Shown: piece by piece, positions 1 through 40,000 of the stretch
How the letters are laid out: every line of letters begins with the position of its first letter
How positions within the stretch are numbered: position 1 is the stretch's first letter
Assembly (NCBI GenBank): GCA_043772005.1
Contig: JAYVGP010000009.1
Span: forward strand, 4,328 to 44,327
Direction of reading: 5' to 3'
Length of the DNA stretch: 40,000 bases
Origin: a bacterium
GTDB lineage: Bacteria; Patescibacteriota; Gracilibacteria; Absconditabacterales; Absconditicoccaceae
Position numbers and translations under genes: made by a program
The notes under the pieces: model-generated
What the model saw: only the letters and a program-made list of their open reading frames with translations
What the model was told of the DNA's origin: nothing
The model's database searches: none

Positions 1-781
1 TATCCCAATGAGCATGTGAACGATGTCAGTGCAAAATACTAGAAATAGATTGTTTGATATCAAGAATATGGCGATGATGTTTGTCGTGTCATTGAATCAG
101 CACGGCATACCTTAATAATCACAAACTTGCATTACCATTGACGCGCCTGACAACATCGAGCACCTTGGTTCCACGTACATGTGACAAAATCTGACTAATC
201 ACGCGGTCAACCTCCTCACACTCAGATGGTAGTAGCTCTTGAAATTCATCAGATCTGACGATGCGATTATGTTTTGTGAGCTTATCAATGAGTCGATCTT
301 GATCTTTGTAAATAAGCTTCTTGCTGATATGATGCTGTACTGGAGTATCTTCATCAATTTGCGATAAATCACCAACTTTACCATCGAGCAATAAGCTCAC
401 ATAACGATCTTGTGTGTATGCTATCATACGGGCTGAGTCATCAATACGTGAGCCAAACATACGATATACAATTGCAATACTTGTCACCAGACGAGTCAGA
501 TCTCGATGAATCTGTCACCAGTTGGCTTCATCAAAATCATTGATATCAAAATCAATCTGACCAGCCAATCACCTCATGGTACCAAAATTTTCTACGTGTA
601 GATCGCCACACACTCGTCACCATGGAGATTCAAATGTAAGACGATCCTCGAGAGCTTGGTAAAATAATACAGCACTTCATCTAAAAAATGCTACTGGGTT
701 ACTCGCCATTTTGGCCCACTTGCGCTTGAGTAGTTCTGGGTCGCGTCATGCGTTGATCTTGTATAATTGTTCAATAATCAT
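1..781 (-). CDS. DUF2252 domain protein (C-terminus runs off the window start)
   Basis: ATG at 781-779. Track ORF 119..487 extends in the same frame in both directions through TGA (515-517, 569-571, 617-619, 119-121). Translated motifs KMASNPVAFFRGSA, CGDLHVENFG and DFDINDFDEA are typical of DUF2252. Confidence 0.7.
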
Positions 782-847
782 GAATTGAGAGCTAGCTAAT
801 ATGATACACTATTATAGTTATAAATGAGAGAATTAGCAATAATAAGT

Positions 848-893
848 AAAACTTGATTACTAATGGGTCTTGACTATGTAGTAGATAACTATT
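848..893 (+). promoter_or_regulatory. Conserved 45-bp promoter-like box, copy A (TTGATT-N16-TATGTA core)
   Basis: AAAACTTGATTACTAATGGGTCTTGACTATGTAGTAGATAACTAT is near-identical to the reverse complement of 14545-14590. It lies in the intergenic gap between two minus-strand genes and points away from both. Confidence 0.35.
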
Positions 894-1053
894 ATATCGT
901 ATTTTATTCTGATTGATGTAGTAAATCTACTATAAAAAAACATCGCCAATGATGACAATGTCTGAATATTGAACTATGAAAACACAATGCACTACGTACT
1001 AGATTTTACATATAATAGTAATCCTACATTTATGTGAAATCCACTATAATGAA

Positions 1054-1914
1054 TTACTTATCATTGATTAAGCTTGCCATCTTACCTTCAAGGTTTTCGT
1101 TGACGTAAATAACCTTGGCGTTACTATGACCAATCTTCTCCAGTGTCTCAATCCTACTGGAAGCAAGGAGAAAATCAAGAATTTGTGATCATTTGAGATT
1201 TGAGTCAGACGATTTGATTTCTTCAATCGAATTCTTGAATCAGTTGGCAATTGCCTCTCTCTGGAGAGCCATACCCTCACCGATAAGCTTCTTGACCTGT
1301 TTGTCTGCTTCAGCTGAGAGGATATCTGACTGCTTACGTCACTCGGCGTCGTTGATGGCGGCGAGCTTATTTTTAGCTGATGCTACGACACTATTCATCG
1401 CATCGAGGACACGGTTATCAAGTTTGATGTCTTTGACCTGCACTGAATCAAGCTCCATACCGAACTCCTGTAACTTGACCGCAAGGATATTCTTGACCTC
1501 GTCACCGATCTCGTTACGCTTGGAGAAGATCTCATCATGAGCAAACTCATATACCTTGGCTCTGAGTTGTTCTTCGACCATTGATCTGATGGCTTTGATC
1601 GGATCATTGATGATGAAGAGTGAATCAGTAATCGCCTTATCATTGTCCTGTACACGGAAGATCACATTGAGATCGACTCTGGTATTAACATTATCACGAG
1701 TGATGCTATCTACTCCTACATCCAAGTTAGTCATGGCGAGTGTCTGACGTCTTGTGGATTGGATAATCGGGATGATGAAGTTGAGTCATGATCTGAGTAC
1801 GCCTGTCGGCTTACCAAGGGTAAGCACCACGAGAGCAGTCCTGGGTGAGACAATCTTGATACCTGAGAGTAATACGATGATGAATACACCGAGAATGATG
1901 AGTTGTATTGACAT
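1054..1914 (-). CDS. SPFH/band-7 (stomatin/prohibitin-like) membrane protein
   Basis: ATG 1914-1912 with an N-terminal TM segment (MSIQLIILGVFIIVLLSG). Track ORF 1339..1734 is the SPFH core. It continues through TGA at 1339-1341, 1240-1242 and 1189-1191 to TAA at 1056-1054. 286 aa. Confidence 0.8.
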
Positions 1915-1943
1915 ATTATATTAAATTTACAAATTAAAAATTA

Positions 1944-3551
1944 TTATTCCACTAGGTGCAATATCACACCTGCAAACTTGATCGTATCAGTCACCGTAAC
2001 CTGCTCGCCTGATGGTAGCATCATCGATCCGCTATCGCCACGCTGTCATCCCATCTCTGGGTAAAATACTGTCTGGTCGAGTACGATTACTCTCTGACCG
2101 TCCGCATCAAAATCAGATAACACTGCAAACTCAGAACTCGTCAGATGATCATATCATACAAATTTCGTCTCCGAGATTCCTCATAGATATTTGGACCGAT
2201 CAATTGTGTTTTTGAAGTTAGCGTTGGCACGAGAGCGAGCTTGAGCATTGGATAGGGCTGACTCAAATCATGATTGATCTACTGATTTATTGTTGTGTCA
2301 TGCGATCTCGATAGTAAGTTCACTGGGGAAGCCATAGGTATCATACAAGCGAAATACCGTCTCACCATCAATTGTATCCTCGGTCTTAGCAATAATATCT
2401 GCCAACATAACTCTACCCTGGTCGAGCGTACGTTGGAACTTAACACACTCAGAGATGATTGATACTGGATCAATAGTAATATGAGGATAATCTGTTGCAT
2501 AGTGTGCTTGGATATATCATAGGATCTGCTTGGTAATTTCTAATTGATGATCCTGGGCAAGTTGTCCGATGTAATAATATGCTCTACGGATCAGACGGCG
2601 GAGAATATATCATCTTCACTCGTTGCTCGGTGTGACACCATCTGCTACCAGGAAGATTGATGCTCTGAGGTGATCCATGATCACACGGTACGCTTTGAGA
2701 TGAGATTCATACTGTGTATGAGTCAATGTCTCAATCTGACGGATGATCGACAAAAACAGATCTGTCTCGAAAATGGTCTCAGTGTTTTGTAATACCATCA
2801 TCAAACGTTCAAATCACATACCTGTATCGACGTTGGTCTGAGATAGTGGCGTAAATCCATTGCCAGATCAGTCTTGGTAATATGCCATGAAGACGTTGTT
2901 CCGGATCTCAGTATAACGATCATTGACTCCAATATCCCAGTCTGATGGCATCGCATCTCCCGTAATAGGATCAGTATAGTTCTGCCCATCTACTCATCTA
3001 TCATAGTAGAACTCACAACAGGGTCCACAAGGCCCGATTGCTCCTGGAGTCCGGAAGTTGTCAGACTCACCATCCTCATCAAATCATAGCTCACTGATAC
3101 GCTCAATCCCTAGAGTCTTGAGGATATCATAACTTTCGGTATCACGAGGAATCCCAGTAGCTTGATCTCCAGCAAAGATCGTCGCACCCAAACGATGCTT
3201 GGGGATTCACAATACATCTACAAGAAACTCAACTGTCCATGTGAGGGCCTCAGTCTTGAAATAATCACCAAGTGACCAGTTACCCATCATCTCAAACATC
3301 GAAAGATGTCTCTCGTCTCCGATATCTTCGATATCATTGGTACGGATACAGCGTTGGATATTATGCAGACGCTGACCAAGTGGGTGTGGCTTACCCACCA
3401 AGTATGGCACAAACTGCTGCATCCCAGCAACATTAAATAAGACTGATTTGTTTTCAGAGCTTGCGACAAGTGATACTGGTTTTGCTTCAGCATGTTGCTT
3501 ACTAACCCAAAACTGATCTCGCATTTGCCTTACCTGACTTGAATTATACAT
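1944..3551 (-). CDS. alaS: Alanine--tRNA ligase, short form (catalytic + tRNA-recognition + beta-barrel only, 535 aa)
   Basis: The N-terminus in track ORF 3207..3551 is canonical AlaRS ([19 protein letters not shown]). Downstream fragments join via TGA. The motif [19 protein letters not shown] has its second G as TGA at 2046-2048. TAA stop at 1946-1944, about 26 codons after this GGQ motif. Confidence 0.85.
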
Positions 3552-3653
3552 GAGAATTCTGAATTATATCATAAATAATGTGGGTAAATCATCCTTCCTC
3601 TAATTTCCATCCTAAGAATACTTCCTATGAGAAGCCGTTAATGAAAGGAGAGG

Positions 3654-4355
3654 CTATAATGTTGATTGTGCTGCATGTAAGGTTGGGTTATACATCTTGA
3701 ATAACAGTGATACAATCTCTCACGCATCAAGTTCAACTGATTGAAGTCAGACTCATCTCATACCCTCAATGATGAGGTTGTTTCTCATTTCAAGGAACTT
3801 GCGTTGCTTGACGTAGGTGCGATATCTGTCGATAATCACTTCGGCTCACTGGTCGCTATTGAGTACGTCCATAAACTTCTGTCGTCGTGGCTTATTAATA
3901 TGATCTGCATCCTTCTCAGTACTATAATATGGTACTACAATATAGAACTCCTTGATATAGACGAGTCATTCCTTGGTATTGATCGCATCCATGAAGCTGA
4001 TATACTCCTCACCGTAACTAGCAAGGGTTGGGTTGGCAATCTTCTCTACCTGCTCTTTCATAAGATTGATGTAATCTGACAGATCCAAGTAACTATTGTG
4101 AACAATAATCTGGATGGGGAAATCAAGCGCATTGAGGAATCTTTTGTATTGCTCGATGATCTGTAGTTGCTCTTCATAGCTTCTGAGATCCAAGTTGATA
4201 CCCTCTACTTTGATGATAGATCTGAGTCACCCGTCCTTGAGGATGATGGTCTCTCCTCTAATCTCTGTAAACTGAAATAAGCTCTCAGTACTCAGAGTAT
4301 GCTGGTTTTGCTCTTTACGAACTTTGTTGTTTTCGAGGAGGTTGAAGATGGACAT
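3654..4355 (-). CDS. Hypothetical protein (233 aa); weak resemblance to the N-terminal region of VirB4/TraC-type conjugation ATPases, with no ATPase domain
   Basis: ATG 4355-4353. Contains track ORF 3966..4193 and reads through TGA (e.g. 3966-3968) to TAG at 3656-3654. The segment IILKDGGLRSIIKVEGINLDLRSYEEQLQIIEQYKRFLNALDFPIQIIV recalls the VirB4 N-terminal pattern. This is from memory, not a search. Confidence 0.45.
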
Positions 4356-4432
4356 AGGAATTATGGAATAGGAGAAATAGAATGACGTACGCTGCTATCT
4401 ACAGAATACTCAAAAACATCTCAAAATCAAAT

Positions 4433-4461
4433 AAAAAGAAAACCCCCTCACGAGAAGGGGG
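4433..4461 (-). terminator. Rho-independent terminator after the S-layer-like gene
   Basis: On the minus strand: CCCCCT-tctcgtg-AGGGGG followed by TTTTCTTTTT. It sits about 30 nt after the stop codon at 4493. Confidence 0.75.
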
Positions 4462-4492
4462 TAGTCTTTGGTATAAAATCCATAACTAACTA

Positions 4493-7400
4493 TTAGAAGT
4501 TATCAGCAAAAGCTGAACCAAGATTAGTAGTTGAGAATCTAAGACCTGAGATAGTAGTCATACTATCTTCTTCTGAGTATGTTACATTTGCAGAATTCTT
4601 GTAATCGATAGCGATAGAAGAATCAGCTCCAAATGAAGCAGCATCAAGATCTACATAGAATGTAGCAGTCTCACCAGCACCTAAGATACTATCAGTACCT
4701 GTAAGGTTGAATGTTACTACACCAGCTGTACATGTACCAGTACCAAGAGTCGTAGAGTCACCTCTAAGAGCAAGGTTTACAGTACCTGAGAATCCAGCGT
4801 TAGTAGCACATACTAATGTAAGAGTCTTAAGAGCCAATTCAGCATCTTCAGTATCAGCTTGCTTAGAGTTAGTCCAAGAGTCAGCTGTAATTACCAATTT
4901 ACCGATTGTCTGATTAGGACTTGAAAGGTTTGAAGTATCGTAGTCAGTAAGAGCAAGAGCGCTAATTCTAACAGGAACGATAGCAACAGTATATGGAGAG
5001 TTTACATTAGCTTCAGTGATATCACTATTAGATGACATACCTTGAGCTTCTACTATCTGGAGACCGATTGTGAAATCAGGACTTCCATAGTTAGCAGTAA
5101 GACCATCACCCATAACATTAGTTACCAATCTTAGGTAGAGTACTTCAGTTTTACCTGCAGTAACTACATAGTTAAGATCGTTGATCTGTATAGATGTATC
5201 ACCATCAGATACAGTACCTTCGCTACCAGCGTTGAGTACAGTACCATCAGCCTTAACAATTTCTACCTTAGATACTAGATCAGTAAATACAGCAGCATTG
5301 TTGAAGGTAATAGCAAGATCTTCAAGTTTGATATCTTCATCACTAGCCTTAACTTTGAATGCAGCTACGTTCTTAGTAGAACCAGCAACAACATACATAT
5401 TGTTTTTGATAGTAGAGTTTGTAGTATCAGCAGATACGTCAAGATCACCATCACCTACGAGAACGATTGCTCTTGTAGTAAAGCTTGAACTATTAGCAAC
5501 AATATCGTTTTCATCGTCTCTAAACTCAAATGAACTTACGTTAGCTGAGATAGAACCAGTAAGACTATTGTTTGATGTTACGTCGATCTTCACAACATAC
5601 TTCTGAGTAGAAGATGCAGCGATGATTTCGTTGAATCCATCAAGATCAAGTGTACCAGCATTTGTGATATCACTACCGTTCCAAGATTCGATTACAGTAG
5701 CTGAACCGTCCTTGTAAAGAGCAATCTTAGTAATGTAGTTCTTGTTGAAGAATGTAGCATTACCAGTCATCATAAATTCTTTGAACTTGATAGATGAACT
5801 ATCATCAGTTTCAACTTGGAATGTGAAGAAGGCAATATCTTTTTGACCAGCTACTACGTCAAGAGACTGAGCAGAGATCTTAGATACCTTAACACCTGGT
5901 TCTACAATAGTAAGCTTGTCGAATGTCAATGAAGATGGAGTGATATCAGTGATATCTTCGTTTTCATCAAGATCTTCGAGAGCTATATTACTAGCCATAA
6001 GACTTAGTTGTACTGTATCTGCTACAAAACCGCTAAGATTAGCTTTAGTATCACCACGTACTTCGATTCTTACTTTCTTACCAGTTGGGATAGAAAGAGC
6101 AAGATCGTCGAATGTAAGAGTATTACCAATAGCATCTACTTCTTCAGTACTACCATCTACAGATACTTCGATTTTGTCAAAGATACCAGTCATAGTACCA
6201 CCACCAACAACACTAGCGTTGAATACAAGTGTATCGAGTTCTACATCGCTACCAGCGTTGACCGTAAGGTCAAATGCAGCAAGCAAGTAGTCGTCTCTAT
6301 CTTGTCTCATTTCGTCGATATCGAGGTTTACTTCTTCGAGAGTGACATCACCAGCGTCGATAGTAATTGTTGAACCAGCAGTAGGAACAGCATCGAGAGT
6401 TACAGCAAGACCGTAACCATATTTAGCGTCATGACCCATGATGTAATTTACGTCATCGATGATAAGCTTGATGTCTTCACCAATACCTGAGATAGGATCA
6501 GCCATTACTTTGAAGTCTTGTGATTCACCATCAGCGATCATAAGTGGCTTAGCAAATGTGAAAGTAAGATACTTACCGTCAACTTCTGATACTGTAGCTA
6601 CTTCTACACCATCAAACTCAAGAACGAAGTTCTCAAAGTTAGTTCTGATGTTGTTTTCGTCGTCTTCAAGAGTAATAGAGTCGATCATTACATCGTAGTC
6701 AGCATCCTTGTTTTCGATTTCGAATGAAGCAATTTCTACACCCTTGTCTCCAAGTTGTACAGTGTCGTCATTAACATCCATGTCGATTTCGATTTCAGTA
6801 GCGTTAACTGCACCTACTCTAAACTTGTTAGCGTCAACAGCGTCAACAGCGTTACCGTTTACTTCGATAGCAGCAATAGTGAACTCTTGGTTAGATGCAA
6901 TAGCTTCGTCTCCGATAGTTGCAACTACATCTACAGTCACTACATCACCAGCGGCGAGAGTAAGAGTAGGAGTAAGAGTAAACTCTCTTGTACCATCAGA
7001 TTCAAATGATCTAGTCTTAGAAGCAATTGTACCGTTGATGTAAAGAGTTACATCTTGGATAGAATCCTTGTTACCAAGACCGAGTCTTTCGAGAGTAATA
7101 GATGCCAACTTACCAGCTTTGTCAGCTTCGATGTCGAATGAAGCGACATGAGCAGGAGCAAGACCAGGAAGAGTAGTACCCTTTGGAGATTCAGCAGAAA
7201 CTGATACAGTGTATTCACCGTTACCAACTACTACAGGATCTACAGGGTCAACAGGATCTACTGGATCTGTAGGTTCTGTAGCACCTCTGTAAAGCATAAG
7301 AAGAGCTTCGTATCTAGTGATAGGTCTGTCAATAGCAGCACAGTCCGTTTCCTTAGTGATACCATTCTCTTGTGCATAAGTACAATAGTTCTTATACCAA

Positions 7401-7858
7401 GGAGAAGTAGCTTCATCCATTGATCCATCAAGTCCTCTTACGAGAGCTACGATAAATTGAGCTTTAGTCATGTTTGTTTTAGCCATAAACGCGTTATTTG
7501 AACCTCTAAGCAATCCTTGACCACAAGCTGTAGTAATAGATGCAGAAAGTGAAGGATCAAACATAGCAGCGTCTGAGAAGCTACAATCAATTGTTTCATC
7601 AACTTCAGTACCGAGAACTTCAGTAGCGAAAGCTGATAAGAATTTAGCTCCTTGTTCTCTTGTAAGAGTAGCAAAAGGCATAAAGGCAGTTTCTGTGCTG
7701 TACATTGTTAAACCTGTATTGTAACCCCACGCAAGCGCAGCGTCGAATTCAGGATCGTTCAATGCTCCAACCACAGGCGAAAGTGCCGTGAGAGTTACAT
7801 TAGCCATCATAGCAATAAGCATTGCAGATGATACTAGTTTTACGTTGAATTTATTCAT
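4493..7858 (-). CDS. S-layer-like surface protein with N-terminal signal peptide and three SLH-like domains (1121 aa)
   Basis: One unbroken ORF even in the standard code (track 4493..7951). I start it at the internal ATG 7858-7856, where MNKFNVKLVSSAMLIAMMANVTLTALSPVVGA looks like a signal peptide. SLH-like segments are present (WGYNTGL...FMPFATLTREQGAKFL; FSDAAMFDP...MTKAQFIVALVRGL; SPWYKNY...ITRYEALLMLYRG), then a PTDPVDPVDPVDPV linker, then about 850 aa of T/S/D/V/N-rich modules. Confidence 0.75.
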   Translation of the reverse strand: MNKFNVKLVSSAMLIAMMANVTLTALSPVVGALNDPEFDAALAWGYNTGLTMYSTETAFMPFATLTREQGAKFLSAFATEVLGTEVDETIDCSFSDAAMFDPSLSASITTACGQGLLRGSNNAFMAKTNMTKAQFIVALVRGLDGSMDEATSPWYKNYCTYAQENGITKETDCAAIDRPITRYEALLMLYRGATEPTDPVDPVDPVDPVVVGNGEYTVSVSAESPKGTTLPGLAPAHVASFDIEADKAGKLASITLERLGLGNKDSIQDVTLYINGTIASKTRSFESDGTREFTLTPTLTLAAGDVVTVDVVATIGDEAIASNQEFTIAAIEVNGNAVDAVDANKFRVGAVNATEIEIDMDVNDDTVQLGDKGVEIASFEIENKDADYDVMIDSITLEDDENNIRTNFENFVLEFDGVEVATVSEVDGKYLTFTFAKPLMIADGESQDFKVMADPISGIGEDIKLIIDDVNYIMGHDAKYGYGLAVTLDAVPTAGSTITIDAGDVTLEEVNLDIDEMRQDRDDYLLAAFDLTVNAGSDVELDTLVFNASVVGGGTMTGIFDKIEVSVDGSTEEVDAIGNTLTFDDLALSIPTGKKVRIEVRGDTKANLSGFVADTVQLSLMASNIALEDLDENEDITDITPSSLTFDKLTIVEPGVKVSKISAQSLDVVAGQKDIAFFTFQVETDDSSSIKFKEFMMTGNATFFNKNYITKIALYKDGSATVIESWNGSDITNAGTLDLDGFNEIIAASSTQKYVVKIDVTSNNSLTGSISANVSSFEFRDDENDIVANSSSFTTRAIVLVGDGDLDVSADTTNSTIKNNMYVVAGSTKNVAAFKVKASDEDIKLEDLAITFNNAAVFTDLVSKVEIVKADGTVLNAGSEGTVSDGDTSIQINDLNYVVTAGKTEVLYLRLVTNVMGDGLTANYGSPDFTIGLQIVEAQGMSSNSDITEANVNSPYTVAIVPVRISALALTDYDTSNLSSPNQTIGKLVITADSWTNSKQADTEDAELALKTLTLVCATNAGFSGTVNLALRGDSTTLGTGTCTAGVVTFNLTGTDSILGAGETATFYVDLDAASFGADSSIAIDYKNSANVTYSEEDSMTTISGLRFSTTNLGSAFADNF

Positions 7859-8080
7859 CCGAATAAAAGTAAAAAATAAAAAAGAATTACATGAGACAAA
7901 ATATCTCACTGTGTCTCCACACAGCTTGACGCCAAGATAGTGATCAGACATACGAATACAAGTGAAAATGTACCAATGTCTGACACGCCCTGTGTACGGT
8001 CGTCACCATGTATGTACGACTATATCTGATGCTTGTGACAATTATGATGTCTGACAGAGTATGTATTAGATTGACAATCT

Positions 8081-8111
8081 GGTTATAAGCTTTATAAAGT
8101 TTCACCTTCGC
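8081..8111. repeat. AT-rich 31-32 bp box, copy 1 (GGTTATAAGCTTTATAAAGTTTCACCTTCGC)
   Basis: About 27 of 32 positions are identical to 9505-9536. It lies about 225 bp upstream of the S-layer-like gene start. Confidence 0.4.
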
Positions 8112-8446
8112 AGATATAAGCTGTCGCTATAAGGTTTATCTCCCTTCAACAAGTATACGCTGTTGTTCAAGTTCATAAGATTTTCTGTCTTCTTCTTCGT
8201 TGTACCGACTGCGTCAGCACTTGTACTCTTTAGGGCATATACTGCAGCAGCCTCGTTCTCTATATATTCATCATTAGGAGCGGAGCCAATAGAGAGCAGT
8301 AATCCAGTGAGTAGAGAGATTGAACATTAGAGCGAATCATAATAGACTAATATAAGAATATCACATAAAGCTGGATTACTTGACTAAAGGGTTACTTTCA
8401 TATCGTATACCTCATAATAACGAGTGGTTTGTGATAAATAAAAAAA

Positions 8447-8519
8447 TCAGAGTGGCGGGGCTCGAACCCACGACCTCAAGACCCCCAGCCTTGCGCGCTA
8501 CCAACTGCGCCACACCCTG
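8447..8519 (-). tRNA. tRNA-Pro (anticodon GGG)
   Basis: Hand-folded cloverleaf: acceptor CAGGGTG/CACTCTG with C1-G72 and A73, D arm GCGC-AGTTGGTA-GCGC, anticodon arm CAAGG-CTGGGGG-TCTTG, T arm GTGGG-TTCGAGC-CCCGC. CCA is not encoded. Confidence 0.9.
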
Positions 8520-8686
8520 ATTTATGTTTGCACTATAATAATATGTGTATCAAATTCAAACTGATCAATTAATTATCACAATCAAACACGTAGCAATACA
8601 TCCCTATGTCAATTAAATACGATCGAGTAAGAACCTTAAATAACCTTAATACTCAAATGAGTAGTAGCTCTGCATCCCATACGTCC

Positions 8687-9502
8687 CTATAACTTACGAC
8701 CCAGTCAAATAGTATCACATCCGTACCGCTCATCTCTATATTCGTCTACAATTACTTCTCAGTCACGAATATCGGTACCGACGGTACGTACGAGGATGCG
8801 ATGTTTGGGATAGAGTGTCTGGATCACAGCAACATAGTCTATGGCTGACTGCTGTGACTGCTCCATCACGATCACACTCGAACCACCATGGGTAGCGATC
8901 TCACGGAAGTAGTCAGATAGATACCAATAACTCCAATCAGAAATAAGAACATACTGGCTCTTCTGCTCTTCAGGATCAAGTCAGCCTACAGCTTCAATCA
9001 TACTTGCTGGGAATAAAGTTATGGATTGTCACATCTCACCCAGATACCACAGACCATCACGCTGCGCCATCTCCAACTGTGATGGAAGATAGCGATGTGT
9101 GATTCTGATATAAGTGGGTTGCTGTGTAGTACTCATAATATGATCCAAATCTGACAAAGATATAGGCTCATACACTCTCCAACCATATCATGTCATGAGA
9201 GTAATATCATCAAACTCAGGAGCAAACTTATGACCTATGCTAGCTACTCATACACGCAGATTGACGATTGTGATCTGAGTCAGGTTGCTCACATCATATA
9301 GGTCAAAAAATTGAGCTGCTGTGAGACGAGAGAGAATAATAAGCGTAGGCTGATCTACAGCTGAATCAAACTGTTTCAATGGTACACAATTAGGAAAGAG
9401 GTGTCAGACATCAGCATAGATAATACTATAACTCTGAGACTCGATCAGCTGATCTACAAAGTCTCAAGATTGAATATAGTGGAGGAGATTTACTTCGTTC
9501 AT
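8687..9502 (-). CDS. Divergent transketolase C-terminal-subunit-like protein (271 aa)
   Basis: No ORF of 60 aa or more in the standard-code track. With TGA=Gly there is one frame from ATG 9502-9500 to TAG 8689-8687. The pattern ...IIYADVG...PTLIILSRL...ITIVNLRVGVASIGH...DDITLMTGYGWRVYEPISLSDLDHIM...PTYIRITHRYLP follows the Pyr/C-terminal transketolase layout, but the catalytic-type motifs are degraded. Confidence 0.4.
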
Positions 9503-9504
9503 AA

Positions 9505-9536
9505 GGTTATAAAGTTTATAAAGTTTGCACCCTCGC
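9505..9536. repeat. AT-rich 32 bp box, copy 2 (GGTTATAAAGTTTATAAAGTTTGCACCCTCGC)
   Basis: Near-identical to 8081-8111. It sits directly upstream of the ATG at 9502 of the minus-strand transketolase-like gene. Confidence 0.4.
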
Positions 9537-9592
9537 GGGCATACCGCTTCTCAACAGATTCATTACTATTCTGCTGTTTTTATAAGTAAGAT

Positions 9593-11401
9593 CTAGTATT
9601 TCTGATTTTGTAAAAATTGATTGAACTTATCACACATCACATCAAATCACTCAGTGCTGGATGCGATCGTCTCTTCACCATGTACAAGTGTGATCGTAGC
9701 ATCGAGGTTTATAGTATTACTGATGGACTGATGTGCAAGAGCAGTAGTAATTCTCTCACGAGCGGTATCGAGGACCTCATCAATCGTCTTGTTGATACTA
9801 TGCAGATATGCCTCTGGAGACAATGGTTTACCTGTGGCTTGGAGTACGAGATCATCCATGGGCAATGAAGACCCAAACTTCCAAAAACGCTCCATTCGAG
9901 GTCAGACTTGTGGATTATCTAGAATGTATCCATCACGCTCAAAGAAGAACTCCCTATACTGATATACTGCCAAATCAGCCATGCCATACCCATGATAGCT
10001 ACATGCGCTCTCCCAGTTGAACGGATGAACTGCAAGCAATGGTCGTGGCAATGGCGTACTATGTGAAAAATAGTTGAGGCTGACTGTATTGGCAATATCA
10101 AGTACTTTGTCTGTGGTGAGGTCAGTGGATGTATAAATCTGTCTTTCAAACTGTACCATCGCAGCAATCGACATCATGCGACGACCTGCCAGTGGGTGAA
10201 GTTTACGAACTCTTGCCTCAAACTGCTCTCGTGGGAAATAGTCACCATCAAAATTCTGAGCATATAGTGTCTTGTACTCAATACTACTCATTACACTATC
10301 CATAAACATACTCTGTGTCTCTGCCCGAGCAGTAGAAGCTGGTGGGTATTCAGTATTGAGAATTACATCTTGCTGATCCATATGTGCAAAATGAGCTGCA
10401 TGTCCTCACTCATGAAATAGTGTATGTCACATATCAAATCCATCTCCTATCACATCAGGTCTCGAACAACAGGTAAACCCAATCTGGACGGACTGTCTGA
10501 ATCCATCGATATAGTGAGTAGGTACTGGCATATGACAGAAACCATTGTTGTATTTACCATCTCTTTCCATGAGATCAAGTTGCATCGTCGCACCATGATA
10601 GTTAACACCAAGTCTCGTCATGCATAGACCCCAATTCATGAGCTGATCCTGTAGGCGGAAATATGGATCTTCTTGCTTGGTAAAGTCTCATGAGAGGTAA
10701 TATCACATATTCCATGGCTCACGTAATCCTGGCTGATCCTTTTCCATTTCATACAGATACTGTCTTGAGCTTTCTGCTTGTTCATACAAATCATCAAAGA
10801 TTTTCCAGATTACCTCACAATCCATGCGCTCCTCAATCTGAGTCTTGTAATCATAGAAGTGCTTGTATCATAATGCTTGAGCATACTGGTTTCTGAGTGT
10901 AACAAGCTGGACATAGGGAGCGAGATCATCAAGAGGATACTGACAGATACCATGATAGTAGGCTTTTCTCAGGTTTTCGTCAGATTCTGTGACCATCTTA
11001 GCATACATTGATTTCTCTGACATAGAGACAAACTCTCCCGTAGTTGGATCAATATATCACTGGATACGGTTGGATCTGGATGTGTCGATACTCTTCTCCA
11101 ATGTGATGATTTGTGTTTTGAGATCTTGGAGTTCGTCTGGTGTAGAGTTGATACGGAAAAAATACTCCCAATGCTGTAATCTCTGGATCAACTCAGGATC
11201 TGACTCAATCACGAGTTGTACTTGCACCTGAGCGTAATATTCTGCTGATGATTTGAACCCATCGAGCGTCGTCTTAGTGGAAACGAATGGCTCATCGTAG
11301 GTTTTATCACCCATATAACTAAGCCAAAATGCTTCCTCATAAGGGATATGACTATCAAGGTAGGTTTGATTAAGATGGTTGAGGAGGTTGAGAGAAGACA
11401 T
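9593..11401 (-). CDS. pepF: M3-family oligoendopeptidase (PepF-like), 602 aa
   Basis: Track fragments 11057..11401, 10427..10639, 9902..10381 and 9647..9895 are all in one frame and joined by TGA. Zinc motif TLFHEGGHAAH, with the first G of GG as TGA at 10406-10408. TAG stop at 9595-9593. Confidence 0.8.
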
Positions 11402-11492
11402 AACACAAATAGTATATAATATTTAAAGAAGCTAGTCACCATGGCACTTGCTCAGAATCTCAGATGCAATCTACAAAAGATTTATGATAGTA

Positions 11493-11876
11493 TTATTCGT
11501 TCTCCCTTTCAGTGTTCCTCTTCTGTCTTGCTTTGGTCTGAGATGTGGTCAAGATCTGTACAATAAAGCTACTTGCAACCAAAAATAATGGAAGTCAGAC
11601 AAGAGCATAGAACATTGCTATGATTTTACCTCATACTGTGTGTGGACTAATATCCCCATATCCAAGCGAGGTAATACTGATCACACTAAAATATAATGAA
11701 TCAAAGTAACTACGACTCTCAAGAATACTAAAATAATATGATCCAAATCACACAATAATAATCACAAGTAATAATTCAATCTCCAATTTCTCTGCGAGAG
11801 TAAAAGTATGACTAAAAAAGTGTCTGAGGGGTTTGTGATATCGGCTTACTGGTTGGTTTTTCGTCAACTGTTTCAT
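11493..11876 (-). CDS. Minimal two-TM potassium channel (about 95-127 aa depending on the start)
   Basis: Selectivity filter ITSLGYGDISP, flanked by TM1 (LLLVIIIVGFGSYYFSIL) and TM2 (KIIAMFYALVGLPLFLVASSFIV). TAA stop at 11495-11493. The first in-frame ATG (11876-11874) lies inside the 3' end of the upstream helicase gene. Later TTG/GTG starts are possible. Confidence 0.65.
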
Positions 11877-13596
11877 CGGACTGAGACTGAGATGCTAAAA
11901 CTGGTGATGGCACTATACCATCAGAATATCTACTTGCGAGAGTAATAAGTTCTCCGATATTTTCCATACGCTCTTCTGCCTGAGGCTTGCCTTCATCATG
12001 GATCAGGAAGTCTTCATATTTGATATCTTTGACAATTTTGGCGAGGAGATCAGCAGGTGACAGCTGATCTACTACCTGAAAGCAATATGACATGAGTTGT
12101 GTAAACTGCTTGATAGGGGTGATAGTACGTGAGGTGAGTCAGATACTCGACCAATATTGATCAATATCGGTGATGATGTCGTGCAGTGATAGTCCATTTT
12201 TCTGACCATATTCCTCAAGTTTAGTGATTGTATCAGGTCCGATACTACGCTTGGGGACGTTGATAATACGCTTGAGGGCAACGGTATCACGAGGGTTATA
12301 GATATAACGCAGGTAGCTGATCATATCTTTGACCTCTCTACGCTCCAAGAAACGCAATCACCCAAAGATCTTATATGGCACTCACTCCGCAATCAATACT
12401 TGCTCAAAAGCATTGGACTGAGCATTTTTACGATAGAGAATTGCGAAGTCTGACCAGTTCATGGTTTGCTTACCTTTGATCTCGGAAAACAGATTCACGA
12501 CAGTCTTGGCTTCTGCCATCTCGTTATCGTTGGTGATATGGATGATCTTCTCTGTCCCATCGCGATGAGCAACAATATCTTTGGAGTATTGTTTGGTATT
12601 GTTTTTGATGATGTGTGAGCCTGCATGGACGATATGAGGTTTGGAGCGGTAGTTGGTTTGGAGCTTATAGATGACAATGTCTGGTCGCATTGATTTGACG
12701 TTGAGAAAGTTTTCCATCATAGCGCCACGCCAACGATAGATACTCTGAAAGTCATCACCAATAAATGTGATATTGCCTTTGTGTGTATCGCAGTCTGCAG
12801 CAAGCAGCTTCATAAGCTCAAACTGAATCCAGTTGGTATCTTGCGCCTCATCGACTAAAATCTGGGGGAAACGGCGCTGTCGCTTGAGTGTAATCTCAGG
12901 ATTGTCACGCAAGATGAGATAAGGAATTAAGAGGAGATCATCAAAGTCACACATATTTGCCTTATGTAACTCTTGTTCATAACGATCATAGACCATTGCT
13001 TCTCGCTCTTCCTGCTGTGAGTTAACGAGACGAAGTGCGCGCTGAGCAACAACTCACTTATTCTTGTAGCGAGAGATCGCTCATTGGGCATCTTGATATT
13101 TGAGACGCTCTTCATATTTGAGCTCTTTGATGATATTTTTGATCACTGACTGACACTCTCCTGTATCATAGACTCCGAAATCTTTGGTCAATCCATGTCC
13201 AAATGCCTCAATCTCAATCTTGAGAAAACGCAGAAATGTGGAGTGGAAGGTTCAGACCCATGGGAACGTAATTGGAGCTGAAGAGACTGAGAATGCTTCT
13301 CACGCATCCTCTTGACTCTTTTTAGCTTCTTTTTCTTTTTCAGCTTGTAAGTCCTTGGAGATTTTGATCAACCTTTCCTTCATCTCGTTGGCTGCCTTGT
13401 TGGTAAAGGTCACTGCAAGAATACCGGAAGGATCAAACCCACAGCCATGAACTAAATAGGCTATCTTATACGTCAGAACACGGGTTTTACCAGATCATGC
13501 TCATGCTAAAATCAACGAGCTTGTGTCATAATGCACAGCAGCGAGATATTGTTCTTCATTGAGCTGAGATTTGATGTATATTTGGATTGGAGTCAT
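11812..13596 (-). CDS. pcrA: UvrD/PcrA-family helicase, C-terminally short (594 aa; motifs V/VI region absent)
   Basis: ATG 13596-13594. Walker A LILAGAGSGKTRVL with TGA at 13501-13503 and 13495-13497. Also present: [28 protein letters not shown]. Track fragments 12382..12996, 12139..12357 and 11812..12093 are in the same frame. It ends with a low-complexity tail ([26 protein letters not shown]) and TAG at 11814-11812. Confidence 0.8.
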
Positions 13597-13643
13597 AAAA
13601 CCCTTATAGTGATTGTCTTGGATGGTTCAATCTCAAGTCATGA

Positions 13644-14495
13644 CTATTGTCTGATGCATTTGGAAAACCTCTCATCTTCGGGACACTGAGCCGCACGAGC
13701 ATTGATATGATATTGTTGTTGCAATTCGTCTAATGTGAGATTCAGTAGATTTTGGATCAATCACAGTTCATATGCCAACTCATTACTATATGATGGCAGG
13801 ATAAGCTTCCACGAAAATGGGACACGATCCTCACGAAGTTTGTTGATATGAGATCGGATAGAACTGGTGCAGTTGGGATAGATGGTATTGTAGAATTCTG
13901 GTGTCTGACTCAACTCCTGAGCTCTGGTCACCATATCAGTAAATAGTTGTCTCATCTTGTCTGGTGTGGTCTGGATCGGATACATGTATACTTGATCTTT
14001 GCGATGATTGGCGCGTAGAGCGATGACGTCTTGCTCACTCGCTATGACATACATGAGCTCATATTGCCCAGCCAGTCACTTGAGAGGATCATAATGCTCC
14101 CCTACTTCTTTGCGAGTCTCGATCGAGATCGATACATATTCTCAACTAAATCAAAAGCTTAAGAACGTATGAGCTGGACCACGATAATCACTGAAAGGCT
14201 CGACGACGAATCGCAACTCATCCAAGGAAGTCAGATCAAATGTTTTATCATAATAAGTTACAATATAGTCCTCGGTTGTACGATAGCGAGTATTGCGGAT
14301 ATTGTGAATTGTAATGAGGTCACCCGAAAGCGTCGCAGTCGGCATCACAGCCACGTCAGGGTACCAGTTGCGATTCAGGCTGGGAGTCTGTAGTTGTGCA
14401 TAGATCGTGAGACCAACAAGCACAAGCATCAGAAGTCACAGTGCTCATCAGATTGCTCGAGCGAGTATTTTAGAAACGATTTTGATATATTTCAT
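13644..14495 (-). CDS. DUF4105-like (Lnb N-terminal domain) membrane-anchored protein, 283 aa
   Basis: ATG 14495-14493. Track fragments 14151..14429 and 13761..14054 join via TGA. N-terminal TM segment plus the NRNWYPDVAVMP...IHNIRN...FVVEPFS pattern typical of DUF4105. TAG stop at 13646-13644. Confidence 0.6.
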
Positions 14496-14544
14496 ATGCT
14501 GGTATAGTATATTTACTAACTAAAGCGAATTAAACTACGACGTG

Positions 14545-14590
14545 ATAGTTAGATACTACATAGTCAAACGCTATTAGTAATCAAAGTTTT
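14545..14590 (-). promoter_or_regulatory. Conserved 45-bp promoter-like box, copy B, facing the DUF4105-like gene
   Basis: The minus strand reads AAAACTTTGATTACTAATAGCGTTTGACTATGTAGTATCTAACTAT, a near-duplicate of 848-893. It ends about 50 bp upstream of the ATG at 14495. Confidence 0.4.
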
Positions 14591-14625
14591 ATTTTATTGC
14601 AAGTTAGCTCATTTAGCAAGGCATT

Positions 14626-14660
14626 ACTTTGATTGTATGAGAGTTTGACTATATTAGTGA
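14626..14660 (+). promoter_or_regulatory. Promoter-like box, copy C (degenerate), facing the MazG-like gene
   Basis: ACTTTGATTGTATGAGAGTTTGACTATATTAGTGA shares the TTGATT...TTTGACTAT(G/A)T core with copies A and B. It sits back-to-back with copy B in a divergent intergenic region. Confidence 0.35.
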
Positions 14661-14778
14661 ATTTGAGTTTGAAAACAAATACAAGTCTTGTTTTATGAGG
14701 AGAAACGATTATCTTGTAATTGTATAATAAAATAATATAAAAGAATATGTTCTTTTTTATTTTCTTTTGATTAATTCA

Positions 14779-15099
14779 ATGAATGTTAGTGAATTACTGT
14801 GAATTATCGATCAATTGCATGATCAATTTGCATTACAGTGAATTGATCCGGAAAAAGAACTACTCTACAGGCACCTCAAACTCACAGAAGAAGTAGGCGA
14901 GCTCAGTAACGACATCATGTTGTACCTATGACACCAGAGAAAAGAAAAGCTCGATTGATTTGAACTCGATAACCTTGGTCATGAGGTAGTAGATGTTGTT
15001 CTTGCTGCATTATTGGTGGGTAGAATGACCTGAGTAGATCTTGAGCAAGCATTTGATTATAAAACCAACAAGATTAAGACAAGATTTAATTTGAAATAG
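14779..15099 (+). CDS. MazG-like nucleotide pyrophosphohydrolase domain protein (106 aa)
   Basis: ATG 14779. Reads through four TGA codons. The pattern LKLTEEVGELSNDI...ELDNLGHEVVDVVLAALLVGRMTGVDLEQAFDYKTNKIKTRF matches the small MazG/NTP-PPase fold. TAG stop at 15097-15099. Confidence 0.6.
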
Positions 15100-15140
15100 A
15101 ATCACACTATAGACTTTATACCTTTACAAACCCCAATCTC

Positions 15141-16280
15141 ATGAACTACAATCAACTCGCTCTCGAAGCCCACAAACTACACAAATGAAAACTCGGAACT
15201 CATAGCATTCCGAAACTCGAAACCAGAGATGATCTTTCAACTTATTATAGCCCTGGTGTAGCTGCCCCATGTCTCGCTATCGAACAAAACCCCGAACTCG
15301 CCTATGACTATACCTGGAAATCTCGTACGATCGCAGTAGTCAGTGACGGCAGTGCTGTCTTATGACTGGGGAATCTGGGCTGACTGGCATCATTGCCCGT
15401 GATGGAGGGTAAATGTATTTTATTTAAAGAATTTGGATGAGTAGATGCAGTGCCAATTGTACTCAATACTCAAGATCCAGACGAAATCATCGAGACGGTG
15501 TTACGCATTAGTCCAACATTCTGAGGAATCAACTTGGAAGATATCAAAGCTCCAGAGTGTTTCTATATTGAGGAGGAATTGAAAAAAAGAGCATGAATCC
15601 CAATCTTCCACGATGATCAACATGGTACTGCAATCGTCGTACTCGCGGGTCTCATCAACGCCCTCAAAGTAAACAACAAGATAATGTCAGACATCAAAAT
15701 TGTGATGACTGGAGCTGGAGCTGCCGGTATTGCGATTGCGAAATTACTATGGAAAGCATGAGCGACCAACATTATTATGGTTGATACCAAATGAGCAATC
15801 CATCACGGCAGAACTGATCTCAATAAATATAAATCTGAGATTGCTGACTACAATCGTGACACTCTCAGTGGTTCGCTGTCTGAAATAATCATTGGGGCAG
15901 ATGTATTTATTGGAGTATCTGGACCCGGTACGCTGGATCAAGACATGGTCAGAACTATGAGTACAGATGCAATCGTCTTTGGTCTTGCTAACCCAATCCC
16001 TGAGATTATGCCTGAGGATGCCAAAGCAGCCTGAGCGCTCATTATTGCTACTGGTAGGTCAGATTACCCAAATCAAATCAATAATATATTGGCTTTCCCA
16101 TGACTATTTAAGGGAGTATTACAGGCTCGTATCCCACAGATCACTGACGACCATAAACTCGCAGCTGCATTTGCTCTTGCAAATTATGTCACAAACCCTA
16201 CCGTAGATATGATCGTACCCAACGCACTGGACAAAGCTGTAGCTGATATAGTAGCACAGGCAGTAATAGGCGTCAAATAA
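15141..16280 (+). CDS. NAD(P)-dependent malic enzyme, short form (379 aa)
   Basis: ATG 15141. Motifs: [85 protein letters not shown]. Many of the conserved glycines are TGA (e.g. 15363-15365, 15381-15383). TAA stop at 16278-16280. Confidence 0.9.
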
Positions 16281-16302
16281 GATTTATTCTCTTTCTTATC
16301 AT

Positions 16303-16770
16303 ATGAAAAACTTGATTGTATTCTTACTCTTGATCGTAGTGACAGTAACCATATACATCGCGATCAGTGATCGTGTCCAGCTTGAAGAAGATGTTCTCAG
16401 TAGTATCCAGTTTGGATCTATCACCCATCTGCCCAGACCTGCCCCTATACTCTCCTGAGTAGTACAAGCCATGACCTGATGACGAATAGTCTCTGGATTT
16501 GTAGCAAATGGTACTGAACCATTCTGGGCTGCGGACTTCTCTGGCACCACACTTCTCTGGCAAAGTCCGGATATGGGAAGTATCGTGGTCAGTGGATTTG
16601 TAGGACCTATTAGCTCATGATCTGCACTCATATGGACAGAAAGCGGCAGCAATACAATCATCAGTATTATGTCATGAGCATGTAACAATGGTATGTCAGA
16701 TATAGTGTTTAGCGGATCAATTGATCTAGTGTTTAGCGGACAAACTCGAGAAGGCTGTATTTCATACTAA
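16303..16770 (+). CDS. Membrane-anchored hypothetical protein (155 aa), possibly COG3650-like
   Basis: ATG 16303 with an N-terminal TM/signal segment (MKNLIVFLLLIVVTVTIYIAI). GTEPFWAADFSG and C..GMSD resemble the EPFW / C.D.MSG pattern of COG3650 proteins (from memory). Reads through several TGA codons. The 129-aa track ORF on the opposite strand is judged spurious. Confidence 0.45.
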
Positions 16771-16778
16771 AATATCTA

Positions 16779-16810
16779 TTGACATTTGTTTATAAATTGT
16801 TTATTATAAT
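16779..16810 (+). promoter_or_regulatory. Sigma70-type promoter for the gene at 16838
   Basis: TTGACA (16779-16784), 17-nt spacer, TATTAT (16802-16807), overlapping TATAAT at 16805-16810. About 30 nt upstream of the ATG. Confidence 0.5.
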
Positions 16811-16837
16811 TGCATAACTTTATCCTTATCTCCCATT

Positions 16838-17530
16838 ATGTCGTCGCCTGACTTACCCCATCAAACCCTAGAACTACAAGCTCCAAAGAAATTAGAAAAC
16901 AGCTCGAAATCACTATTTGATATCCTAGCACAAACAATTACGGATTCTTGGGAACAGATCCTAGAATGGAATAAAAGACAAAACTTTATTGATAGATTGG
17001 TAAATAGTAAAAAGACTAATCGGTGAAATCCAGAGTTTGAAAAAGATTTTTTTGTCAAAAGAACTACTCCCGATCAGCCAGCACTAACGGCTAAAGATGC
17101 TATGAGTTTCGACGAGCAAAACCGAACTAACAATGAATATTTAATTTCTCTATCTTGAGGTCGCGACTATAGACCTACTACATATTATACTTGAAAGGGG
17201 GTGGTAATGGGTTCTTATCCCAACCATACAATCACCACTAAGGAACCCAGCTTCCAAACTAAATGACTTGGAGAAGGATTAGTAGGGGGTATTATTCTCA
17301 AACAACCTAAACCTCAAACTAAATGACTTGGAGGAGTATGAAGTGAAAAAATCATCACTAAATGATGAGAACAAAAACTAACATGATTATGAAATAAAGA
17401 TGATTCAAAGATAGAATATCCATTTAAGCCATCGAATGGTATGTTTGATTCTACCAGTACACTTACAAGAGTTAATAAGAGAGCCTGAATGAATCCCGAT
17501 ATTCACTTATCAGCGAATGAATATCTATAA
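16838..17530 (+). CDS. Hypothetical protein (230 aa) with an internal duplicated PQTKGLG segment
   Basis: Track ORF 16838..17026 continues through 12 TGA codons to TAA at 17528-17530. The 19-nt string caaactaaatgacttggag occurs twice (about 17262 and 17319), giving QTKGLGEG... and QTKGLGGV... Confidence 0.5.
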
Positions 17531-17645
17531 ATACAAGGTATTATAAAAAGATCAAATTAATTATAAATTGCGAAAATATCAGCAATCTTTACTATCAGTA
17601 ACAGCTCAATCTTGTATTTAATGAGCTTTTATGTATTATGAGATT

Positions 17646-18647
17646 ATGAACATAACTATTTGACCAGACGAAGCCGACCAGAGATTTGATCGCTACCTAC
17701 GTAAATTATTTAAAAAATATCGTGAAATCTGACTCGGTGACATTTTTTCATGGATCAGAACTGGTCTTATCACGGTCAATGGTCGTAAAGCAAAGCAAGA
17801 CTATAGAATCAAACGCGGAGATGTGATTGAAGTATGAAATATTAAGGAGATTGAAAGTGCAACACATCAAGTATTTAGCACAAAGCTTGGTAGACAAACT
17901 ACGAAGCCCAAGATGAATGTTGCCAACCTCAAGAAACTCATTATCTATGAAGACGGTAACTGGATCTTCTGGAACAAGCCAGCAGGGGTCGTGATCCATC
18001 CAAGTACCAACCACTATAAGGATGCTTGTATGAATGATTACTTGGAGCAGTATCTATGATTTGAAGATGATGGAAATAGCGAGACATTTAAACCATCATT
18101 TTGCTATCGTTTGGACAAAGATACGTCCGGAGTTCTTATTGCAGCTAAGACATACGATGCGCTTAAGCACCTTAACGAAATGATCAGAACTCGTGATGAG
18201 GGTATCGAAAAATATTATCTTGCAGTGGTAGTGGGTAAACCAGCAGACCAAACCATCGACGCACCACTATTCAAATGATTTAGCGAGAAAATGTGAAAGG
18301 GTCAGACCTTTGTTAATTATGAAAAATGAGTAAAAGCGATTTCAATTATTGAAACACTCCAAACTGTGGATCATCGTGATTTAGGTGAAATATCTCTCAT
18401 CAAAGTTAGAATCCTAACTGGACGCATGCATCAAATTCGTGTGCACTGTACGCATATTGGTCATCCAGTGCTGTGAGATATTGCCTATGGTAGCAAACAA
18501 CATAACGAATTATTGGCCAAAAAGTATAGTATCACGAGACAACTTCTTCATTCGTATCAGTATGGATTCCGTAGTATGGATGATAGCTGGATTGAACGTA
18601 ATTGTCCCGCTCCACAAGAATTTGCATTTTTATGACTACATGTGTAA
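17646..18647 (+). CDS. rluD: RluA-family 23S rRNA pseudouridine synthase with N-terminal S4 domain (RluD-like), 333 aa
   Basis: S4-like N-terminus (RFDRYLRKLF...ITVNGRKAKQDYRIKRGDVIEV). Catalytic region FCYRLDKDTSGVLIAAKT and GRMHQIRVHCTHIGHPVLGDIAYG, with the G of LGD as TGA. An alternative in-frame ATG exists at 17631. TAA stop at 18645-18647. Confidence 0.85.
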
Positions 18648-18675
18648 TATAAGTTATTAGCCTTTTAGTAGAAAG

Positions 18676-19269
18676 ATGGAAATAAGTATTGAAAAAGCAA
18701 TTTGAAATTGGAAAGATTCGCGTAACCCAATTATCATAGTGGCATCAACCATACAAGATATTGTACGTGGCATTCCTAAACTTATGGAAATACAAGCTAA
18801 AACATCAGCAAGTGTATTGTGAATATTTAGTCGTACACTAAACTTTTGAAAAGAAATTGGTCTTGATTGTTCTTGCAAAGATTGGCTCAATAGCAACGAA
18901 GGGACTCACTATCTTGATATGTGTAAACAGCTATGTCTCAATACTGATATTAATCAAGAAAAATCCCAAAAGATACTACAGTCACTATTTAAAGACTATC
19001 AACAAATAGTGCAAAAGTCTCACTGAGAGACACCTGAAATAGTAGCCTGAGACTATCTTGAGCATATGCGGGATATGTCAGGACATATTACTAAAAGTCG
19101 ATGAGAGCGATTGATTGAGCAAATATACTATGAACTATATACTGAAGAAAGTATCATGATTGGTAATGATTCTATAAAAAAACTACATAAATTTATCGAA
19201 AGAATGGAGCAGTATAAAGAAAATGCTTTTATCGATCCATATAAACAAAAAACTAACCATAACAGCTAG
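18676..19269 (+). CDS. Hypothetical protein (197 aa)
   Basis: ATG 18676. One frame is open with TGA=Gly to TAG at 19267-19269. No recognisable motifs. The opposite-strand track ORF 18657..18896 is judged less likely. Confidence 0.4.
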
Positions 19270-19276
19270 TTTTATG

Positions 19277-19348
19277 CAGGCCCTGCAAGACTCGAACTCG
19301 CGACGCGAGGCTTTGGAGACCTCCGCTCTACCTCTGAGCTAAGGGCCT
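19277..19348 (-). tRNA. tRNA-Trp (anticodon CCA)
   Basis: Hand fold: acceptor AGGCCCT/AGGGCCT with A1-U72 and G73, D arm GCTC-AGAGGTA-GAGC, anticodon arm GAGGT-CTCCAAA-GCCTC, T arm GCGAG-TTCGAGT-CTTGC. Confidence 0.9.
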
Positions 19349-19389
19349 AGTATGTGAGTATATAATGATTATGAGACTAGTTTCAATCA

Positions 19390-20853
19390 CTAGTTTTTTG
19401 TTTTGGTAAAATTGATCATAATAGTCTGCATATCACCAGTACTACGAAGATGATATGCTGCTCACTGTGCAGGTGGAGCGGAGAAGATTTTAGTTTGATC
19501 ACCATCACCACTAACCTGATCAAATATGATACCTGTGCCTGCAAACACGACCGAACGATACTCGAACAATGGATTCAATCCAAGGATATGACGCTCACGA
19601 TCAGTCAGGTTAATACCATATTGCTCCTGTAGTTGATCAATCGTACGAAGGTATTGTGAAGGGACTGATAGTGTATAATTGATATGGAGCTCATATGATC
19701 ATACCGGTAGAACTGAAATATCAAGAATATTATCTTGCGACTGCATCATCTCCTGGCCGTCACTAGCCTCAATTGATATATGTTTGATAACAAAGGTATC
19801 AATCTTATTATATGATTGATTAAGATCCCATAGATACAGATGCTGCGACTCAAGATCAGTGATCCAGTTAAACTGCTTGAGTGTAGAACGAAATGCTGGG
19901 TCAATGTCTGGTAAATATATTTGCATCATCCCAGGAGCGAATAATTGTCAATAATTCGTTAATGCCTGTCCTAGTAATGATACTTTATTCTGACTCACAT
20001 ATTGTTGTACTTCGTCCATGTAGAGCTGCTTTTTGAATCATGTATCAGAACCACGAATCAGATCGACCGATGCATTGATAAACTGCCGCTTCCACAACTG
20101 TGCTTGCAGCAATGGTACTAGTTTCGTTAGTGTCTTAGTACTAATAAAGAATACACCATCAATAGTGGTATCGTATGTTTTGTTATAGATAGCAGAAATT
20201 GCAAAACCATCACGATCAGTAAAGCCAAATTTGTTACCAGCAATAAAGGTCGCCGTATTGTGTCATAGATAATGCTTAGTCCATTCAGGAAGTGAAAGCA
20301 CTACTCATGAATTACTAAATGGTACCTCATAACTATCATGAATACTCATATCTTGAATCACCCCACTTGTAACTTTTACACGGACAAATGAACCATAAAA
20401 ACCACCATTGGGTCTGACTTCTGCACTATTCTGTAGAAGAATCAAGTAGGTCTTAGGCTCACGATATCATAGATAGTCTAATAGCAACTCACGATGAGGA
20501 TACAAATCACATCATAATTCGGACGTGAATCAGGTCAGTATAACAGCTAATTCTTGTGAAGGAGCACAACTCTCCTGATACCAATCATCATAAAGCTGAA
20601 GTAGTTGATCTTGAGGTATAGATTTGTTCTGCTTGAAGTAGTTGATCAAGGTGAGTGCTGTGCGCTGAACTGATGGACTATGGATAGTAGACAGAGCAAA
20701 AGACCTTAGAGATCACAGAGAGAGTGATTGAGTCTTACTGACAAACTGCTGTAATCATCGTGATATAACAAAAACACACAACAAGAGTATAGTAATCAAC
20801 CGCCGGACAAACCTACGCCACTGCTTCGGCTTTGTAATTATAGCAAATCACAT
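19390..20853 (-). CDS. DUF4012 domain protein (487 aa), N-terminal TM anchor
   Basis: ATG 20853-20851. Hallmark LILLQNSAEVRPNGGFYGSFVRVKVTSGVIQD. Track ORF 19699..19929 is in the same frame. TAG stop at 19392-19390. It starts 24 bp after the stop of the lamin-tail gene. Confidence 0.7.
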
Positions 20854-20876
20854 AATATTGGGGCTAACTGATTTCA

Positions 20877-23800
20877 TTATAGGAGGTTTTGTAGGGTTTC
20901 TCGTAGGGTAGATCGTCGAGATTGAGATTGTGATGCATCGTGTGAAAGCTGTGATATGAGCAATCATGATCCGATGTCTATTCATGTCGTTTGACTCAGT
21001 ATTGGATCAAGATAGATTGCTGGATAATGTTGCTGGATATATAGTTTCTCTTGATAATACTGGGCATTACGGTCCGATAAGGTTTGAATATATTCCTTAC
21101 TCGACTGATATAACTGTGTAATACGAGTAGCATATGCACGAGACTGTTCAAGTTTGGTATGAAGCAGATCGATATAATCTTGTTTACTATTGGTAATGCT
21201 ACGATATGTTTGGTATAATTCATTCGTCTTACTACGATAACGATCCCATATATCACTAATTTCTTGATACTGTTCTTGTTTCAGCACCTTATTGATAAGT
21301 TTTTGTTCTCTCAAATCAAGGTTCAATAGTTCTAATGCATCGTCACTATCCGATATTGTCACAATCTGACCTTCATCAGCATAAAGTTCGCGCATCTTGT
21401 TGGAAATCTCAATAGTCGTCAAATCAAGCATATCTGAACTATGATAACTGCCATAACATACTTGGTCGTATATGGTTTCTCAATCAGTCAATGCAACACA
21501 TCATCCGTCGTTGGGTAGTGGAAATGAATCATAGATCAACTGCGCTAAGTCCGATCATCAAGATCAGGTGATAACTCTATTAGCCTTATTATTAATCACT
21601 AACAATAAAACTGATCACGATTGCGCTTGTTCATCATCCCATATCAATGAGACCAACTCTCATCCATCAGTATCACGTCACGGCGGATCAGCAATAATAC
21701 GATCAATCATAACTGCTTGATGCTGTTGAAAACGATACAACGATAATGATGCATCAGTATTGCTCGACGATGCTGTTCCACTGGATGATTGCTGTTGAAT
21801 AGATGTATCGAACGAGCATTCTCAGCCAAGTTGATCTTGCGCGTTAACGGTGCATCACTGCTTTCTGATATTGGTAGCAAGCACATCATGCTTATCCTTT
21901 CGCTTACGATAGAGGTCCTCATAATAGGTCGAGGTAGATGATGGCGAAGTAGATGATGAACTACTACTTGATATCGATGGATAGCTGATAAATGAATGAG
22001 TCTGACACAGCTGCTGTCCATCCTTGCTAATCGTGAGCTGTAGTGGTGCAAGTATCGCTTGGGGCAGAGTGAAATATCATGGATTGCAGCTGTCGGAGCC
22101 GGTGAACGTAAGTCAAGATCGCTGACACTGGTAGCTACTAGAATTTTGTATTTCATCTCTATCCAGCGATGCAATGAGGTTGATCGAGTTGCCAAATCTC
22201 AATGGAGTTGTATGCTGCGCCACAATACCACATACATGCTGTTCTCCAGTTTGAATGATAGTTGTTGTGAGCGTATTGGTGATCGTTTGCTGATGTATTG
22301 CTCCATAAAACATATATTCATCTTCACAAACCATAGTAGCACCACTATATTGTTGATAGGTAACACGGTGGGATCATGGAGCAAATGACTGTCACAGCGA
22401 ACATGAATTATTGGTTGATATAGCTCAATCGACCAATCGGGAGCTTGATGAGCAAGTTGAGTCTACTAAACTTCCGGACACAGTAAATCATGCAGAAAAT
22501 GATCCTGTGATATATCACTCATTGACAGCACTAATACGACATCATCCGATTTGTGGGACTTGTATTGATTGATGACAAGATGTCAGAAGAGTGGTTGCTT
22601 GATTGGTAGTAAAGATTCTTGTGCCTCATGAGTATGAAGTGAATATACTTGCTTTATTGGCTTGTGTGGATGAATAAATGACTGAGTCAAGCACCAAGCC
22701 TGATCAATTGCTCATAATAAGAGATTCTCCGTCATCGGTGAGCGTCATATTGGGCACCAGTATGACATTGTCAGACAAGACTCCACTCATCGATTCCACA
22801 AGGTATCGTACCGATCCAGACTGAGCTGAAATATCAAAGATCTTACTGGTATCTGATGTTCCCAGCCCAGCAATAGTGAGGGATCATGAGTAGGGTGCAG
22901 TAAACGACAGTGATAGATGCTCACCCACACAGTCAGCAAATGGATATATTTGAGAAATCTGGATCGATCAGGTAAGTTGTGTTCAAGTTAAAATTATTCA
23001 GGTCATGACTATTCATGTAACAACAATACCTGTACTAGCAGCTCCCGTGATTATCATTCAAGTTACAACAGTTCATGTCGTTACTACTCCAGTAAAAATG
23101 GTACCAGTACTAATTGATCATGTTATCAACAATCAAGTCGAAATAGTTCATGTGTTTGCAGGAAATAACGTGAGTCACCGCACGAGTCATGGATTGCCAC
23201 GATGTCATGAAATGATATTTGTGTTGTGAGATATTGGCGTAACTTGCCAGAGTTGTTGAGAAAAATCATACTCTCGAGCAGCAGACTGGTTATCGGATCA
23301 TAGTACTTGTGATACAATCAGATCGAGAGAGTCAATCACGTCTCCACTATAGATCAGCTGTAATGAGCGAGCAGTAGTATCTGTCATAGATAATCACTGC
23401 CCAGATACAATATCAAATCACGATGACACTACCATCGCTAGCGTATCACCAATCACTACGCTCTCATTGGTTCATAAATTCAAAGTAGTTGTTAGTAATC
23501 AAGATGTTTTGACTCAAGAAATACTCACTGATCCTATAAAAGGATCTCACCGATTTGTTAGTTCAATATATTCATCAGTACCATCGATCCTGACTTCAGT
23601 GATGCTGAGCTGTGGCGATGGATTTGGTAGTACGAATGATGTCATCATAAGCATCAATGACGAAATATCTTCCTGTGGCTCATTTTCAACACTAGAATAA
23701 GCGATTTCTGGTGGATTTTGCTCCACTGCTCACTGTCAGACTGTGGGCTGGGACGAATCAGGGATCAATAATCCTCACGTACTATCTAACGGTCATGATC

Positions 23801-24164
23801 ACACAATACTACCTGATGAGTTAGACACAACATCTGTCGTACTTCATGATTCGACACCAGGAAAGATATTAGTATCAGATTGATCTTGCGCAATATTGCT
23901 ATCACTATCGACGATAGGTAAAAGCTCTGGCTGTCATGGTTTGTCTGACATAAGACTTAGAACTTCGACAGTATTGGACGCTTGCTCTGATTCAAAATCA
24001 TTATATACAAGCTCTTCTCAAGATCACGGGATCGAAATAGTGATGTCTTGTGCGACAGCCCGACTCAAACATGTCTGACATAGTATGACAACTATCGACA
24101 TTCGACTTAGACATGTCTGACATAGTATGACATAATACGACAGCAAACAATACTTGTCTGACAT
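20877..24164 (-). CDS. Giant surface-type protein with three lamin-tail-domain (LTD)-like segments, a (TGxxx)13 repeat and a Q/Y-rich coiled-coil C-terminus (about 1095 aa)
   Basis: One minus-strand frame has no TAA/TAG from 24236 down to TAA at 20879-20877. Track ORFs 22113..22334 and 20982..21431 are in this frame. LTD-like motifs: ITEVRIDGTDEYIELTNRG; IQISQIYPFADCVGEHLSLS...LTDDGESLIM; MIDRIIADPPGRDTDGGELVSLIW...LPNDGGCVALTDGETIYDQVCYG. The start is uncertain: ATG at 24164, 24101 or 23951. Confidence 0.65.
22965..23153 (-). repeat. 13 tandem 15-bp units encoding the pentapeptide repeat T-G-x-x-x inside the LTD gene
   Basis: Translated: TGTIS TGLLI TGSIS TGTIF TGVVT TGTVV TGMII TGAAS TGIVV TGIVM TGIIL TGTQL TGS. 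The Gly codons in order are TGA TGA TGA GGT GGA TGA TGA GGA GGT TGA TGA TGA TGA. Confidence 0.85.
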
Positions 24165-24294
24165 TTGTATAGTAAAAATAATATAAAAGATACAAGAATG
24201 CTTTATATAACTAATATCTGATAATCTTTTTGTGTCTTATTTTGTCTGACAAAGTATGACAGATTTGTCTATGTCTGTCATCAATACTATGACA
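24072..24294. repeat. Array of direct 19-bp repeats TGTCTGACAnAGTATGACA (plus degenerate copies)
   Basis: Exact TGTCTGACATAGTATGACA at 24072-24090 and 24114-24132. TGTCTGACAAAGTATGACA at 24243-24261. A half copy at 24155-24163. A variant TGTCTGTCATCAATACTATGACA at 24272-24294. The related TGTCTGACAGAGTATGTAT is at 8048-8066. Start-to-start spacings are 42, 41 and 88 bp. Confidence 0.8.
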
Positions 24295-24816
24295 GATTTT
24301 GACACTCTTGGACAAATCTAGCGAAAGTGCTGTCAAATTGCAAGATTATTTTGTCAAAGTCTGTCAAGAGGGATTTGACATGATACGACTGTAATATAAG
24401 TAATCATATATTATGTTGTACTATAAGTTAATAGCGCGACAAAAATACGACAATAAAACAACGAATTATAGCGACTTTACTCAATAGACACCATGACACG
24501 AATCATTCAGATCGGCTTATCATAGCCTGTCATGCTAACGTTTGGTTAGAGGATTTTTGTTTTTTACGCTTGTAGAGTTACTAAAATTTCGTATACCATC
24601 AACATATCAATAAATCCAAATAGTTTATTGATCTGTACAAACAAAAATCTGTTGTTAACATTCCGTTCTCTGTATATCTTAGAGCAGAATATCAACTCCC
24701 ACCCGGGTAGGTGTTATTCAATTACGCTCCGAAGATTGACTTTAAACTTACGAATCAATGACTTATATCAATTAGTGGTAATCATCACTACTTCATATAA
24801 ATCGCTGTTTCAGTGG

Positions 24817-24872
24817 TTGTGTCTCTCTTCGGGGCACAATCACTAAATCAGCATGTTTTCTTGCTGATTTTT
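24817..24872 (+). terminator. Two consecutive hairpins, the second an intrinsic-terminator-like stem plus T-run, inside the long non-coding region before pheT
   Basis: TTGTGTCTC-tcttc-GGGGCACAA (24817-24839), then AATCAGCA-tgttttct-TGCTGATT followed by TTT (24846-24872). Confidence 0.55.
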
Positions 24873-24959
24873 CGTTTATGAAAAACATGAGCTGAGATTG
24901 ATTTTCGATAGTGATTGTGTAGATTATATGCAATATTTAATCTTATTTTATCGTATCTA

Positions 24960-27419
24960 ATGAAATATCATCTCAACTGAATCAAACAATACATCTCACT
25001 CAAGGATAATCTCGAAAATCTGGTCAAACAGATGACGATGAAGATCTTTGAGGTTGAGGATGAAATTGTGGATAATATACTACCCGATCTACTTGTGATC
25101 TGATATGTCACAGCCGTAACTCAACATCCAAATGCGGATAAACTCAAAGTATGTCAGATCGACTGTGGTACTCATGGAAACTTCCAGATTTGTACTGGTG
25201 GAGAGAATATTGTCGTCGATAAATATGTGCCTGTAGCATTACCTGGATGCTATCTGCCAGCGATTGATCTTAAGATCGAGCCAAGACCGATGAGAGGCGA
25301 GGAATCCAACGGTATGGTCTGCTCCAAAGGTGAACTCGGTATCAATGAAGACGAGGACCAGCACTGGATATGGCTACTGGATGAGGATCTCCACGATCTA
25401 TCGGCTGACGATAAAGGAAAAGACATGAAGGATAAGTATCCATGGCTAGAAAATGTGCAATTTGAGGTTAAAAACATCGCAATTACCACCAGGCCTGACC
25501 TGACTGGGTATTGGGGAGTGGCTTGTGAGCTCAATGCGGTGTATGCTGACAGTGGATTGATACAGTTTAACCAAGTACCAACAGTGCTCAATGAACTACA
25601 GCATCTTAATATCAGCGAAGCACTACGTACTGCACCAAATGCTACCAGATGAGTACAAATCGATACTGACCTATGTGCGTGCTATAGTGTGGTGGAGTTT
25701 GATGGGATTACAGTCAAGCCTAGTGACCTCTATCAGAGGATGATGGTCTATGGTACTGGAGCAATCCCCAGAAGTAATTGGGTCGACCGGTCCAATAATT
25801 TTATGAATTTGACAGGGCAGCCAGTACACTGCTTTGATAGTAATACACTCGTAGGAGATATCATCGTGAGAATTGCCAATGATGGAGAACAATTTACTGA
25901 TCTGCTGTGAGGAGAACATGCGCTCCAAACATGAGATATTGTCATATGCGATCAGGAAAAGATCGTAGCCCTTGCAGGTGTGATCGGATGAATGAATACT
26001 GCAATCAGCGAAACAACCACCAAGGTAAGTGTGGAAGTAGCGCAATTTGACCCAACACAGGTACGTAAGACCGCAACAAGATTGTGATTGAGAACTGACG
26101 CAGCGGTCAGATTTGAAAAATATATCAACCCATACTGGACACAATACTGCACGATGATCGTGTCAGAACAGATTCGCAAGCAGGCGACGAGCCTGGGTAA
26201 AGCCAACTATGTTGGGATCACACATGTGACCAATATAATGCCAGCTCGCATGCCAGTCACCGTGTCGGTGGCCAAGGCTCAACAGTTTATCTGGGGTAAT
26301 GGGCAAGCGCATACAGGTGAACAGATGAAGAAATTGCTCGAACATCTATGATTCATCGTGAGCCTCGATAGTGATATGATGCTATGTACACCACCAATCT
26401 GGAGGTCACCGGTCGATATCACACATGTGCAAGATATCTATGAAGAGATTGGTAGGATTGTAGGATATGAAAATCTGGGCACTCAAACACTCAAGACAAG
26501 TGCTACACCGCAGCTCAACATCATCCCACAGGTTGTAAGGACAATCGAAGATACGATGGTGATGAAATATGGCTATGATCAGGTCGAAACATACCTCTGG
26601 ACCGAACAAAAATACCTCGAACTCCTCGGTCAATATGACCCAAGCTCCTATACACTACTCAATCCACTTAGTCCTGAGCAGACAATCATCAGACCGATGT
26701 TGTACCCAGGACTCGTACAATCTGTGGTCAAAAATCATAGAATGCATGATGAGGTCAAAGTATTTGAGACGGCGCATGTGGTAAATAGTAACGGAGTTGA
26801 AACTCATCATGTCTGTATCGTAAGCTATACCACAAGGGATAGCAACAGCGAATATCCGTGAGGATGAAAAAATCTCCTGCAAGATGCCATCATACAGCAC
26901 AAAACGATCCTGTCAGACATCGTCGGACAGTATGAGATATCCTCTACAGATAAGGCATATCTCCATCCTAAGAAACAAGGAGAGATTAAAATAAATAGTG
27001 AGATAGTCGGACTCCTAGGTCAAGTACATCCACTGGTGTGTGATGAGCTCGGTCTCAATATTGACTATCAACTCGTGGTCACTGAGGTAAATCTTACAGC
27101 ACTGATCGCACAAGGCTGGACATGAGTCAAGTCAGGCAAATCATATCTCACCAACCAACACCATATCATCACTCGTGATGTATCGTTTGGACTGACAGGT
27201 AATGCAACATACGAGCAGATCCTCAACATTGCTCAGTCTGCCAAGGGTATCGACAAGGTAGAGGTGTTTGATCTCTATCAGCCAAGTCCTGAACTGCGCA
27301 CGATGTGAGTAAGATTTACGATGATCTATGATGAGGCTCCAAGCACCGAATCTGTGACTAAGAAGGTAGAGTATATTGTCGGGCAGATTGCAAAGATTGA
27401 GGGAGTGAGTGTGAGGTAG
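24960..27419 (+). CDS. pheT: Phenylalanine--tRNA ligase beta subunit (819 aa)
   Basis: ATG 24960. N-terminal tRNA-binding (OB) domain: VIGYVTAVTQHPNADKLKVCQIDCG...IEPRPMRGEESNGMVCS. Track fragments 25227..25652, 25689..25910, 26088..26351 and 26358..26861 are collinear in one frame and joined by TGA. TAG stop at 27417-27419. No pheS is found upstream. Confidence 0.9.
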
Positions 27420-27445
27420 ATATTTAATTACACTAAATTAAAATA

Positions 27446-27988
27446 ATGAAACTAGAGCTAATACCACACATACTTAATATAATTGAAATATTCATCTGAT
27501 TCCTCTTAGCGAATTTTGTAAGTAAATATTTCCAATATTTCTTTGAAAACAAGGAAATCCAGAAAGAACACGACATCAAAATAGCAAAAGAGATTCTTAA
27601 TAAAATATCTGTTAAGTGATTTTGAGATCTAATTAAAGATACTACATTATCGAGTTTTCACCGCAGCCACTATGATGTAATGAGTTTTTATAAATACCTT
27701 TACGAAACTCATACATTTTATAATACTGACATTCAAAAATATTTTAATATATTTATTGTATCCTTACATCAATATCAATCACTCCTATATAAAAACTATC
27801 AGCCATTGGATCATGATCGTTCTGTTGTCAAGATAGTTGACGAGAATCAAATAGATCAGATACTAGATCAAGTGGAACCACTATCTACAATAGTAGAACA
27901 ACAGCAAAAAGACTTTTTGAATTTGATAAGAAAAAAGTTACCAAAAGCATCAATAGATACTTACGAAACACAAAATCATAACTACTAA
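27446..27988 (+). CDS. Hypothetical membrane-anchored protein (180 aa)
   Basis: ATG 27446. TM-like HILNIIEIFIGFLLANFVSKYF. Joins track ORF 27680..27988 through three TGA codons. Confidence 0.45.
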
Positions 27989-27990
27989 AA

Positions 27991-28531
27991 ATGCAAAAAA
28001 TTACTTTTATCACATGAAATCAACACAAGGCAGATTATCTTGCTCAATTTCTTGGCTATCCAGTAGACCACATCAAACTTGATCTGGATGAAGTTCAATC
28101 CACAGATCTTCGTGAGATTGTAGAACATAAAGTTAAACAAGCCTACAGTATAGTCAAAAAGCCCGTCATCGTGGAAGACGTATCATTAGAATTTGAAGAA
28201 TTAGGTTGATTACCAGGACCATTTATCAAATTTTTTTGTCGATAAAGTACCATTTCAAAACGTATGCAATATGATTTGATTAAATAGAAATGCTACAGCA
28301 AAATGTGTCTTTGGCTATTATGATGGCAAGGAATTACACCTATTTGAGTGAAAACTAGATGGAACTATTACTACACAACCATCAGGAGAAAATTGATATG
28401 GTCGAGATCAGATCTTTATACCACAGTGATACGATGTCACAAGAGCATCACTATCTCCAGAAGATGACCAAAAAACATACCTACAGATTAAACCATTTGC
28501 CCAGCTCAAAGACTTTCTTGAAAGAAGATAA
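27991..28531 (+). pseudogene. Ham1/RdgB-type non-canonical purine NTP pyrophosphatase (ITPase), interrupted by a +1 frameshift in a T7 run
   Basis: Frame 1 (27991-28245) reads MQKITFITGNQHKADYL...VIVEDVSLEFEELGGLPGPFIKFF and then stops. The family-typical continuation VDKVPFQNVCNMIGLNRNATAKCVFGYYDG...GENGYGRDQIFIPQGYDVTRASLSPEDDQKTYL runs in the next frame from 28238 to TAA at 28529-28531. The shift lies in TTTTTTT at 28231-28237. Confidence 0.7.
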
Positions 28532-28547
28532 GTAAGTAAGCATAAAA

Positions 28548-28576
28548 TTGACAAAGTAAAACCAAAGCCCTATAAT
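28548..28576 (+). promoter_or_regulatory. Perfect sigma70 consensus promoter predicting a leaderless or near-leaderless mRNA
   Basis: TTGACA (28548-28553), exactly 17 nt, TATAAT (28571-28576), then CAGACT and the ATG at 28583. Confidence 0.65.
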
Positions 28577-28582
28577 CAGACT

Positions 28583-29578
28583 ATGAATATTAGAAAAAAA
28601 CCACAGCAACAGCTCGAAGATGATACAAAAACAATAAGTAGATTTGGTAGTTTGTTTTTTTTATCAAAATACACTATAGAGGATATAACTCTAGCACTGT
28701 GTAATCCCAAGGAGAATGAAGATTTTCATCGTAACTTTTTGTTGTGGTTTAGAACATATTTCAAGTCATATTCTATCTTTAAACACAATCAAAAAACCCA
28801 TACAAAAGAAGATACTACAATATCGAATCCAACCACAACCATATTTGTCTCAAGAAAGAAAACAGAATTTTTTGGAGAATATATCAACAGAGCCCATATT
28901 TGGTCTGATCATTTTAAAGTTAATAATGAACCCGTAGAATACTGAGTAGTAGACTCAATACTAATATGAACTAGAGACTGAGACGGACTAACTCCTGAAG
29001 ATCCGCAACCCATCTATTGCCAATGAGAACAAACCAAAATCTATACTATTAATACCAAATGATACATCTGAGAAATAAAATCAAAACCCCGATTATTAAA
29101 CTCCATTAATCAATATATCAACCATAACATACTTGAATATATGTATGAGTGGTTTAACTCAATTAGATGCCATAACTTTGGATTTGGTATAGGTCTATGA
29201 AATTACTCTCACATCATACCATATGATAATCAGAAACTCAGAATAGGAGACACTATAGCATTTATTGCTCCTAGTGACTGAGATTATCACTTTCTTGTTT
29301 ATTTGTGAGATAATATAGCTATCTGAAAACTTGCTCAACTAGGGATTCATTTTTCTAGTCTTTGACAATCTTTTACCAAAAATAAAATGCCAAACTCTTG
29401 GATTATCAAACCAGATACTAGATATAATAAGCTAATGAAAAAAAATGACATGGAATGACTAAACAGTCTTTTTATCACTAATTTTAATTTGTGGATTGAG
29501 TTTCTCAATCAGCTTAAAAATCATACTAAAACTACTCCACAAAATAATTCTGATACACAACTCCCTGCACAGGACTAG
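28583..29578 (+). CDS. Hypothetical protein (331 aa); possible papain/NlpC-P60-like C-terminal half (very tentative)
   Basis: Track ORF 28583..28945 continues through TGA to TAG at 29576-29578. RIGDTIAFIAPSDGDYHFLVYLGDNIAIGKL, preceded by a Cys (SIRCHNFGF), loosely recalls the NlpC/P60 Cys...His order. Its 3' end overlaps the miaA 3' end by about 47 bp (convergent). Confidence 0.5.
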
Positions 29579-30524
29579 TCTGACTATCTCTCAGATACCT
29601 ACGAAACCATGTGCGTTGCTTCTTGGCGAGGCGGCGATCGCCGAGCTGCATGAGTCTGATACACTCTTCACGGTCATACTCTCAGGCCAGATATCACATG
29701 ACGATCGGGTAGAGGATCGGCTTCTTGGTTGTCAGATGCTCTGCGTATCACAGTGAGATGAGGTGCTGGATCTCATCGATAAATCCATGGTCCAGCATCT
29801 GTTCGATCCTACGGTTGATAAGCTCATCACCACTCACTACATCTCTCCGCAGTCCTATCATGAGGAGTGGACGAATAGGTGGATTGGAAGATGTAATCTC
29901 AGCTTTGGTCTTGCCAGTGATGTGGATCATCTCGAGGGCTCTGATGATAAATCTGGTAGAGCTCGGATGATGACGCGCAGCTTCTGCTGGGTCGAGCTGG
30001 GTGAGTAGGGTGTGGCAGTATCACGGTGATAGCAATTCCTCAGACTCGAGGGTGGCTCTATACTCATAGTCAGGCGGGACATCAGGGAGTCAGAAGTTAT
30101 GGTATATCATATCAATATATAATCCGGTACCTCAGACTATGACTGGGATCTTGCCACGTGTCTGAATCTGTCTGACATACTCATGAGCATCAGTCTGCCG
30201 CTGTCCTGCAGTATAAATCTCATCTGGATCCACTATATCAATCAGGTGATGAGGCAACTGAGCACGGATCTCAGGACTGACCTTGTCAGTACCAATATCC
30301 ATATAACGATATATCTGACGTGAATCAGCGCTGATCACCTCAATCGGGAAACGGTCACTCAGCTGCAATGATAGTGCTGTCTTGCCAGTAGCGGTCTGTC
30401 ATCGGATCGCAATCATCCCGTCGGGATAATGATCGAGAAAATGCTTCACATCTGCTGTGATCTTCTCAATATCATAAGAGCGATACGAAGTGAGTCCCTG
30501 TGGGAGTATCTGATTGGCTTGCAT
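29532..30524 (-). CDS. miaA: tRNA dimethylallyltransferase (330 aa)
   Basis: ATG 30524-30522. P-loop IAIRGQTATGKTALS with the first G as TGA at 30399-30401. Also ISADSRQIYRYMDIGTDK, HHLIDIVDP and PVIVGGTGLY. Track ORFs 30132..30368 and 29748..29930 are in the same frame. TAG stop at 29534-29532. Confidence 0.85.
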
Positions 30525-30601
30525 AAAATAACTATAATGAAAACACAGTCACAAAAAAGATCAAAACAAAAACTCCATCAAAGGATGGAGCCTGAGTATC
30601 A

Positions 30602-31495
30602 TTATGCAATTGGAAGAACAAATCATGTATTTGTAGAACCTGAACCCGATGTATGATCATCGTCTTTATCATCGCTATGATCGTGATCTGAATCGTCTGA
30701 AATCTTTACACCATCTTTTTCTTTTTGTTTCTTTTTGAGATATTCTTCTTTTTCTTTTTGTTCTCTAATTTTGTCTTTGAGAGATTTATCTCATTTATCG
30801 TCCATCTTTATAACCTTACCAGATCATACCTTAGCTCCGGTTCAGGATTTTTTCTCTCGTTCCTTTTGTTTTTCTAGTTTCAATTTCATCATATCACCAC
30901 TTCATTTTGTGCCAGATCATCGTTTTTTGTCTGAATTTATTTTTCCTGTACCCATACTATCTTTATGATGAGGTTTCATATCGCCAGTTCCTTTTGTACC
31001 AGATCATGATTTATGCTCTTCTTTGAATTCTTTTTTTAGGTTTTGATTGGTAGCTTTGGTTGCTTCACGTGCTGCCTGACGAGCATCTTGAAGATCCTGT
31101 CTCATAGACTTAATCGTGGACTCCATCTTAGACTTGAGCTCCTTGCATTGGGTCAGACCTTCTTCTCTCGTAATAGTACCTGAACCTACTTGAGCAATAA
31201 TCACCTTACATGCTGCAATTGTTGAGTTTCTTAGTTCTTGGTTTGCCTTTATAAATTCCTTGCTCGAAAGCATATTTGCCTCTCTTGTGGACTCCCGGTT
31301 ACTGTGAGTAGTATCCAATAGCTTCAATCTATCTTCTTGGTGTTCTAGTTTCTTATGTGTCATACCTGACCCAGTCGTGCCCGTACCAGTGATGGAGTGT
31401 TGATCTACTGTCTTGTCGTCTGCCGATACTACTGTGACTGCTAGTATCGATAAGATACCTATACATATACCCATAACCATGTATCAATGTTTCAT
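30602..31495 (-). CDS. Secreted K/E/D-rich low-complexity protein (297 aa) with GSGTKG(T/S)GDM repeats
   Basis: Signal-peptide-like MKHGYMVMGICIGILSILAVTVVSADDK (ATG 31495-31493). Track ORF 31004..31480 continues through TGA: ...EEHKSGSGTKGTGDMKPHH...KKRGSGTKGSGDMMK...KSGTGAKVGSGKV..., then an acidic/His tail. TAA stop at 30604-30602. Confidence 0.55.
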
Positions 31496-31649
31496 CTGCA
31501 ATTGTAATAAAATAATAAAATTGTACTATATCATACGAACGAGATGATAATTTGCAACATAAGGACAAATAAACCAGTTGACAAGGTCACAATCAATTCA
31601 AAAATCAATTGAAATAGAGAACAACTTGATTATACATCATGACACTAAT

Positions 31650-31726
31650 GGTCATGTAGCTCAGTTGGTTAGAGCGCGTCTCTGATAAGGACGAGGTCGA
31701 AGGTTCAAGTCCTTCTATGACCACCA
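31650..31726 (+). tRNA. tRNA-Ile (anticodon GAU), CCA encoded
   Basis: GGTCATG-TA-GCTC-AGTTGGTTA-GAGC-G-CGTCT-CTGATAA-GGACG-AGGTC-GAAGG-TTCAAGT-CCTTC-TATGACC-A-CCA. Confidence 0.9.
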
Positions 31727-31741
31727 TTACAATTACGATGG

Positions 31742-31769
31742 TCTTCGATGAGAAGATTTTTTGTTTTTA
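31742..31769 (+). terminator. Weak hairpin plus T-run after tRNA-Ile
   Basis: TCTTC-gatga-GAAGA followed by TTTTTTGTTTTT. Confidence 0.4.
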
Positions 31770-31781
31770 TTATATTTTTAA

Positions 31782-33974
31782 CTATTGTTCTGATGGAATT
31801 TTGTTAATAAGGTTCTCATTAAGATCACCTCAAAGACCTAACCCATATACACCATAATCCATGAGTTTTGCAATCTTAGCGCTCACAAACCTACATCGCT
31901 CCTCATGATAGAATCTATGTTCCGTAAAGTATTCACGTAGCTTTCCATGAGTAGGTTTCTTTGATCTCAAAAGACTATGTCGAGCAATATCTTCAATCTT
32001 CCAGTACTGAGGAACAGGATTCCACATATTTTTTTCCTCAGTCATCATATAGGTATATGCTGCGAACATCTCTGATCTCACACCCAAAGATATGGGATTA
32101 TCACTAGCATCATATCCATCGGCAAACTCTTCGAACCAATCACGAACTTTTGATAGCTGTAAATTTACCCCCCATGTTAAGTTTTGATTGATAATTTTTT
32201 TTGCCACCTCATCTACTGTCAGAATATCTGTTAAACGCGACTTAATCGTATTGATAATCTTGCGGCACTGTTCTACCTGAAATAAAGATCAAGCAAGATA
32301 GTTTGCTGTATTGTCGGGTAGGGGTGTTTTGAGTAGCTCTTTGGATATATTCTGAATAATATTTCTACGTGCCAATGGAGTGGGCGGCTCATTCTGAGCC
32401 TCATACACATCCGCAAATAATCGCTTTCTTAGATTCATCGTATGATACTTGTTACGTTTTCTTTTTTCAGGATCTGAGACCGTAGTGTGGCTATCTTTTT
32501 CTAGTTCATCTGCAATATGATTTAAACTGTTCTCTGACTCCAAAATAAGTCTTGTATGACCACTGTTAATCATTTTTATTAGTTCTCATTTAATCCAATA
32601 CTTACCTTTCATGATTTTATCAAAATCACTAATATACATAACATCACAATCATTTAGCTTTTTGGTGAATGTATCAAATCCTTTTGACTTTAGCTCTGGA
32701 TTGGGCTCTTGTGCGATCATCGAGATTTCTTTTGCTAATCCTTCCATACTAAATTCCCATATACGAGCTCTTGGAAATTTACTCTGAATCTCACTGAGAT
32801 AGTGCTTAATGATTGTAGTTTTACCACATCACTTACACCCGCTAATAATACAGTGTTTAATAGTATCATCCGTAATTGGGGATAACTGATCTCTTAGTCG
32901 TTTGGACAACAGACTATCCGCATCGCGATTACCGTTATGAATAGTAAGTTGATTTGATGTTTGAACTTTCTTAGGGCGATTTTTGGAGCGTGCCGCTACT
33001 ATCAAATCATACTCTGATCTTCATTGACCACTTTTGTGACCATATTCTATATGTATTAATTTATGAAAACCAGCTCAAAGGCCTAAAAACTCCTTTGCAT
33101 ACTCTACGAAAGCTCATATCACCTCATTATCAAATATATCCATGTAGCTTTTCACCAACTCTTCTTTTCCAGGATATATAAAATATCGACCAACTAAATT
33201 CTTTGAATTTTGTATTCTATATAATACAAGATTTATTCCACTAATATATAAATTATAATCTTCAATAGAATTATTTCTTTTTAAGATTCACTTAAAATTA
33301 AACCAAAGTTGATTGATGATTTTCTGATCACATACAGGCTTAATCTTAGTATCAAGAAAACAATCTATCACTGGTTTCCCCGTATTAATGTAGGTCTTAT
33401 AGAAATCTGGAGATCAAATAAAATCAATAATAGATCACATAATAGGATAATCTTTGAGATCCTTCTTTATCCTGGAGCTAACGATAGCCGCTCACTTTAT
33501 AAAGTTTTCTACTAAGTTTGTATTCTTCTCTCCACTTCCATAAGTCCACGATATCAGATCATGTTTGATATACTCAAACAAATCGTCTCAATCTTTTCTT
33601 GTTTCAATCAAATATTGATATAGGGATCACTCTTTATCAAGCGCTACCCAAAATTCATCGGCAGTAGGAATGCGTAATTTCTCAAACAACTCTTCTCTTA
33701 TAAATTTAATACTGGATCCCACTGGTCAGCCATCCTCCTCCTTTGGGGGAGTGCTGCTGATGGATGGTATATTTGGAAGTTTTTTGGGAGGATATTGTTC
33801 TGGCAGCCACTCGCCACTTGGCTTCTCTCACATATCGTATTCGTTTCAGGATCATCATCAGGACATCCCCACTATCCCCAATAAATTTATTTGCCCAATA
33901 GAAACTCCTTTACCAAACCTTCATTTGGGGGATTGTGGTAATTTAAGAGGTCAAGATTCTTGTTCAACTCCCAT
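31782..33974 (-). CDS. DnaA-family AAA+ ATPase with about 400-aa N-terminal extension and a divergent C-terminal domain (730 aa)
   Basis: Track ORFs 32289..32573 and 31830..32207 are the tail of one frame that stays open (TGA=Gly) up to ATG 33974-33972. Walker A SGCKGCGKTTII. Walker B and following CDVMYISDFDKIMKGKYWIKGELIKMINSGHTRLILESEN parallels DnaA D.LLIDDIQFL.GK...QEEFFHTFN...GKQIVLTSDR. NLRKRLFADVYEAQNEPPTPLARRNII parallels RLRSRFEWGL...IQPPDLETRIAIL. PLPDNTANYLAGS parallels the lid. The canonical DnaA signatures (GLGKTHL, RQIAMYL, DHTTV) are not conserved. Confidence 0.6.
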
Positions 33975-34115
33975 AACAACTAATGAAAATAACTATCTTA
34001 TAATAAGCATCTATTGTTATATGTCAATATATAATCACAAAAATCAACTATCTAATGAAATTAATACTAAAATCATTATAATCACAATACTTTTTGACCA
34101 CTAAATACATAGCCC

Positions 34116-35771
34116 ATGTCTAAACGCATCGCAGAACTGCTGTATTCTCATGTATCCAGCGACCTCACACTCCTCAAACAACAGTACCCAGATCGTGAAT
34201 GAGACCAGATGGTAGTCAGATTCTCACCGTCTCCAACTGGAATGTTGCATCTGGGAGCCGTATACATGTGTATGATCAATACACTTGTCGATCCACAAAC
34301 ACCGAGAACATTTATTTTGAGAATTGAAGATACTGACCAAAAAAGATTAGTCGAGGGAGCTATAGATCTTATTATTGACGGATTAAAATATTTTGAGATT
34401 GAATTTAACGAATGACCACTTATCAAAACCGATAATTGATATGAAAGCGTAGGTAATTATGGACCATATATCCAGACACAAAGAAGAAAATCATACGATA
34501 TTGTTGCCAAATATCTTATAGAGCACGATCATGCATATCCATGTTTTCTCACCGAAGATGAAGTCGAACAAATCCGCAAGAGCCAGGAGTTACAAAATAA
34601 ACTTCCAGGTATCTATGGTGCATACAGCACCTATCGTCATACTAGTGATGATGATATCATTTGACTTATTGAAGGAAAAACACCATATGTAATTAGACTC
34701 AAAAATAAATACTGACTATGAGACAAAGTTAGTTTCCATGACTTGGTCAAATGAGACAGTACGATGTGAGCCCCACATCAAGATACCGTATTAGTTAAAT
34801 CTGACTGAATTCCTGTATATCATCTTGCTGCTATGGTTGATGACTGGCTCATGTGAGTAACACATATTATCAGAGCAGATGAATGGTTTTCCAGTATTCC
34901 ATTACACCTCTATATCTCATCATTGTTCAATCCACATCCACCTAAGATGGCTCACCCATGACCACTTCTTAAACTCGATGCGGGCAATAGGCGTAAGCTC
35001 AGTAAACGTAAGGATCCTGAGGCCGATGTACACGCCCTACTTGCTGATGGTTATGATGTAGAAGCCATTATCAACTATTTAGCTAATATCGCAAACTCTG
35101 GATACGAGGACTGGTGGTTGGAAGATAATTCAAGATACTACCGTGACTATCCGTTTACAATGGACAAAATTAATAGTGCTGGAGCGATCGTAGATATGAT
35201 CAAGGTGGGCGCAGTGAGTCAAGATACTTTTGGTCGTATGAGCGATAAACAAATCTATGATAAGGCAGTTAAACGATGTCAATCATATAATACTGAGGCT
35301 CTGGATATAATGAAAAGCAACAAAGATATTTGTTTACAGGCAATTAGTATCGAGCGTCATGAAGGCAACGACCCCAAAAGATTTATTACCTATCAAGATG
35401 TAGTAAATCACTGTAGATTGTTTATTGATAGTGAGTTTGATATGATGGAATATCCAGCAGAATGGACTAGCCTGACCTCCGATCAAGTCAGCGAGTTTAT
35501 CAATACCTATGTCCCACTAATTGAGCTCTCACAAACCAAGGAAGCATGGTTTGATCAACTCAAACAAATCTGATGAAAACTTGGCTATGCTGCGAGTAAC
35601 GGGGAATTCAAAGCATGATGATATGTCGGTAAAGTGGGAGATCTCGCGATGATCTTGCGTATCGCATTATGTAAATCTAATAGAACTCCTGACCTATATG
35701 AGACGATGCAAGTGATGGGTATCGAAAGAATAAAAGCAAGATTACAGCAACTAGTTAAGCGGAAGACATAA
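34116..35771 (+). CDS. gltX: Glutamate--tRNA ligase (551 aa)
   Basis: ATG 34116. VVRFSPSPTGMLHLGAV (HIGH region), ILRIEDTDQKR, VYHLAAMVDDWLMGVTHIIRADEW, KLSKRK (KMSKS). Track ORFs 34209..34415 and 35118..35573 are in the same frame. TAA stop at 35769-35771. Confidence 0.9.
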
Positions 35772-35780
35772 AATAACCTG

Positions 35781-35806
35781 GGAACTACTAGATAGTTCTC
35801 TTTTTT
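35781..35806 (+). terminator. Hairpin plus T-run after gltX
   Basis: GGAACTA-ctaga-TAGTTCT followed by CTTTTTT. Confidence 0.5.
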
Positions 35807-35828
35807 ATCAGTATATAAAAATAATCTC

Positions 35829-36992
35829 GTGAACCAATCAACTCTTCAAAAAATAATTATCTACTGATGACTACTCTTGGATGTTATAGGAATCGCAGTA
35901 CTAATACCAGCATTTCCAGAGCTCAAAATATACTATGGGATCAACGATTTTCAGGTGACACTGTGACTAACGATCTACTCACTATGTGCATTTGTGGCTG
36001 CACCGCTCATGGGGCAATTGAGTGATCGCTATGGTCGTAAACTAACACTAACACGATGTGTAGCTGGTACAGTCTTATCTTATGTAATATTACTCATCAC
36101 TCCAGCATACCGAATCTTCTTACTCTCAAGAGTCATCAACGGTATCACTGGATGAAATATATCTATCTTACAGGCGATTCTTACGGACATCTCGAGTAAT
36201 AAGGAAGAGAAAACCAAAAACTTCTGACTTATGTGAGCAATGTTTGGACTCGGCTTTATCATTGGTCCAGTAATCGGATCGTTGCTTCTTAGAGCTGGTA
36301 ATGTATATGGGATATTTTGGTGATGAGCGATCTTTGCAGTACTCGAATTAGTATGAATACTACTATGGTTTCGTAATACCAATACGCCTGAGTCAGGTAA
36401 ACATATCTCACTCAATAGTTTTGGTGTCATCTATAAACACATAAGTAAAGAAAAAATGAGGCCATACTTGATTTCATTTGGGCTATTGGGAGTGGGATGA
36501 TTTATAATCAACTCTACCCAATCATTATACATGAATACTAAATTTGGTACAAGTGGTGAACAATATGGTTATTATCTTGCGATACTATGAGTTATTGCTG
36601 CGGTCAATATGGCCCTATTGATACCTAAATTCTGGACCAAGCATATGAGCAATAAATCGCTTATCACCATGTCACATCTTGCTCTTATTACGGGTTATGG
36701 GGTGATGTGATTTATGACACAAGAGTGGGTGTTTTTAGGTTTTTTTTATGGTGCCATACTATTATGAAACATATATAACCCCCTATATAATGCTGAAATT
36801 ATGTCACAGGCACGTCCTGATGAAGTGGGCGAGGTATCTGGTATGTTATGATGATTACAAAGTTTATTTATGTTTATTGGTCCACTGATAGGTGGGATCC
36901 TTTTGAGTCAGGGTATCAATGTGTTTGCTGTCGCCAGTGTATGTTGTATCATTAGTCTAATCGTCTTGCAATCATATCAAAAAACCAAATAA
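35829..36992 (+). CDS. MFS transporter (387 aa)
   Basis: GTG 35829 (there is no in-frame ATG near the 5' end). LLLDVIGIAVLIPAFPEL and GQLSDRYGRKLTL (MFS motif A-like), with about 12 hydrophobic segments. More than 20 TGA codons were read as Gly. I checked the frame codon by codon to TAA at 36990-36992. Confidence 0.75.
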
Positions 36993-37002
36993 GCATTACC
37001 AC

Positions 37003-37563
37003 ATGATAGCAAAACAACATAAACTCACTACCAAAGAGGTAAATTATCTCATGAGACGCAAACAATCGGTCTACGTAGATGGATATAAGATTTTATACTG
37101 CGATCAATACCTCAACAATCAATACCATCAAACAGGTATCCAGGTATCGGGCAAAGTCCACAAACATGCCGTCCAAAGAAATATTATTAGAAGAGCATTT
37201 TATGCTGCACGAGAAGATCAGATTGACAAAGCAACACACAATCATTATCACAAGATATTCATCGTAATTCATCCTGAGCATTGTGAGTTTATCGAGCAAC
37301 TAATCGAAAGCGAAAGATTATTAAAAATAGTAAATAACAGTGAATCCCCAGGAAAGGAGAAAGATAATAAAAAGACGCCTCATTTAAAATCCAATCCCCA
37401 TCAACAACTCAAATCACATTTTAATAGTATCATCATATCAGCGCTATGAAAAATCAACAAAACACTATCCAAGCCATGATCTCCAACGTACAATCGTTAT
37501 GGAAAAAGTTCAATATCAAGCCCAAGTCGCTCACACTCGATGACGACGAAGACATCACCGTAG
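37003..37563 (+). CDS. rnpA: Ribonuclease P protein component (186 aa when TGA at 37447 is read through)
   Basis: Track ORF 37003..37449 carries the RnpA pattern (KLTTKEVNYLMRRK...GIQVSGKVHKHAVQRNIIRRAFY). Its apparent stop is TGA, so under table 25 the frame continues 38 codons to TAG at 37561-37563. Confidence 0.7.
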
Positions 37564-38684
37564 GTGAGAATTCTGACATTGTTGATCAAAATCACATATG
37601 GTCGATGTCATTTATCTTTTGGTTTGCGTGAGTAGTGGTTGTCTATGTGTGATATCTATTGTTCTCATCATTGGACTTGATCTATCTTATATTTGCGGGA
37701 TATGTGTTTTCGATGGCAGTAGAGAAGATGATTGTCTGGTTTGGAACCAAATTTAGAAGCAGAGGATGGGGCATATTTGTAGCGTATTTTATCTTTATTG
37801 CCGTACTGCTCAGTGGTATGCTTATTATGGTACCATTTTTAGCAGGACAGATCGGTGATATAGGTAGCATTGTACTCAAAGCAATCAATAACACTCAGAC
37901 TCAACTCCAGACAATATGACTTGAGCAAATGGTAGGATCGGCAGAACGAATCCCATCTATTATCAAAGATAATCTCGTTACATATCTCAATGATCAGGAT
38001 ACCGTCTCTAGTATACAAAAGTTTCTCCAACAAAATATTAGTCAAATTGCTAGCACAAGTAGTACATATCTTCAGGGTGCGGGAGGAATTGCGGTCAATA
38101 TTATTAGTGCAATATTCAATGCTCTTACTCAAGTCGGTTTTGTGCTCACCTTGTCGGTATTGTTTAGTATCGAGAAAGATGCTACAATGAAATTGATACG
38201 CAGATTTGATGCAAAACACAATAGCAATCGACACCATAAGATCTCTATGATGTATGAGAAACTCGGTTTCTGGCTTACAAGTCAACTAATCTTGTGTCTC
38301 TTCATCTTTGCGATGAGTGGAATAGGATTACTAATTTTGGCACTGTTTGGGATACAACTACCCAGCATCTTCTCTCTTGCAATCATTGCATGATTAACAG
38401 AACTTATCCCATATATATGACCGTTATTGGGAAGCATACCGGCACTACTAGTAGGCACACTCAATCATGGTTTAGCGTGATTTGTGGGTGTGGGCGTGTT
38501 GTTCTTTGTGATTCAATGGCTAGAAAACAACGTTCTCATCCCACGGATCATGAACAAAACGCTATGAGTCAGCTCATTACTTATCTTCTTGTGTATGGTT
38601 GTGGGAGCAAGTACGCTAGGATTTATCGGTATTGTGCTTGCAGTACCGATTGCGATCATTATTTCGATTGCCACAGAGGAGTAG
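37446..38684 (+). CDS. AI-2E family (PerM/UPF0118) transporter (412 aa from ATG 37446; 359 aa from ATG 37605)
   Basis: Signature GLTELIPYIGPLLGSIPALLVG...VIQWLENNVLIPRIMNKTLGVS...GFIGIVLAVPIA. Track ORFs 37446..37631, 37659..37919 and 37929..38393 are in one frame and joined by TGA. TAG stop at 38682-38684. The start is ambiguous because the first ATG overlaps rnpA. Confidence 0.8.
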
Positions 38685-38750
38685 AAACGATTTGCAAAAT
38701 TTGTATCATTACGGTATAATTAAGCCAATAAGTATTTAAAAACAATATTC

Positions 38751-39518
38751 ATGGATACATCTCGCATCTTGCTCTCGACAGACACTCTCTCAGGATATGG
38801 ACTTGATCACATTTTTGAGGTAGCAGAAAGCGCATGATTCTGAGGAATTGACCTCGCAATGTGGAAAAATTTCGATACATGGAATAGTGGTTATGTGAAG
38901 AAACTTAAAGCAAAACACAATATTGCAGTACCAATCATCCAAGTTTCATCTGATATTAATAGCAAGGAGATGACACAGGCGCTTGAGCTTGCAGCAATTT
39001 TGGAGACTAAAATAATTGTGATCAATCCCCCAGGTACGTTTAATATTGCGTCATATCACTTTATCACCAGTAAGCTGCCACAGATCCAGGCTGACAACCC
39101 TACGATCCAATTTGCGATCATCAATCCACCTGAGGATATGGTGTTCATCCTACCAATCCCTAAGTTCAAATTTAGTAATATAGAGCAAATCACCAGTAAG
39201 TATAACTGTAAAATCTGACTGGATATCACGCATGTTGACGGCGATTTTGTGGATAGTGAACTCATGAAAAAGCTTCCTGTTCACCTCAAAAATACTACCA
39301 CTATCTACGTCTCAGATAAAACGAAAAAATGAGTCAGACATCTGCCATTATGAGAATGAGATATGAAGATCGATCTGTTGTTCAAGAAGATGGCAAAGCT
39401 GAGCTACGATGGATATTTCAGTGTCAAATATACTCTCAACAAGAAACAGCTCGCCGATATGGATGAGGTTGAAGTTGTGTTGAAAAAAGCTATAAGTGTG
39501 ATCAGTAGTTCACTATAG
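38751..39518 (+). CDS. Xylose-isomerase-like TIM-barrel (sugar phosphate isomerase/epimerase family) protein (255 aa)
   Basis: ATG 38751. LSGYGLDHIFEVAESAGFGGIDLAM...ELAAILETKIIVINPPG...GLDITHV...GVRHLPLGEGDM...DGYFSVK follows the AP_endonuc_2/TIM-barrel pattern. Track ORF 38859..39218 is in the same frame. TAG stop at 39516-39518. Confidence 0.6.
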
Positions 39519-39522
39519 TCTT

Positions 39523-39747
39523 ATGGCCTTTGAAAAGAAGTTTAATAAAGTTTTGCTTGGATTGCTCATTGGAACCACGATCGCGGGTGTTGCTGGAGCC
39601 AAGACTCCTACTGGTCAGAAGATTGTCAAGAAGACTGCTTCTGGGTTTTTGTGATGAGCCAAAAAGATGATCAACTTTCTCCAGTGAGGATTAGAGGAGA
39701 TGAAGAAGAAGATTGATGAGAATGAGGATAACAATAATCCAAAATAA
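39523..39747 (+). CDS. Small membrane protein, YtxH-like (74 aa)
   Basis: ATG 39523. VLLGLLIGTTIAGVAGAKTPTGQKI resembles the YtxH N-terminal helix, followed by a charged tail. TAA stop at 39745-39747. Confidence 0.4.
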
Positions 39748-39773
39748 TAACAACAAACAGATTAAAAAAATAT

Positions 39774-39799
39774 CACAACATATTGTTGTGCAATTTTTT
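39774..39799 (+). terminator. Intrinsic terminator after the small membrane-protein gene
   Basis: CACAACA-tat-TGTTGTG followed by CAATTTTTT. Confidence 0.55.
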
Positions 39800-40000
39800 G
39801 ATGTATTCAAAAAAACCCATAATTATTTTATTTTGTCTTGAATTGACATTATAAAACAATATCATATTTTCAATCTCTTGTATGTCCTGAGTAATTATAG
39901 TATATAACTATCAGTAACAAGCCTGTATTTCTTCCTTTGTACTGGTGATAAATAATTCATTATTTTATCTCCAATATTTTTTGCCTTTATGAAATTGATT

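Follow-up and report, generated by a model that had tools for sequence, protein, structure and literature searches.

Predicted reading of UGA as glycine and of CGA and CGG as tryptophan in chromosomal DNA of an uncultured bacterium near SR1/Absconditabacterales

A genetic code close to the one described here is NCBI translation table 25, the Candidate Division SR1 and Gracilibacteria code (Campbell et al. 2013 and Rinke et al. 2013, as cited in PMC8629427). In table 25, UGA joins the glycine codons and the stops are reduced to UAA and UAG, while the other 61 codons keep their standard meanings, so that CGA and CGG encode arginine. For Absconditabacteria and Gracilibacteria, UGA = glycine is given by Shulgina and Eddy (2021, PMC8629427), and for Absconditabacteria the program Codetta additionally predicted CGA and CGG to be tryptophan codons. 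In these Absconditabacteria, CGA occurs at fewer than 37 per 10,000 codons in all species and CGG at fewer than 7 in all but one, as counted over Pfam-aligned columns (PMC8629427). The recoded clade corresponds to GTDB class JAEDAM01, which holds Absconditabacterales and BD1-5 (gTranslate preprint).

The DNA analysed here, referred to as the window, is a stretch of 40,000 nucleotides (Table 1). With a probability of roughly 0.93, it appears to be part of the chromosome of an uncultured bacterium of the candidate phyla radiation, near SR1/Absconditabacterales, with three code changes: UGA would be a glycine codon (with UAA and UAG as the only stops), CGA and CGG would be tryptophan codons and arginine would be left with CGU, CGC, AGA and AGG. 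This recoding is of a known kind, already predicted for Absconditabacteria. The codon meanings are shown, as far as sequence comparison carries, by conserved protein columns and by synonymous-type exchange among close relatives. On the model of published work on the lineage, a tRNA-Gly(UCA) would decode UGA following loss of release factor 2, and CGA and CGG would be decoded by tRNA(UCG) and tRNA(CCG) bearing tryptophan identity elements. Glycine identity is marked by G1:C72, C2:G71, G3:C70 and U73, tryptophan identity by G73 and the lack of A20, and arginine identity by A20 and A/G73.

Table 1. Features and diagnostic codons of the 40-kb window
Feature	Coordinates	Strand	Remarks
Whole window	1..40000	.	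Densely coding cellular DNA, GC 39%, TGA read as sense; 28 gene models and 3 tRNAs
Alanyl-tRNA synthetase (AlaRS)	1944..3551	-	535 aa; 13 TGA, 3 CGG, 1 CGA; Pfam tRNA-synt_2c 3-531/552; PDB alignments
AlaRS TGA in FYPEMGxQRGD	2046..2048	-	Faces G of FYPEGGGQ / FYPESGGQ / FFPGGGGQ (archaeal AlaRS, AlaX-like protein)
AlaRS codon 217, CGG	2901..2903	-	Conserved Trp of EIWN; W in both bacterial AlaRS structures
AlaRS codon 167, CGG	3051..3053	-	Conserved Trp of DNFW; W in both bacterial AlaRS structures
S-layer-like surface protein	4493..7858	-	1121 aa; homologues carry SLH domain PF00395
tRNA-Pro(GGG)	8446..8520	-	ARAGORN, Rfam
M3-family peptidase	9593..11401	-	Pfam Peptidase_M3; TGA 10406-10408 at residue 3 of HExGH
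PcrA/UvrD-type helicase	11812..13659	-	615 aa; 11 in-frame TGA, 3 CGA; Pfam UvrD-helicase 1-268/271; PDB Rep/PcrA E ~1e-84
PcrA codon 325, CGA (predicted Trp)	12685..12687	-	F and Y in PDB homologues; homologue column W or R exclusively
PcrA codon 260, CGA (predicted Trp)	12880..12882	-	W in Rep, Y in PcrA; homologue column W or R exclusively
PcrA Walker A, A-x-A-x-SGKT (LAxAxSGKT)	13495..13503	-	Both leading glycines encoded by TGA (13501-13503, 13495-13497)
Malic enzyme	15141..16280	+	10 TGA; motif VLxLGNLGx; compared with PDB 5cee and 2a9f
RluD-type pseudouridine synthase	17631..18647	+	TGA 18474-18476 in HPVLxD; G of E. coli RluD HPLVGD
tRNA-Trp, anticodon CCA	19276..19348	-	ARAGORN, Rfam; A1:U72, G73, 5-bp anticodon stem
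PheT (Phe-tRNA synthetase beta chain)	24960..27419	+	12 TGA; four Pfam domains, expected order, across TGAs
MiaA (tRNA isopentenyltransferase)	29532..30524	-	Pfam IPPT 1-242/243
MiaA P-loop TGA in IRxQTATGKT	30399..30401	-	P-loop Gly; G in two solved MiaA structures
tRNA-Ile(GAU)	31650..31726	+	ARAGORN, Rfam
Glutamyl-tRNA synthetase (GltX)	34116..35771	+	15 TGA; used in homologue-column test

When the window is read with table 11, just two ORFs of at least 200 aa are found and 10.2% of its length is covered, whereas 31 such ORFs covering 82.5% appear when TGA is read as sense. Control recodings at the same threshold, in which TAA or TAG was freed instead, gave coverages of 12.4% and 11.7%, respectively. 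The first-pass annotation had held UGA to be a sense codon and the standard-code ORF calls to be misleading, and had proposed re-calling of the genes as a check; these coverages bear it out. Its estimate of about 90% coding is close to the 87.3% of the window covered by the 28 gene models. Within these models (approximately 11,700 codons) there are 280 in-frame TGA codons and no TAA or TAG, a sense-codon signal that is far beyond chance. As had been claimed, none of the 27 complete models stops at anything but TAA (14) or TAG (13), and these stops lie at expected protein ends; freeing either codon yields no longer ORFs, and both are kept as stops. Pfam profiles span the TGA codons end to end in AlaRS, MiaA and the UvrD-type helicase (Table 1) and in an MFS protein (6-347/347), and homology extends beyond the last TGA up to the TAA or TAG terminator in MiaA and in GltX, where the match runs to 140/141 of the profile. 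The PheT orthologues in two related loci (L003 and L004) are 74-84% identical. AlaRS stops after the beta-barrel, with neither an editing nor a C-Ala domain, and its orthologues in relatives are 526 aa in length. Pfam searches of the 40-kb window identified no prfA or prfB gene.

Reading of UGA as tryptophan (table 4) is found in Mycoplasmatales and several insect endosymbionts. The window resembles such genomes in that UGA is sense and standard gene calling collapses, and pipelines commonly apply table 4 to contigs of this type; the difference is in the amino acid, which in the window appears to be glycine. Comparison of 35 TGA positions with solved PcrA, AlaRS, malic enzyme and MiaA structures placed glycine at 23 of them and tryptophan at none (a position being counted as glycine if either or both of the best two solved homologues have it); about one third of the TGA positions fall on variable, uninformative columns. 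In the TGA columns of GltX, 27 homologues with a low tryptophan content contribute 119 glycines and no tryptophan, with columns 100, 213, 231 and 247 being 63-100% glycine. Codon-level alignment to orthologues in nine related loci gave a similar picture: of 606 aligned TGA codons, 404 are unchanged, 126 face GGN and 1 faces TGG, although these counts are not phylogenetically independent and L008, one of the relatives, hardly differs from the window. Viewed in reverse, 113 of 215 TGA codons of the relatives face GGN in the window. Finally, when the S-layer-like gene is set aside, TGA (2.64%) and GGN (4.32%) in the remaining 27 models together would give a glycine content of 6.96%, with UGA making up approximately 38% of glycine codons. 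Structure columns, GltX columns, codon exchange and composition thus agree with the earlier proposal that UGA is glycine, neither tryptophan nor stop.

Each of the seven TGA codons to which the first-pass annotation gave a position was found there, in the reading frame and on the strand that it named. Both Walker A TGAs align to glycine in E. coli Rep and B. stearothermophilus PcrA, and their homologue columns contain glycine alone, or tryptophan in entries that had been translated with code 4. The RluD PVLxD codon, which had been cited with no position, could be located (Table 1). Of the six motifs that had been described as invariant glycines, two were overstated. The TGA in the M3 peptidase HExGH motif faces the phenylalanine of neurolysin HEFGH and is uninformative on glycine. 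In the malic enzyme, glycine is found opposite TGA in both 5cee and 2a9f at 7 of 10 positions and in one of them at 1 of 10; the TGA at 15363-15365 is a conserved glycine, but that at 15381-15383, for which the same had been claimed, is a variable position with proline in both best solved homologues.

The first-pass annotation assigned the genome to table 25, which is right with respect to UGA but incomplete, as CGA and CGG appear to behave as tryptophan codons. The two codons occur 66 times in the 28 models (0.56% of codons) and would account for approximately 41% of tryptophan codons. In the nine related loci, 24 changed CGA codons face TGG in 15 cases, CGG in 2 and an arginine codon (CGC) in 1; 25 changed CGG codons face TGG in 15 cases, CGA in 8 and an arginine codon in none; and 26 changed TGG codons face CGA or CGG in 15. 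Exchange with CGT, AGA or AGG was never observed, and among 876 aligned CGT, CGC, AGA and AGG codons none lies opposite CGA, CGG or TGG. Nine CGA/CGG codons could be compared with solved PcrA, AlaRS and MiaA structures: six fall on aromatic and two on aliphatic residues, one falls on glutamate and none on arginine or lysine. A tenth is placed on phenylalanine in a weak M3 peptidase alignment. The outliers are MiaA codon 226 (CGG, on Glu), MiaA codon 41 (CGA, on Val) and PcrA codon 219 (CGA, on Ile/Val), and some CGA positions lie on variable, uninformative columns. The conserved tryptophan of the PcrA motif YRWRGA is a mixture of W and R across 120 homologues. Conserved arginine motifs were inspected in five enzymes, and the arginines in them are encoded throughout by CGU, CGC, AGA or AGG, never by CGA or CGG. 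Since CGA and CGG are predicted to be tryptophan, translation with table 25 would put arginine for tryptophan in motifs such as AlaRS DNFW and EIWN.

The window thus shares with the code predicted by Codetta for Absconditabacteria all three reassignments, the same four-codon arginine set and a low to moderate GC content, as well as the placement of CGA and CGG on conserved tryptophan columns and their synonymy with UGG and not with other arginine codons. There are three differences. Usage per 10,000 codons in the window (CGA 39, CGG 17 and TGG 83) is at the high end for Absconditabacteria, although the two measures are not strictly comparable. The prediction in PMC8629427 drew on tRNA evidence, whereas the reading proposed for the window draws on codon comparison. 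GltX and PcrA of the window clade are just 45-50% identical to those of named members. More generally, the best named homologues, at 40-50% identity, belong to SR1, Absconditabacterales and Gracilibacteria, and on the basis of these low identities the window may come from an SR1/Gracilibacteria-type genome. About a dozen metagenome relatives are found at 62-98% identity, followed by a gap down to the named SR1/Absconditabacterales proteins, and in a single-gene neighbour-joining tree the clade has its own long branch, together with another recoded group. Many public translations of the relatives show tryptophan at TGA sites because pipelines applied code 4.

Three tRNA genes were identified in the window (Table 1), and neither it nor any of 10 related loci yielded a tRNA(UCA), tRNA(UCG) or tRNA(CCG). 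A normal 5-bp anticodon stem in tRNA-Trp is expected in UGA = glycine lineages (PMC13092985) and is seen here. The tRNA-Trp(CCA) reported earlier is present, but its use as an argument against UGA = tryptophan is weak, because UGG requires a tRNA-Trp(CCA) whatever the code, and its presence leaves room for a second UGA reader.

Four other readings of these data were weighed. If the standard code applied, the TGA codons would be genuine terminators, in an assembly that is decayed, pseudogenised or full of errors, or would encode selenocysteine. The scatter of short ORFs under table 11 is what this reading predicts, but the frames are interrupted by TGA alone, the interruptions are concentrated on conserved glycines, relatives at 62-98% identity keep the same TGA codons or exchange them for GGN, and TGA at 2.6% of codons is far too frequent for selenocysteine. 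Both forms of this reading are refuted, and we give them next to no probability. UGA = tryptophan has in its favour that UGA is clearly sense and that translations of relatives often carry tryptophan at TGA sites, where code 4 had been applied. It is refuted by the column and exchange data, and barely any probability remains for it: tryptophan is absent from the solved-homologue columns and from the GltX columns of low-tryptophan homologues, only 1 of 202 changed TGA codons became TGG (126 became GGN) although this requires a single transition, and tryptophan (TGA plus TGG) would rise to 3.5% of residues in the 27 models while glycine fell to 4.3%.

The two remaining readings concern smaller departures from the code proposed here. 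Under table 25 as it stands, CGA and CGG would still be arginine, and their pairing with TGG would reflect real Arg/Trp replacements or alignment noise; the CGA/CGG codons on variable or non-aromatic columns, and the lack of a reassigned tRNA in the window or the related loci, are consistent with this. It is nevertheless strongly disfavoured, with only a slim chance of being correct, as exchange with arginine codons was seen once, the 876 aligned CGT, CGC, AGA and AGG codons never face CGA, CGG or TGG, two CGG codons occupy the conserved tryptophans of two AlaRS motifs and neither codon is used in the conserved arginine motifs inspected. A dual or context-dependent UGA, mostly glycine but with some termination or with ambiguous Gly/Trp decoding (through U34 wobble or a near-cognate tRNA-Trp), is similarly improbable. 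A potential ambiguity between UGA and UGG decoding has been noted (PMC8629427), and avoidance of UGA by a gene with a high-expression signature would fit a costly or error-prone codon. However, every gene model can be closed without a TGA stop, homology continues to TAA or TAG at the expected end, and avoidance in one gene is equally well explained by ordinary codon optimisation.

The gene in question, encoding the S-layer-like protein, is the sole long gene with no TGA, CGA or CGG (0 TGA versus 81 GGN); its translation is identical under all the codes compared, and its codon bias is extreme. Its orthologues in three related loci (L008-L010) likewise contain no TGA and no CGR, and TGA accounts for 0 of 335 glycine codons in the S-layer genes of the four genomes. 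It is a single gene with a high-expression codon signature in which UGA is completely avoided.

For annotation of such genomes, the choice of code matters: genes fall apart under table 11, glycine is rendered as tryptophan under table 4, and table 25 would write arginine for tryptophan at 0.56% of codons. With respect to the biology of the group, it is possible, though doubtful, that the window represents a deep-branching recoded clade of the candidate phyla radiation in which the three-change code is advanced and yet the reassigned codons may still be costly. On this reading, the exclusion of UGA, CGA and CGG from a fast-evolving, strongly codon-biased gene in four genomes would suggest that these codons are decoded slowly or ambiguously.

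Translation of the window (40 kb, 39% GC) with the bacterial standard code (table 11) yielded just two ORFs of at least 200 aa, jointly covering 10.2% of the sequence. When TGA was taken as sense, 31 such ORFs covered 82.5%, a rise that bears out the first-pass annotation, in which UGA had been read as sense (glycine, table 25), as far as its not being a stop is concerned. Freeing TAA or TAG instead gave no such increase (12.4% and 11.7% coverage, respectively), so the effect is specific to TGA. The 28 gene models built with TGA as sense take in 87.3% of the window and contain 280 TGA codons in frame, and TAA and TAG never occur in frame; of the 27 complete models, 14 terminate at TAA and 13 at TAG. 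Pfam matches run across the TGA codons, end to end in AlaRS (3-531 of 552), the UvrD helicase domain (1-268 of 271) and MiaA (1-242 of 243), and similarly in MFS (6-347 of 347), AI-2E (5-324 of 327), both malic-enzyme domains, RluD, four ordered PheT domains and the catalytic and anticodon-binding domains of GltX. UAA and UAG are the sole stop codons in the window. Every codon cited in the first-pass annotation proved to be TGA in coordinate, strand and frame, and the RluD codon, cited there by motif only, was located.

Features of the window and of related contigs discussed in the text
Feature	Location	Strand	Remarks
AlaRS	1944-3551	minus	535 aa
AlaRS CGG codon 217	2901-2903	minus	EIWN
AlaRS CGG codon 167	3051-3053	minus	DNFW
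Hypothetical protein	3654-4355	minus	233 aa
S-layer-like gene	4493-7858	minus	1121 aa; TGA 0, CGA/CGG 0
M3 peptidase TGA codon	10406-10408	minus	HExxH
PcrA	11812-13659	minus	615 aa
Malic enzyme TGA codon	15381-15383	plus	
RluD TGA codon	18474-18476		HPVLxD
tRNA-Trp	19276-19348	minus	anticodon CCA
Hypothetical protein	20877-24101	minus	1074 aa
RnpA	37003-37563	plus	186 aa
AI-2E transporter	37446-38684	plus	annotated start
S-layer-like orthologue	L008, 15820-19170		syntenic; TGA 0, CGA/CGG 0
S-layer-like orthologue	L009, 15615-19181		syntenic; TGA 0, CGA/CGG 0
S-layer-like orthologue	L010, 15751-19314		syntenic; TGA 0, CGA/CGG 0

Four independent lines of evidence (solved structures, GltX columns, codon exchange and composition) agree that UGA encodes glycine at the protein level, as first claimed, and not tryptophan or a stop. 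For the first, 35 TGA positions in PcrA, AlaRS, malic enzyme and MiaA were compared with the two best PDB homologues of each protein; because the homologues are solved structures, this comparison is free of annotation circularity. Glycine was found in at least one homologue at 23 of the 35 positions and tryptophan at none. Among the glycine-aligned sites are the two Walker A glycines in PcrA, those of GGTGLY and the P-loop in MiaA, those of DTGMGLER and GRGYVLRR in AlaRS, and that of AFPG in malic enzyme. Furthermore, HPVLxD of RluD (where x is the TGA codon) pairs with HPLVGD of E. coli RluD, and FYPEMGxQ of AlaRS pairs with FYPEGGGQ or FYPESGGQ of archaeal AlaRS. The cited sites had been described as invariant glycines, and those of PcrA, MiaA, AlaRS and RluD do fall on glycine, but two others lie in variable columns. 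In the M3 peptidase the codon occupies the third, variable position of HExxH, where neurolysin (HEFGH) has Phe; the malic-enzyme codon at 15381-15383 is opposite Pro in both best solved homologues.

The best 120 database homologues of GltX are of two kinds. Those of the first contain 3-6% Trp and little Gly (1-4%) and are evidently from recoded genomes that were given a code-4 translation (UGA = Trp), while those of the second, Dojkabacteria among them, contain approximately 1.1-1.3% Trp. In 27 low-Trp homologues, the 15 GltX TGA columns hold 119 G and no W, and four conserved columns are 63-100% G. Codon exchange was scored in orthologues from nine related contigs (62-100% protein identity), aligned codon by codon with the analysis restricted to validated frames. 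The alignments covered 606 window TGA codons, of which 404 were unchanged; among the 202 changed, 126 were replaced by GGN and one by TGG. In the reverse direction, window GGN stood opposite 113 of the 215 TGA codons of the relatives. One transition suffices to turn TGA into TGG, so the near lack of this change argues strongly against tryptophan. Finally, with the S-layer-like gene set aside, TGA, GGN and TGG make up 2.64%, 4.32% and 0.88%, respectively, of the codons in the remaining 27 models: with UGA as Gly the glycine content is 6.96%, an ordinary value, while with UGA as Trp the contents would be 3.5% Trp and 4.3% Gly.

The table-25 code of the first-pass annotation lacks two further changes, as CGA and CGG encode tryptophan at the protein level. 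Among 24 changed window CGA codons, 15 were replaced by TGG, two by CGG, one by an Arg codon and six by others; the 25 changed CGG codons became TGG (15), CGA (eight), other codons (two) and in no case an Arg codon. Window TGG codons were likewise exchanged with CGA (11) and CGG (4) in relatives. For the 876 aligned CGT, CGC, AGA and AGG codons of the window, 141 exchanges were with the other three of the set and none with CGA, CGG or TGG. In AlaRS, CGG codons 167 and 217 coincide with the Trp that is conserved in DNFW and EIWN, respectively, and CGA codon 11 falls on a conserved Phe. In PcrA, CGA codon 260 is opposite W/Y and CGA codon 325 opposite F/Y, and the homologue columns at these two codons hold W or R only. 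The conserved Trp of YRWRGA is a W/R mixture over 120 PcrA homologues of recoded lineages, and records that bear the names SR1 or Absconditabacterales also show Arg there; this mixture is the footprint of databases that translate CGA and CGG as Arg. All conserved Arg motifs inspected in AlaRS, PcrA, MiaA, RluD and GltX use CGT, CGC, AGA or AGG. Per 10,000 codons of the 28 models there are 39 CGA, 17 CGG and 83 TGG, and the inferred code gives 1.39% Trp and 3.37% Arg.

These data bear directly on the other possible readings of the code. UGA as Trp (table 4) is refuted by the homologue columns and the codon exchange. The first-pass annotation had also argued against UGA as Trp from the tRNA-Trp, and the CCA anticodon is indeed present, but the argument is weak because UGG needs this tRNA in any code and a second UGA reader could still exist. 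Pseudogenes, sequence errors or selenocysteine at the TGA codons are likewise refuted, as the frames are interrupted by TGA alone, the TGA positions are kept in relatives and TGA makes up 2.6% of codons. The exchange and column evidence speaks strongly against plain table 25, in which CGA and CGG remain Arg. A residual dual or ambiguous decoding of UGA is improbable, and no gene requires a TGA stop. The observation of the first-pass annotation is thus confirmed, and its interpretation is supported with the correction for CGA and CGG.

The recoding in the window is of a known kind: UGA as glycine has reportedly been known since 2013, and CGA and CGG as tryptophan were already predicted in 2021. 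The window shows the same UGA, CGA and CGG changes as the Absconditabacteria code predicted with Codetta by Shulgina and Eddy (PMC8629427), who ascribed the decoding of CGA and CGG to tRNA(UCG) and tRNA(CCG) because CPR bacteria lack tRNA-Arg(ACG). A 2026 paper regards this code as established in Absconditabacterales (PMC13092985). A tRNA scan of the window and ten related loci returned just tRNA-Pro(GGG), tRNA-Trp(CCA) and tRNA-Ile(GAU). The anticodon stem of the tRNA-Trp, read from the sequence, has 5 bp, as expected for lineages in which UGA is Gly (PMC13092985). Going by the literature on this lineage, UGA would be read by a tRNA-Gly(UCA), RF2 would have been lost, and CGA and CGG would be read by tRNA(UCG) and tRNA(CCG) with Trp identity.

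None of the 81 Gly codons of the S-layer-like gene is TGA, and CGA and CGG are absent from it. Outside this gene TGA accounts for 38% of Gly codons, and the chance of finding none is approximately 2e-17. Over four genomes (the window and related contigs L008, L009 and L010) the count is 0 of 335 Gly codons. Homologues of the protein have an S-layer homology (SLH) domain, and none of the 18 exceeds 0.8% Trp when translated in code-4 style. Its codon usage is an optimal-codon extreme (GGT 86%, GCT 81%, AGA 95%, GAA 89%, with Asn, Ile, Phe and Tyr codons that end in C), and it is the sole long gene that reads identically in tables 11, 4 and 25 and the extended code (table 25 with CGA/CGG as Trp). 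The simplest reading, which we consider likely, is that the gene is very highly expressed and that reassigned codons are non-preferred there. Avoidance of TGA and CGA/CGG showed no trend with codon adaptation in the other 27 genes (Spearman +0.34, p = 0.08; -0.04), so the expression argument comes from this one gene. Horizontal transfer from a standard-code donor was rejected, as the gene keeps its synteny in three relatives, the 18 homologues share similar N-terminal signal-like sequences and are all low in Trp, and the bias is a classical optimal-codon pattern. No description of such a gene was found in the literature searched. The gene is also hypervariable (72% aa identity between the window and L008, GCA_043730705.1), while identity is 100% in AlaRS, M3 peptidase, malic enzyme, RluD and DUF4012, among others; at 93-96%, PcrA, Lnb_N and a K+ channel suggest recombination tracts.

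AlaRS has neither the editing nor the C-Ala domain, as its TAA stop directly follows the beta-barrel (FYPEMGGQ...HLVE); the orthologues of related genomes are 526 aa long, and no free-standing AlaX was seen within the window. PcrA is a short form whose UvrD_C match covers profile positions 1-188 of 350. Relatives at 49-54% identity, one of them on a 497-kb contig, are also short (541-575 aa), while PcrA of named SR1 and Gracilibacteria has 730-780 aa. In the 1074-aa protein 57% of Gly codons are TGA (51), a further 11 codons are CGA/CGG, and there is a repetitive Thr/Gly/Ile-rich stretch (…TxTVVTxMIITGAASTGIVVTxIVMTxIILTxT…). It had no Pfam match and its orthologues are just 41-46% identical, and two segments may be read as lamin-tail-like (ITEV..DG..EYIEL.N). 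The Pfam match of RnpA is limited to residues 4-94; its C-terminal extension of approximately 90 aa, with two TGA codons, overlaps the annotated AI-2E transporter start by 118 nt and is alignable in relatives over 176-191 aa. The 233-aa protein had no Pfam match with an X-masked query, and PF26593 (TraC-like) is on record for its L008 and L009 orthologues.

The best named homologues are from SR1, Absconditabacterales, Absconditicoccaceae and Gracilibacteria, at 40-45% (GltX) and 46-50% (PcrA) identity. Metagenome and MAG relatives, including the NCBI records JAYSSF010000049.1 and JAYTKA010000042.1 (of GCA_043730705.1, most genes of which are 100% identical to those of the window), form a tight group at 62-98% identity. 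A genome-collection search matched one relative, and a metagenome search with PcrA gave one match at 31% identity. A single-gene NJ tree, suggestive only, gives this group a long branch of its own beside another recoded group that includes a 497-kb contig. Users of table 25 make up GTDB class JAEDAM01 (Absconditabacterales plus BD1-5), and NCBI genomes labelled just 'Bacteria' often get table 11 (gTranslate preprint).

Every gene call in the window hinges on the code: table 11 fragments the genes, table 4 places Trp at approximately 2.4% of residues and table 25 leaves Arg where Trp is conserved. Because homologues show 3-6% Trp, many public pipelines have evidently applied code 4 to the relatives, and mistranslated copies of these genes are numerous in public collections. 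The code of the window does not overturn current knowledge. It does provide, through synonymous-type codon exchange among close relatives, independent evidence for the CGA and CGG to Trp reassignment, which has so far rested on one computational screen and is seen here in a divergent clade that uses those codons relatively frequently.

Follow-up and report, generated by a model that had tools for sequence, protein, structure and literature searches.

Sites inside genes are common for parS and uncommon for operators, and in parC, the type II centromere of plasmid R1, ParR iterons flank the par promoter. In P. aeruginosa, ParB binds four origin-proximal parS sites and hundreds of half-site heptamers genome-wide (PMC5961200). 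The FadR operator has the odd-length consensus tGGTCWGACCa (PMC2532739), and the cyanobacterial HIP1 element (GCGATCGC) is a palindrome conserved inside genes and linked to methyltransferases (PMC5861425, PMC4390886). Here we describe the palindrome TGTCWGACA from an uncultured, Absconditabacterales-like bacterium, which decodes TGA as glycine. A preliminary description of a 40-kb stretch of its DNA (the window) did not recognize the motif as a known one; this still holds, the FadR operator being the nearest published look-alike. We widened the analysis from the window to 101 kb of the same genome (the scaffold totals 1.02 Mb) and used for comparison a 94%-identical strain (L127) and two relatives with ∼80% protein identity (L001 and L135).

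A local 9-mer and a widespread 7-mer core

TGTCWGACA is the most enriched 9-mer of the window, with 12 exact copies (Table 1) compared with 0.78 ± 0.85 (maximum 4) in 100 dinucleotide shuffles and 0.45 expected from an order-3 Markov model; the 101 kb contain 15 copies versus 1.06 expected. The preliminary description had counted the same 12 copies at the same starts and considered them strongly over-represented, and our counts agree, except that its range of 7978–30177 begins one position late (the first copy starts at 7977). The 8-mer-only copy it placed near 22000 and the one-mismatch relatives, of which we count 12, are likewise present. Codon usage had been discarded as an explanation, and after codon-shuffling of the genes only 0.65 in-gene 9-mers are expected where 6 are seen; the in-gene copies are indeed read in different frames, as Ser-Asp-Ile, Val-Arg-Gln, or Val-Gly(TGA)-His. 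Three of the named host genes (malic enzyme, pheT, and miaA) could be verified, but no L,D-transpeptidase (LTD) gene was found, and the genes hosting the copies at 9402 and 22769 encode proteins without a Pfam match. The flanks, said to extend often to ATGTCWGACAT, do so in 3 of the 15 copies and are otherwise just A/T-biased, with no extended palindrome. We observed neither a coding-strand bias nor a left/right orientation bias among the copies, and they do not all derive from one duplicated segment, a case raised earlier: only two of the five copies in the intergenic array share a 42-bp tandem duplication, and the others are independent.

Table 1. Motif copies and associated features in the window (a dot marks features without strand assignment)
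Feature	Coordinates	Strand	Context
TGTCTGACA copy	7977..7985	.	∼120 bp upstream of 1121-aa secreted protein gene start (7858, minus strand); kept in L127
TGTCTGACA copy	8048..8056	.	∼190 bp upstream of the same gene start (7858)
TGTCAGACA copy	9402..9410	.	in unannotated 271-aa gene 8687-9502(-), reads Val-Gly(TGA)-His
TGTCAGACA copy	15685..15693	.	in malic enzyme gene 15141-16280(+), reads Met-Ser-Asp-Ile
8-mer-only copy AGTCTGACA	21999		present in the window
TGTCAGACA copy	22769..22777	.	in large Pfam-less protein gene 20877-∼23900(-); extra GACA 10 bp away
Array of GACA/TGTC half-sites	23930..24530	.	36 half-sites including five full palindromes
TGTCTGACA copy	23942..23950	.	in array
TGTCTGACA copy	24072..24080	.	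in array, first unit of 42-bp duplication
TGTCTGACA copy	24114..24122	.	in array, second unit of 42-bp duplication
TGTCTGACA copy	24155..24163	.	in array, borders AT-rich core
AT-rich core, 79 bp, promoter-like	24164..24242	.	between two palindromes; contains TGTATAGT; conserved
TGTCTGACA copy	24243..24251	.	in array, borders AT-rich core on opposite side
TGTCAGACA copy	26911..26919	.	in pheT, reads Leu-Ser-Asp-Ile; orthologous position in L001 and L135
TGTCTGACA copy	30169..30177	.	in miaA (29532-∼30500, minus strand), reads Val-Arg-Gln; orthologous position in L135
Orphan AAA+ gene	31782-33974	-	8-10 kb from array

Two layers, not separated in the preliminary description, have to be distinguished: the core GTCWGAC is enriched everywhere, whereas the 9-mer is local. 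Twelve of the 15 9-mers in 101 kb fall into one hot zone of 22.2 kb (window positions 7977–30177). The 79 kb outside contain three copies versus ∼1 expected (in genes, 2 versus 0.46), which are merely a chance subset of the 7-mer core. T..A flanks on 7-mers differ between the inside and the outside of the zone (Fisher p = 8e-5), and a scan statistic that treats the array as a single locus returns p = 0.03 for the confinement, a moderate significance that counts against the organizer function favored below. The core is found 58 times in 101 kb versus 9.9 expected (∼0.57 per kb), in all frames and on both strands, and ranks top among all 64 W-centered 7-mer palindromes. Its 4–6-fold over-representation extends to genes (42 seen versus 7.1 after codon shuffling) and to the outermost flanks (15 versus 2.3 and 9 versus 2.3 expected). 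This weaker, genome-wide excess may represent low-affinity sites of the same putative protein that would bind the 9-mer, or a separate process.

The abundance, frame independence, and top rank of the core, together with the in-gene conservation that HIP1 likewise displays, would fit an iterated palindrome maintained by an orphan methyltransferase and biased repair, or by selection on nucleoid structure, with no classical site-specific binder. Such an origin is very doubtful for the motif as a whole and probably applies to the background layer only: it leaves the 22-kb confinement of the T..A-flanked 9-mer and the 10-bp phasing of half-sites described below unexplained, half-sites are not full methylation targets, and conservation is not evident for 7-mer-only sites (2 of 4 kept). 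An uptake or self-recognition sequence for natural transformation had also been proposed. Type IV pilus genes are located nearby (a prepilin peptidase and a pilin-like protein), and a frame-independent core at ∼0.6 per kb resembles DUS/USS elements. Known uptake sequences, however, are asymmetric 9–12-mers, evenly spread at ∼1 per kb and often placed as inverted pairs in terminators, whereas here the core is just 7 bp long and the 9-mer has its cluster in a promoter region, not at the ends of genes. Because the 9-mer is local (22 kb), palindromic, and arrayed with helically phased half-sites, we consider an uptake role extremely improbable.

Conservation of the 9-mer

In the two relatives taken together, 11 of 12 comparable sites are retained: L001 preserves 7 of 7 against a background of 0.24, and L135 preserves 4 of 5 against one of 0.16. 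The site at 22769 belongs to 17 nt that are identical in L001 inside a stretch of only ∼60–70% identity. In L135 the central base of the pheT site has flipped from A to T through a synonymous TCA to TCT change, and the same flip in miaA replaces Arg (AGA) by Gly (TGA) while leaving the motif intact. These center-base flips, in miaA at the cost of an amino acid exchange, argue for a constraint on the symmetric DNA word and not on the protein; at the DNA level, purifying selection acts on the 9-mers.

The intergenic array and its candidate function

Five palindromes belong to an array of ∼600 bp in the divergent intergenic region between the gene for a large secreted, Pfam-less protein (minus strand) and pheT (plus strand). 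Its 36 half-sites in 611 bp reach a density of 16 in 200 bp (1.5 expected), and 11 same-orientation pairs are spaced by exactly 10 bp (1.0 expected, P < 5e-5). With 9 pairs in L001 and 6 in L135, the 10-bp phasing recurs in the relatives, and a three-genome alignment reveals a conserved array architecture. The promoter-like AT-rich core has a block of half-sites to its left and another to its right, an arrangement of helically phased repeats as in the parC/ParR type, where they flank a promoter. A non-coding block separates the array from pheT, and no small ORF is present at 24280–24990.

We tentatively favor the reading that a DNA-binding protein specific to this clade recognizes TGTCWGACA as a dimer and marks a domain close to the origin, in the manner of a centromere (parS); among the roles suggested in the preliminary description, the data agree best with that of a nucleoid or replication-protein site. 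The palindrome would form a high-affinity, two-fold symmetric recognition site for a dimer, with each GACA half-site (centers 5 bp apart) read by one subunit. In the array, extra subunits would probably be added cooperatively on GACA half-sites one helical turn apart, building a large nucleoprotein complex around the promoter-like core, and solitary palindromes, several of them in genes, would stretch the bound region to ∼22 kb. The most likely job of this assembly would be that of a centromere or origin-domain organizer that incidentally controls the promoter at the array, and parS/ParB clusters or plasmid parC iterons flanking a promoter are its proposed analogs. In favor of this reading are the enrichment, confinement, conservation, and symmetry of the 9-mer, the phased array, the copies within genes, the chromosomal context described below, and the ParB precedent in P. 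aeruginosa (PMC5961200).

The motif could instead serve a conventional transcription factor as its operator. Such a factor, perhaps a winged-helix dimer resembling GntR/FadR or a protein of the ribbon-helix-helix (RHH) type, would control the divergent array promoters together with that of the secreted-protein gene starting at 7858, and the in-gene copies would be auxiliary or looping sites. TGTCWGACA has the GT-Nx-AC form of GntR/FadR sites (here GT-N-AC) and is one substitution per half-site away from tGGTCWGACCa (PMC2532739). The conserved core flanked by the array shares an exact 16-mer, AAAATAATATAAAAGA, with another divergent intergenic promoter region at 14729, and the copy at 24155–24163 directly adjoins TG-TATAGT, an element similar to an extended -10 box. 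The 1121-aa secreted-protein gene with its two upstream copies (120 and 190 bp) contains no TGA and is probably a highly expressed surface-protein gene. The promoter-like core in the array and these two copies fit plain transcriptional control, and in this respect count against an organizer. An operator nevertheless appears somewhat unlikely to us: 5 of 10 loci are deeply intragenic and conserved at these positions, in one case despite an amino acid change; the genes called in the 101 kb include none for a GntR, RHH, or other regulator; the array is no richer in promoter-like hexamer pairs than shuffled sequence; and confinement to 22 kb would be odd for a regulon. From the earlier suggestion of an operator for a dimeric global regulator we retain a real, selected, symmetric element of the dimer-bound kind, but not the word global, with 12 of 15 copies in one 22-kb zone.

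Chromosomal context and comparison with known systems

Between -20 kb and 14.5 kb the genes point leftward, beyond 34 kb most of them point rightward, and the cumulative GC skew, which is noisy and covers 101 kb of 1.02 Mb, has a broad minimum at 11–57 kb. From this skew and the gene orientation we infer that the hot zone probably lies close to the replication origin; its surroundings include an orphan AAA+ gene as well as rnpA and rRNA genes. The AAA+ protein best matches DnaA and Orc1/Cdc6, all below threshold. Among 1.84 billion representatives only four are related to it, and it is encoded in all three genomes known to carry the motif; protein and motif thus co-occur in the same narrow clade.

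The copies could accordingly be viewed as binding boxes of a non-canonical replication initiator, with the array as oriC and the AAA+ protein as a DnaA replacement that would read GACA-type boxes rather than TTATCCACA. Origins classically have short, phased boxes of the same orientation flanking an AT-rich segment, canonical DnaA boxes show no enrichment here (16 versus 14 expected), and the skew minimum and the gene-strand switch fall into this region. We regard this as unlikely, however, as DnaA-type boxes are asymmetric and monomer-bound whereas TGTCWGACA is a strict palindrome with a freely flipping center base, and as the core, conserved in sequence, resembles a promoter more than an unwinding element. 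In addition, the exact skew minimum is at 34,976, away from the array, the promoter region of the AAA+ gene contains no motif copy, and the DnaA C-terminal domain (Bac_DnaA_C) was not detected in the protein. A more far-reaching version, which seems quite unlikely, holds that in a narrow Absconditabacterales lineage DnaA and its boxes (perhaps also ParB/parS) were replaced by the orphan AAA+ initiator-like protein and a new cis-element system, the array being a non-canonical origin or centromere. Palindromic nucleation sites and 10-bp-phased GACA half-sites would then surround the AT-rich core, and the palindromes dispersed within genes would take part in controlling the array.

Precomputed Pfam hits of the called genes include no ParA, ParB, or other candidate binder in 101 kb, and genes for an actin-like or Walker ATPase and a small RHH adaptor do not adjoin the array. 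Canonical parS (TGTTNCACGTGNAACA) is absent from the 62 kb searched; allowing up to two mismatches returned a single two-mismatch match, and none overlapping the motif.

Like HIP1, the motif is a lineage-specific palindrome over-represented in all frames and conserved in genes, but HIP1 is of even length and 15–300-fold enriched genome-wide, whereas here only the 7-mer core is widespread (∼5-fold) and the 9-mer is local. With oriC DnaA-box arrays it shares phased short boxes beside an AT-rich segment and a GC-skew minimum near an initiator-like AAA+ gene; its box is palindromic instead of asymmetric and dissimilar to TTATCCACA, and its AT-rich core is promoter-like. FadR/GntR operators have the same odd palindrome of 4-bp half-sites around a central W, with an identical GTCWGAC core, and are bound by a winged-helix dimer, as could be the case here; they differ by G/C in place of T/A flanks, most of our sites lie outside promoters, and no GntR-family gene was found in 101 kb.

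The centromere systems compare with our preferred organizer as follows. Unlike parS, the motif has 9 rather than 16 bp, is unrelated to the near-universal TGTTNCACGTGNAACA, forms helically phased half-site arrays that are not a feature of chromosomal parS, and has no ParA or ParB gene nearby (101 kb, Pfam hits). In common with parS/ParB clusters, several palindromic copies extend over tens of kb near the (here probable) origin, many in genes and conserved between relatives, with a shorter related word genome-wide. In parC of R1, parM and parR adjoin the site, which is not so here, where 4-bp half-sites are mixed with palindromes and additional solitary sites extend over 22 kb of chromosome. 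Both loci, however, have a promoter or promoter-like core enclosed by two blocks of short repeats with a phasing of about one helical turn, and both would assemble a cooperative nucleoprotein complex that could also repress this promoter.

Two layers of palindrome enrichment

All 12 exact copies of the palindromic 9-mer TGTCWGACA counted in the preliminary description were located where it had placed them, and the one-mismatch relatives it mentioned number 12 in the window. Chance yields 0.78 ± 0.85 copies (maximum 4) in dinucleotide shuffles of the window and 0.45 under an order-3 Markov model, and TGTCWGACA is the top-enriched 9-mer of the window. Its 7-mer core, GTCWGAC, occurs 27 times versus ∼4 expected. 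The window encodes an AAA+ protein that is on record as a code-4 translation, on contigs of up to 1,024,221 bp. We extended the window by exact protein look-ups, walking outward, and assembled 101,051 bp (-28394 to 72656, negative coordinates denoting the leftward extension), identical to the window at all overlaps. In the outermost 20-kb flanks the core is found 15 and 9 times (2.3 expected in each), and it ranks first among the 64 W-centered 7-mer palindromes, whose median observed/expected ratio is 1.0. Cores with T..A flanks, in contrast, make up 12 of 21 inside the segment that holds the 12 exact 9-mers (the hot zone) and 3 of 37 outside it (Fisher p = 8e-5), the latter being the proportion predicted by base composition. 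When the dense cluster of sites upstream of pheT (the array) is counted as one locus, a single 22-kb span takes 7 of 10 loci (scan statistic p = 0.03). The preliminary description proposed comparing the genome-wide frequency with the Markov expectation; over the 101 kb the core exceeds that expectation, whereas the 9-mer outside the hot zone fails to. There may be sub-classes among the members of the genome-wide core layer. AGTCWGACT was counted nine times in the 101 kb (1.09 expected), and GGTCWGACC-type copies with longer palindromic flanks, such as AAAGGGTCAGACCTTT, are also present.

Features of the window and its extension (window coordinates)
Feature	Position	Strand	Detail
9-mer TGTCWGACA, 101 kb	12 copies in 7977-30177 (hot zone); 3 in other 79 kb (-14833, 49837, 57528)		15 versus 1.06 expected (order-3 Markov)
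7-mer GTCWGAC, 101 kb			58 versus 9.9 expected (order-3 Markov); enriched throughout
23S-5S-16S rRNA genes	about -1.7 to -6.5 kb		L126, 13643-18449
Secreted protein gene	4493-7858	-	1121 aa; no Pfam match
False start, secreted protein gene	7951		MSDHYL...
22-nt repeat	8081-8102 and 9505-9526		GGTTATAA(G/A)(C/G)TTTATAAAGTTT
Gene with in-frame 9-mer	8687-9502		Val-Gly-His
16-mer	14729-14744 and 24175-24190		AAAATAATATAAAAGA
Long-flanked core	18296-18311		AAAGGGTCAGACCTTT
Half-site array	23925-24535		36 GACA/TGTC half-sites in 611 bp
False start inside array	24164		1095 aa; MSDKYC...
Conserved non-coding block	24515-24900		
Ham1/ITPase ORFs	27991-28245 and 28271-28531		different frames
AAA+ protein gene	31782-33974	-	730 aa
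Strain-variable segment	34116-37000		MFS transporter or DUF4238 gene
GC-skew minimum	34,976		
rnpA	36961-37563		

The window is almost without ORFs under the standard bacterial code (table 11) and densely coding with TGA as a sense codon (long ORFs add up to 11 and 55 kb, respectively). TGA, the most frequent glycine codon (283 of 827), also encodes the invariant Walker A glycine of the AAA+ protein described below (GCK-TGA-CGKT), and the tRNA-Trp anticodon is CCA; TGA is therefore read as glycine (genetic code 25). One pheT relative carries the label Candidatus Absconditabacterales. The genes recognized are alaS, an M3 peptidase gene, uvrD, the malic enzyme gene, a pseudouridine synthase gene, pheT, miaA, gltX and rnpA; several further proteins lack any Pfam match. 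The Ham1/ITPase gene is present as two ORFs that both match the same Pfam family; pseudogenization, a frameshift or an error in the sequence could be the reason.

In-frame readings confirmed the copies inside the malic enzyme and pheT genes (x-Ser-Asp-Ile) and in miaA (Val-Arg-Gln), whereas those assigned to an 'LTD' gene actually lie within unannotated proteins, no L,D-transpeptidase gene being found in the window. The core is found in each of the three frames and on either strand; within-gene codon permutation gives 7.1 ± 2.6 cores and 0.65 9-mers, against 42 and 6 seen. Neither codon usage, already discounted in the preliminary description, nor a peptide motif is thus the cause. TGA-codon context was ruled out as well, in-frame TGA occurring in some copies only. 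We also rejected a polar Chi/KOPS-type motif: a left/right bias of the center base in the outer flanks vanished over the full set, the coding-strand center is T or A in 18:18 cases, and the center flips between relatives. Because ATGTCTGACA reads Met-Ser-Asp in frame, it gives rise to false starts, one inside the array, where the public gene call and ORF finders begin a protein, and one upstream of the 1121-aa secreted protein gene; in practice, gene callers place wrong starts on this sequence. Two 9-mers precede the start of the secreted protein gene by 120 and 190 bp. This gene contains no in-frame TGA, compared with 2–51 in every other gene of the window, which points to either very high (S-layer-like) expression or recent acquisition.

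Conservation of the DNA word in relatives

Two contigs of relatives, L001 (GCA_043720715.1; PheT 81% identical) and L135 (a Logan contig from SRR26831616; PheT 79% and MiaA 80% identical), could be compared with the window. TGTCWGACA is again the top-enriched 9-mer of L135, with seven copies in 14 kb located at miaA, at pheT and in the intergenic array, as in the window. Of the alignable window sites, L001 keeps 7 of 7 and L135 keeps 4 of 5, versus fractions of 0.24 and 0.16 for random 9-mers in the same alignments. At the pheT site a synonymous substitution (TCA to TCT) turns the center from A into T, and the adjoining Leu is replaced by Val. At the miaA site the same A to T change converts Arg (AGA) to Gly (TGA) and leaves the palindrome intact. 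As both center flips keep the palindrome, what is constrained, judged from these substitutions, is a symmetric DNA word whose W center is free, and not the protein. Around a site in the large Pfam-less protein gene beside pheT, 17 nt are unchanged in L001, where identity over the surrounding stretch is about 60–70%. Selection at the DNA level is clear, and includes one motif kept at the expense of an amino acid.

An ordinary operator of a transcription factor, with some copies at likely promoters, would suit the GntR/FadR form of the site (compare the FadR consensus tGGTCWGACCa; PMC2532739). Half of the loci, however, lie deep in genes and are conserved there, and we regard this explanation as possible but doubtful. 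Literature searches for the word TGTCWGACA returned primers and the FadR consensus only.

Single contigs (14.8 and 5.4 kb) were sampled from the more distantly related Absconditabacterales L002 and L003 (PheT 36–39% identical), and neither contains the motif. In metagenome and viral collections, scans for motif pairs 12–42 bp apart returned chance matches and unrelated tandem repeats without turning up another locus of this clade. In an unrelated contig, L058, TAGGCCTA occurs nine times in 13.6 kb (about 0.3 expected), and two viral contigs of about 13.7 kb each (L138 and L240) carry TGTCWGACA repeats inside terminal inverted repeats.

A phased half-site array upstream of pheT

Five of the 9-mer copies fall within a divergent intergenic region of roughly 1 kb between the large secreted, Pfam-less protein gene and pheT. 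They are embedded in an array of GACA/TGTC half-sites, the densest 200 bp of which contain 16 (1.5 expected). Same-orientation pairs spaced by exactly 10 bp occur 11 times versus 1.0 expected (P<5e-5), and nine and six such pairs are found in L001 and L135, respectively. A typical unit reads TGTC-T-GACA-N6-GACA-N6-GACA. The 42-bp unit CGACTCAAACATGTCTGACATAGTATGACAACTATCGACATT, which measures four helical turns, is duplicated in tandem once; no other duplication was found, and the copies accordingly do not all trace to one duplicated segment, an origin that the preliminary description had considered. The over-represented palindrome is real and more structured than was apparent at first.

A 79-bp AT-rich core, flanked by two of the palindromes, is conserved in sequence as well as composition in all three genomes. 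This core looks like a promoter, because an exact 16-mer within it, AAAATAATATAAAAGA, recurs near 14.7 kb in another divergent intergenic region. Sigma-70-type promoters were no more frequent in the array than in shuffles. A 22-nt repeat lies upstream of two minus-strand genes, and CTTTATAAA is among the over-represented words of the window; the 16-mer, the 22-nt repeat and CTTTATAAA-type words probably function as promoter or leader sequences in this lineage. No Rfam family matches the intergenic region of the array at E<=1, and BLAST comparison of the array with plasmids and phages gave no match. The adjoining non-coding block is about 90% identical in L001 and L135, exceeding the conservation of the flanking genes. 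It contains several conserved hairpins with a few compensatory changes, no plausible ORF and no Rfam match at E<=1, and may represent a new structured RNA.

The strict symmetry of the site with its free center, its conservation regardless of context, the spacing of half-sites by helical turns and the confinement to a single domain all point to a sequence-specific, dimeric DNA-binding protein that would recognize TGTCWGACA and whose bound dimers would oligomerize along one face of the helix. A HIP1-like process could plausibly account for the genome-wide core layer (PMC5861425, PMC4390886) but leaves the local 9-mer and the phased half-sites unexplained; as the source of the 9-mer it seems to us very improbable. 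We likewise consider it unlikely that the word is an uptake sequence.

Chromosomal setting and comparison with known systems

Between about -20 and 14.5 kb the genes point leftward; their directions are mixed from 14.5 to 34 kb and mostly rightward beyond. The cumulative GC skew, calculated with the rRNA genes masked, drops until 11.6 kb, wanders to 56.6 kb and climbs steeply thereafter. The rRNA genes point away from the hot zone. Their order on one strand is 23S-5S-16S, with the 16S gene downstream of 5S and not upstream of 23S. From these features, together with the positions of rnpA and of the orphan AAA+ protein gene, the hot zone therefore is probably origin-proximal, with ∼10% of the genome covered.

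The best matches of the AAA+ protein, all sub-threshold, are the DnaA ATPase domain and Orc1/Cdc6. Only four relatives were found among 1.84 billion representative proteins, and no PDB entry matched in sequence; the AlphaFold model of the C-terminal domain (pLDDT 44) was unusable. The protein is encoded in three of three motif-bearing genomes, by a gene that adjoins gltX in every case seen and is split in two in one relative. In a 99.7%-identical strain (L130; GCA_043730705.1), a DUF4238 gene replaces the MFS transporter gene beside gltX, a small strain-level gene replacement next to the AAA+ locus. Initiator boxes of this AAA+ protein would agree with the array architecture and with the shared occurrence of motif and protein, but the palindrome is strict, the core is promoter-like and the promoter of the AAA+ gene itself lacks the motif, which makes that role improbable. 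PHROGs and NCBIfam scans of the unannotated neighboring proteins gave no DNA-binding candidates.

The sites form a selected, previously undescribed cis-element family of an uncultured, recoded lineage. Its architecture is precise, combining a palindrome with half-sites in a 10-bp phase, and it is probably located close to the origin. How recoded candidate-phyla-radiation bacteria replicate, segregate and regulate their tiny chromosomes is almost entirely unexplored, and no member of this clade has been cultured. The 42-bp unit is a concrete probe for capturing the presumed binding protein, and the motif can mark the origin-proximal domain in related metagenome-assembled genomes.

We tentatively favor a centromere-like or origin-domain role for the family. 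The sites resemble chromosomal parS clusters in that several palindromes, many of them in genes, are grouped within tens of kb close to the probable origin and are conserved between relatives; P. aeruginosa ParB additionally binds hundreds of half-site heptamers genome-wide (PMC5961200). The site sequence is nevertheless unlike that of canonical parS, of which the 62 kb searched contain no copy. DnaA boxes of the canonical type were set aside as not enriched, and no ParA/ParB genes were seen in the 101 kb. Plasmid centromeres of the parC type have iteron blocks on both sides of a promoter, and the array, with its repeat blocks flanking a promoter-like core, resembles them in this respect.

What the first reader, a model, noticed from the sequence alone, without database searches (positions are those of the whole stretch)
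22965..23153. Tandem pentapeptide repeat (T-G-x-x-x)x13 in which TGA and GGN alternate at the invariant Gly: an internal decoder of the genetic code and an unusual protein module
Thirteen consecutive 15-bp units encode TG followed by three mostly hydrophobic or small residues: TGTIS TGLLI TGSIS TGTIF TGVVT TGTVV TGMII TGAAS TGIVV TGIVM TGIIL TGTQL TGS. At the homologous second position, 9 units use TGA and 4 use GGT/GGA. This shows TGA=Gly from the sequence alone, without external homology. I do not recognise a 5-residue period with an invariant Thr-Gly and a hydrophobic triplet as the classical A(D/N)LXX pentapeptide family or as collagen-like. It could form a beta-solenoid or stalk element of the giant surface protein.
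Basis: seen in the sequence. Interest (0 to 1): 0.7.

Follow-up and report, generated by a model that had tools for sequence, protein, structure and literature searches.

The report
Thr-Gly pentapeptide spacer with TGA-coded glycine
A secreted protein of a bacterium that reads the stop codon TGA as glycine carries 13 tandem five-residue units (Thr-Gly plus three small or hydrophobic residues) between two domains. The repeat is real and shows the known code change neatly, but it is most likely an ordinary variable-length spacer, not a new kind of module.

Summary
On the minus strand, 23153..22959 encodes 13 consecutive T-G-x-x-x units. Nine of the Gly positions are TGA and four are GGT or GGA. 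A run of 13 never occurs by chance: the maximum was 4 in 20,000 shuffles.

TGA = Gly is correct. It is supported internally, by five orthologous loci (TGA or GGN at the periodic position, never TGG), and by invariant Gly motifs in the window's AlaRS and helicase. This is the known genetic code 25 of Gracilibacteria/Absconditabacteria, so it is not new.

The repeat lies between two LTD-like beta-sandwich domains of a 1095-aa secreted protein. This gene is followed by a DUF4012 gene in every locus examined. Copy number ranges from about 5 to 13 among eight orthologues, and two loci carry DNA-identical 15-bp units, which indicates recent slippage.

Only T and G are fixed. Position 4 is Ile or Val in 68% of units. 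Charged residues are nearly absent, and the only Pro is in a degenerate terminal unit.

The repeat fits the pentapeptide-repeat frame only at positions i+1, i+2 and i-2. It fails the defining D/N and central L/F positions and the Pfam thresholds. No confident fold was obtained.

Best reading: a length-variable, beta-prone inter-domain spacer. A solenoid is not excluded. Interest is modest.

The parts
22959..23153 (-). 13 tandem pentapeptide units, T-G-x-(I/V)-x. The finding's 22965-23153 covers 12 full units plus TGS. Residues 338-402 of the host protein. 9 Gly as TGA, 4 as GGN.
20877..24164 (-). Host gene: 1095 codons plus a TAA stop. It has 51 TGA(Gly), 38 GGN and 3 TGG codons. It encodes a secreted or envelope-associated multi-domain protein of a small lineage-specific family (8 orthologues and 2 distant relatives among 5.8 billion proteins).
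24051..24164 (-). N-terminal signal-peptide-like region (MSDKY...SIVVILCQTCLSRAVA|QD), conserved in orthologues. It contains a 42-bp tandem duplication at 24061-24142. The signal-peptide reading is inferred by eye and was not tested.
23163..23615 (-). Domain 1, LTD-like beta-sandwich (PQLSITEVRIDGTDEYIELTN ... HRGNPGLVRGLTLF), immediately upstream of the repeat. Residues 184-334.
   Evidence: PF00932 E 0.001-0.09 in 4 of 6 orthologues, below the cut-off; for coordinates
22533..22964 (-). Domain 2, LTD-like by motif only (IQISQIYPFADCVGEH...). It starts inside the last repeat unit with no other linker. Residues 401-544. No Pfam hit.
21444..21716 (-). Domain 3, lamin-tail domain (AVMIDRIIADPPGRDTDGGELV ... 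VCYGSY). Residues 817-907. The equivalent region of orthologue P0005 passes Pfam's LTD cut-off.
21012..21329 (-). C-terminal heptad-rich, probably coiled-coil region (LLNLDLREQKLINK ... HYPAIY). Residues 946-1051. Read by eye from the sequence.
19390..20877 (-). Downstream DUF4012 (PF13196) gene. Its ATG overlaps the host's TAA by one base (TAATG). The pairing is conserved in all five orthologous loci for which gene context was listed, so it is probably one operon.

Best explanation
The region is a protein-coding tandem array of five-residue units, T-G-(S/T/I/V/A)-(I/V)-(T/L/S/I/V). It directly joins two LTD-like beta-sandwich domains of a secreted, envelope-associated protein in a bacterium that uses genetic code 25 (TGA = Gly). 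It most likely acts as a length-variable inter-domain spacer or stalk. It is almost uncharged and almost proline-free, and it is rich in beta-branched residues, so it would form an extended, beta-prone chain punctuated by a Gly every fifth residue. This would set the distance and freedom between the two flanking modules.

The array grows and shrinks by slippage of 15-bp units. Selection then keeps only the Thr-Gly pair and an aliphatic residue at position 4 while the rest drifts. The TGA/GGN alternation at the Gly position is simply synonymous codon drift under code 25.

Shown: the coding frame, the code, the architecture, the copy-number variation, the unit duplication and the position-specific conservation. 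Inferred: the secreted location, the spacer role and the extended or beta conformation.
For: Frame and code.

Position: the array lies between 'GNPG-V-GLT-F' (the end of domain 1) and 'IQI-Q(I/V)YPF-DC-GEH' (the first strand of domain 2), with no other linker, in all orthologues.

Copy number: it differs among orthologues (about 5, 7, 7, 9, 9, 10, 12, 13), while the flanking domains stay 61-74% identical to the window.

Recent slippage: L003 has four DNA-identical units (ACTTGAACTGTAACA) and L001 has two. The window's units are old, at 53% mean DNA identity.

Position-specific composition over 50 units: T44/S6; Gly 50/50 (TGA 35, GGN 15); position 4 is I or V in 34/50. There are 0-3 charged residues per array, and the only Pro is in the degenerate terminal 'AGP' of P0002. 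GRAVY is +0.36 to +1.18, against -0.12 for the whole protein.

Against a rigid solenoid: copy numbers show no multiple-of-3 or multiple-of-4 regularity, and unit similarity shows no consistent lag-3 or lag-4 super-period.

Analogous arrays in spacer positions: (TG[SGN]IQ)n lies between a signal peptide and an enzyme-like C-terminal domain in standard-code proteins P0016 and P0022. (TGDIP)n lies between cohesin and SLH domains in P0021. (TGDx[LF])n follows a transmembrane anchor in P0019. AF2 models the (TGSIQ)n array of P0022 as coil with pLDDT about 30.

Precedent: short-peptide repeats in a coil region of an extracellular Gracilibacteria protein, with slippage-prone DNA (PMC6851277).
Against: The composition is unlike a typical flexible linker. 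There are no Pro, Glu or Lys residues, and the window's copy is 53% aliphatic or aromatic. This fits a folded or self-associating beta structure better than a solvated random coil. The strict conservation of T-G at period 5 across 43-65%-identical orthologues implies a structural constraint stronger than 'any spacer'. The absence of a predicted fold is therefore not evidence. The signal peptide and extracellular location are inferred by eye.
Confidence: 0.5

Rival explanations
1. The array folds into a beta-solenoid built on the pentapeptide-repeat frame: four units per coil as in pentapeptide-repeat proteins (PRPs), or three per coil as in 15-residue triangular beta-helices. Position 3 and/or 5 would point inward and Thr-Gly would form the corner. 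It would serve as a short rigid connector or a self-association surface with an unusually aliphatic exterior.
For: Period 5 with 13 contiguous units; PRPs are recognised by at least 8 (PMC8145042). In the single register T=i+1, G=i+2, 72% of positions fit the broad 2019 PRP consensus (i+1 50/50, i+2 50/50, i-2 46/50), against 18-33% in the other four registers. Weak Pfam hits: PF00805 with E 0.004 and 17.1 bits for the P0007-orthologue array; PF01469 with E 0.018 for the window array. The beta-branched, uncharged, hydrophobic composition suits a folded beta structure.
Against: The two defining PRP positions fail: D/N at i-1 in 2/50 units and central L/F in 11/50. All Pfam scores are below the gathering cut-offs. 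A profile of the array finds no solved PRP. Orthologues with 5 or 7 units have too few for a stable solenoid, and copy numbers are not multiples of 3 or 4. There is no lag-3 or lag-4 similarity between units. AF2 gives coil for the analogous (TGSIQ)n array, though at low confidence.
Confidence: 0.22
2. The array is a Thr/Ser-rich O-glycosylated stalk, mucin-like, with a Thr presented every five residues as a glycosylation site. The glycans would keep it extended and protease-resistant on the cell surface.
For: There is an invariant Thr (or Ser) every 5 residues, plus further S/T at positions 3 and 5 (S16+T11 and T10+S9 of 50). The protein has a signal-like N-terminus and a poly-Ser tract elsewhere (residues 730-746). 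The neighbouring DUF4012 family has been linked to capsule and exopolysaccharide loci (PMC6744442).
Against: No glycosyltransferase was seen next to the gene (searches list PheT, DUF4012, RluD-type and malic enzyme genes as neighbours). No known bacterial O-glycosylation sequon matches. The strongly aliphatic position 4 is not explained. Nothing here tests glycosylation. This rival is compatible with the spacer model and is not exclusive of it.
Confidence: 0.15
3. The hydrophobic array is one or more membrane-spanning or membrane-inserting segments.
For: The window's copy has GRAVY +1.18 over 63 residues, with stretches such as TGIVVTGIVMTGIILTG.
Against: The hydrophobicity is not conserved: orthologue arrays have GRAVY 0.36-0.55 and are Thr/Ser-rich, for example TGTVTTGTVTTGTVTTGTVT. 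Lengths of 25-65 residues would change the number of spans and flip the topology of the conserved flanking domains. A Gly every 5 residues and a high Thr content are poor for helices.
Confidence: 0.04
4. The periodicity is an artefact: non-coding DNA, a shadow of the opposite strand, or assembly error. TGA would be a stop or Trp codon.
For: A 152-codon ORF exists on the + strand at 22894-23349 when TGA is read through. Public databases translate the gene with Trp at TGA.
Against: The minus-strand frame is conserved as protein in 8 orthologues, with synonymous variation at third positions (Thr codon third base A5/T5/C2/G1). The identical gene is found on 7 contigs. TGG never occupies the periodic position. 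TGA aligns with invariant Gly in housekeeping enzymes. A tRNA-Trp with anticodon CCA, which would read only TGG, is present in the window.
Confidence: 0.01

Closest known systems
Genetic code 25 (UGA = Gly) of Gracilibacteria (BD1-5) and Absconditabacteria (SR1)
   Same: TGA is a frequent sense codon, making up 41% of Gly codons in the window outside one gene. It aligns with invariant Gly in AlaRS and a PcrA/UvrD-type helicase. TAA and TAG are the only stops used. Trp is TGG only, with a tRNA-Trp(CCA) present.
   Different: Nothing differs. The repeat only re-derives a code that was predicted in 2013 and validated by proteomics (summarised in PMC6851277). The tRNA-Gly(UCA) and the loss of RF2 cannot be checked in a 40-kb window.
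Pentapeptide repeat proteins (PRPs; Pfam PF00805, right-handed quadrilateral beta-helix; consensus [STAV][DN][LF][STR][G])
   Same: Period 5, at least 8 contiguous units, Thr at i+1 and Gly at i+2 in every unit, and a small or aliphatic residue at i-2 in 46/50 units. There is a weak sub-threshold Pfam hit in one orthologue.
   Different: The eponymous D/N (2/50) and the central Leu/Phe (11/50) are missing. Position i-1 is Ile or Val instead. Scores are below Pfam's cut-off, and no sequence link to any solved PRP was found. Copy number falls to about 5 in orthologues. Most characterised PRPs are free-standing cytoplasmic or secreted solenoids, not linkers between Ig-like domains.
PTD tripeptide repeat region of a Gracilibacteria extracellular protein (Sieber et al. 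2019, PMC6851277)
   Same: It is a short-peptide tandem repeat inside a predicted extracellular protein of a code-25 bacterium. It was predicted as coil between beta-rich parts, has slippage-prone DNA, and has a proposed adhesion or spacer role.
   Different: The period (3 against 5) and chemistry differ: Pro/Asp-rich and polar against Gly/Thr/aliphatic and uncharged. That repeat avoids TGA, whereas this one uses TGA at its key position. The proteins are unrelated.
(T-G-[SGN]-I-Q)n arrays in secreted proteins of standard-code bacteria (P0016, P0022) and (T-G-D-I-P)n in a cohesin/SLH protein (P0021)
   Same: Period 5, invariant Thr-Gly, Ile at position 4 in P0016/P0022, and a location between a signal peptide or domain and the next domain. 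The window's last unit is itself TGSIQ.
   Different: These arrays are near-perfect, polar (Gln or Pro at position 5) and much longer (about 25-30 units). Homology is not shown. They were retrieved by a low-complexity profile and may be convergent.

Membership tests
Genetic code 25 (TGA = Gly) | TGA is read through as a sense codon | tested here: met
   16 ORFs of at least 150 aa with table 11 against 56 with TGA as sense. The host gene has 51 in-frame TGA codons.
Genetic code 25 (TGA = Gly) | TGA positions correspond to Gly (not Trp) in conserved proteins and orthologues | tested here: met
   With TGA masked as X, the AlaRS and helicase align those positions to Gly in AGAGSGKT, DTGMG-ERL and NEGRGY. 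In orthologues, TGA aligns to TGA or GGN in 161/212 cells and to Trp in 0. At the repeat position there are 35 TGA, 15 GGN and 0 TGG.
Genetic code 25 (TGA = Gly) | tRNA-Gly with anticodon UCA present; release factor 2 absent | not testable with these tools
   Only tRNA-Pro(GGG), tRNA-Trp(CCA) and tRNA-Ile(GAT) lie in this 40-kb window. The rest of the genome is not available.
Pentapeptide repeat proteins (PF00805) | At least eight contiguous five-residue repeats | tested here: met
   13 contiguous units in the window. Orthologues have about 5 to 12. Criterion taken from PMC8145042.
Pentapeptide repeat proteins (PF00805) | Central residue (i) is Leu or Phe | tested here: not met
   In the best register, 3/12 window units and 11/50 units overall.
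Pentapeptide repeat proteins (PF00805) | Position i-1 is Asp or Asn (the A(D/N)LXX motif) | tested here: not met
   0/12 window units and 2/50 overall. The position is Ile or Val in 34/50.
Pentapeptide repeat proteins (PF00805) | Score at or above Pfam's gathering cut-off | tested here: not met
   The window array has no PF00805 hit. The best orthologue scores 17.1 bits against 20.2. PF01469 scores 15.4 against 26.4.
Pentapeptide repeat proteins (PF00805) | Right-handed quadrilateral beta-helix fold | tested here: inconclusive
The Trp-substituted model has pLDDT 35. The analogue P0022 array is modelled as coil with pLDDT about 30. There is no 4-unit super-period.
Lamin tail domain (PF00932) | Score at or above Pfam's gathering cut-off (34.3 bits) | tested here: inconclusive
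   Window domain 1 scores 14.8 bits (E 0.037), and domains 2 and 3 have no hit. Among orthologues, 4/6 give weak hits. P0005 scores 35.9 bits and P0004 34.0 bits for the third domain. No solved LTD was found by profile search.
Slippage-driven tandem-repeat spacer of surface proteins | Copy number varies among close relatives while flanks are conserved; DNA-identical neighbouring units occur | tested here: met
   About 5 to 13 units among orthologues. Four identical 15-mers in L003 and two in L001.
Slippage-driven tandem-repeat spacer of surface proteins | Protein is exported and surface-located | not tested
   A signal-peptide-like N-terminus (hydrophobic core plus AVA|QD) is conserved in orthologues. 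No predictor was available.

The most novel reading that the evidence does not exclude
The T-G-x-(I/V)-x array is a previously undescribed class of beta-solenoid, or a cross-beta self-association element. It would use the pentapeptide-repeat backbone frame but with a Thr/aliphatic core and an aliphatic exterior in place of D/N and L/F. It would serve as an adjustable rigid connector or as a 'Velcro' surface that oligomerises envelope proteins of code-25 episymbiotic bacteria. Related T-G pentapeptide arrays in other secreted proteins (P0016, P0019, P0022) would belong to the same unrecognised repeat family.
Probability: 0.15. Interest if true: 0.55.

Novelty: new variant of a known kind. Interest (0 to 1): 0.3.

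Why it matters
There are three practical lessons and one small open question.

1. The repeat is a compact, self-contained demonstration that TGA is Gly in this genome. That is useful for teaching or as a quick code check on a contig, but the code itself has been known since 2013.

2. The large public protein collection searched here holds this lineage translated with Trp at every TGA. About 5% of this protein's residues are therefore wrong, and half of its glycines.

3. Thr-Gly pentapeptide arrays recur as inter-domain segments in secreted proteins but are not captured by any Pfam repeat family.

The open question is whether such an uncharged, beta-branched, Gly-punctuated array is a floppy spacer, a solenoid, or a self-associating strip. 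This could be settled cheaply by predicting or expressing the correctly decoded sequence.

Tried and rejected
1. Tandem Repeats Finder on the DNA found no array at the site, because the units are too diverged.

2. Pfam and NCBIfam scans of the whole protein and of the array gave nothing at E<0.01. Only sub-threshold pentapeptide hits appeared at E up to 10.

4. AlphaFold on the Trp-substituted database versions (A4) gave mean pLDDT 35 and is uninformative even for the flanking domains. No fold search was therefore attempted.

5. AlphaFold on the standard-code analogue P0022/P0016 modelled the repeat as coil at pLDDT about 30. With only 2 sequences in the alignment this is inconclusive.

6. A word-indexed search of 5.8 billion proteins with the Gly version of the arrays gave no hit.

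7. A profile of the array against PDB sequences gave only a chance match to EF-2 at E 1.1. A profile of domain1-repeat-domain2 against PDB gave nothing.

8. A full HMMER scan of 1.84 billion representatives with the Trp-version array profile gave 31 hits. Most are low-complexity or eukaryotic satellite translations. Only P0016, P0019, P0021 and P0022 are informative analogues.

9. A DNA-pattern scan of metagenome contigs for four ACNTGA motifs at 15-bp spacing gave at least 120 loci. Almost all are perfect minisatellites unrelated to code 25. Only L021, an SLH protein with polar T-G-x-x-N units, looked genuine.

10. The genome-collection scan found a single related genome, an unclassified MAG, so the organism's taxonomy was not resolved.

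11. A test for a 3- or 4-unit super-period showed no consistent signal, though power is low.

12. TGA makes up 70% of codons at the periodic Gly, against 55% in the rest of the gene. I considered this as a possible programmed-pause signal and set it aside, because the units are not independent (they arise by duplication) and the excess is small.

13. The transmembrane reading was rejected because hydrophobicity and length are not conserved.
Full report
**1. The observation**

The feature lies on the minus strand. Translating window:22965-23153:- with the standard bacterial table gives T*TIS T*LLI T*SIS TGTIF TGVVT T*TVV T*MII TGAAS TGIVV T*IVM T*IIL T*TQL T*S. These are thirteen T-[TGA/GGN] starts at exact 15-bp spacing, nine with TGA and four with GGT or GGA. 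The thirteenth unit is completed as TGSIQ at 22959.

A run of 13 [ST]-G-x-x-x units is far beyond chance. In 20,000 shuffles of the host protein the longest run was 4, and no other frame in the window holds a comparable run.

Tandem Repeats Finder does not report the array. The units share only 53% DNA identity on average, and the third base of the invariant Thr codon is A5/T5/C2/G1. The periodicity is therefore maintained at the protein level.

The identical gene was read on 7 contigs. A strain variant with one substitution elsewhere has the same 13 units. An assembly artefact is therefore unlikely.

**2. The genetic code**

With table 11 the window yields 16 ORFs of at least 150 aa. With TGA read through it yields 56. 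Four lines of evidence show that TGA means Gly and not Trp:

- Within the array, TGA alternates with GGN at one homologous position.
- In five orthologous loci fetched as DNA (L001, L003-L006), the same position is TGA 35 times, GGN 15 times and TGG never. Genuine TGG (Trp) codons occur elsewhere in four of these five genes, for example in GNPg-VV-W-gLT.
- Over the whole gene, the window's TGA columns align to TGA or GGN in 161 of 212 orthologue cells and never to Trp.
- With TGA masked as X, the window's PcrA/UvrD-type helicase and AlaRS place those X's on Gly at several conserved motifs: AGAGSGKT (Walker A), DTGMG-ERL and NEGRGY.

A tRNA-Trp(CCA) lies in the window. This is genetic code 25. 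UGA = Gly in Gracilibacteria was predicted earlier and confirmed by proteomics, as summarised in PMC6851277.

**3. The host protein and its family**

The array is residues 338-402 of a 1095-aa product (24164..20877, minus strand). The gene has 51 TGA, 38 GGN and 3 TGG codons.

The family is small. Two searches of 5.8 billion proteins returned the same protein (P0001, stored with Trp at every TGA), seven orthologues at 43-65% identity, and two distant relatives. One related genome was found in the species-representative collection, an unclassified MAG. The record names (BUSI22, GFS) suggest glacier-fed-stream metagenomes; this is my inference from the names only.

Architecture from the alignment and coordinates:

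- A conserved signal-peptide-like N-terminus.
- An acidic, low-complexity stretch.
- Domain 1 (184-334), with the LTD-type first strand LSITEVRIDGTDEYIELTN and a GNPG end.
- The array.
- Domain 2 (401-544), starting IQISQIYPFADCVGEH.
- Cys-rich middle domains, partly absent in four orthologues.
- A poly-Ser tract.
- Domain 3 (817-907).
- A heptad-rich C-terminal region.

Pfam's LTD model passes its cut-off only for domain 3 of orthologue P0005 (35.9 bits against 34.3; P0004 scores 34.0). Domain 1 gives E 0.001-0.09 in 4 of 6 orthologues, and domain 2 gives nothing. In the five loci where gene context was listed, the next gene is a DUF4012 protein. In the window its ATG overlaps the stop codon (TAATG). 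DUF4012 is a CPR-enriched family that has been linked to capsule and exopolysaccharide loci (PMC6744442).

**4. Anatomy and evolution of the array**

Every orthologue has the array in the same place, abutting both domains with no other linker. The number of units differs: about 5 (P0003), 7 (P0004, P0005), 9 (P0006, P0008), 10 (P0002), 12 (P0007) and 13 (window). L003 carries four DNA-identical units (ACTTGAACTGTAACA) and L001 carries two. This shows that unit slippage is ongoing in some lineages, while the window's units are old and diverged.

Composition over 50 complete units:

| Position | Residues |
|---|---|
| 1 | T44 / S6 |
| 2 | Gly 50/50 |
| 3 | S16, T11, I9, V5, A4 and others |
| 4 | I19, V15, T7 and others |
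| 5 | T10, L10, S9, I5, V4, A4 and others |

The arrays hold 0-3 charged residues, and the only Pro is in the degenerate terminal 'AGP' of P0002. GRAVY ranges from +0.36 to +1.18, against -0.12 for the whole protein. Hydrophobicity is therefore high in the window but not conserved. This, together with the variable length, rules out a transmembrane role.

**5. Comparison with pentapeptide-repeat proteins (PRPs)**

PRPs are recognised by at least 8 contiguous repeats of [STAV][DN][LF][STR][G], later broadened, and they form a four-units-per-coil right-handed beta-helix (PMC8145042).

I tested all five cyclic registers. Only T=i+1, G=i+2 fits, with 72% of positions within the broad consensus against 18-33% for the other registers. 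The fit comes from i+1 (50/50), i+2 (50/50) and i-2 (46/50). The two defining positions fail: D/N in 2/50 and central L/F in 11/50.

Other tests agree:

- Pfam scores are below the cut-offs: PF00805 reaches 17.1 against 20.2 in one orthologue only, and PF01469 reaches 15.4 against 26.4 in the window.
- A profile of the arrays finds no solved structure.
- There is no consistent similarity between units three or four apart.
- Copy numbers are not multiples of 3 or 4.

The array is therefore not a member of the PRP family. A PRP-like backbone remains possible but unsupported.

**6. Structure prediction**

The database (Trp) versions gave pLDDT 35 throughout. An analogue with real Gly (P0022/P0016: signal peptide, (TG[SGN]IQ)n, C-terminal domain) gave coil at pLDDT about 30 for the repeat, while its C-terminal domain reached 60-79. 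None of this settles the conformation.

**7. Is the module found elsewhere?**

- The Gly-version word search found nothing.
- A full HMMER scan with the Trp-version profile gave 31 hits, mostly junk. It also recovered P0016/P0022, (TGDIP)n between cohesin and SLH domains (P0021), and (TGDx[LF])n with W/G alternation after a transmembrane anchor in another TGA=Gly organism (P0019).
- A DNA-pattern scan of metagenomes returned almost only minisatellites.

Thr-Gly pentapeptide arrays therefore recur as inter-domain or anchor-proximal segments of exported proteins. Homology among them is not shown.

**8. Verdict**

The most likely reading (about 0.5) is a slippage-driven, length-variable, beta-prone spacer between two Ig-like modules of an envelope protein. 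Selection acts on the Thr-Gly pair and on an aliphatic residue at position 4.

A PRP-like solenoid (about 0.2) and an O-glycosylated stalk (about 0.15, and compatible with the spacer model) remain open. The transmembrane and artefact readings are rejected.

The composition (no Pro, Glu or Lys; many Ile, Val and Thr) is the main point against a simple floppy linker. It is the reason a cheap structure prediction of the correctly decoded sequence is the decisive next step.

Novelty: a new variant of a known kind (a tandem-repeat spacer with a pentapeptide frame). The code finding is already known. Interest is modest (0.3).

Noticed in passing
window 4493-7951 (-): This 1152-aa ORF has 83 Gly codons and not one TGA (70 GGT, 12 GGA, 1 GGC). 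TGA makes up 41% of Gly codons in the rest of the window, so P(0 of 83) is about 1e-19. Its codon usage is also the most biased in the window (ENC 33.6 against 42-56). It has a signal-like N-terminus and no Pfam hit. It is probably a very highly expressed envelope or S-layer-like protein that avoids TGA-Gly. It is the only large gene here that a standard-code gene caller would get right.
   Followed up: partly
window 24061-24142 (-), N-terminus of the host gene: A 42-bp tandem duplication (2.0 copies, 87% match) encodes VILCQTCLSR twice within the signal-peptide-like region. A third partial copy (SVILCQTK) lies just upstream of the start. The duplicated peptide is conserved in the orthologues, so the duplication is old.
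   Followed up: partly
P0001-P0010 (database copies of the window protein and its orthologues): The public protein collection stores this lineage translated with Trp at every TGA, as under code 4. P0001 is the window protein with 51 Trp in place of Gly (95% identity to the true product). P0001 gives no Pfam hit at all, and this blocked structure prediction of the true sequence.
   Followed up: yes
window 19390-20877 (-): A DUF4012 (PF13196) gene has its ATG overlapping the host gene's TAA by one base (TAATG). The gene pair is conserved in all five orthologous loci for which gene context was listed, which suggests an operon and a shared envelope function.
   Followed up: partly
window 19276-19348 (-): tRNA-Trp with anticodon CCA, which would read TGG only, is consistent with TGA not being Trp. 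No tRNA-Gly(UCA) lies in this window.
   Followed up: yes
window 27991-28245 and 28271-28531 (+): Two short adjacent ORFs (84 and 86 aa) look by eye like the N- and C-terminal halves of one Ham1/RdgB-type nucleoside-triphosphate pyrophosphatase. This could be a split or frameshifted gene, or a sequencing error.
   Followed up: no
window 31782-33974 (-) and about 34-36 kb: A 730-aa protein gives weak AAA/DnaA-ATPase hits (E about 5e-4, below the cut-offs). It lies near the minimum of cumulative GC skew (about 34-36 kb) and next to tRNA-Ile. This may be the region of the replication origin.
   Followed up: no
P0019; L021 5522-7405 (+): Other organisms that read TGA as Gly carry different Thr-Gly pentapeptide arrays in exported proteins. 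P0019 has (TGDx[LF])n after a transmembrane anchor. L021 has polar T-G-x-x-N units at the N-terminus of an SLH-like protein. The distant relative P0009 has a six-residue [ST]-G-[DN]-x-x-L array ahead of its first LTD.
   Followed up: partly
window 22894-23349 (+): A 152-codon ORF on the opposite strand overlaps the repeat when TGA is read through. It is a shadow of the conserved minus-strand frame and has no support of its own.
   Followed up: partly

What the first reader, a model, noticed from the sequence alone, without database searches (positions are those of the whole stretch)
20877..24164. Hidden 3.3-kb gene: multi-lamin-tail-domain giant protein followed by a DUF4012 gene
In the standard code this region looks like small ORFs on both strands. 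With TGA=Gly, one minus-strand frame is open for about 3.3 kb. It encodes three LTD-like segments (ITEVRIDGTDEYIELTNRG; IQISQIYPFADCVGEHLSLS; IIADPPGRDTDGGELVSLIW...LPNDGGCVALTD), Ser/Thr-rich linkers, the TGxxx repeat and a Q/Y-rich coiled-coil tail. The gene stops 24 bp before a DUF4012 gene (19390-20853) on the same strand, which suggests an envelope operon. In other bacteria, LTD modules sit on extracellular nucleases and competence-related or adhesion proteins. For an organism of this type, presumably host- or prey-dependent, this is a candidate attachment or DNA-capture factor (inference).
Basis: partly seen in the sequence, partly recalled or inferred. Interest (0 to 1): 0.65.

Follow-up and report, generated by a model that had tools for sequence, protein, structure and literature searches.

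The report
Recoded surface protein with DUF4012 partner
Read with the correct genetic code (TGA = glycine), this stretch is one real 1,095-residue secreted modular protein gene of a small, probably host-dependent bacterium; it is uncharacterised but of a familiar kind, always sits directly before a membrane-anchored DUF4012 gene, and begins inside an unusually rigid, phased DNA motif array that probably controls it.

Summary
With TGA read as Gly (shown within the gene family and independently in a housekeeping gene), 20877-24164(-) is one 1,095-codon gene with 51 in-frame TGA codons. Public assemblies already call it, as an unnamed hypothetical protein.

It has nine distinct orthologous loci and belongs to a superfamily of about 220 clusters, nearly all from TGA-recoded lineages.

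The "three LTD segments" claim is partly supported. The window's own modules are all below Pfam's LTD threshold. Transitive and profile evidence still places modules 1 and 2 in one divergent LTD-type family and module 5 in a second.

The TGxxx spacer, Ser-rich linkers and a roughly 105-residue helical tail are real.

DUF4012 is confirmed, but it starts at 20877, overlapping the stop codon (TAATG), not 24 bp downstream. This tight junction occurs in 9 of 9 orthologous loci. More distant paralogues lack it; they sit by MurG, two of three near ComEC, and some carry SNase.

Most likely this is a secreted envelope fibre or adhesin assembled or anchored through DUF4012. A DNA-capture role is not supported for this protein.

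Unexpected: a TGTC array with 10-nt phasing spans the promoter and the first 38 codons, in identical register in all nine loci.

The parts
20877..24164 (-). Complete gene for a 1,095-aa modular secreted protein (table 25; 51 TGA=Gly codons; TAA stop at 20879-20877)
   Evidence: Open frame and codon counts. Identical product already in public collections as P0001. ATG at 24164 conserved in 9 of 9 orthologous loci. Frame 0 has no TAA/TAG in +1..+285 in the 7 loci tested; the other frames have 1-7 each.
24051..24164 (-). Residues 1-38: probable Sec signal peptide (MSDKYCLLSYYVILCQTCLSRMSIVVILCQTCLSRAVA|QD). It is overlaid by the phased TGTC array and contains a 42-nt tandem duplication.
   Evidence: It is the only hydrophobic segment of the protein (Kyte-Doolittle 2.27 over residues 23-33). 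A V/I-x-A|Q/E/D site is conserved in orthologues. Paralogues have classical signal peptides ending A-x-A|Q. TRF finds period 42, 2 copies, at 24061-24142. No signal-peptide predictor was available, so this is inference.
23640..24050 (-). Residues 39-175: acidic, Ser/Gly/Pro-rich variable linker (net charge -22)
   Evidence: Composition. Poorly conserved and rich in indels in the family alignment.
23160..23621 (-). Module 1 (residues about 182-335): divergent LTD-type beta module (type A), ITEVRIDGTDEYIELTNRG...GNPG
   Evidence: Pfam LTD at 16.6 bits in the window and 17.7-20.3 bits in orthologues, covering 3-106 of 109 profile positions. P0013 scores 44.1 bits, above the cutoff, in the region that matches this module. 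3 of 28 diverse family members hit LTD.
22959..23153 (-). (x-x-x-T-G) pentapeptide spacer: 13 TG dipeptides at exact 5-residue spacing. Length varies from 23 to 63 aa among orthologues.
   Evidence: Translation. Orthologue segments. No DNA-level tandem repeat by TRF. No Pfam pentapeptide hit. Modelled as coil at pLDDT 20-26.
22605..22958 (-). Module 2 (residues about 403-520): second, more divergent copy of the type-A module (IQISQIYPFADCVGEHLSLSF...LTDDGESL)
   Evidence: No Pfam hit. Iterated profiles of modules 1 and 2 converge on the same domains, 225 of 233. hhalign against the module 1 family gives probability 77%, E=2e-5, 103 columns.
22281..22583 (-). Module 3 (residues about 528-628): Cys-containing beta module of unknown family
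   Evidence: Invariant Cys columns. Found in about 20 superfamily proteins. No Pfam or PDB match.
21966..22247 (-). Module 4 (residues about 640-733): 4-Cys beta module, optional (present in 5 of 9 orthologues) and widespread in the superfamily
   Evidence: Presence/absence in the alignment. 64 instances in 59 proteins. AF2 model shows strands at pLDDT 50-72.
21732..21965 (-). Ser-rich linker, the conserved YYEDLYRKRK helix and a low-complexity stretch (residues 734-811)
   Evidence: Alignment. AF2 helix at model residues 112-135, with disordered flanks.
21435..21713 (-). Module 5 (residues about 818-910): LTD-type beta module (type B) with a conserved Cys pair (IIADPPGRDTDGGELV...FPLPNDGGCVAL...DQVCYG)
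   Evidence: The window copy has no Pfam hit. Orthologues score 16.9, 23.3 and 34.1 bits against a cutoff of 34.3. 8 of 33 diverse family members hit LTD, and no other family appears. AF2 gives an 8-strand beta module.
21027..21344 (-). Residues 941-1046: single long amphipathic alpha-helix (probable coiled-coil stalk), Q/Y/L-rich
   Evidence: AF2 helix at model residues 306-411, pLDDT 59-75. Hydrophobic periodicity of 3.6 residues. The tail profile is found only in the 10 proteins of this orthologous group.
20880..20918 (-). Conserved C-terminal helix SRRSTLxETIxNLF (residues 1083-1095)
   Evidence: Alignment. AF2 helix at model residues 448-459.
19390..20877 (-). DUF4012 gene (495 aa). It has an N-terminal basic stretch plus one transmembrane helix. 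Its start codon overlaps the upstream stop (TAATG).
   Evidence: Pfam PF13196 at 49.5 bits against a cutoff of 28. Junction sequences and the conserved ..PNIMGF.. N-terminus. Hydropathy 1.89 over RRLITILLLCVFVISRGLQ. The same pairing occurs in all orthologous loci.
24054..24314 (-). Phased TGTC array with embedded TGTC-N-GACA palindromes, spanning the putative promoter and codons 1-38
   Evidence: TGTC at -150, -140, -130, -87, +1, +22, +32, +42, +51, +64, +74, +84 and +107; the downstream sites keep the same register in all 9 loci (+22 is missing in two) and the upstream sites shift by about 10 nt in one. Spacing of 10 nt occurs 45 times. TGTC columns are 0.97-0.99 conserved at all three codon positions, against 0.69-0.81 elsewhere. 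This is the densest TGTC cluster in the window.

Best explanation
Shown:
- 20877-24164(-) is one functional gene of a bacterium that reads TGA as glycine. That is translation table 25, used by Gracilibacteria and Absconditabacteria.
- The product has this order: N-terminal hydrophobic leader; acidic linker; LTD-type module; variable (xxxTG)n spacer; second LTD-type module; two Cys-containing beta modules (one optional); Ser-rich linker; a third LTD-type module of a different subtype; a helix of about 105 residues; a short conserved C-terminal helix.
- The gene is directly followed by a DUF4012 gene, with a junction of -1 to +11 nt in the eight loci where the start could be read. DUF4012 has a single N-terminal transmembrane helix.

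Inferred mechanism:
- The protein is exported by Sec and its leader is cleaved after AVA38.
- The even-numbered Cys in each module form disulfides outside the cell.
- The long helix oligomerises into a coiled-coil stalk.
- The lineage-specific tail docks on, or is assembled by, the membrane-anchored DUF4012 partner, which is made in step with it through translational coupling.
- The N-terminal LTD-type modules then sit distally, on a length-variable spacer, as binding heads.

The most likely role is an envelope fibre or adhesin that binds a surface or polymer of a host or prey cell.

Expression is probably controlled through the conserved phased TGTC/TGTC-N-GACA array across the promoter and start codon.
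For: Gene and genetic code.

Orthologues with the same architecture in nine distinct loci.

LTD-type modules:
- Consistent sub-threshold LTD hits with full profile coverage.
- A relative above threshold at the homologous module.
- 8 of 33 and 3 of 28 family members hit LTD, essentially the only family that appears.
- 19 of 44 superfamily members hit LTD, best E=6.6e-73.
- Modules 1 and 2 converge on the same domains, and hhalign gives 77% probability.

Extracellular location:
- Paralogues carry classical signal peptides.
- The N-terminal segment is the only hydrophobic one, followed by an A-x-A|Q-like site.
- Cys occur in pairs within modules, and the Cys pair of module 5 is nearly invariant.

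Stalk: AF2 predicts a 105-residue helix with 3.6-residue hydrophobic periodicity.

Link to DUF4012:
- Pfam hit above the cutoff.
- TAATG overlap or a gap of 11 nt or less wherever the start could be read.
- The pairing and the helical tail occur together only in this orthologous group.

Context: cultivated relatives are epibiotic predators whose surfaces are rich in very large proteins thought to mediate attachment (PMC8080830). DUF4012 is a CPR/Gram-positive-enriched, envelope-associated family (PMC6744442).
Against: - None of the window's three modules reaches Pfam's LTD gathering score.
- The two module families align with each other only weakly (E=0.013).
- Structure models are poor (pLDDT 33.5 and 53). 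Foldseek gave only non-significant, generic Ig/FN3 matches. Profile searches of PDB sequences found nothing.
- The leader is atypical for a signal peptide. It has a long n-region and polar residues in the h-region, and its sequence is constrained at the DNA level. Export from this start is therefore inferred, not shown.
- No recognisable wall- or membrane-anchor motif is present.
- The interaction with DUF4012 rests on gene order and co-occurrence only.
- The biochemical role of bacterial LTDs is unknown (PMC6085458).
- No expression or proteome data were examined.
Confidence: 0.6

Rival explanations
1. DNA-capture factor. The LTD modules bind extracellular DNA at the cell surface and feed it to nucleases or the competence machinery.
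For: 6 of 44 wider superfamily members carry an SNase domain between the same module types. Paralogues P0009 and P0160 lie 3-4 kb from ComEC. LTDs occur on extracellular nucleases such as ExeM and in Izemoplasmatales DNA-degradation loci. Gracilibacteria strongly express endonucleases and type IV pili (PMC11452946).
Against: This protein has no nuclease, OB-fold or other nucleic-acid-binding domain. The nuclease- and ComEC-linked relatives are a separate paralogue group, found after MurG, without DUF4012 and without the helical tail. The ExeM LTD is dispensable for DNA degradation, and DNA binding by an LTD has not been shown. The long linker is strongly acidic (net charge -22).
Confidence: 0.12
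2. Envelope-biogenesis scaffold. The pair acts in building or organising the wall, capsule or surface layer. DUF4012 would be the functional core and the LTD protein a structural accessory, rather than a host-binding adhesin.
For: DUF4012 sits in the capsular/exopolysaccharide cluster of Bifidobacterium longum 105-A, where it is annotated as an auxiliary envelope protein. The related paralogues sit next to MurG, a polysaccharide pyruvyl transferase and glycosyltransferases. Bacterial LTDs have been proposed to direct proteins to the membrane or to membrane-associated structures (Mans et al. 2004, as cited in PMC6085458).
Against: There are no polysaccharide-synthesis genes around the pair in the window or in the orthologous loci. 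The neighbours are pheT, rluD, malic enzyme and a tRNA. The variable-length spacers and the optional module look like a surface-exposed, diversifying protein.
Confidence: 0.2
3. Not a single gene. The region is a pseudogene, or a set of small standard-code ORFs, and the long frame is an accident of ignoring TGA.
For: In table 11 only short ORFs are seen. 57% of Gly codons here are TGA, the highest share among the genes checked.
Against: The frame is open and collinear in nine diverged orthologues. TGA aligns with GGN codons. The recoding is window-wide and is confirmed against solved standard-code structures. Conservation runs along the full length.
Confidence: 0.02

Closest known systems
Bacterial multi-LTD secreted proteins (Pfam PF00932), the class described by Mans et al. 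2004 as cited in PMC6085458
   Same: Signal peptide followed by several LTD-type beta modules in one secreted or envelope protein. Relatives in the same superfamily score well above the Pfam threshold (best E=6.6e-73).
   Different: The window's own modules are too divergent to pass the Pfam threshold. Two distinct module subtypes are used in a fixed order. A pentapeptide spacer, Cys modules, a long helical tail and an obligatory DUF4012 partner are added.
ExeM/NucH-type LTD-bearing extracellular nucleases (Shewanella oneidensis ExeM; PMC6085458)
   Same: N-terminal signal sequence, then an LTD. Envelope-associated.
   Different: ExeM has YhcR-like OB and EEP nuclease domains that are essential for activity. 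The window protein has no catalytic domain. ExeM has a single LTD and no coiled coil.
SNase-containing paralogues of the same superfamily (for example P0009, 1,039 aa)
   Same: Same module order (type A, type A, ..., type B modules). Same recoded lineages.
   Different: They carry PF00565 SNase and classical signal peptides. They sit after MurG, near ComEC. They have no helical tail, no DUF4012 neighbour and no TGTC array.
DUF4012 (PF13196) proteins, for example BL105A_0406 in the Bifidobacterium longum 105-A EPS cluster
   Same: The downstream gene is a member above threshold. The family is enriched in CPR and Gram-positive bacteria and is linked to the envelope.
   Different: Here it is translationally coupled to an LTD protein rather than embedded among polysaccharide-synthesis genes. 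Its function is unknown in every case.
Giant surface proteins of Vampirococcus lugosii (PMC8080830)
   Same: Same broad lineage and the same presumed role, host recognition and attachment by large modular surface proteins.
   Different: No sequence relationship was tested. Those proteins are 1,392-4,163 aa with other domain types.
Pho-box / OmpR-PhoB-type direct-repeat operator arrays (own knowledge: E. coli CTGTCATA(A/T)A(A/T)CTGTCA(C/T))
   Same: The unit TGTCAnA is repeated in helical phase across a promoter.
   Different: The period is 10 nt, not 11. The array has more than 12 units and runs 110 nt into the coding region. It includes 4-1-4 palindromes and motifs in both orientations. No cognate regulator was identified. 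This resemblance is recalled, not tested.

Membership tests
Translation table 25 (TGA=Gly; SR1/Absconditabacteria and Gracilibacteria) | TGA is a sense codon throughout the genome | tested here: met
   Long ORFs total 81.7 kb with TGA as sense against 20.0 kb in table 11. Every housekeeping gene checked contains in-frame TGA.
Translation table 25 (TGA=Gly; SR1/Absconditabacteria and Gracilibacteria) | TGA encodes Gly rather than Trp (table 4) | tested here: met
   TGA columns pair with GGN 18.4% and with TGG 0.2%. 7 of 10 TGA codons in malic enzyme align with Gly in PDB 5cee, and none with Trp.
Lamin tail domain (Pfam PF00932) | Sequence scores at or above the Pfam gathering threshold (34.3 bits) | tested here: not met
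   Window protein: 15.6 bits for the whole protein, 16.6 bits for module 1 alone, and no hit for modules 2 and 5.
Lamin tail domain (Pfam PF00932) | Homology to bona fide LTDs through intermediate sequences | tested here: met
   Module 1 family: P0013 at 44.1 bits across profile positions 6-105 in the homologous region. Module 5 family: an orthologue at 34.1 bits, and 8 of 33 members hit LTD. Superfamily: 19 of 44 members, best E=6.6e-73. Module 2 is linked only through module 1.
Lamin tail domain (Pfam PF00932) | Ig-like beta-sandwich fold matching solved LTD structures | tested here: inconclusive
   Models are all-beta but low confidence (pLDDT 33.5 and 53). Foldseek found no match at E<=0.001, only generic Ig/FN3 ectodomains. 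The tools accepted only table-4 mistranslations, with Trp at each of the 51 TGA codons.
DUF4012 (Pfam PF13196) | Score above the gathering threshold (28 bits) | tested here: met
   49.5 bits, E=8.4e-13, profile positions 2-116 of 144. The called orthologous neighbours carry the same precomputed hit.
Pentapeptide-repeat proteins (Pfam PF00805) | HMM match or A(D/N)LXX-type consensus forming a beta-helix | tested here: not met
   No Pfam hit at E<=1. The consensus here is xxx-T-G. The region is modelled as coil at pLDDT 20-26. Copy number varies from about 5 to 13 among orthologues, as expected of a spacer.
LTD-bearing extracellular nucleases (ExeM/SNase type) | Presence of a nuclease domain (EEP, SNase or YhcR-like) | tested here: not met
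   There is no nuclease family hit in Pfam or NCBIfam for the window protein. SNase occurs only in other paralogues.
Sec-exported protein | N-terminal signal peptide with n-, h- and c-regions and an A-x-A cleavage site | tested here: inconclusive
   Judged by hand only. K4 and R21 lie in the n-region, the h-region is SIVVILCQTCL (Kyte-Doolittle 2.27), and AVA|QD follows. Paralogues have textbook signal peptides. No predictor was available.
Coiled-coil stalk | Long uninterrupted amphipathic helix with heptad-like periodicity | tested here: met
   AF2 gives a single helix of 105 residues at pLDDT 59-75. The strongest hydrophobic periodicity is 3.6 residues. Oligomeric state was not tested.

The most novel reading that the evidence does not exclude
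The phased TGTC / TGTC-N-GACA array is a lineage-specific cis-regulatory switch that governs expression of surface proteins in TGA-recoded CPR bacteria. It has a 10-nt period, keeps the same register in nine loci whose proteins are only 40-65% identical, and runs from the promoter through the start codon into the first 38 codons. It could be an operator array for a protein that polymerises along one face of the DNA, or an invertible or phase-variable element. Its constraint is strong enough to dictate the amino-acid sequence of the signal peptide. Copies of the palindrome also lie in front of the TGA-free secreted-protein gene at 4493-7858(-), which hints at a shared surface-protein regulon. 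Together with the LTD-DUF4012 pair, this would define a regulated attachment apparatus.
Probability: 0.3. Interest if true: 0.65.

Novelty: new variant of a known kind. Interest (0 to 1): 0.4.

Why it matters
Gracilibacteria and Absconditabacteria are largely uncultivated. The few cultivated members are epibiotic predators, and how they recognise and hold on to their hosts is unknown.

This locus gives a concrete, conserved candidate: a secreted multi-LTD fibre protein that always travels with a membrane-anchored DUF4012 protein. DUF4012 is itself one of the unexplained families enriched in CPR and Gram-positive bacteria, so the pairing offers a way to approach its function.

The result also shows that LTD modules in these lineages are too divergent for standard Pfam annotation and are made worse by table-4 mistranslation. 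The superfamily of about 220 clusters is therefore mostly unlabelled in public data.

The conserved 5' array would be one of the first candidate transcriptional control elements described for these organisms.

The finding as stated is otherwise ordinary. The gene is hidden only if the wrong code is used, and it is already predicted in public assemblies.

Tried and rejected
- NCBIfam scan of both proteins: nothing.
- Profile searches of PDB sequences with module alignments, shallow and deep, and with DUF4012: no significant hit.
- AlphaFold2. The N-half model is unusable (pLDDT 33.5). The C-half model is modest (pLDDT 53).
- Foldseek against the PDB: only non-significant generic Ig/FN3 matches.
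- Second word-indexed homologue search with the alignment: only two more proteins.
- hhalign of module 2 against the module 5 family: nothing.
- Pentapeptide-repeat family for the TGxxx region: rejected.
- Replication origin as an explanation of the long intergenic region and array: rejected. There is no GC-skew switch, and the array follows the gene in loci with different upstream neighbours.
- Known RNA family in the leader: none in Rfam.
- Promoter consensus scan: not enriched over shuffles.
- Literature search for the motif: nothing relevant.
- My own first impression that the TGA-free neighbour has an SLH domain: not supported by Pfam.
- Metagenome scan for relatives of that neighbour: none found, so the 'shared regulon' idea could not be tested.
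- RNA pairing between the -87 and +1 palindromes: considered unlikely. The central bases (A/A, T/T, G/A) never become complementary.
Full report
THE OBSERVATION

Under the standard code the region holds only short ORFs, of 162 aa or less, on both strands. If TGA is read as a sense codon, the minus-strand frame 20877..24236 is open for 1,120 codons. It has ATG codons at 24164, 24101 and 23951, 51 in-frame TGA, 38 GGN, 3 TGG, and a TAA stop at 20879-20877.

This is not peculiar to this gene. Across the window, stop-to-stop ORFs of at least 100 codons total 81.7 kb with TGA as sense. The totals are 20.0 kb in table 11, 32.4 kb with TAG as sense and 28.9 kb with TAA as sense. The ORFs that open up are ordinary housekeeping genes: alaS, pheT, gltX, uvrD, miaA and malic enzyme.

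WHICH AMINO ACID TGA ENCODES

I retranslated eight family members from their DNA and aligned them codon by codon. Columns with TGA in one sequence hold TGA (51.7%), GGN (18.4%) or TGG (0.2%) in the others. TGG columns almost never hold TGA (2.4%).

As an independent check I used the window's malic-enzyme gene. Of its 10 TGA codons, 7 align with Gly in the solved standard-code enzyme 5cee, including the AFPG, VLGLGN and FGxINLEDIK motifs. None aligns with Trp.

The organism therefore uses translation table 25, the code of Gracilibacteria and Absconditabacteria (established knowledge). The public protein collection holds this product as a 1,095-aa unnamed protein translated with Trp at TGA (P0001). 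The gene is 'hidden' only from a table-11 reader.

THE FAMILY

The protein has full-length relatives at 40-65% identity in nine distinct loci: the window (also fetched as L001), L002, L003, L004, L005, L006, L008, L009 and L013. Several were mis-started by gene callers (see the side notes).

An exhaustive profile search of 1.84 billion cluster representatives finds 220 proteins at E<=1e-3, 117 at 1e-10 and 44 at 1e-30. Many match through several stretches. Their median Trp content is 4.4%, so nearly all come from TGA-recoded organisms.

ARCHITECTURE (residue numbers from the ATG at 24164)

- 1-38: hydrophobic leader.
- 39-175: acidic Ser/Gly/Pro-rich linker, net charge -22.
- About 182-335: module 1.
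- 338-402: (xxxTG) repeated 13 times.
- About 403-520: module 2.
- About 528-628: module 3, Cys-containing.
- About 640-733: module 4, with 4 Cys. It is present in 5 of 9 orthologues.
- 734-811: Ser-rich linker with the YYEDLYRKRK helix.
- About 818-910: module 5.
- 941-1046: one long helix.
- 1083-1095: conserved terminal helix.

The pentapeptide periodicity exists only at the protein level, because TRF finds no DNA repeat there. The spacer varies from 23 to 63 residues among orthologues, has no Pfam pentapeptide hit and is modelled as coil. It behaves as a length-variable spacer.

ARE THE THREE SEGMENTS LTDs?

Directly, no. The whole protein gives one LTD stretch at 15.6 bits against a cutoff of 34.3. 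With correct Gly translation, module 1 alone scores 16.6 bits, and modules 2 and 5 score nothing.

Indirectly, yes for modules 1 and 5:
- Orthologous module 1 sequences score 17.7-20.3 bits with alignment over positions 3-106 of the 109-position profile.
- Orthologous module 5 sequences score 16.9, 23.3 and 34.1 bits.
- The distant relative P0013 scores 44.1 bits across profile positions 6-105, in exactly the region that matches module 1.
- Among diverse members collected by iterated local profiles, 8 of 33 (module 5 type) and 3 of 28 (module 1 type) hit LTD at E<=1e-3. It is the only family for the module 5 type; one module 1 member also gave a hit to T6PP_N, presumably by chance.
- 19 of 44 full-length superfamily members hit LTD, best E=6.6e-73.

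Module 2 never hits Pfam. However, iterated profiles seeded from modules 1 and 2 converge on the same domain instances, 225 of 233. hhalign of module 2 against the module 1 family gives 77% probability and E=2e-5 over 103 columns.

The module 1/2 family and the module 5 family align with each other only weakly, at E=0.013, though in register.

I conclude that the protein has two copies of one divergent LTD subtype and one copy of a second subtype. Strict Pfam membership of the window's own sequence is not met. Structural confirmation failed, as set out below.

STRUCTURE ATTEMPTS

With an 8-sequence alignment, the N-half model is unusable (pLDDT 33.5), although it is all-beta in modules 1-3.

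The C-half model (pLDDT 53) shows a beta module for module 4, eight strands for module 5, and a single helix of 105 residues at pLDDT 59-75. Foldseek against the PDB returns no match at E<=0.001, only generic tandem Ig/FN3 ectodomains. Profile searches of PDB sequences were negative.

The helix has its strongest hydrophobic periodicity at 3.6 residues, as expected of a coiled-coil-forming amphipathic helix.

THE DUF4012 NEIGHBOUR

The downstream product scores 49.5 bits against a cutoff of 28. Its N-terminus, MKSVSPNIMGF..KPKQWRRFVRR-LITILLLCVFVI, is a basic stretch followed by one transmembrane helix.

The true start is therefore ATG 20877, which shares its A with the TAA stop of the LTD gene.

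In the orthologues the junction is -1 to +11 nt: -1, 0, 0, 3, 11, and 0 in L003 once its start is corrected. L013 also has the DUF4012 gene directly downstream, but its start codon is unclear. All nine loci have the pair. A tRNA-Trp(CCA) follows on the same strand.

WHAT IS SPECIFIC TO THIS ORTHOLOGOUS GROUP

A survey of module order across the superfamily gives a consistent pattern: A-A-(3)-(4)-B(n). The commonest form is A-A-4-B. The helical tail profile is found in only 10 proteins, all of this orthologous group.

Three more distant paralogues were examined in their genomic context. All lie directly after MurG and beside a pyruvyl transferase, and two are 3-4 kb from ComEC. One carries SNase. 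None is followed by DUF4012. These paralogues have textbook signal peptides ending A-x-A|Q.

The tail and the DUF4012 partner therefore co-occur. This is the basis, and only an inference, for proposing that the tail docks on DUF4012.

FUNCTION

What is known about bacterial LTDs is thin. In ExeM the LTD is dispensable for extracellular DNA degradation, its role is 'not yet elucidated', and a role in targeting to the membrane or to membrane-associated structures has been suggested (PMC6085458).

DUF4012 is enriched in CPR and Gram-positive bacteria and has been seen in an exopolysaccharide cluster (PMC6744442 and PMC5412050). Cultivated Absconditabacteria are epibiotic predators with surfaces rich in very large proteins thought to mediate attachment (PMC8080830).

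With paired Cys in each module, these points favour an exported, disulfide-stabilised surface fibre whose LTD-type heads bind a partner. DUF4012 would be its membrane-proximal anchor or assembly factor.

The DNA-capture idea fits the SNase/ComEC paralogues better than this protein, which has no nuclease or nucleic-acid-binding domain.

AN UNEXPECTED FEATURE AT THE 5' END

The palindrome TGTCAGACA occurs five times within 310 nt here. Window-wide there are 36 one-mismatch hits, against 17.1 +/- 3.9 expected.

More generally, the sense-strand tetranucleotide TGTC sits at -150, -140, -130, -87, +1, +22, +32, +42, +51, +64, +74, +84 and +107 relative to the ATG. The downstream sites are in the same register in all nine loci, apart from +22, which is missing in two. 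In L013 the upstream sites are shifted by about 10 nt. The dominant spacing is 10 nt, seen 45 times.

Because 10 is not a multiple of 3, the motif cycles through all three codon phases (MS, YV, CQ/CL). Across the nine loci the TGTC columns are 0.99, 0.97 and 0.98 conserved at codon positions 1, 2 and 3. Other columns are 0.74, 0.81 and 0.69 conserved. The constraint is therefore on the nucleotides.

This explains the odd, Cys-rich, apparently 'conserved' leader peptide and the 42-nt duplication.

The reading frame is nevertheless kept. In the seven loci tested there is no TAA or TAG in frame 0 over +1..+285, against 1-7 in each of the other frames. The ATG at +1 is present in all nine loci. 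So 24164 is the best-supported start.

Other details:
- Further upstream the motif mostly appears in the opposite orientation.
- 13-nt inverted repeats bracket the putative promoter and the start codon.
- The central base of the palindromes varies without becoming complementary between copies. This argues for a DNA-binding dimer rather than RNA pairing.
- Two further palindromes and the second-densest minus-strand TGTC cluster lie in front of the TGA-free secreted-protein gene at 4493-7858(-).
- The paralogues lack the array.

I could not identify the binding factor, nor test inversion. The resemblance of the unit TGTCAnA to Pho-box half-sites comes from memory only.

VERDICT

The LTD assignment is right in substance but rests on transitive homology. 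The junction with DUF4012 was misplaced. The functional guess of 'attachment' is reasonable, while 'DNA capture' is not supported for this protein.

As a gene it is an unannotated, lineage-restricted variant of a known class, multi-LTD secreted proteins, already present in public gene calls. Interest is moderate. The conserved DUF4012 coupling and, above all, the phased 5' array are the parts worth following.

Noticed in passing
window 24054-24314 (-), extending to about 24370; same positions in L002, L003, L004, L005, L006, L008, L009, L013: A phased TGTC array (10-nt period) with TGTC-N-GACA palindromes runs from the promoter through the ATG into codons 1-38. The downstream sites keep the same register in all nine orthologous loci. 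TGTC columns are 97-99% conserved at every codon position, so the DNA motif dictates the leader peptide. It is a candidate operator array or phase-variation element; no factor was identified.
   Followed up: partly
window 4493-7858 (-), 5' region 7876-8075: An 1,121-aa secreted protein (classical signal peptide MNKFNVKLVSSAMLIAMMANVTLTALSPVVGA) uses no TGA among 81 Gly codons, while other genes checked use TGA for 20-57% of Gly. It has no Pfam match. Two TGTCAGACA palindromes and a TGTC cluster lie upstream of it. It may be a highly expressed surface-layer protein that avoids the recoded codon. No relatives were found by the metagenome scan.
   Followed up: partly
window 20877-24164 (-) compared with other genes: The LTD gene has the highest TGA share of Gly codons among the genes checked, 57% (51 of 89). 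Most glycines of the TGxxx spacer are TGA.
   Followed up: no
L004 5215-8190; L003 about 425-3439; L005 5800-9045: Public gene calls for three orthologues start too late. P0008 is truncated by about 260 residues, and P0006 and P0002 miss the leader. In each case the in-frame MSDK start with the TGTC array lies upstream.
   Followed up: yes
L010 5001-8120, L011 5001-7496, L012 5001-8570: Distant paralogues of the superfamily lie directly after MurG and beside a polysaccharide pyruvyl transferase; two are 3-4 kb from ComEC. P0009 carries an SNase domain. This is a separate, possibly DNA-uptake-related branch without DUF4012.
   Followed up: partly
window 21966-22247 (-): Module 4 (about 95 aa, 4 Cys) is present in five orthologues (window, L002, L003, L005, L013) and cleanly absent from four (L004, L006, L008, L009). 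The same module type occurs in 59 superfamily proteins, which suggests modular gain and loss.
   Followed up: partly
window 24165-24911: The intergenic region between the divergent LTD gene and pheT is about 750 nt, long for so compact a genome. No Rfam family matches it, and promoter-like sites over the wider stretch scanned (19200-24950) are not more frequent than in shuffled sequence. Only its proximal 200 nt is explained, by the array.
   Followed up: partly
window 19276-19348 (-): tRNA-Trp(CCA) lies 41 nt downstream of the DUF4012 stop on the same strand, possibly co-transcribed with the pair. The tRNA that reads TGA as Gly is not in this window.
   Followed up: no

What the first reader, a model, noticed from the sequence alone, without database searches (positions are those of the whole stretch)
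23938..24400. Helically phased array of 19-bp direct repeats plus a TGTCAA/TTGACA cluster and an AT-rich block at the 5' end of the giant LTD gene
TGTCTGACAnAGTATGACA occurs at 24072, 24114 and 24243. There is a half copy at 24155, a variant at 24272, and another palindrome copy overlapping the ATG at 23951. Start-to-start spacings of 42, 41 and 88 bp are close to multiples of the helical repeat, so all sites face the same side of the DNA. Four TGTCAA/TTGACA hexamers lie within 50 bp (24331-24380), including an inverted pair TGTCAA-N7-TTGACA. An approx. 80-bp AT-rich block lies between 24165 and 24242. A related copy, TGTCTGACAGAGTATGTAT, lies upstream of the S-layer-like gene (8048). This architecture resembles iteron/operator arrays: cooperative repressor binding, or an origin-like element with an unwinding region. 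Two repeats would be translated as a duplicated VILCQTCLSR if the gene starts at 24164. That argues the true start may be downstream and the repeats regulatory.
Basis: seen in the sequence. Interest (0 to 1): 0.7.

Follow-up and report, generated by a model that had tools for sequence, protein, structure and literature searches.

The report
Phased TGTC operator array overlapping gene start
A 570-base array of short TGTC/GACA DNA boxes, spaced one helical turn apart, is conserved in eight related uncultivated bacteria; it most likely serves as the landing pad of an unidentified DNA-binding regulator of envelope-protein genes, and it dictates part of the first 40 codons of the gene it overlaps.

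Summary

The organism uses genetic code 25 (TGA = Gly). The basic unit is a TGTC half-site repeated every 10 bp, with an overall period of 10.2-10.8 bp. High-affinity-looking palindromes (A)TGTCWGACA(T) punctuate the array.

The same architecture is present in all eight relatives I could fetch, whose LTD proteins are 43-65% identical to the window's.

The ORF from ATG 24164 is open in all eight and that ATG is invariant, so the repeats are coding. TGTC columns are nevertheless 99% conserved at all three codon positions, against 68% for other third positions. The DNA motif is therefore selected in its own right.

The palindrome also occurs twice upstream of the S-layer-like gene, conserved in two relatives. 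It is further conserved at synonymous sites inside pheT, the LTD gene, and the malic-enzyme and miaA genes.

Best reading (about 0.55): a cooperative operator array at a divergent promoter region, overlapping a signal-peptide-like coding sequence. I found no support for an origin: no DnaA boxes, no skew switch, and the motif is not unique to this locus.

A conserved, covarying ncRNA of about 370 nt with no Rfam match lies immediately upstream on the + strand.

The parts
20877..24164 (-). LTD-like envelope protein gene (1095 aa, code 25, 51 TGA-Gly codons); first gene of an LTD-DUF4012 pair
   Evidence: ORF appears only with TGA recoded. The public protein P0001 is called from the same ATG. DUF4012 lies downstream. 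Synteny holds in all relatives.
24054..24164 (-). Start codon embedded in the palindrome ATGTCAGACA, followed by two 42-nt (14-codon) repeats. TGTC starts at nt 2, 23, 33, 43, 52, 65, 75, 85, 94 and 108 of the ORF. Encodes MSDKYCLLSYYVILCQTCLSRMSIVVILCQTCLSRAVAQD.
   Evidence: Codon alignment of 8 genomes. TGTC columns are 99% conserved at codon positions 1, 2 and 3, against 68% for other third positions. GTC is used 8/8 at two Val codons although it makes up 21% of Val codons in the window.
23942..23950 (.). Downstream palindrome TGTCTGACA inside the ORF (MSDK at codon 72)
   Evidence: A (A/G/T)TGTCAGACA copy at the equivalent place was found in 6 of the 7 relatives and not in L020.
24165..24242 (-). 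AT-rich block (22% GC) with conserved TAGTTATATAAA, TTTTATATT (24185-24180 is TATATT) and TATACA (24171-24166). Probable core promoter and/or unstructured leader. Flanked by two palindromes 87-90 bp apart in all genomes.
   Evidence: The promoter role is inferred.
24243..24330 (.). Upstream non-coding half of the array: palindrome 24243-24251, GACAGACATAGACA, and three TGTC boxes at 10-bp spacing
   Evidence: 10 bp is the dominant TGTC-TGTC and GACA-GACA distance in the non-coding part.
24315..24343 (-). Conserved promoter-like element TTGCAA-N17-TAGATT, preceded by AAAATAATC
   Evidence: Hexamers are conserved and the spacer is variable in 8 genomes. Below the threshold of the consensus scan. 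Inferred.
24331..24380 (.). TGTCAA/TTGACA cluster; contains a CtsR-operator-like tandem heptad TGTCAAAGTCTGTCAAG (24351-24367)
   Evidence: block conserved in the relatives.
24381..24512 (.). Less conserved spacer with further GACA half-sites (for example TAGACACCATGACAC, 24485-24499) reaching the 5' end of the ncRNA gene
24513..24880 (+). Candidate structured ncRNA (about 370 nt), divergent from the LTD gene, ending in an intrinsic terminator at 24845-24870
   Evidence: RNAalifold predicts 74 pairs, 19 with compensatory changes. 94% of cells are paired and 0 of 500 shuffles reach the observed values. The terminator stem is compensatory in L001. No Rfam hit.
7977..8056 (.). Two TGTCWGACA palindromes 71 bp apart, plus flanking TGTCA boxes, about 120-200 bp upstream of the S-layer-like gene start (7855, - strand)
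   Evidence: Conserved in L027 and L028 with the same 71-bp spacing while the flanks diverge.
22769..22777 (.). Intragenic palindrome plus a 10-bp partner in the LTD gene (encodes LSDNV)
   Evidence: Present in 8/8 genomes, with TTG, GAC and GTC codons invariant while neighbouring codons vary.
26911..26929 (.). Intragenic double site in pheT (TGTCAGACATCGTCGGACA, encodes LSDIVGQ)
   Evidence: Present in 5/5 genomes with pheT sequence in hand.
15685..15693 (.). Intragenic palindrome in the malic-enzyme gene
   Evidence: Same position in L023.
30169..30177 (.). Intragenic palindrome in miaA
   Evidence: Also present in miaA of L023.

Best explanation
The region is a conserved, helically phased operator array for an unidentified sequence-specific DNA-binding protein. 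It lies in the divergent promoter region between a structured ncRNA gene (+ strand) and the LTD-DUF4012 envelope operon (- strand).

Proposed mechanism (inferred). A dimer recognises the palindromes (A)TGTCWGACA(T). Further subunits add cooperatively onto TGTC half-sites spaced 10, 10, 9 and 13 bp apart, which is 42 bp per four sites, or 10.5 bp per site, so all lie on one face of the helix. The resulting nucleoprotein complex would span roughly -330 to +215 relative to the start codon. Two palindromes bracket the AT-rich promoter/leader block at a fixed 87-90 bp, and one of them contains the start codon. Occupancy should therefore occlude or loop the promoter and block initiation, which would make the protein a repressor or switch. 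The same protein would act on the S-layer-like gene through two palindromes 71 bp apart.

Dual coding. The array runs 110 nt into the coding sequence, so the first ~40 residues are jointly shaped by the DNA motif and by coding. This stretch is signal-peptide-like and ends in VVA|QD. The residues [MLV]S, V and C[QRL] are exactly those encoded by TGTC in the three reading frames.

Shown here: the anatomy, the phasing, the conservation, nucleotide-level selection, recurrence at a second envelope gene, and the open ORF with an invariant ATG.

Inferred: protein binding, cooperativity, the direction of regulation, and the promoter positions.
For: Anatomy and excess over chance.

Periodicity: 10 bp is the dominant TGTC-TGTC distance in both the coding part (34 pairs) and the non-coding part (17 TGTC pairs, 15 GACA pairs) across 8 genomes. 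The whole-array period is 10.2-10.8 bp in all 8.

Conserved architecture: present in 8 genomes whose LTD proteins are 43-65% identical to the window's.

Nucleotide-level selection: TGTC columns are 99% conserved at every codon position, against 68% for other third positions. Val = GTC at 16 of 16 positions (genome usage 21%), Asp3 = GAC 8/8 (29%), Ile27 = ATA 8/8 (16%).

Fixed operator spacing: 87-90 bp between the palindromes flanking the AT-rich block in all 8 genomes.

Second target: two palindromes upstream of the S-layer-like gene, kept at 71 bp in L027 and L028 while the flanks change.

Promoter-like element: TTGCAA-N17-TAGATT conserved with a variable spacer.
Against: No binding protein is identified, and no regulator gene is evident in the window.

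No transcription start data exist, and the promoter assignments fall below the consensus-scan threshold.

An array of more than 25 half-sites over 570 bp is much larger than ordinary operators.

Palindromes conserved at synonymous sites inside housekeeping genes (pheT, miaA, malic enzyme) are unusual for a gene-specific regulator. All seven extra-array sites lie between 7.9 and 30.2 kb, with none in the outer 17.7 kb of the window. That pattern fits a regional, chromosome-level role at least as well.
Confidence: 0.55

Rival explanations
1. Chromosome-level element. The array is a centromere-like or nucleoid-organising loading site, as in ParR-parC or omega-heptad arrays, or functionally like ParB-parS clusters. 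The scattered intragenic palindromes would be satellite sites of the same protein.
For: 10-bp phased arrays of short boxes in mixed orientation flanking a promoter are the hallmark of ribbon-helix-helix centromeres (established knowledge). Extra sites are intragenic, conserved at synonymous positions, and confined to 7.9-30.2 kb of the window.
Against: No partition NTPase or small ribbon-helix-helix gene lies next to the array. There is no canonical parS. The clearest second site is a promoter-proximal pair at another envelope gene. Only 40 kb of the genome could be examined.
Confidence: 0.12
2. Replication origin. Phased initiator boxes flank an AT-rich unwinding element, recognised by the lineage's very divergent DnaA-like protein or by another initiator.
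For: Box cluster, then a 78-bp AT-rich block, then another box cluster. Phasing close to the helical repeat, as in arrayed low-affinity DnaA sites of oriC (established knowledge). The only DnaA-like protein in the window is highly divergent, so its box could differ from TTATCCACA.
Against: No TTATCCACA cluster. GC skew is positive on both flanks of the array, and the negative-to-positive change is at about 34.5 kb beside the DnaA-like gene and near rnpA. GC3 skew is uninformative. The array overlaps an invariant start codon and 110 nt of conserved ORF. The same motif marks the S-layer-like gene promoter region.
Confidence: 0.05
3. Purely protein-level repeat. A duplicated 14-residue N-terminal segment (signal peptide or anchor) is conserved as protein, and the DNA periodicity is a by-product.
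For: The ORF is open and the ATG invariant in 8/8 genomes. The repeat unit is 42 nt, or 14 codons. The segment ends in a signal-peptidase-like V-x-A/G before QD/ED. Gene callers use this start.
Against: Third codon positions within TGTC are 99% conserved, against 68% elsewhere. Rare codons GTC, GAC and ATA are fixed. The residue at codon 22 varies (M/L/V) but is always NTG. The same 10-bp TGTC phasing continues for about 330 bp of non-coding DNA upstream and recurs at the S-layer-like gene.
Confidence: 0.08
4. RNA-level element. UGUC repeats in the LTD 5' UTR and early coding region are bound by an RNA-binding protein, or tune translation of an mRNA without a Shine-Dalgarno sequence.
For: If transcription starts at the TTGCAA-N17-TAGATT element, about 140 nt of array and the AT-rich block are in the leader. 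All ten boxes downstream of the ATG share one orientation.
Against: The key sites are perfect palindromes. Boxes occur in both orientations upstream. Sites in pheT (+ strand gene) and the LTD gene (- strand gene) are equally conserved. The 10.5-bp periodicity is a property of duplex DNA.
Confidence: 0.1

Closest known systems
OmpR/PhoB-family response-regulator sites (E. coli Pho box CTGTCAT-N4-CTGTCAT; WalR TGTWAH-N5-TGTWAH), recalled from established literature
   Same: Half-site core TGTCA(T). Head-to-tail direct repeats about one helical turn apart. Several repeats in tandem around a promoter. WalR-type regulators control cell-envelope genes.
   Different: Local spacing is 10 bp, not 11. 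There are more than 25 half-sites rather than 2-6. Perfect palindromes TGTCWGACA are interspersed. Boxes extend 215 bp into the coding region. No phosphate-related genes are present and no regulator has been identified.
Ribbon-helix-helix centromere/operator arrays (R1 and pSK41 ParR-parC, pSM19035 omega heptads, TP228 ParG tetramer boxes)
   Same: Long arrays of short boxes at 7-11-bp phase, in direct and inverted orientation, flanking a promoter. They are bound cooperatively into a helical filament and act both as operator and as higher-order assembly site.
   Different: Here the array is chromosomal and lies upstream of an envelope-protein operon, not a par operon. No ParM/ParA or small ribbon-helix-helix gene is adjacent. 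The array overlaps coding sequence.
CtsR operator (A/G)GTCAAA-NAN-(A/G)GTCAAA of Firmicutes
   Same: Tandem GTCAAA heptads at a 10-bp period; 24351-24367 reads TGTCAAAGTCTGTCAAG.
   Different: Only part of the array fits. The target genes are not clp genes. CtsR is known only from Firmicutes.
oriC-type arrays of DnaA boxes and plasmid iterons next to an AT-rich unwinding element
   Same: Phased repeats on both sides of an AT-rich block.
   Different: No DnaA-box consensus, no adjacent initiator gene, no skew switch, and the motif is not unique. The array overlaps a conserved start codon and ORF.

Membership tests
Transcription-factor operator array | Sequence-specific sites (palindrome or repeats) conserved more strongly than their flanks | tested here: met
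   TGTC columns are 99% conserved, other third positions 68%. The S-layer-gene palindromes are kept while the flanks diverge in L028.
Transcription-factor operator array | Sites overlap or bracket a promoter or transcription start | tested here: inconclusive
   Palindromes bracket the AT-rich block at 87-90 bp in 8/8 genomes, and a conserved TTGCAA-N17-TAGATT lies inside the array. No transcription start data exist, and the elements are below the scan threshold.
Transcription-factor operator array | Same motif at other co-regulated genes (a regulon) | tested here: met
   Two palindromes upstream of the S-layer-like gene in the window, L027 and L028. Conserved sites also occur inside housekeeping genes, which is atypical.
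Transcription-factor operator array | An identified cognate DNA-binding protein | not testable with these tools
   No regulator is recognisable among the window's proteins or small ORFs.
Pho box / OmpR-PhoB direct repeats | 7-bp direct repeats with an 11-bp period | tested here: not met
   The dominant spacing is 10 bp (66 pairs at 10 bp against 5 at 11 bp). The average over the array is 10.2-10.8 bp.
Pho box / OmpR-PhoB direct repeats | Half-site CTGTCAT | tested here: met
   TGTCATACTATGTCAGACA occurs on the gene strand, and GTCATA is invariant in 8/8 genomes at codons 26-27.
Pho box / OmpR-PhoB direct repeats | Controls phosphate-starvation genes; PhoB/PhoR present | tested here: not met
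   The flanking genes are the LTD gene, DUF4012, pheT and an ncRNA. No response regulator is encoded in the window.
Replication origin (oriC or iteron type) | Cluster of initiator (DnaA) boxes | tested here: not met
   TTATCCACA with up to 1 mismatch: 16 matches against 14.2 expected, with none inside the array itself (23938-24520); the nearest, at 25067 and 25133, lie in the 5' end of pheT.
Replication origin (oriC or iteron type) | AT-rich unwinding element next to the boxes | tested here: met
   24165-24242 has 22% GC and is conserved.
Replication origin (oriC or iteron type) | GC-skew sign change at the site | tested here: not met
   Skew is +0.04 on the left flank and +0.06 to +0.075 on the right. 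A negative-to-positive change occurs at about 34.5 kb. GC3 skew is uninformative. Only 40 kb is available, so this is weak evidence.
Replication origin (oriC or iteron type) | Adjacent initiator gene and a unique locus | tested here: not met
   The nearest DnaA-like gene is 7.6 kb away. The motif also occurs at the S-layer-like gene and inside genes.
ParB-parS | 16-bp palindrome TGTTNCACGTGNAACA | tested here: not met
   0 matches with up to 3 mismatches.
Plasmid-type centromere (ParR-parC, omega) | Array immediately upstream of the operon that encodes the binding protein and its NTPase | tested here: not met
   The downstream genes are the LTD gene and DUF4012.
Plasmid-type centromere (ParR-parC, omega) | Many short boxes at about one helical turn, in direct and inverted orientation, around a promoter | tested here: met
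Sec-type signal peptide (coding reading of the repeats) | Conserved start codon, open frame, hydrophobic core and a small-x-small cleavage motif | tested here: inconclusive
   ATG 8/8, ORF open 8/8, core SIIVILC, and VVA / VIG / VLA / IVA before Q/A/E-D/E. The hydrophobic core is only 6-7 residues, and no signal-peptide predictor was available.
Known RNA families (for the adjacent ncRNA) | Match to an Rfam covariance model | tested here: not met
   No hit at the gathering threshold, nor at E <= 10 in the window or E <= 1 in five relatives.

The most novel reading that the evidence does not exclude
The array and its regionally clustered satellite palindromes, which are conserved at synonymous sites inside pheT, miaA, and the malic-enzyme and LTD genes, would form a chromosome-organising locus of code-25 bacteria. 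This could be a centromere-like loading site or a non-canonical origin, bound by an unknown filament-forming protein. Its DNA code would be strong enough to dictate the amino-acid sequence of the overlapping LTD signal peptide.
Probability: 0.12. Interest if true: 0.8.

Novelty: new variant of a known kind. Interest (0 to 1): 0.55.

Why it matters
Almost nothing is known about gene regulation in the uncultivated, TGA-recoded Gracilibacteria/Absconditabacteria-type bacteria.

This locus offers three things:
- a well-defined, deeply conserved DNA motif (TGTCWGACA plus 10-bp phased TGTC boxes), tied to two major envelope-protein genes and usable as bait to find its binding protein;
- a clear natural case of dual coding, where an operator array fixes synonymous positions and shapes a signal-peptide-like sequence;
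- an adjacent, covariation-supported ncRNA absent from Rfam.

If the regional clustering of intragenic sites holds genome-wide, the element would point to an undescribed chromosome-organising system.

Tried and rejected
1. Standard-code ORF calling gave almost no genes. Recoding TGA fixed this, and conserved Gly positions show code 25 rather than code 4.

2. The metagenome scan with the LTD alignment picked poor peptide patterns and found nothing.

3. The metagenome scan for TGTCATACTNTGTCAGACA returned 13 unrelated chance hits, including a 60-bp satellite in L017.

4. Rfam searches at permissive thresholds gave nothing but tRNAs.

5. I considered the conserved 370-nt element as a pheT leader or T-box. 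This is rejected as a T-box: there is no Rfam match, and L001 and L025 have other genes between it and pheT. A generic attenuating leader of the downstream operon is not excluded.

6. RNase P RNA, tmRNA, SRP RNA and 6S RNA were considered from memory of their conserved motifs. None fits, and ARAGORN found no tmRNA.

7. Canonical DnaA boxes and parS are absent.

8. GC skew and GC3 skew over 40 kb are too noisy to place an origin.

10. Literature searches for the motif and for regulation in this lineage found nothing relevant.

11. An invertible-promoter reading (inverted repeats 23931-23953 and 24240-24262) is rejected. The 'arms' are simply two copies of the palindromic motif, and the segment between them contains the conserved start codon.

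12. A search of small ORFs for a ribbon-helix-helix or HTH regulator near the array found none.
Full report
**Genetic code and gene map.** With the standard code the window has almost no long ORFs: 12% coverage, against about 100% when TGA is read as sense. TGA falls on invariant glycines, for example the UvrD Walker A motif AxAxSGKT, AlaS DTGMxFERL and the M3 peptidase motif HExGH. The organism therefore uses code 25.

The 'giant LTD gene' is an ORF at 20877-24236 (- strand). The product called from ATG 24164 is 1095 aa and is followed by a DUF4012 gene. On the other side lie about 870 bp without a protein gene, then pheT on the + strand. My Pfam scan found no family for the LTD protein itself. 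Precomputed faint PF00932 hits exist for homologues.

- the three exact 19-mers (0.06 expected for matches with up to 3 mismatches);
- the extra TGTCTGACA copies at 23942 and 24155, and the variant at 24272;
- the 42, 41 and 88 bp spacings;
- the four TGTCAA/TTGACA hexamers;
- the AT-rich block at 22% GC;
- the related copy at 8048;
- the duplicated VILCQTCLSR.

GACA/TGTC density reaches 15 per 200 bp against a window mean of 1.5. The only other cluster sits upstream of the S-layer-like gene.

**What the unit really is.** Read on the gene (-) strand, the 19-mer is TGTCATACTnTGTCAGACA. That is TGTCA boxes 10 bp apart, the second forming the perfect palindrome TGTC-W-GACA. TGTCNGACA occurs 12 times in the window against 1.07 expected. 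Same-strand TGTC pairs exactly 10 bp apart number 11 within 420 bp here, against 5 in the other 39.6 kb.

**Relatives.** One GTDB genome (L001, pheT 81% identical) is syntenic. A protein search with the LTD product found seven further homologues at 43-65% identity. It also found the window's own protein in public data, translated with TGA = Trp and called from the same ATG 24164, on a 1.02-Mb contig. Their contigs gave loci L018-L025.

In every one, a TGTC/GACA-dense cluster lies 300-900 nt upstream of the conserved LTD-domain motif. The order of parts is the same in all:
1. a very conserved element of about 370 nt;
2. a variable spacer;
3. AAAATAATCTTGCAATT, a variable 14-17 nt, then TAGATT;
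4. three TGTC boxes at 10 bp;
5. mixed GACA/TGTC boxes including a palindrome;
6. an AT-rich block (TAGTTATATAAA ... TTTTATATT ... TATACAA);
7. ATGTCAGACA;
8. about ten more TGTC boxes.

The two palindromes that bracket the AT-rich block are 87-90 bp apart in all eight genomes.

**Phasing.** Across the eight genomes, 10 bp is by far the commonest TGTC-TGTC distance. There are 34 such pairs in the coding part and 17 in the non-coding part, and 15 GACA-GACA pairs at 10 bp upstream. Inside the ORF the boxes start at nt 2, 23, 33, 43, 52, 65, 75, 85, 94 and 108. From nt 23 onward this gives the spacing pattern 10, 10, 9, 13 twice (the last gap is 14). Each pattern is a 42-nt unit, which equals four boxes per four helical turns and also 14 codons. 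A Fourier analysis over the whole 570 bp peaks at 10.2-10.8 bp in all eight genomes.

**Coding or regulatory? Both.**

*Evidence that the repeats are coding.* The ORF from ATG 24164 is open and in frame down to the LTD domain in 8/8 genomes, and that ATG is invariant. The alternatives are not conserved. Codon 22 is ATG, TTG, GTG or CTG. The 23951 ATG is missing in L023 and L020, and is GTG in L018 and TTG in L019. The peptide (MSDKYYLLSYYVKVCQxCLSR[MLV]SIIVILCQT...VVAQD) has a short hydrophobic core and a V-x-A/G motif before QD/ED, so it is signal-peptide-like.

*Evidence for separate selection on the DNA motif.* TGTC columns are 99% conserved at first, second and third codon positions alike. 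Other third positions in the same 93 nt are 68% conserved, similar to 66% in the LTD-domain core. Val12 and Val26 are GTC in 8/8 genomes, although GTC makes up 21% of Val codons in the window. Asp3 is GAC in 8/8 (29% usage) and Ile27 is ATA in 8/8 (16% usage). The conserved residues are precisely those TGTC encodes in its three frames: NTG-TCN gives [MLV]S, GTC gives V, and TGT-Cnn gives C[QRL]. The same phasing continues through about 330 bp of non-coding DNA upstream. A purely protein-level explanation fails.

**Other copies of the motif.** Two palindromes lie about 120-200 bp upstream of the S-layer-like gene. In two relatives (L027, L028) they keep their 71-bp spacing, while in L028 the surrounding sequence and even the central base change.

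Unexpectedly, palindromes also sit inside pheT (a double site, 5/5 genomes), inside the LTD gene (8/8), and inside the malic-enzyme and miaA genes (window and L023). Their synonymous positions are fixed while neighbouring codons vary. All seven extra-array sites fall between 7.9 and 30.2 kb, and none lies in the outer 17.7 kb. This regional, intragenic pattern is the main unexplained feature. It keeps a chromosome-organising reading alive.

**Origin hypothesis.** The evidence here does not favour it:
- There is no excess or cluster of TTATCCACA-like boxes and no parS.
- No initiator gene is adjacent.
- GC skew is positive on both flanks. The only clear negative-to-positive change is at about 34.5 kb, next to a divergent DnaA-like AAA+ gene (TIGR00362 E = 3.7e-4, far below cut-off) and near rnpA.
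- GC3 skew per gene is noise.

With only 40 kb this is weak evidence. Together with the overlap of a conserved start codon and the presence of the motif elsewhere, it makes an origin unlikely (about 0.05).

**Neighbouring ncRNA.** The conserved element at about 24513-24880 folds on the + strand into nine helices, excluding the 3' terminator (74 pairs). 94% of cells are paired, and 19 pairs show changes on both sides. None of 500 shuffles reaches the observed values, and slid controls give at most 8 such pairs. G-U pairs and a 3' intrinsic terminator, whose stem differs but is maintained in L001, fix the strand.

It has no Rfam match. It is always followed within about 60-170 nt by a co-directional gene. 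That gene is pheT in three genomes and other genes in L001 and L025. It is therefore either an independent RNA gene or a leader of that operon. The array thus occupies a divergent control region between this RNA and the LTD operon, and half-sites (TAGACACCATGACAC) reach the RNA's presumed promoter (inferred).

**Mechanism proposed.** A dimeric DNA-binding protein nucleates on the palindromes and spreads cooperatively over TGTC boxes on one helical face. It brackets the AT-rich promoter/leader and covers the start codon, so it represses or switches the LTD-DUF4012 operon. It would co-control the S-layer-like gene and possibly the ncRNA.

The closest known systems are OmpR/PhoB-type direct repeats (same TGTCA half-site, but an 11-bp period and few repeats), ribbon-helix-helix centromere/operator arrays (same architecture, different genetic context) and the CtsR operator (partial match at 24351-24367). 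It is not a member of any of these by the features I could test.

**Verdict.** This is a real, deeply conserved, dual-use element. It is a new variant of a known kind (a cooperative operator array) in a lineage without any characterised regulation. Its binding protein is unknown, and an unresolved regional distribution of sites could make it more than a local operator.

Noticed in passing
window 24513-24880 (+): Candidate new structured ncRNA of about 370 nt with its own terminator (24845-24870). 74 predicted pairs, 19 with compensatory changes, 0 of 500 shuffles as good, and no Rfam 15 match. Conserved in all relatives that cover the region.
   Followed up: partly
whole window: The genome uses code 25 (TGA = Gly). 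The S-layer-like gene (4493-7855, -) has no TGA among its 84 Gly codons, whereas the LTD gene uses TGA for 51 of 89 Gly codons. This may reflect expression level.
   Followed up: partly
window 7856-8090 (-); L027 90-319; L028 2720-3000: The ~230 nt upstream of the S-layer-like gene are almost identical between genomes whose proteins are only 41-47% identical. This suggests a long structured or otherwise constrained 5' leader in addition to the two palindromes.
   Followed up: no
window 31782-34115: A highly divergent DnaA-like AAA+ gene (31782-33974, -) is followed by a 140-bp AT-rich spacer carrying two ATAATCACAA repeats. rnpA lies at 37003-37563, and there is a local GC-skew sign change at about 34.5 kb. 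This is a better origin candidate than the array.
   Followed up: partly
window 22769, 26911, 15685, 30169, 9402: TGTCWGACA palindromes inside housekeeping and other genes are conserved at synonymous sites in relatives and usually read as [LM]SD[IKN]. All lie within 7.9-30.2 kb of the window and none in the outer 17.7 kb.
   Followed up: partly
L001 8190-9700: L001 carries a ~1.5-kb insertion with extra ORFs between the ncRNA terminator and pheT. L025 has three extra genes at the same place (a 160-aa protein, a peptidase S51 and an SDR). This junction appears to be a hotspot for gene insertion.
   Followed up: no
window 27991-28531 (+): A Ham1/RdgB-like gene appears split into two ORFs (27991-28245 and 28271-28531), whereas L023 has a single 179-aa Ham1 gene. 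This could be a frameshift, a pseudogene or an assembly error.
   Followed up: no
L017 1-400: The metagenome hit L017 is an unrelated 60-bp tandem satellite (…CAGACAGTGTCATACAGTGTCAGACAGC…) that contains the motif by chance. It is not a relative of this locus.
   Followed up: yes

What the first reader, a model, noticed from the sequence alone, without database searches (positions are those of the whole stretch)
31782..33974. 730-aa DnaA-family AAA+ protein with a 400-aa N-terminal extension and non-canonical DNA-binding end
Reading through TGA fuses two short track ORFs, plus about 1.4 kb with no long ORF on this strand in the track, into one gene. The AAA+ core follows the DnaA order. Walker A is CGKTT. 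Walker B plus sensor I reads DVMYISDFDKI..GK...ELIKMIN..GHTRLILESEN. A box-VII-like LRKRLF is followed by EPPTPLARRNII, matching DnaA QPPDLETRIAIL, and a lid-like PLPDNTANYLAGS is present. The near-universal DnaA signatures (GLGKTHL, RQIAMYL, DHTTV) are absent, and the N-terminal 400 aa have no counterpart I recognise. It could be an extremely divergent chromosomal initiator, a DnaA paralogue or regulator, or an initiator of an integrated element. The gene sits in the most AT-rich, hypothetical-rich part of the window next to tRNA-Ile.
Basis: partly seen in the sequence, partly recalled or inferred. Interest (0 to 1): 0.65.

Follow-up and report, generated by a model that had tools for sequence, protein, structure and literature searches.

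The report
Swappable DnaA-like ATPase accessory gene
A 730-residue protein of an uncultivated bacterium that reads UGA as glycine has an ATPase core related to the replication initiator DnaA, but the gene sits in a variable slot, is missing from sister genomes and exists in barely related interchangeable versions, so it is most likely an accessory gene of unknown role and not the cell's own initiator.

Summary
On the minus strand, 31782-33974 is one 730-codon frame with 21 in-frame TGA, and TGA is glycine here (code 25). Residues about 341-588 are an AAA+ module of the initiator clade. DnaA is the best match by Pfam/NCBIfam (below cut-off), by profile-profile comparison (P 7e-10 over about 200 columns, lid included) and by Foldseek (B. 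subtilis DnaA is the top hit). The N-terminal 340 and C-terminal 145 residues match nothing, including DnaA domains I and IV.

The chromosomal-initiator reading is unlikely. HMMER read all 1.84 billion cluster representatives and found only four related clusters, all from one narrow lineage near Absconditabacteria. The gene fills a slot between tRNA-Ile and gltX. That slot is empty in four sister genomes. Three allele classes, no more than 25% identical to each other, are exchanged between genomes. Two genomes with 96% identical GltX carry versions that are 19% identical, with sharp DNA boundaries at the promoter -35 box and the stop codon. Two classes have a degenerate Walker A, and the DnaA arginine finger is absent.

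The gene is nevertheless under purifying selection (omega 0.1-0.17), uses TGA at the genome-typical rate and has a good promoter. Best reading: a functional, accessory, diversifying DnaA/Orc-type ATPase, possibly conflict-related. Whether a canonical dnaA exists elsewhere in the genome could not be tested.

The parts
31782..33974 (-). Whole coding sequence: 730 codons plus TAG, with 21 in-frame TGA read as Gly
   Evidence: Full-length homologues of 698-765 aa occur in L001, L013 and L017.
33705..33974 (-). aa 1-90: Gly/Pro/Ser-rich, poorly conserved and probably disordered leader, including three consecutive TGA codons
   Evidence: Alignment. pLDDT 22-33. Identical in strain L016 and conserved in L002.
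32955..33704 (-). aa 91-340: N-terminal module of unknown fold, mostly helical then alpha/beta. It is homologous across all three allele classes.
   Evidence: No Pfam, PDB or DnaA domain I signal.
32211..32954 (-). aa 341-588: DnaA-like AAA+ module, made of the alpha/beta core plus the lid
   Evidence: hhalign against a 4-sequence DnaA profile: P 6.9e-10, about 200 columns. Pfam Bac_DnaA 22.5 bits against a cut-off of 23. Foldseek top hits are B. subtilis DnaA.
32916..32945 (-). TIHNGNRDAD (aa 344-353), aligned to DnaA 'FV.G.GN..A', the helix that precedes the P-loop
   Evidence: H and N are conserved in all classes.
32814..32840 (-). Walker A, GCK[TGA=G]CGKTT (aa 379-387)
   Evidence: It is degenerate in class B (G[DE]DY[SA]GKDT) and class C (GPSSFDKEE).
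32646..32747 (-). aa 410-443: a two-helix insert between beta2 and beta3, like the initiator-specific motif (ISM)
   Evidence: The AF2 core model has helices 76-87 and 92-107 (segment numbering) with pLDDT 75-87. The insert has the same length as in DnaA.
32619..32645 (-). Deviant Walker B, DVMYISDFD (aa 444-452). The FD pair is invariant in the family.
32529..32552 (-). Sensor-I strand RLILESEN (aa 475-482), aligned to DnaA QIILTSDR
32241..32432 (-). Box VII-like LRKRLF, then EPPTPLARRNII, then the lid helix PLPDNTANYLAGSL...QCRKII (aa 515-578)
   Evidence: The lid alone matches DnaA positions 160-200 at P 3.8e-4. The DnaA HMM hits the same region of L007 at E 0.0023. There is no Arg at the position of E. 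coli R285.
31785..32210 (-). aa 589-730: C-terminal all-helical domain of unknown family, with conserved FEEF, MF..Y.MT, PQ.R..ED and K.PT. It is not detectably DnaA domain IV.
   Evidence: Helix pattern (low confidence).
34000..34027 (-). Best promoter-like site for the gene: TTGACA, 16 nt, TATTAT
   Evidence: 11 of 12 matches. The -35 box is conserved in all six loci that carry the gene, and sequence similarity between allele classes ends right after it.
31769..34115 (.). The variable cassette: 2347 bp that have no counterpart in sister genome L014, where 107 bp join tRNA-Ile to gltX
   Evidence: The L007/L013 comparison gives the same boundaries.
31650..31726 (+). tRNA-Ile(GAT), the conserved left border of the slot
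34116..35771 (+). gltX, divergently transcribed; the conserved right border of the slot

Best explanation
SHOWN. The gene encodes a real, expressed-looking, selectively maintained protein. Its middle third is an AAA+ module of the replication-initiator clade, closest to DnaA domain III. It is flanked by an N-terminal module of about 250 aa and a C-terminal helical domain of about 145 aa, both without known relatives. The family is confined to one narrow UGA=Gly lineage near Absconditabacteria. There it occupies a fixed slot between tRNA-Ile and gltX, which is either empty or holds one of at least three deeply divergent allele classes that are exchanged by recombination in the flanks.

INFERRED. 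It is an accessory gene, not the housekeeping chromosomal initiator. It most likely works as a DnaA/Orc-style molecular switch. The AAA+ core, which may be nucleotide-bound in the window's class A and is probably nucleotide-independent in classes B and C, would drive self-association through the ISM wedge and the lid. The fast-changing terminal domains would supply specificity for a DNA or protein partner.

The pattern of presence/absence, ancient alleles and swapping is what frequency-dependent selection produces. So the most likely role is in genetic conflict: sensing or blocking the replication of invading DNA, or being itself a selfish module. I put about 0.35 on that specific role, about 0.2 on a regulator of the host's own replication, and about 0.7 on the general statement 'accessory initiator-clade ATPase, not the housekeeping DnaA'.
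For: The gene is real and native:
- One 730-codon frame.
- 38% of its Gly codons are TGA, within the genome's range of 20-60%.
- An 11/12 sigma-70-type promoter match 26 nt upstream.
- dN/dS 0.17 against strain L016 and 0.105 against L002.
- Intact 698-765-codon frames in L001, L013 and L017.

Initiator-clade AAA+, DnaA-like:
- Bac_DnaA and TIGR00362 are the best specific families, and Bac_DnaA is the longest match.
- hhalign score is 76, P 6.9e-10 against DnaA, compared with 44, P 1e-5 against DnaC/DnaI/IstB. With the most divergent allele added the scores are 69.6 and 58.5.
- The lid alone matches DnaA's lid.
- The AF2 core has two helices between beta2 and beta3.
- Foldseek ranks DnaA first, then Orc/Cdc6, then Clp. 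The alignment behind that model contained no DnaA sequence.

Accessory and swappable:
- The slot is empty in L014, L015, L012 and L009.
- Window 31769-34115 is replaced by 107 bp in L014.
- L007 and L013 share 94% DNA identity through gltX and the intergenic block and 85% from the stop codon onward, but nothing across the gene.
- GltX is 96% identical between L007 and L013 while the gene is 19% identical. For L007 and L017, GltX is 72% and the gene 58%.
- Against strain L016, dS is 0.247 in the gene but 0.05 in gltX and 0.036 in rnpA.

Rarity: four related clusters (two of them complete proteins) among 1.84 billion representatives. Nothing further in the 5.8 billion-cluster index, GTDB genomes, IMG/VR or JGI metagenomes, apart from fragments from this lineage.
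Against: - No effector or sensor domain of any known defence system was found. The PADLOC hits (mad8, PtuA) cover only the P-loop region and score like generic AAA families.
- The neighbours show no defence genes.
- Loss of the Walker A Gly/Ser-Thr in classes B and C is odd for an ATP-driven machine.
- 'Absent' means absent from this slot on contigs of 11-25 kb. The gene could sit elsewhere in those genomes.
- The profile used for the exhaustive search missed the class C protein, so more divergent members may exist.
- I could not check whether the window's genome has a canonical dnaA.
- rnpA lies 3 kb away, transcribed away from the gene as at many origins.
- Both structure models are poor outside the ATPase core.
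Confidence: 0.55

Rival explanations
1. It is the lineage's only chromosomal replication initiator: a DnaA orthologue that has diverged beyond recognition in domains I and IV.
For: The AAA+ core is closest to DnaA in DnaA motif order. The gene is divergent from a gltX-(MFS)-rnpA string, and rnpA is a classic origin neighbour. There is a local cumulative GC-skew minimum at 34-36 kb. No canonical DnaA was found in the window or in about 190 kb of fetched clade sequence. By eye, the C-terminal helices and the end of the N-module can be laid collinearly on DnaA domains IV and I.
Against: - The slot is empty in 4 sister genomes, including the clade sister to the window.
- Alleles are exchanged: they are 19% identical between genomes with 96% identical GltX. 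That is hard to reconcile with an essential protein that co-evolves with its origin.
- The promoter block upstream stays 94% identical while the protein changes class, so no co-varying binding sites lie there.
- Walker A is lost in two classes, and there is no Arg at the R285 position.
- Domain IV and domain I comparisons give E 0.4-0.9.
- There is no DnaA-box excess: 16 found against 14 expected.
- dnaN is not adjacent.
- The skew dip coincides with the gene's own strand, and another dip occurs at 10-12 kb.
Confidence: 0.07
2. It is the replication initiator of a small selfish or accessory replicon module. That could be a relic of an integrated plasmid or phage, or an extra origin-initiator cassette like the strain-specific orc1/cdc6-origin modules of archaeal chromosomes.
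For: It lies directly downstream of a tRNA gene in a presence/absence slot. It is more AT-rich than its surroundings. It has an initiator-clade ATPase with a private C-terminal domain that could read a private origin. Its interchangeable allele classes resemble incompatibility groups.
Against: - The variable unit is a single gene: no integrase, partition or mobilisation gene, and no flanking direct repeats.
- It has no relatives in IMG/VR or PHROGs.
- Its TGA usage is that of the host genome.
- The only non-coding DNA inside the cassette is about 50 nt of promoter and 5' leader, with no iteron-like array.
- The slot has been kept over GltX divergence of 25%.
Confidence: 0.12
3. It is a DnaA-derived paralogue that regulates the host's own replication (Hda-like or DnaA-titrating), and is dispensable in some genomes.
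For: It has DnaA-type domain III without a DnaA DNA-binding domain, as in Hda. The genomic position is stable and the gene is under purifying selection. The N-terminus of the window and L002 proteins, (G/L)PLKLP, recalls Hda's clamp-binding QLSLPLYLP (from my memory of the E. coli sequence, not tested).
Against: A housekeeping regulator is not expected to exist as three allele classes no more than 25% identical that are swapped between near-identical genomes. The N-terminal motif is not conserved in L001, L013, L007 or L017. The architecture (730 aa, extra N and C domains) is unlike Hda's roughly 240 aa.
Confidence: 0.18
4. It is a decaying remnant without function.
For: Walker A is degenerate in two classes. 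L007 has an in-frame TAA. The gene is absent from several genomes. A neighbouring ITPase gene is frameshifted.
Against: Omega is 0.1-0.17. Six lineages keep uninterrupted 698-765-codon frames despite 75-80% amino-acid divergence. The promoter is conserved. Residues are conserved along the whole length across classes.
Confidence: 0.06

Closest known systems
DnaA, domain III (bacterial chromosomal replication initiator; Pfam PF00308, TIGR00362)
   Same: - AAA+ alpha/beta core plus lid in the same order: G.GN..A helix, P-loop, two-helix ISM insert of the same length, Walker B strand, sensor-I strand, 'RL' box VII, 'PP..(E)tR..IL', 'LP.e...yiA' lid helix.
- Best hit by sequence profile, by profile-profile comparison and by structure search.
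   Different: - Scores stay below the curated cut-offs (22.5 against 23 bits; 19.7 against 343.9 bits).
- Walker A lacks THL, and Walker B is DFD instead of DD.
- There is no arginine at the R285 finger position.
- Domains I and IV are not detectable, and there are about 250 extra N-terminal residues.
- It is not next to dnaN and there are no DnaA boxes.
- It is patchy and recombining instead of universal and vertical.
- In these comparisons it is further from DnaA than DnaC is (76 against 114).
Orc1/Cdc6 (archaeal/eukaryotic initiators), including strain-specific orc1/cdc6 genes next to accessory origins in archaeal chromosomes (the latter from general knowledge)
   Same: Initiator-clade AAA+ with ISM and lid followed by a separate C-terminal domain. 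These are the second group of Foldseek hits (2v1u, 2qby, yeast and human ORC; E about 1e-3). The variable, accessory distribution resembles that of archaeal extra orc genes.
   Different: TIGR02928 gives only E 0.057, and the Pfam ORC-CDC6-like match covers 27 residues of the P-loop. The C-terminal domain is predicted all-helical, not a winged helix (low confidence). No origin-like repeats lie next to the gene.
DnaC / DnaI / IstB (helicase loaders and IS21 transposition helper)
   Same: Same AAA+ clade. hhalign P is 1e-5 to 8e-8 over the alpha/beta core. There is a weak PHROG 'DnaC-like helicase loader' hit for the L001 allele.
   Different: These proteins have no lid and no C-terminal domain, and the match stops at 114-118 columns. 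Pfam IstB_IS21 gives no hit. No transposase or dnaB neighbour is present.
Hda (DnaA paralogue that inactivates DnaA-ATP)
   Same: A DnaA-type domain III without DnaA's DNA-binding domain.
   Different: Hda is about 240 aa and consists of domain III only, with a clamp-binding N-terminal motif and an intact arginine finger. This protein is three times longer, and its motifs are deviant.
Variable 'hotspot' genes of prokaryotic genomes (defence islands, allele-swapped cassettes)
   Same: A fixed slot between core genes next to a tRNA, presence/absence polymorphism, deeply divergent alleles with sharp recombination boundaries, and raised dS relative to the flanks.
   Different: No match to any PADLOC system beyond generic P-loop similarity. 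No recognisable effector domain. Single gene.

Membership tests
DnaA (chromosomal replication initiator) | Reaches the curated thresholds of PF00308 (Bac_DnaA) or TIGR00362 | tested here: not met
   PF00308 scores 20.1-22.5 bits against a cut-off of 23. TIGR00362 scores 19.7 bits against 343.9. Other alleles score lower or not at all.
DnaA (chromosomal replication initiator) | Domain IV: helix-turn-helix DNA-binding domain with the DnaA signature (PF08299) | tested here: not met
   No PF08299 hit at E<=10 for three alleles. hhalign of the C-terminal domain against a 4-sequence domain IV profile gives E 0.44 and 0.72. The PDB profile search found nothing. The loop where DnaA has its basic loop is acidic in the window protein.
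DnaA (chromosomal replication initiator) | Domain I (PF11638) at the N-terminus | tested here: not met
   No Pfam hit. hhalign against E. coli plus B. subtilis domain I gives E 0.74-0.92.
DnaA (chromosomal replication initiator) | Canonical nucleotide site: Walker A G.GLGKTHL, Walker B DD, box VII arginine finger (E. coli R285), sensor II Arg | tested here: not met
   The window has GCKGCGKTT and DFD. D, N, F or I stands at the aligned R285 position. The sensor II position holds R, K, H or R. Classes B and C have GKDT and FDKEE in place of GK[ST]. The verdict rests on the alignment.
DnaA (chromosomal replication initiator) | Origin context: dnaN adjacent, clustered DnaA boxes, skew switch | tested here: inconclusive
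   There is no dnaN in the window. TTATCCACA with up to 1 mismatch occurs 16 times against 14.2 expected, and none cluster near the gene. The skew dip at 34-36 kb is local and gene-strand driven. The genome-wide skew could not be obtained.
DnaA (chromosomal replication initiator) | Universal, single-copy, vertically inherited within a lineage | tested here: not met
   The gene is absent from the syntenic slot in L014, L015, L012 and L009. Its tree is incongruent with GltX. Presence elsewhere in those genomes is not excluded.
AAA+ initiator clade (DnaA, Orc/Cdc6, DnaC, IstB) | AAA+ alpha/beta core with an extra helix (ISM) between beta2 and beta3 | tested here: met
   AF2 predicts helices 76-87 and 92-107 between strands 71-74 and 111-114, with pLDDT 75-87. 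The insert length equals DnaA's. hhalign P is 7e-10 (DnaA) and 1e-5 to 8e-8 (DnaC group). The top 12 Foldseek hits are DnaA and Orc/Cdc6. This is a prediction, not an experiment.
AAA+ initiator clade (DnaA, Orc/Cdc6, DnaC, IstB) | Lid subdomain after the core (present in DnaA and Orc, absent in DnaC and IstB) | tested here: met
   The lid segment alone aligns to DnaA 160-200 at P 3.8e-4. A DnaA HMM hits L007 residues 207-299 at E 0.0023.
DnaC / IstB helpers | PF01695-type core without lid, partnered with DnaB or an IS21 transposase | tested here: not met
   No PF01695 hit. A lid and a C-terminal domain are present. No transposase or helicase neighbour exists in any locus.
Hda | About 240 aa, domain III only, with an N-terminal clamp-binding motif | tested here: not met
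   The protein is 730 aa with extra N and C domains. The motif-like (G/L)PLKLP occurs only in the window and L002.
Known anti-phage defence systems (PADLOC) | A significant match to a system protein, with the system's other genes present | tested here: not met
   mad8 gives E 5.9e-5 and 4.6e-7 over the P-loop to Walker B only. MADS is an 8-gene operon, and no partner genes are here. Neighbours give no hits.
Integrated mobile element | Integrase or recombinase, att repeats, relatives in viruses or plasmids | tested here: not met
   None were found in the window or the loci. There are no IMG/VR relatives and PHROGs gives nothing specific. The plasmid collection was not searched.

The most novel reading that the evidence does not exclude
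This protein is a working replication initiator after all: a DnaA descendant in which all three accessory domains have been remodelled. It would serve either as this lineage's only initiator or as the initiator of an exchangeable extra origin, so that closely related cells of a candidate-phyla-radiation (CPR) lineage carry interchangeable, mutually very different initiator types. The evidence does not exclude this because no whole genome could be searched for a canonical dnaA. In addition, the C-terminal helix pattern and the end of the N-module can be laid collinearly on DnaA domains IV and I by eye, although without any statistical support.
Probability: 0.1. Interest if true: 0.9.

Novelty: new variant of a known kind. 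Interest (0 to 1): 0.45.

Why it matters
DnaA is among the most conserved bacterial proteins, and known offshoots of its ATPase module are few: Hda, DnaC/DnaI, IstB and transposition helpers. This would be another offshoot, with two new flanking domains, and it evolves like a conflict gene. It has a fixed slot, presence/absence polymorphism and ancient swappable alleles, in a barely studied UGA=Gly lineage with a genome of about 1 Mb. If it acts on replication of foreign or host DNA, it would be a new way of using initiator machinery. If it turned out to be the initiator itself, it would overturn the assumption that DnaA is invariant and vertically inherited.

On the practical side, the case shows that a 'DnaA-like' call from motifs alone is not enough. 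Population-level context settled the question here.

Tried and rejected
1. AlphaFold2 on the full-length protein with 3 sequences gave pLDDT 41, which is unusable, and Foldseek on that model gave noise. The tool accepted only the stored translations, which have Trp at TGA sites. That probably hurt both models.
2. The second model (core only, 7 sequences) is usable only for residues 40-190 of the segment. The lid and the C-terminal domain stayed below pLDDT 50, so the C-terminal fold remains unknown.
3. My eye-level alignment of the C-terminus to the DnaA signature (RSEMFAAY.. against RQIAMYL, KKPTHGKL against RDHTTVL) was rejected as unsupported, with hhalign E 0.44-0.72. The same goes for the end of the N-module against DnaA domain I, E 0.74-0.92.
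4. I first read L007 as proof that the N-module is a separate gene. That was withdrawn. The two ORFs are in one frame separated by a single TAA, and L017 has the same allele class uninterrupted.
5. The PDB 'DciF' hit (E 0.11) and the PCNA hit (E 0.008 with no passing stretch, on a triple-repeat chain) were treated as chance.
6. The PADLOC mad8 hit was judged generic P-loop similarity.
7. Positional orthology test: I looked for a canonical dnaA next to gltX in outgroup Absconditabacterales and found none there, so the test was uninformative.
8. Literature searches for DnaA in Gracilibacteria, Absconditabacteria or Patescibacteria found nothing relevant.
9. GTDB genomes, IMG/VR and two JGI metagenome scans gave no new members. 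An alignment that included class C was too divergent to derive search patterns from.
10. The GC skew within 40 kb was judged uninterpretable.
Full report
**1. The observation**

The feature lies on the minus strand. The reverse complement of 31782-33974 reads as one frame: ATG at 33974, 730 sense codons, TAG at 31782-31784, and 21 in-frame TGA with no other stop. Under the standard code the region breaks into ORFs of 125 aa or less.

Reading TGA as sense is justified for the whole window, because every long ORF has in-frame TGA. It means glycine. In alignments of this gene, gltX, pheT and miaA with relatives, columns holding a TGA face Gly 63 times and Trp never. In the Walker A the window's TGA faces a GGN codon of a homologue and vice versa. 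The only tRNA-Trp in the window has anticodon CCA.

The gene's share of TGA among Gly codons is 0.38, typical of this genome, where the range is 0.20-0.60.

**2. What the protein is related to**

Sequence profiles give only sub-threshold hits, all in aa 355-486.
- On the isolated ATPase segment, Pfam Bac_DnaA is the best and longest specific match: E 1.4e-4, 22.5 bits against a cut-off of 23, profile positions 30-127 of 162. It sits among generic AAA models.
- TIGR00362 (DnaA) is the best NCBIfam hit at E 3.7e-4. That is 19.7 bits against a cut-off of 343.9.

I built a four-sequence DnaA profile (E. coli, B. subtilis, A. aeolicus, T. maritima domains III-IV, taken from the PDB alignments). I also built a four-sequence DnaC/DnaI/IstB profile.

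| hhalign comparison | Score | P | Columns |
|---|---|---|---|
| Family against DnaA | 76 | 6.9e-10 | about 200 |
| Family against DnaC/DnaI/IstB | 44 | 1e-5 | 114 |
| Family plus most divergent allele, against DnaA | 69.6 | 7.7e-9 | 188 |
| Family plus most divergent allele, against DnaC/DnaI/IstB | 58.5 | 8e-8 | 118 |
| DnaA against DnaC/DnaI/IstB | 114 | 7.6e-17 | 110 |

The DnaA match (probability 96.6%) runs from the 'G.GN..A' helix through Walker A, the ISM-length insert, Walker B, sensor I, box VII and the lid. So the family is an outlier of the initiator clade, and it is the lid and the pre-P-loop helix that tie it to DnaA. The lid segment alone finds DnaA's lid at the correct place (P 3.8e-4). 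A DnaA HMM hits the lid of the L007 allele (E 0.0023).

An AlphaFold model of the core, built from an alignment of family members only, is confident only for the alpha/beta core (pLDDT 56-87). It shows two helices between beta2 and beta3, the initiator-specific motif. Foldseek against the PDB ranks B. subtilis DnaA first (E 7e-5 to 7e-4). Next come Orc4, ORC1 and Cdc6, then Aquifex and Thermotoga DnaA, then Clp-type ATPases. TM-scores are low because the rest of the model is poor.

**3. What is not DnaA-like**

- The last 145 residues give no signal against DnaA domain IV: no PF08299 hit, hhalign E 0.44-0.72, and no PDB hit.
- The N-terminal 340 residues give no signal against Pfam, the PDB or DnaA domain I.
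- At the aligned position of the E. coli arginine finger R285 the alleles carry D, N, F or I.
- Walker B is DFD.
- Two allele classes have lost the Walker A consensus: G[DE]DY[SA]GKDT and GPSSFDKEE.
- Canonical DnaA boxes are not enriched in the window, with 16 found against 14.2 expected, and none cluster at the gene. No dnaN is present.
- The cumulative GC skew dips at 34-36 kb, but it also dips at 10-12 kb, and the dip tracks the strand of this gene. A 40 kb window cannot locate an origin.

**4. Distribution**

The family is tiny.
- The word-indexed search of 5.8 billion clusters found the window's own protein, one 41%-identical full-length homologue and one contig-truncated 66% homologue.
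- HMMER, reading all 1.84 billion representatives, added one 426-aa protein and one fragment.
- A second indexed search added only fragments.
- GTDB genomes returned one MAG, 'bacterium GFS_12125'. IMG/VR and two JGI scans returned nothing.

GltX of the window has clade relatives at 63-96% identity. Identity then drops to 46% (Candidatus Absconditabacterales) and about 42% (Absconditabacteria and Gracilibacteria). The host is therefore an isolated UGA=Gly lineage near those groups. Sample and isolate names ('GFS', 'BUSI22') suggest glacier-fed streams, but that reading is my inference.

**5. The locus across the clade**

I fetched the gltX neighbourhood of eleven clade contigs.

The gene lies divergent from gltX in:
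- the window and its near-identical strain L016;
- L002, L001 and L013;
- L007 and L017.

In the L001, L013 and L007 group a pyridine-nucleotide oxidoreductase gene sits between it and tRNA-Ile.

In L014, L015 and L012 the tRNA-Ile is followed directly by gltX. In L009 the region is different, and the gene is absent from the contig. Against L014, window 31769-34115 (2347 bp) is replaced by 107 bp. In a GltX neighbour-joining tree the empty-slot pair L014+L015 is sister to window+L002. The pattern therefore needs at least one loss or gain inside the clade.

**6. Allele classes and exchange**

The proteins fall into three classes: A (window, L002, L001), B (L007, L017) and C (L013). Identity between classes is 16-25%, yet they are homologous along the full length.

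Class membership contradicts the genome tree.

| Genome pair | GltX identity | Identity of this protein |
|---|---|---|
| L007 and L013 | 96% | 19% |
| L007 and L017 | 72% | 58% |

At the DNA level L007 and L013 are 94% identical through gltX and the shared promoter block, have no detectable similarity over the 2.3 kb gene, and are 85% identical again from the stop codon onward.

The intergenic block is conserved in all six gene-bearing loci up to and including the -35 box TTGACAT, and it diverges immediately after that. In the window that box belongs to the best promoter match of the region: TTGACA, 16 nt, TATTAT at 34027-34000 on the minus strand.

Even between the window and strain L016 (97-99.5% DNA identity in the flanks), the first 160 codons have dS 0.247. 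That compares with 0.050 in gltX and 0.036 in rnpA, and omega is 0.17. This indicates an imported segment under purifying selection, not relaxed drift. Omega against L002 is 0.105.

L007's apparent two-gene form is a single in-frame TAA. L017 carries the same class uninterrupted at 765 codons.

**7. Interpretation**

The shown facts are:
- a native, promoter-equipped, selectively constrained gene;
- an initiator-clade, DnaA-like ATPase core with deviant catalytic motifs;
- two private flanking domains;
- a fixed slot with presence/absence polymorphism;
- ancient alleles exchanged by recombination.

These do not fit an essential, vertically inherited initiator that must co-evolve with its origin. 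They fit an accessory gene under diversifying or frequency-dependent selection.

I therefore rank the readings as follows:
1. An accessory DnaA/Orc-type switch, most likely conflict-related.
2. A replication regulator.
3. A private initiator of an accessory or selfish module.
4. The housekeeping initiator.
5. A dead relic.

No known defence family, viral family or mobile-element hallmark supports the conflict reading directly, so the function remains an inference.

**8. Limits**

- I could not search any whole genome of the clade for a canonical dnaA.
- 'Absent' refers to the slot and to the 11-25 kb around it.
- The profile used for the exhaustive search missed class C, so further very divergent members may exist.
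- Both structure predictions had to use translations with Trp at TGA sites and very shallow alignments.
- The GltX tree is a simple neighbour-joining tree of one protein.

Noticed in passing
window 1-40000; tRNA-Trp(CCA) at 19276-19348: The whole window is translated with UGA as glycine (code 25). TGA columns face Gly 63 times and Trp 0 times in four gene families. The only tRNA-Trp has anticodon CCA, and no tRNA-Gly(UCA) lies in the window.
   Followed up: yes
window 4493-8041 (-): A 1182-codon ORF, a surface-layer or Ig-repeat-like protein with a long N-terminal leader, uses TGA for only 1 of 85 Gly codons (0.01). Every other gene in the window uses 0.20-0.60. This could reflect recent acquisition from a standard-code organism or a strong expression-linked codon bias.
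   Followed up: partly
window 20877-24164 (-): A 1095-codon ORF with 51 in-frame TGA. It contains a long run of short Gly/Thr-rich repeats (..TGxxxTG..) and Ser-rich stretches, and has no Pfam hit in the neighbour tables.
   Followed up: no
window about 27990-28540 (+): An ITPase (Ham1/RdgB-like) gene is interrupted by a +1 frameshift in mid-gene. The same two half-ORFs are called in the independent assembly L003. It is a pseudogene, a programmed frameshift or a shared assembly error.
   Followed up: partly
window 35829-36992 (+); L016 2269-3189: A second variable slot lies 2 kb away, between gltX and rnpA. It holds an MFS transporter in the window and L014. It holds a DUF4238 gene in strain L016, whose flanks are 97-99.5% identical to the window. 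It holds nothing in L002, L015, L012 and L013. DUF4238 gave no PADLOC hit.
   Followed up: partly
window 33975-34115; L001, L002, L007, L013, L017 intergenic regions: The 80-190 nt between gltX and the gene hold a block conserved in all gene-bearing loci (..GATTATAATGATTT..ATTTCATTAGATA..TGTGATTATCTATTGACAT). It contains a TATAAT facing gltX and the TTGACA of the gene, plus a twice-repeated CTAATGAAAT-like motif. Genomes with an empty slot have a different gltX upstream region.
   Followed up: partly
window 33930-33974 (-), aa 1-15; L002 N-terminus: The N-termini MGVEQESGPLKLPQ (window) and MEVGKDSLPLKLPQ (L002) resemble the clamp-binding QLSLPLYLP at the N-terminus of E. coli Hda, as I remember that sequence. 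The motif is not conserved in the other alleles and was not tested.
   Followed up: no
window 30429-31550 (+) and 30602-31501 (-): Two long overlapping ORFs lie on opposite strands. The minus-strand one encodes a low-complexity Gly/Ser/Thr/Lys-rich protein with an N-terminal hydrophobic segment, and it has a homologue in the same position in L015. It is probably the real gene.
   Followed up: no
window 37003-37563 (+): rnpA (RNase P protein) has no rpmH directly upstream, because the MFS gene ends 10 nt before it. In relatives rnpA follows gltX directly.
   Followed up: no
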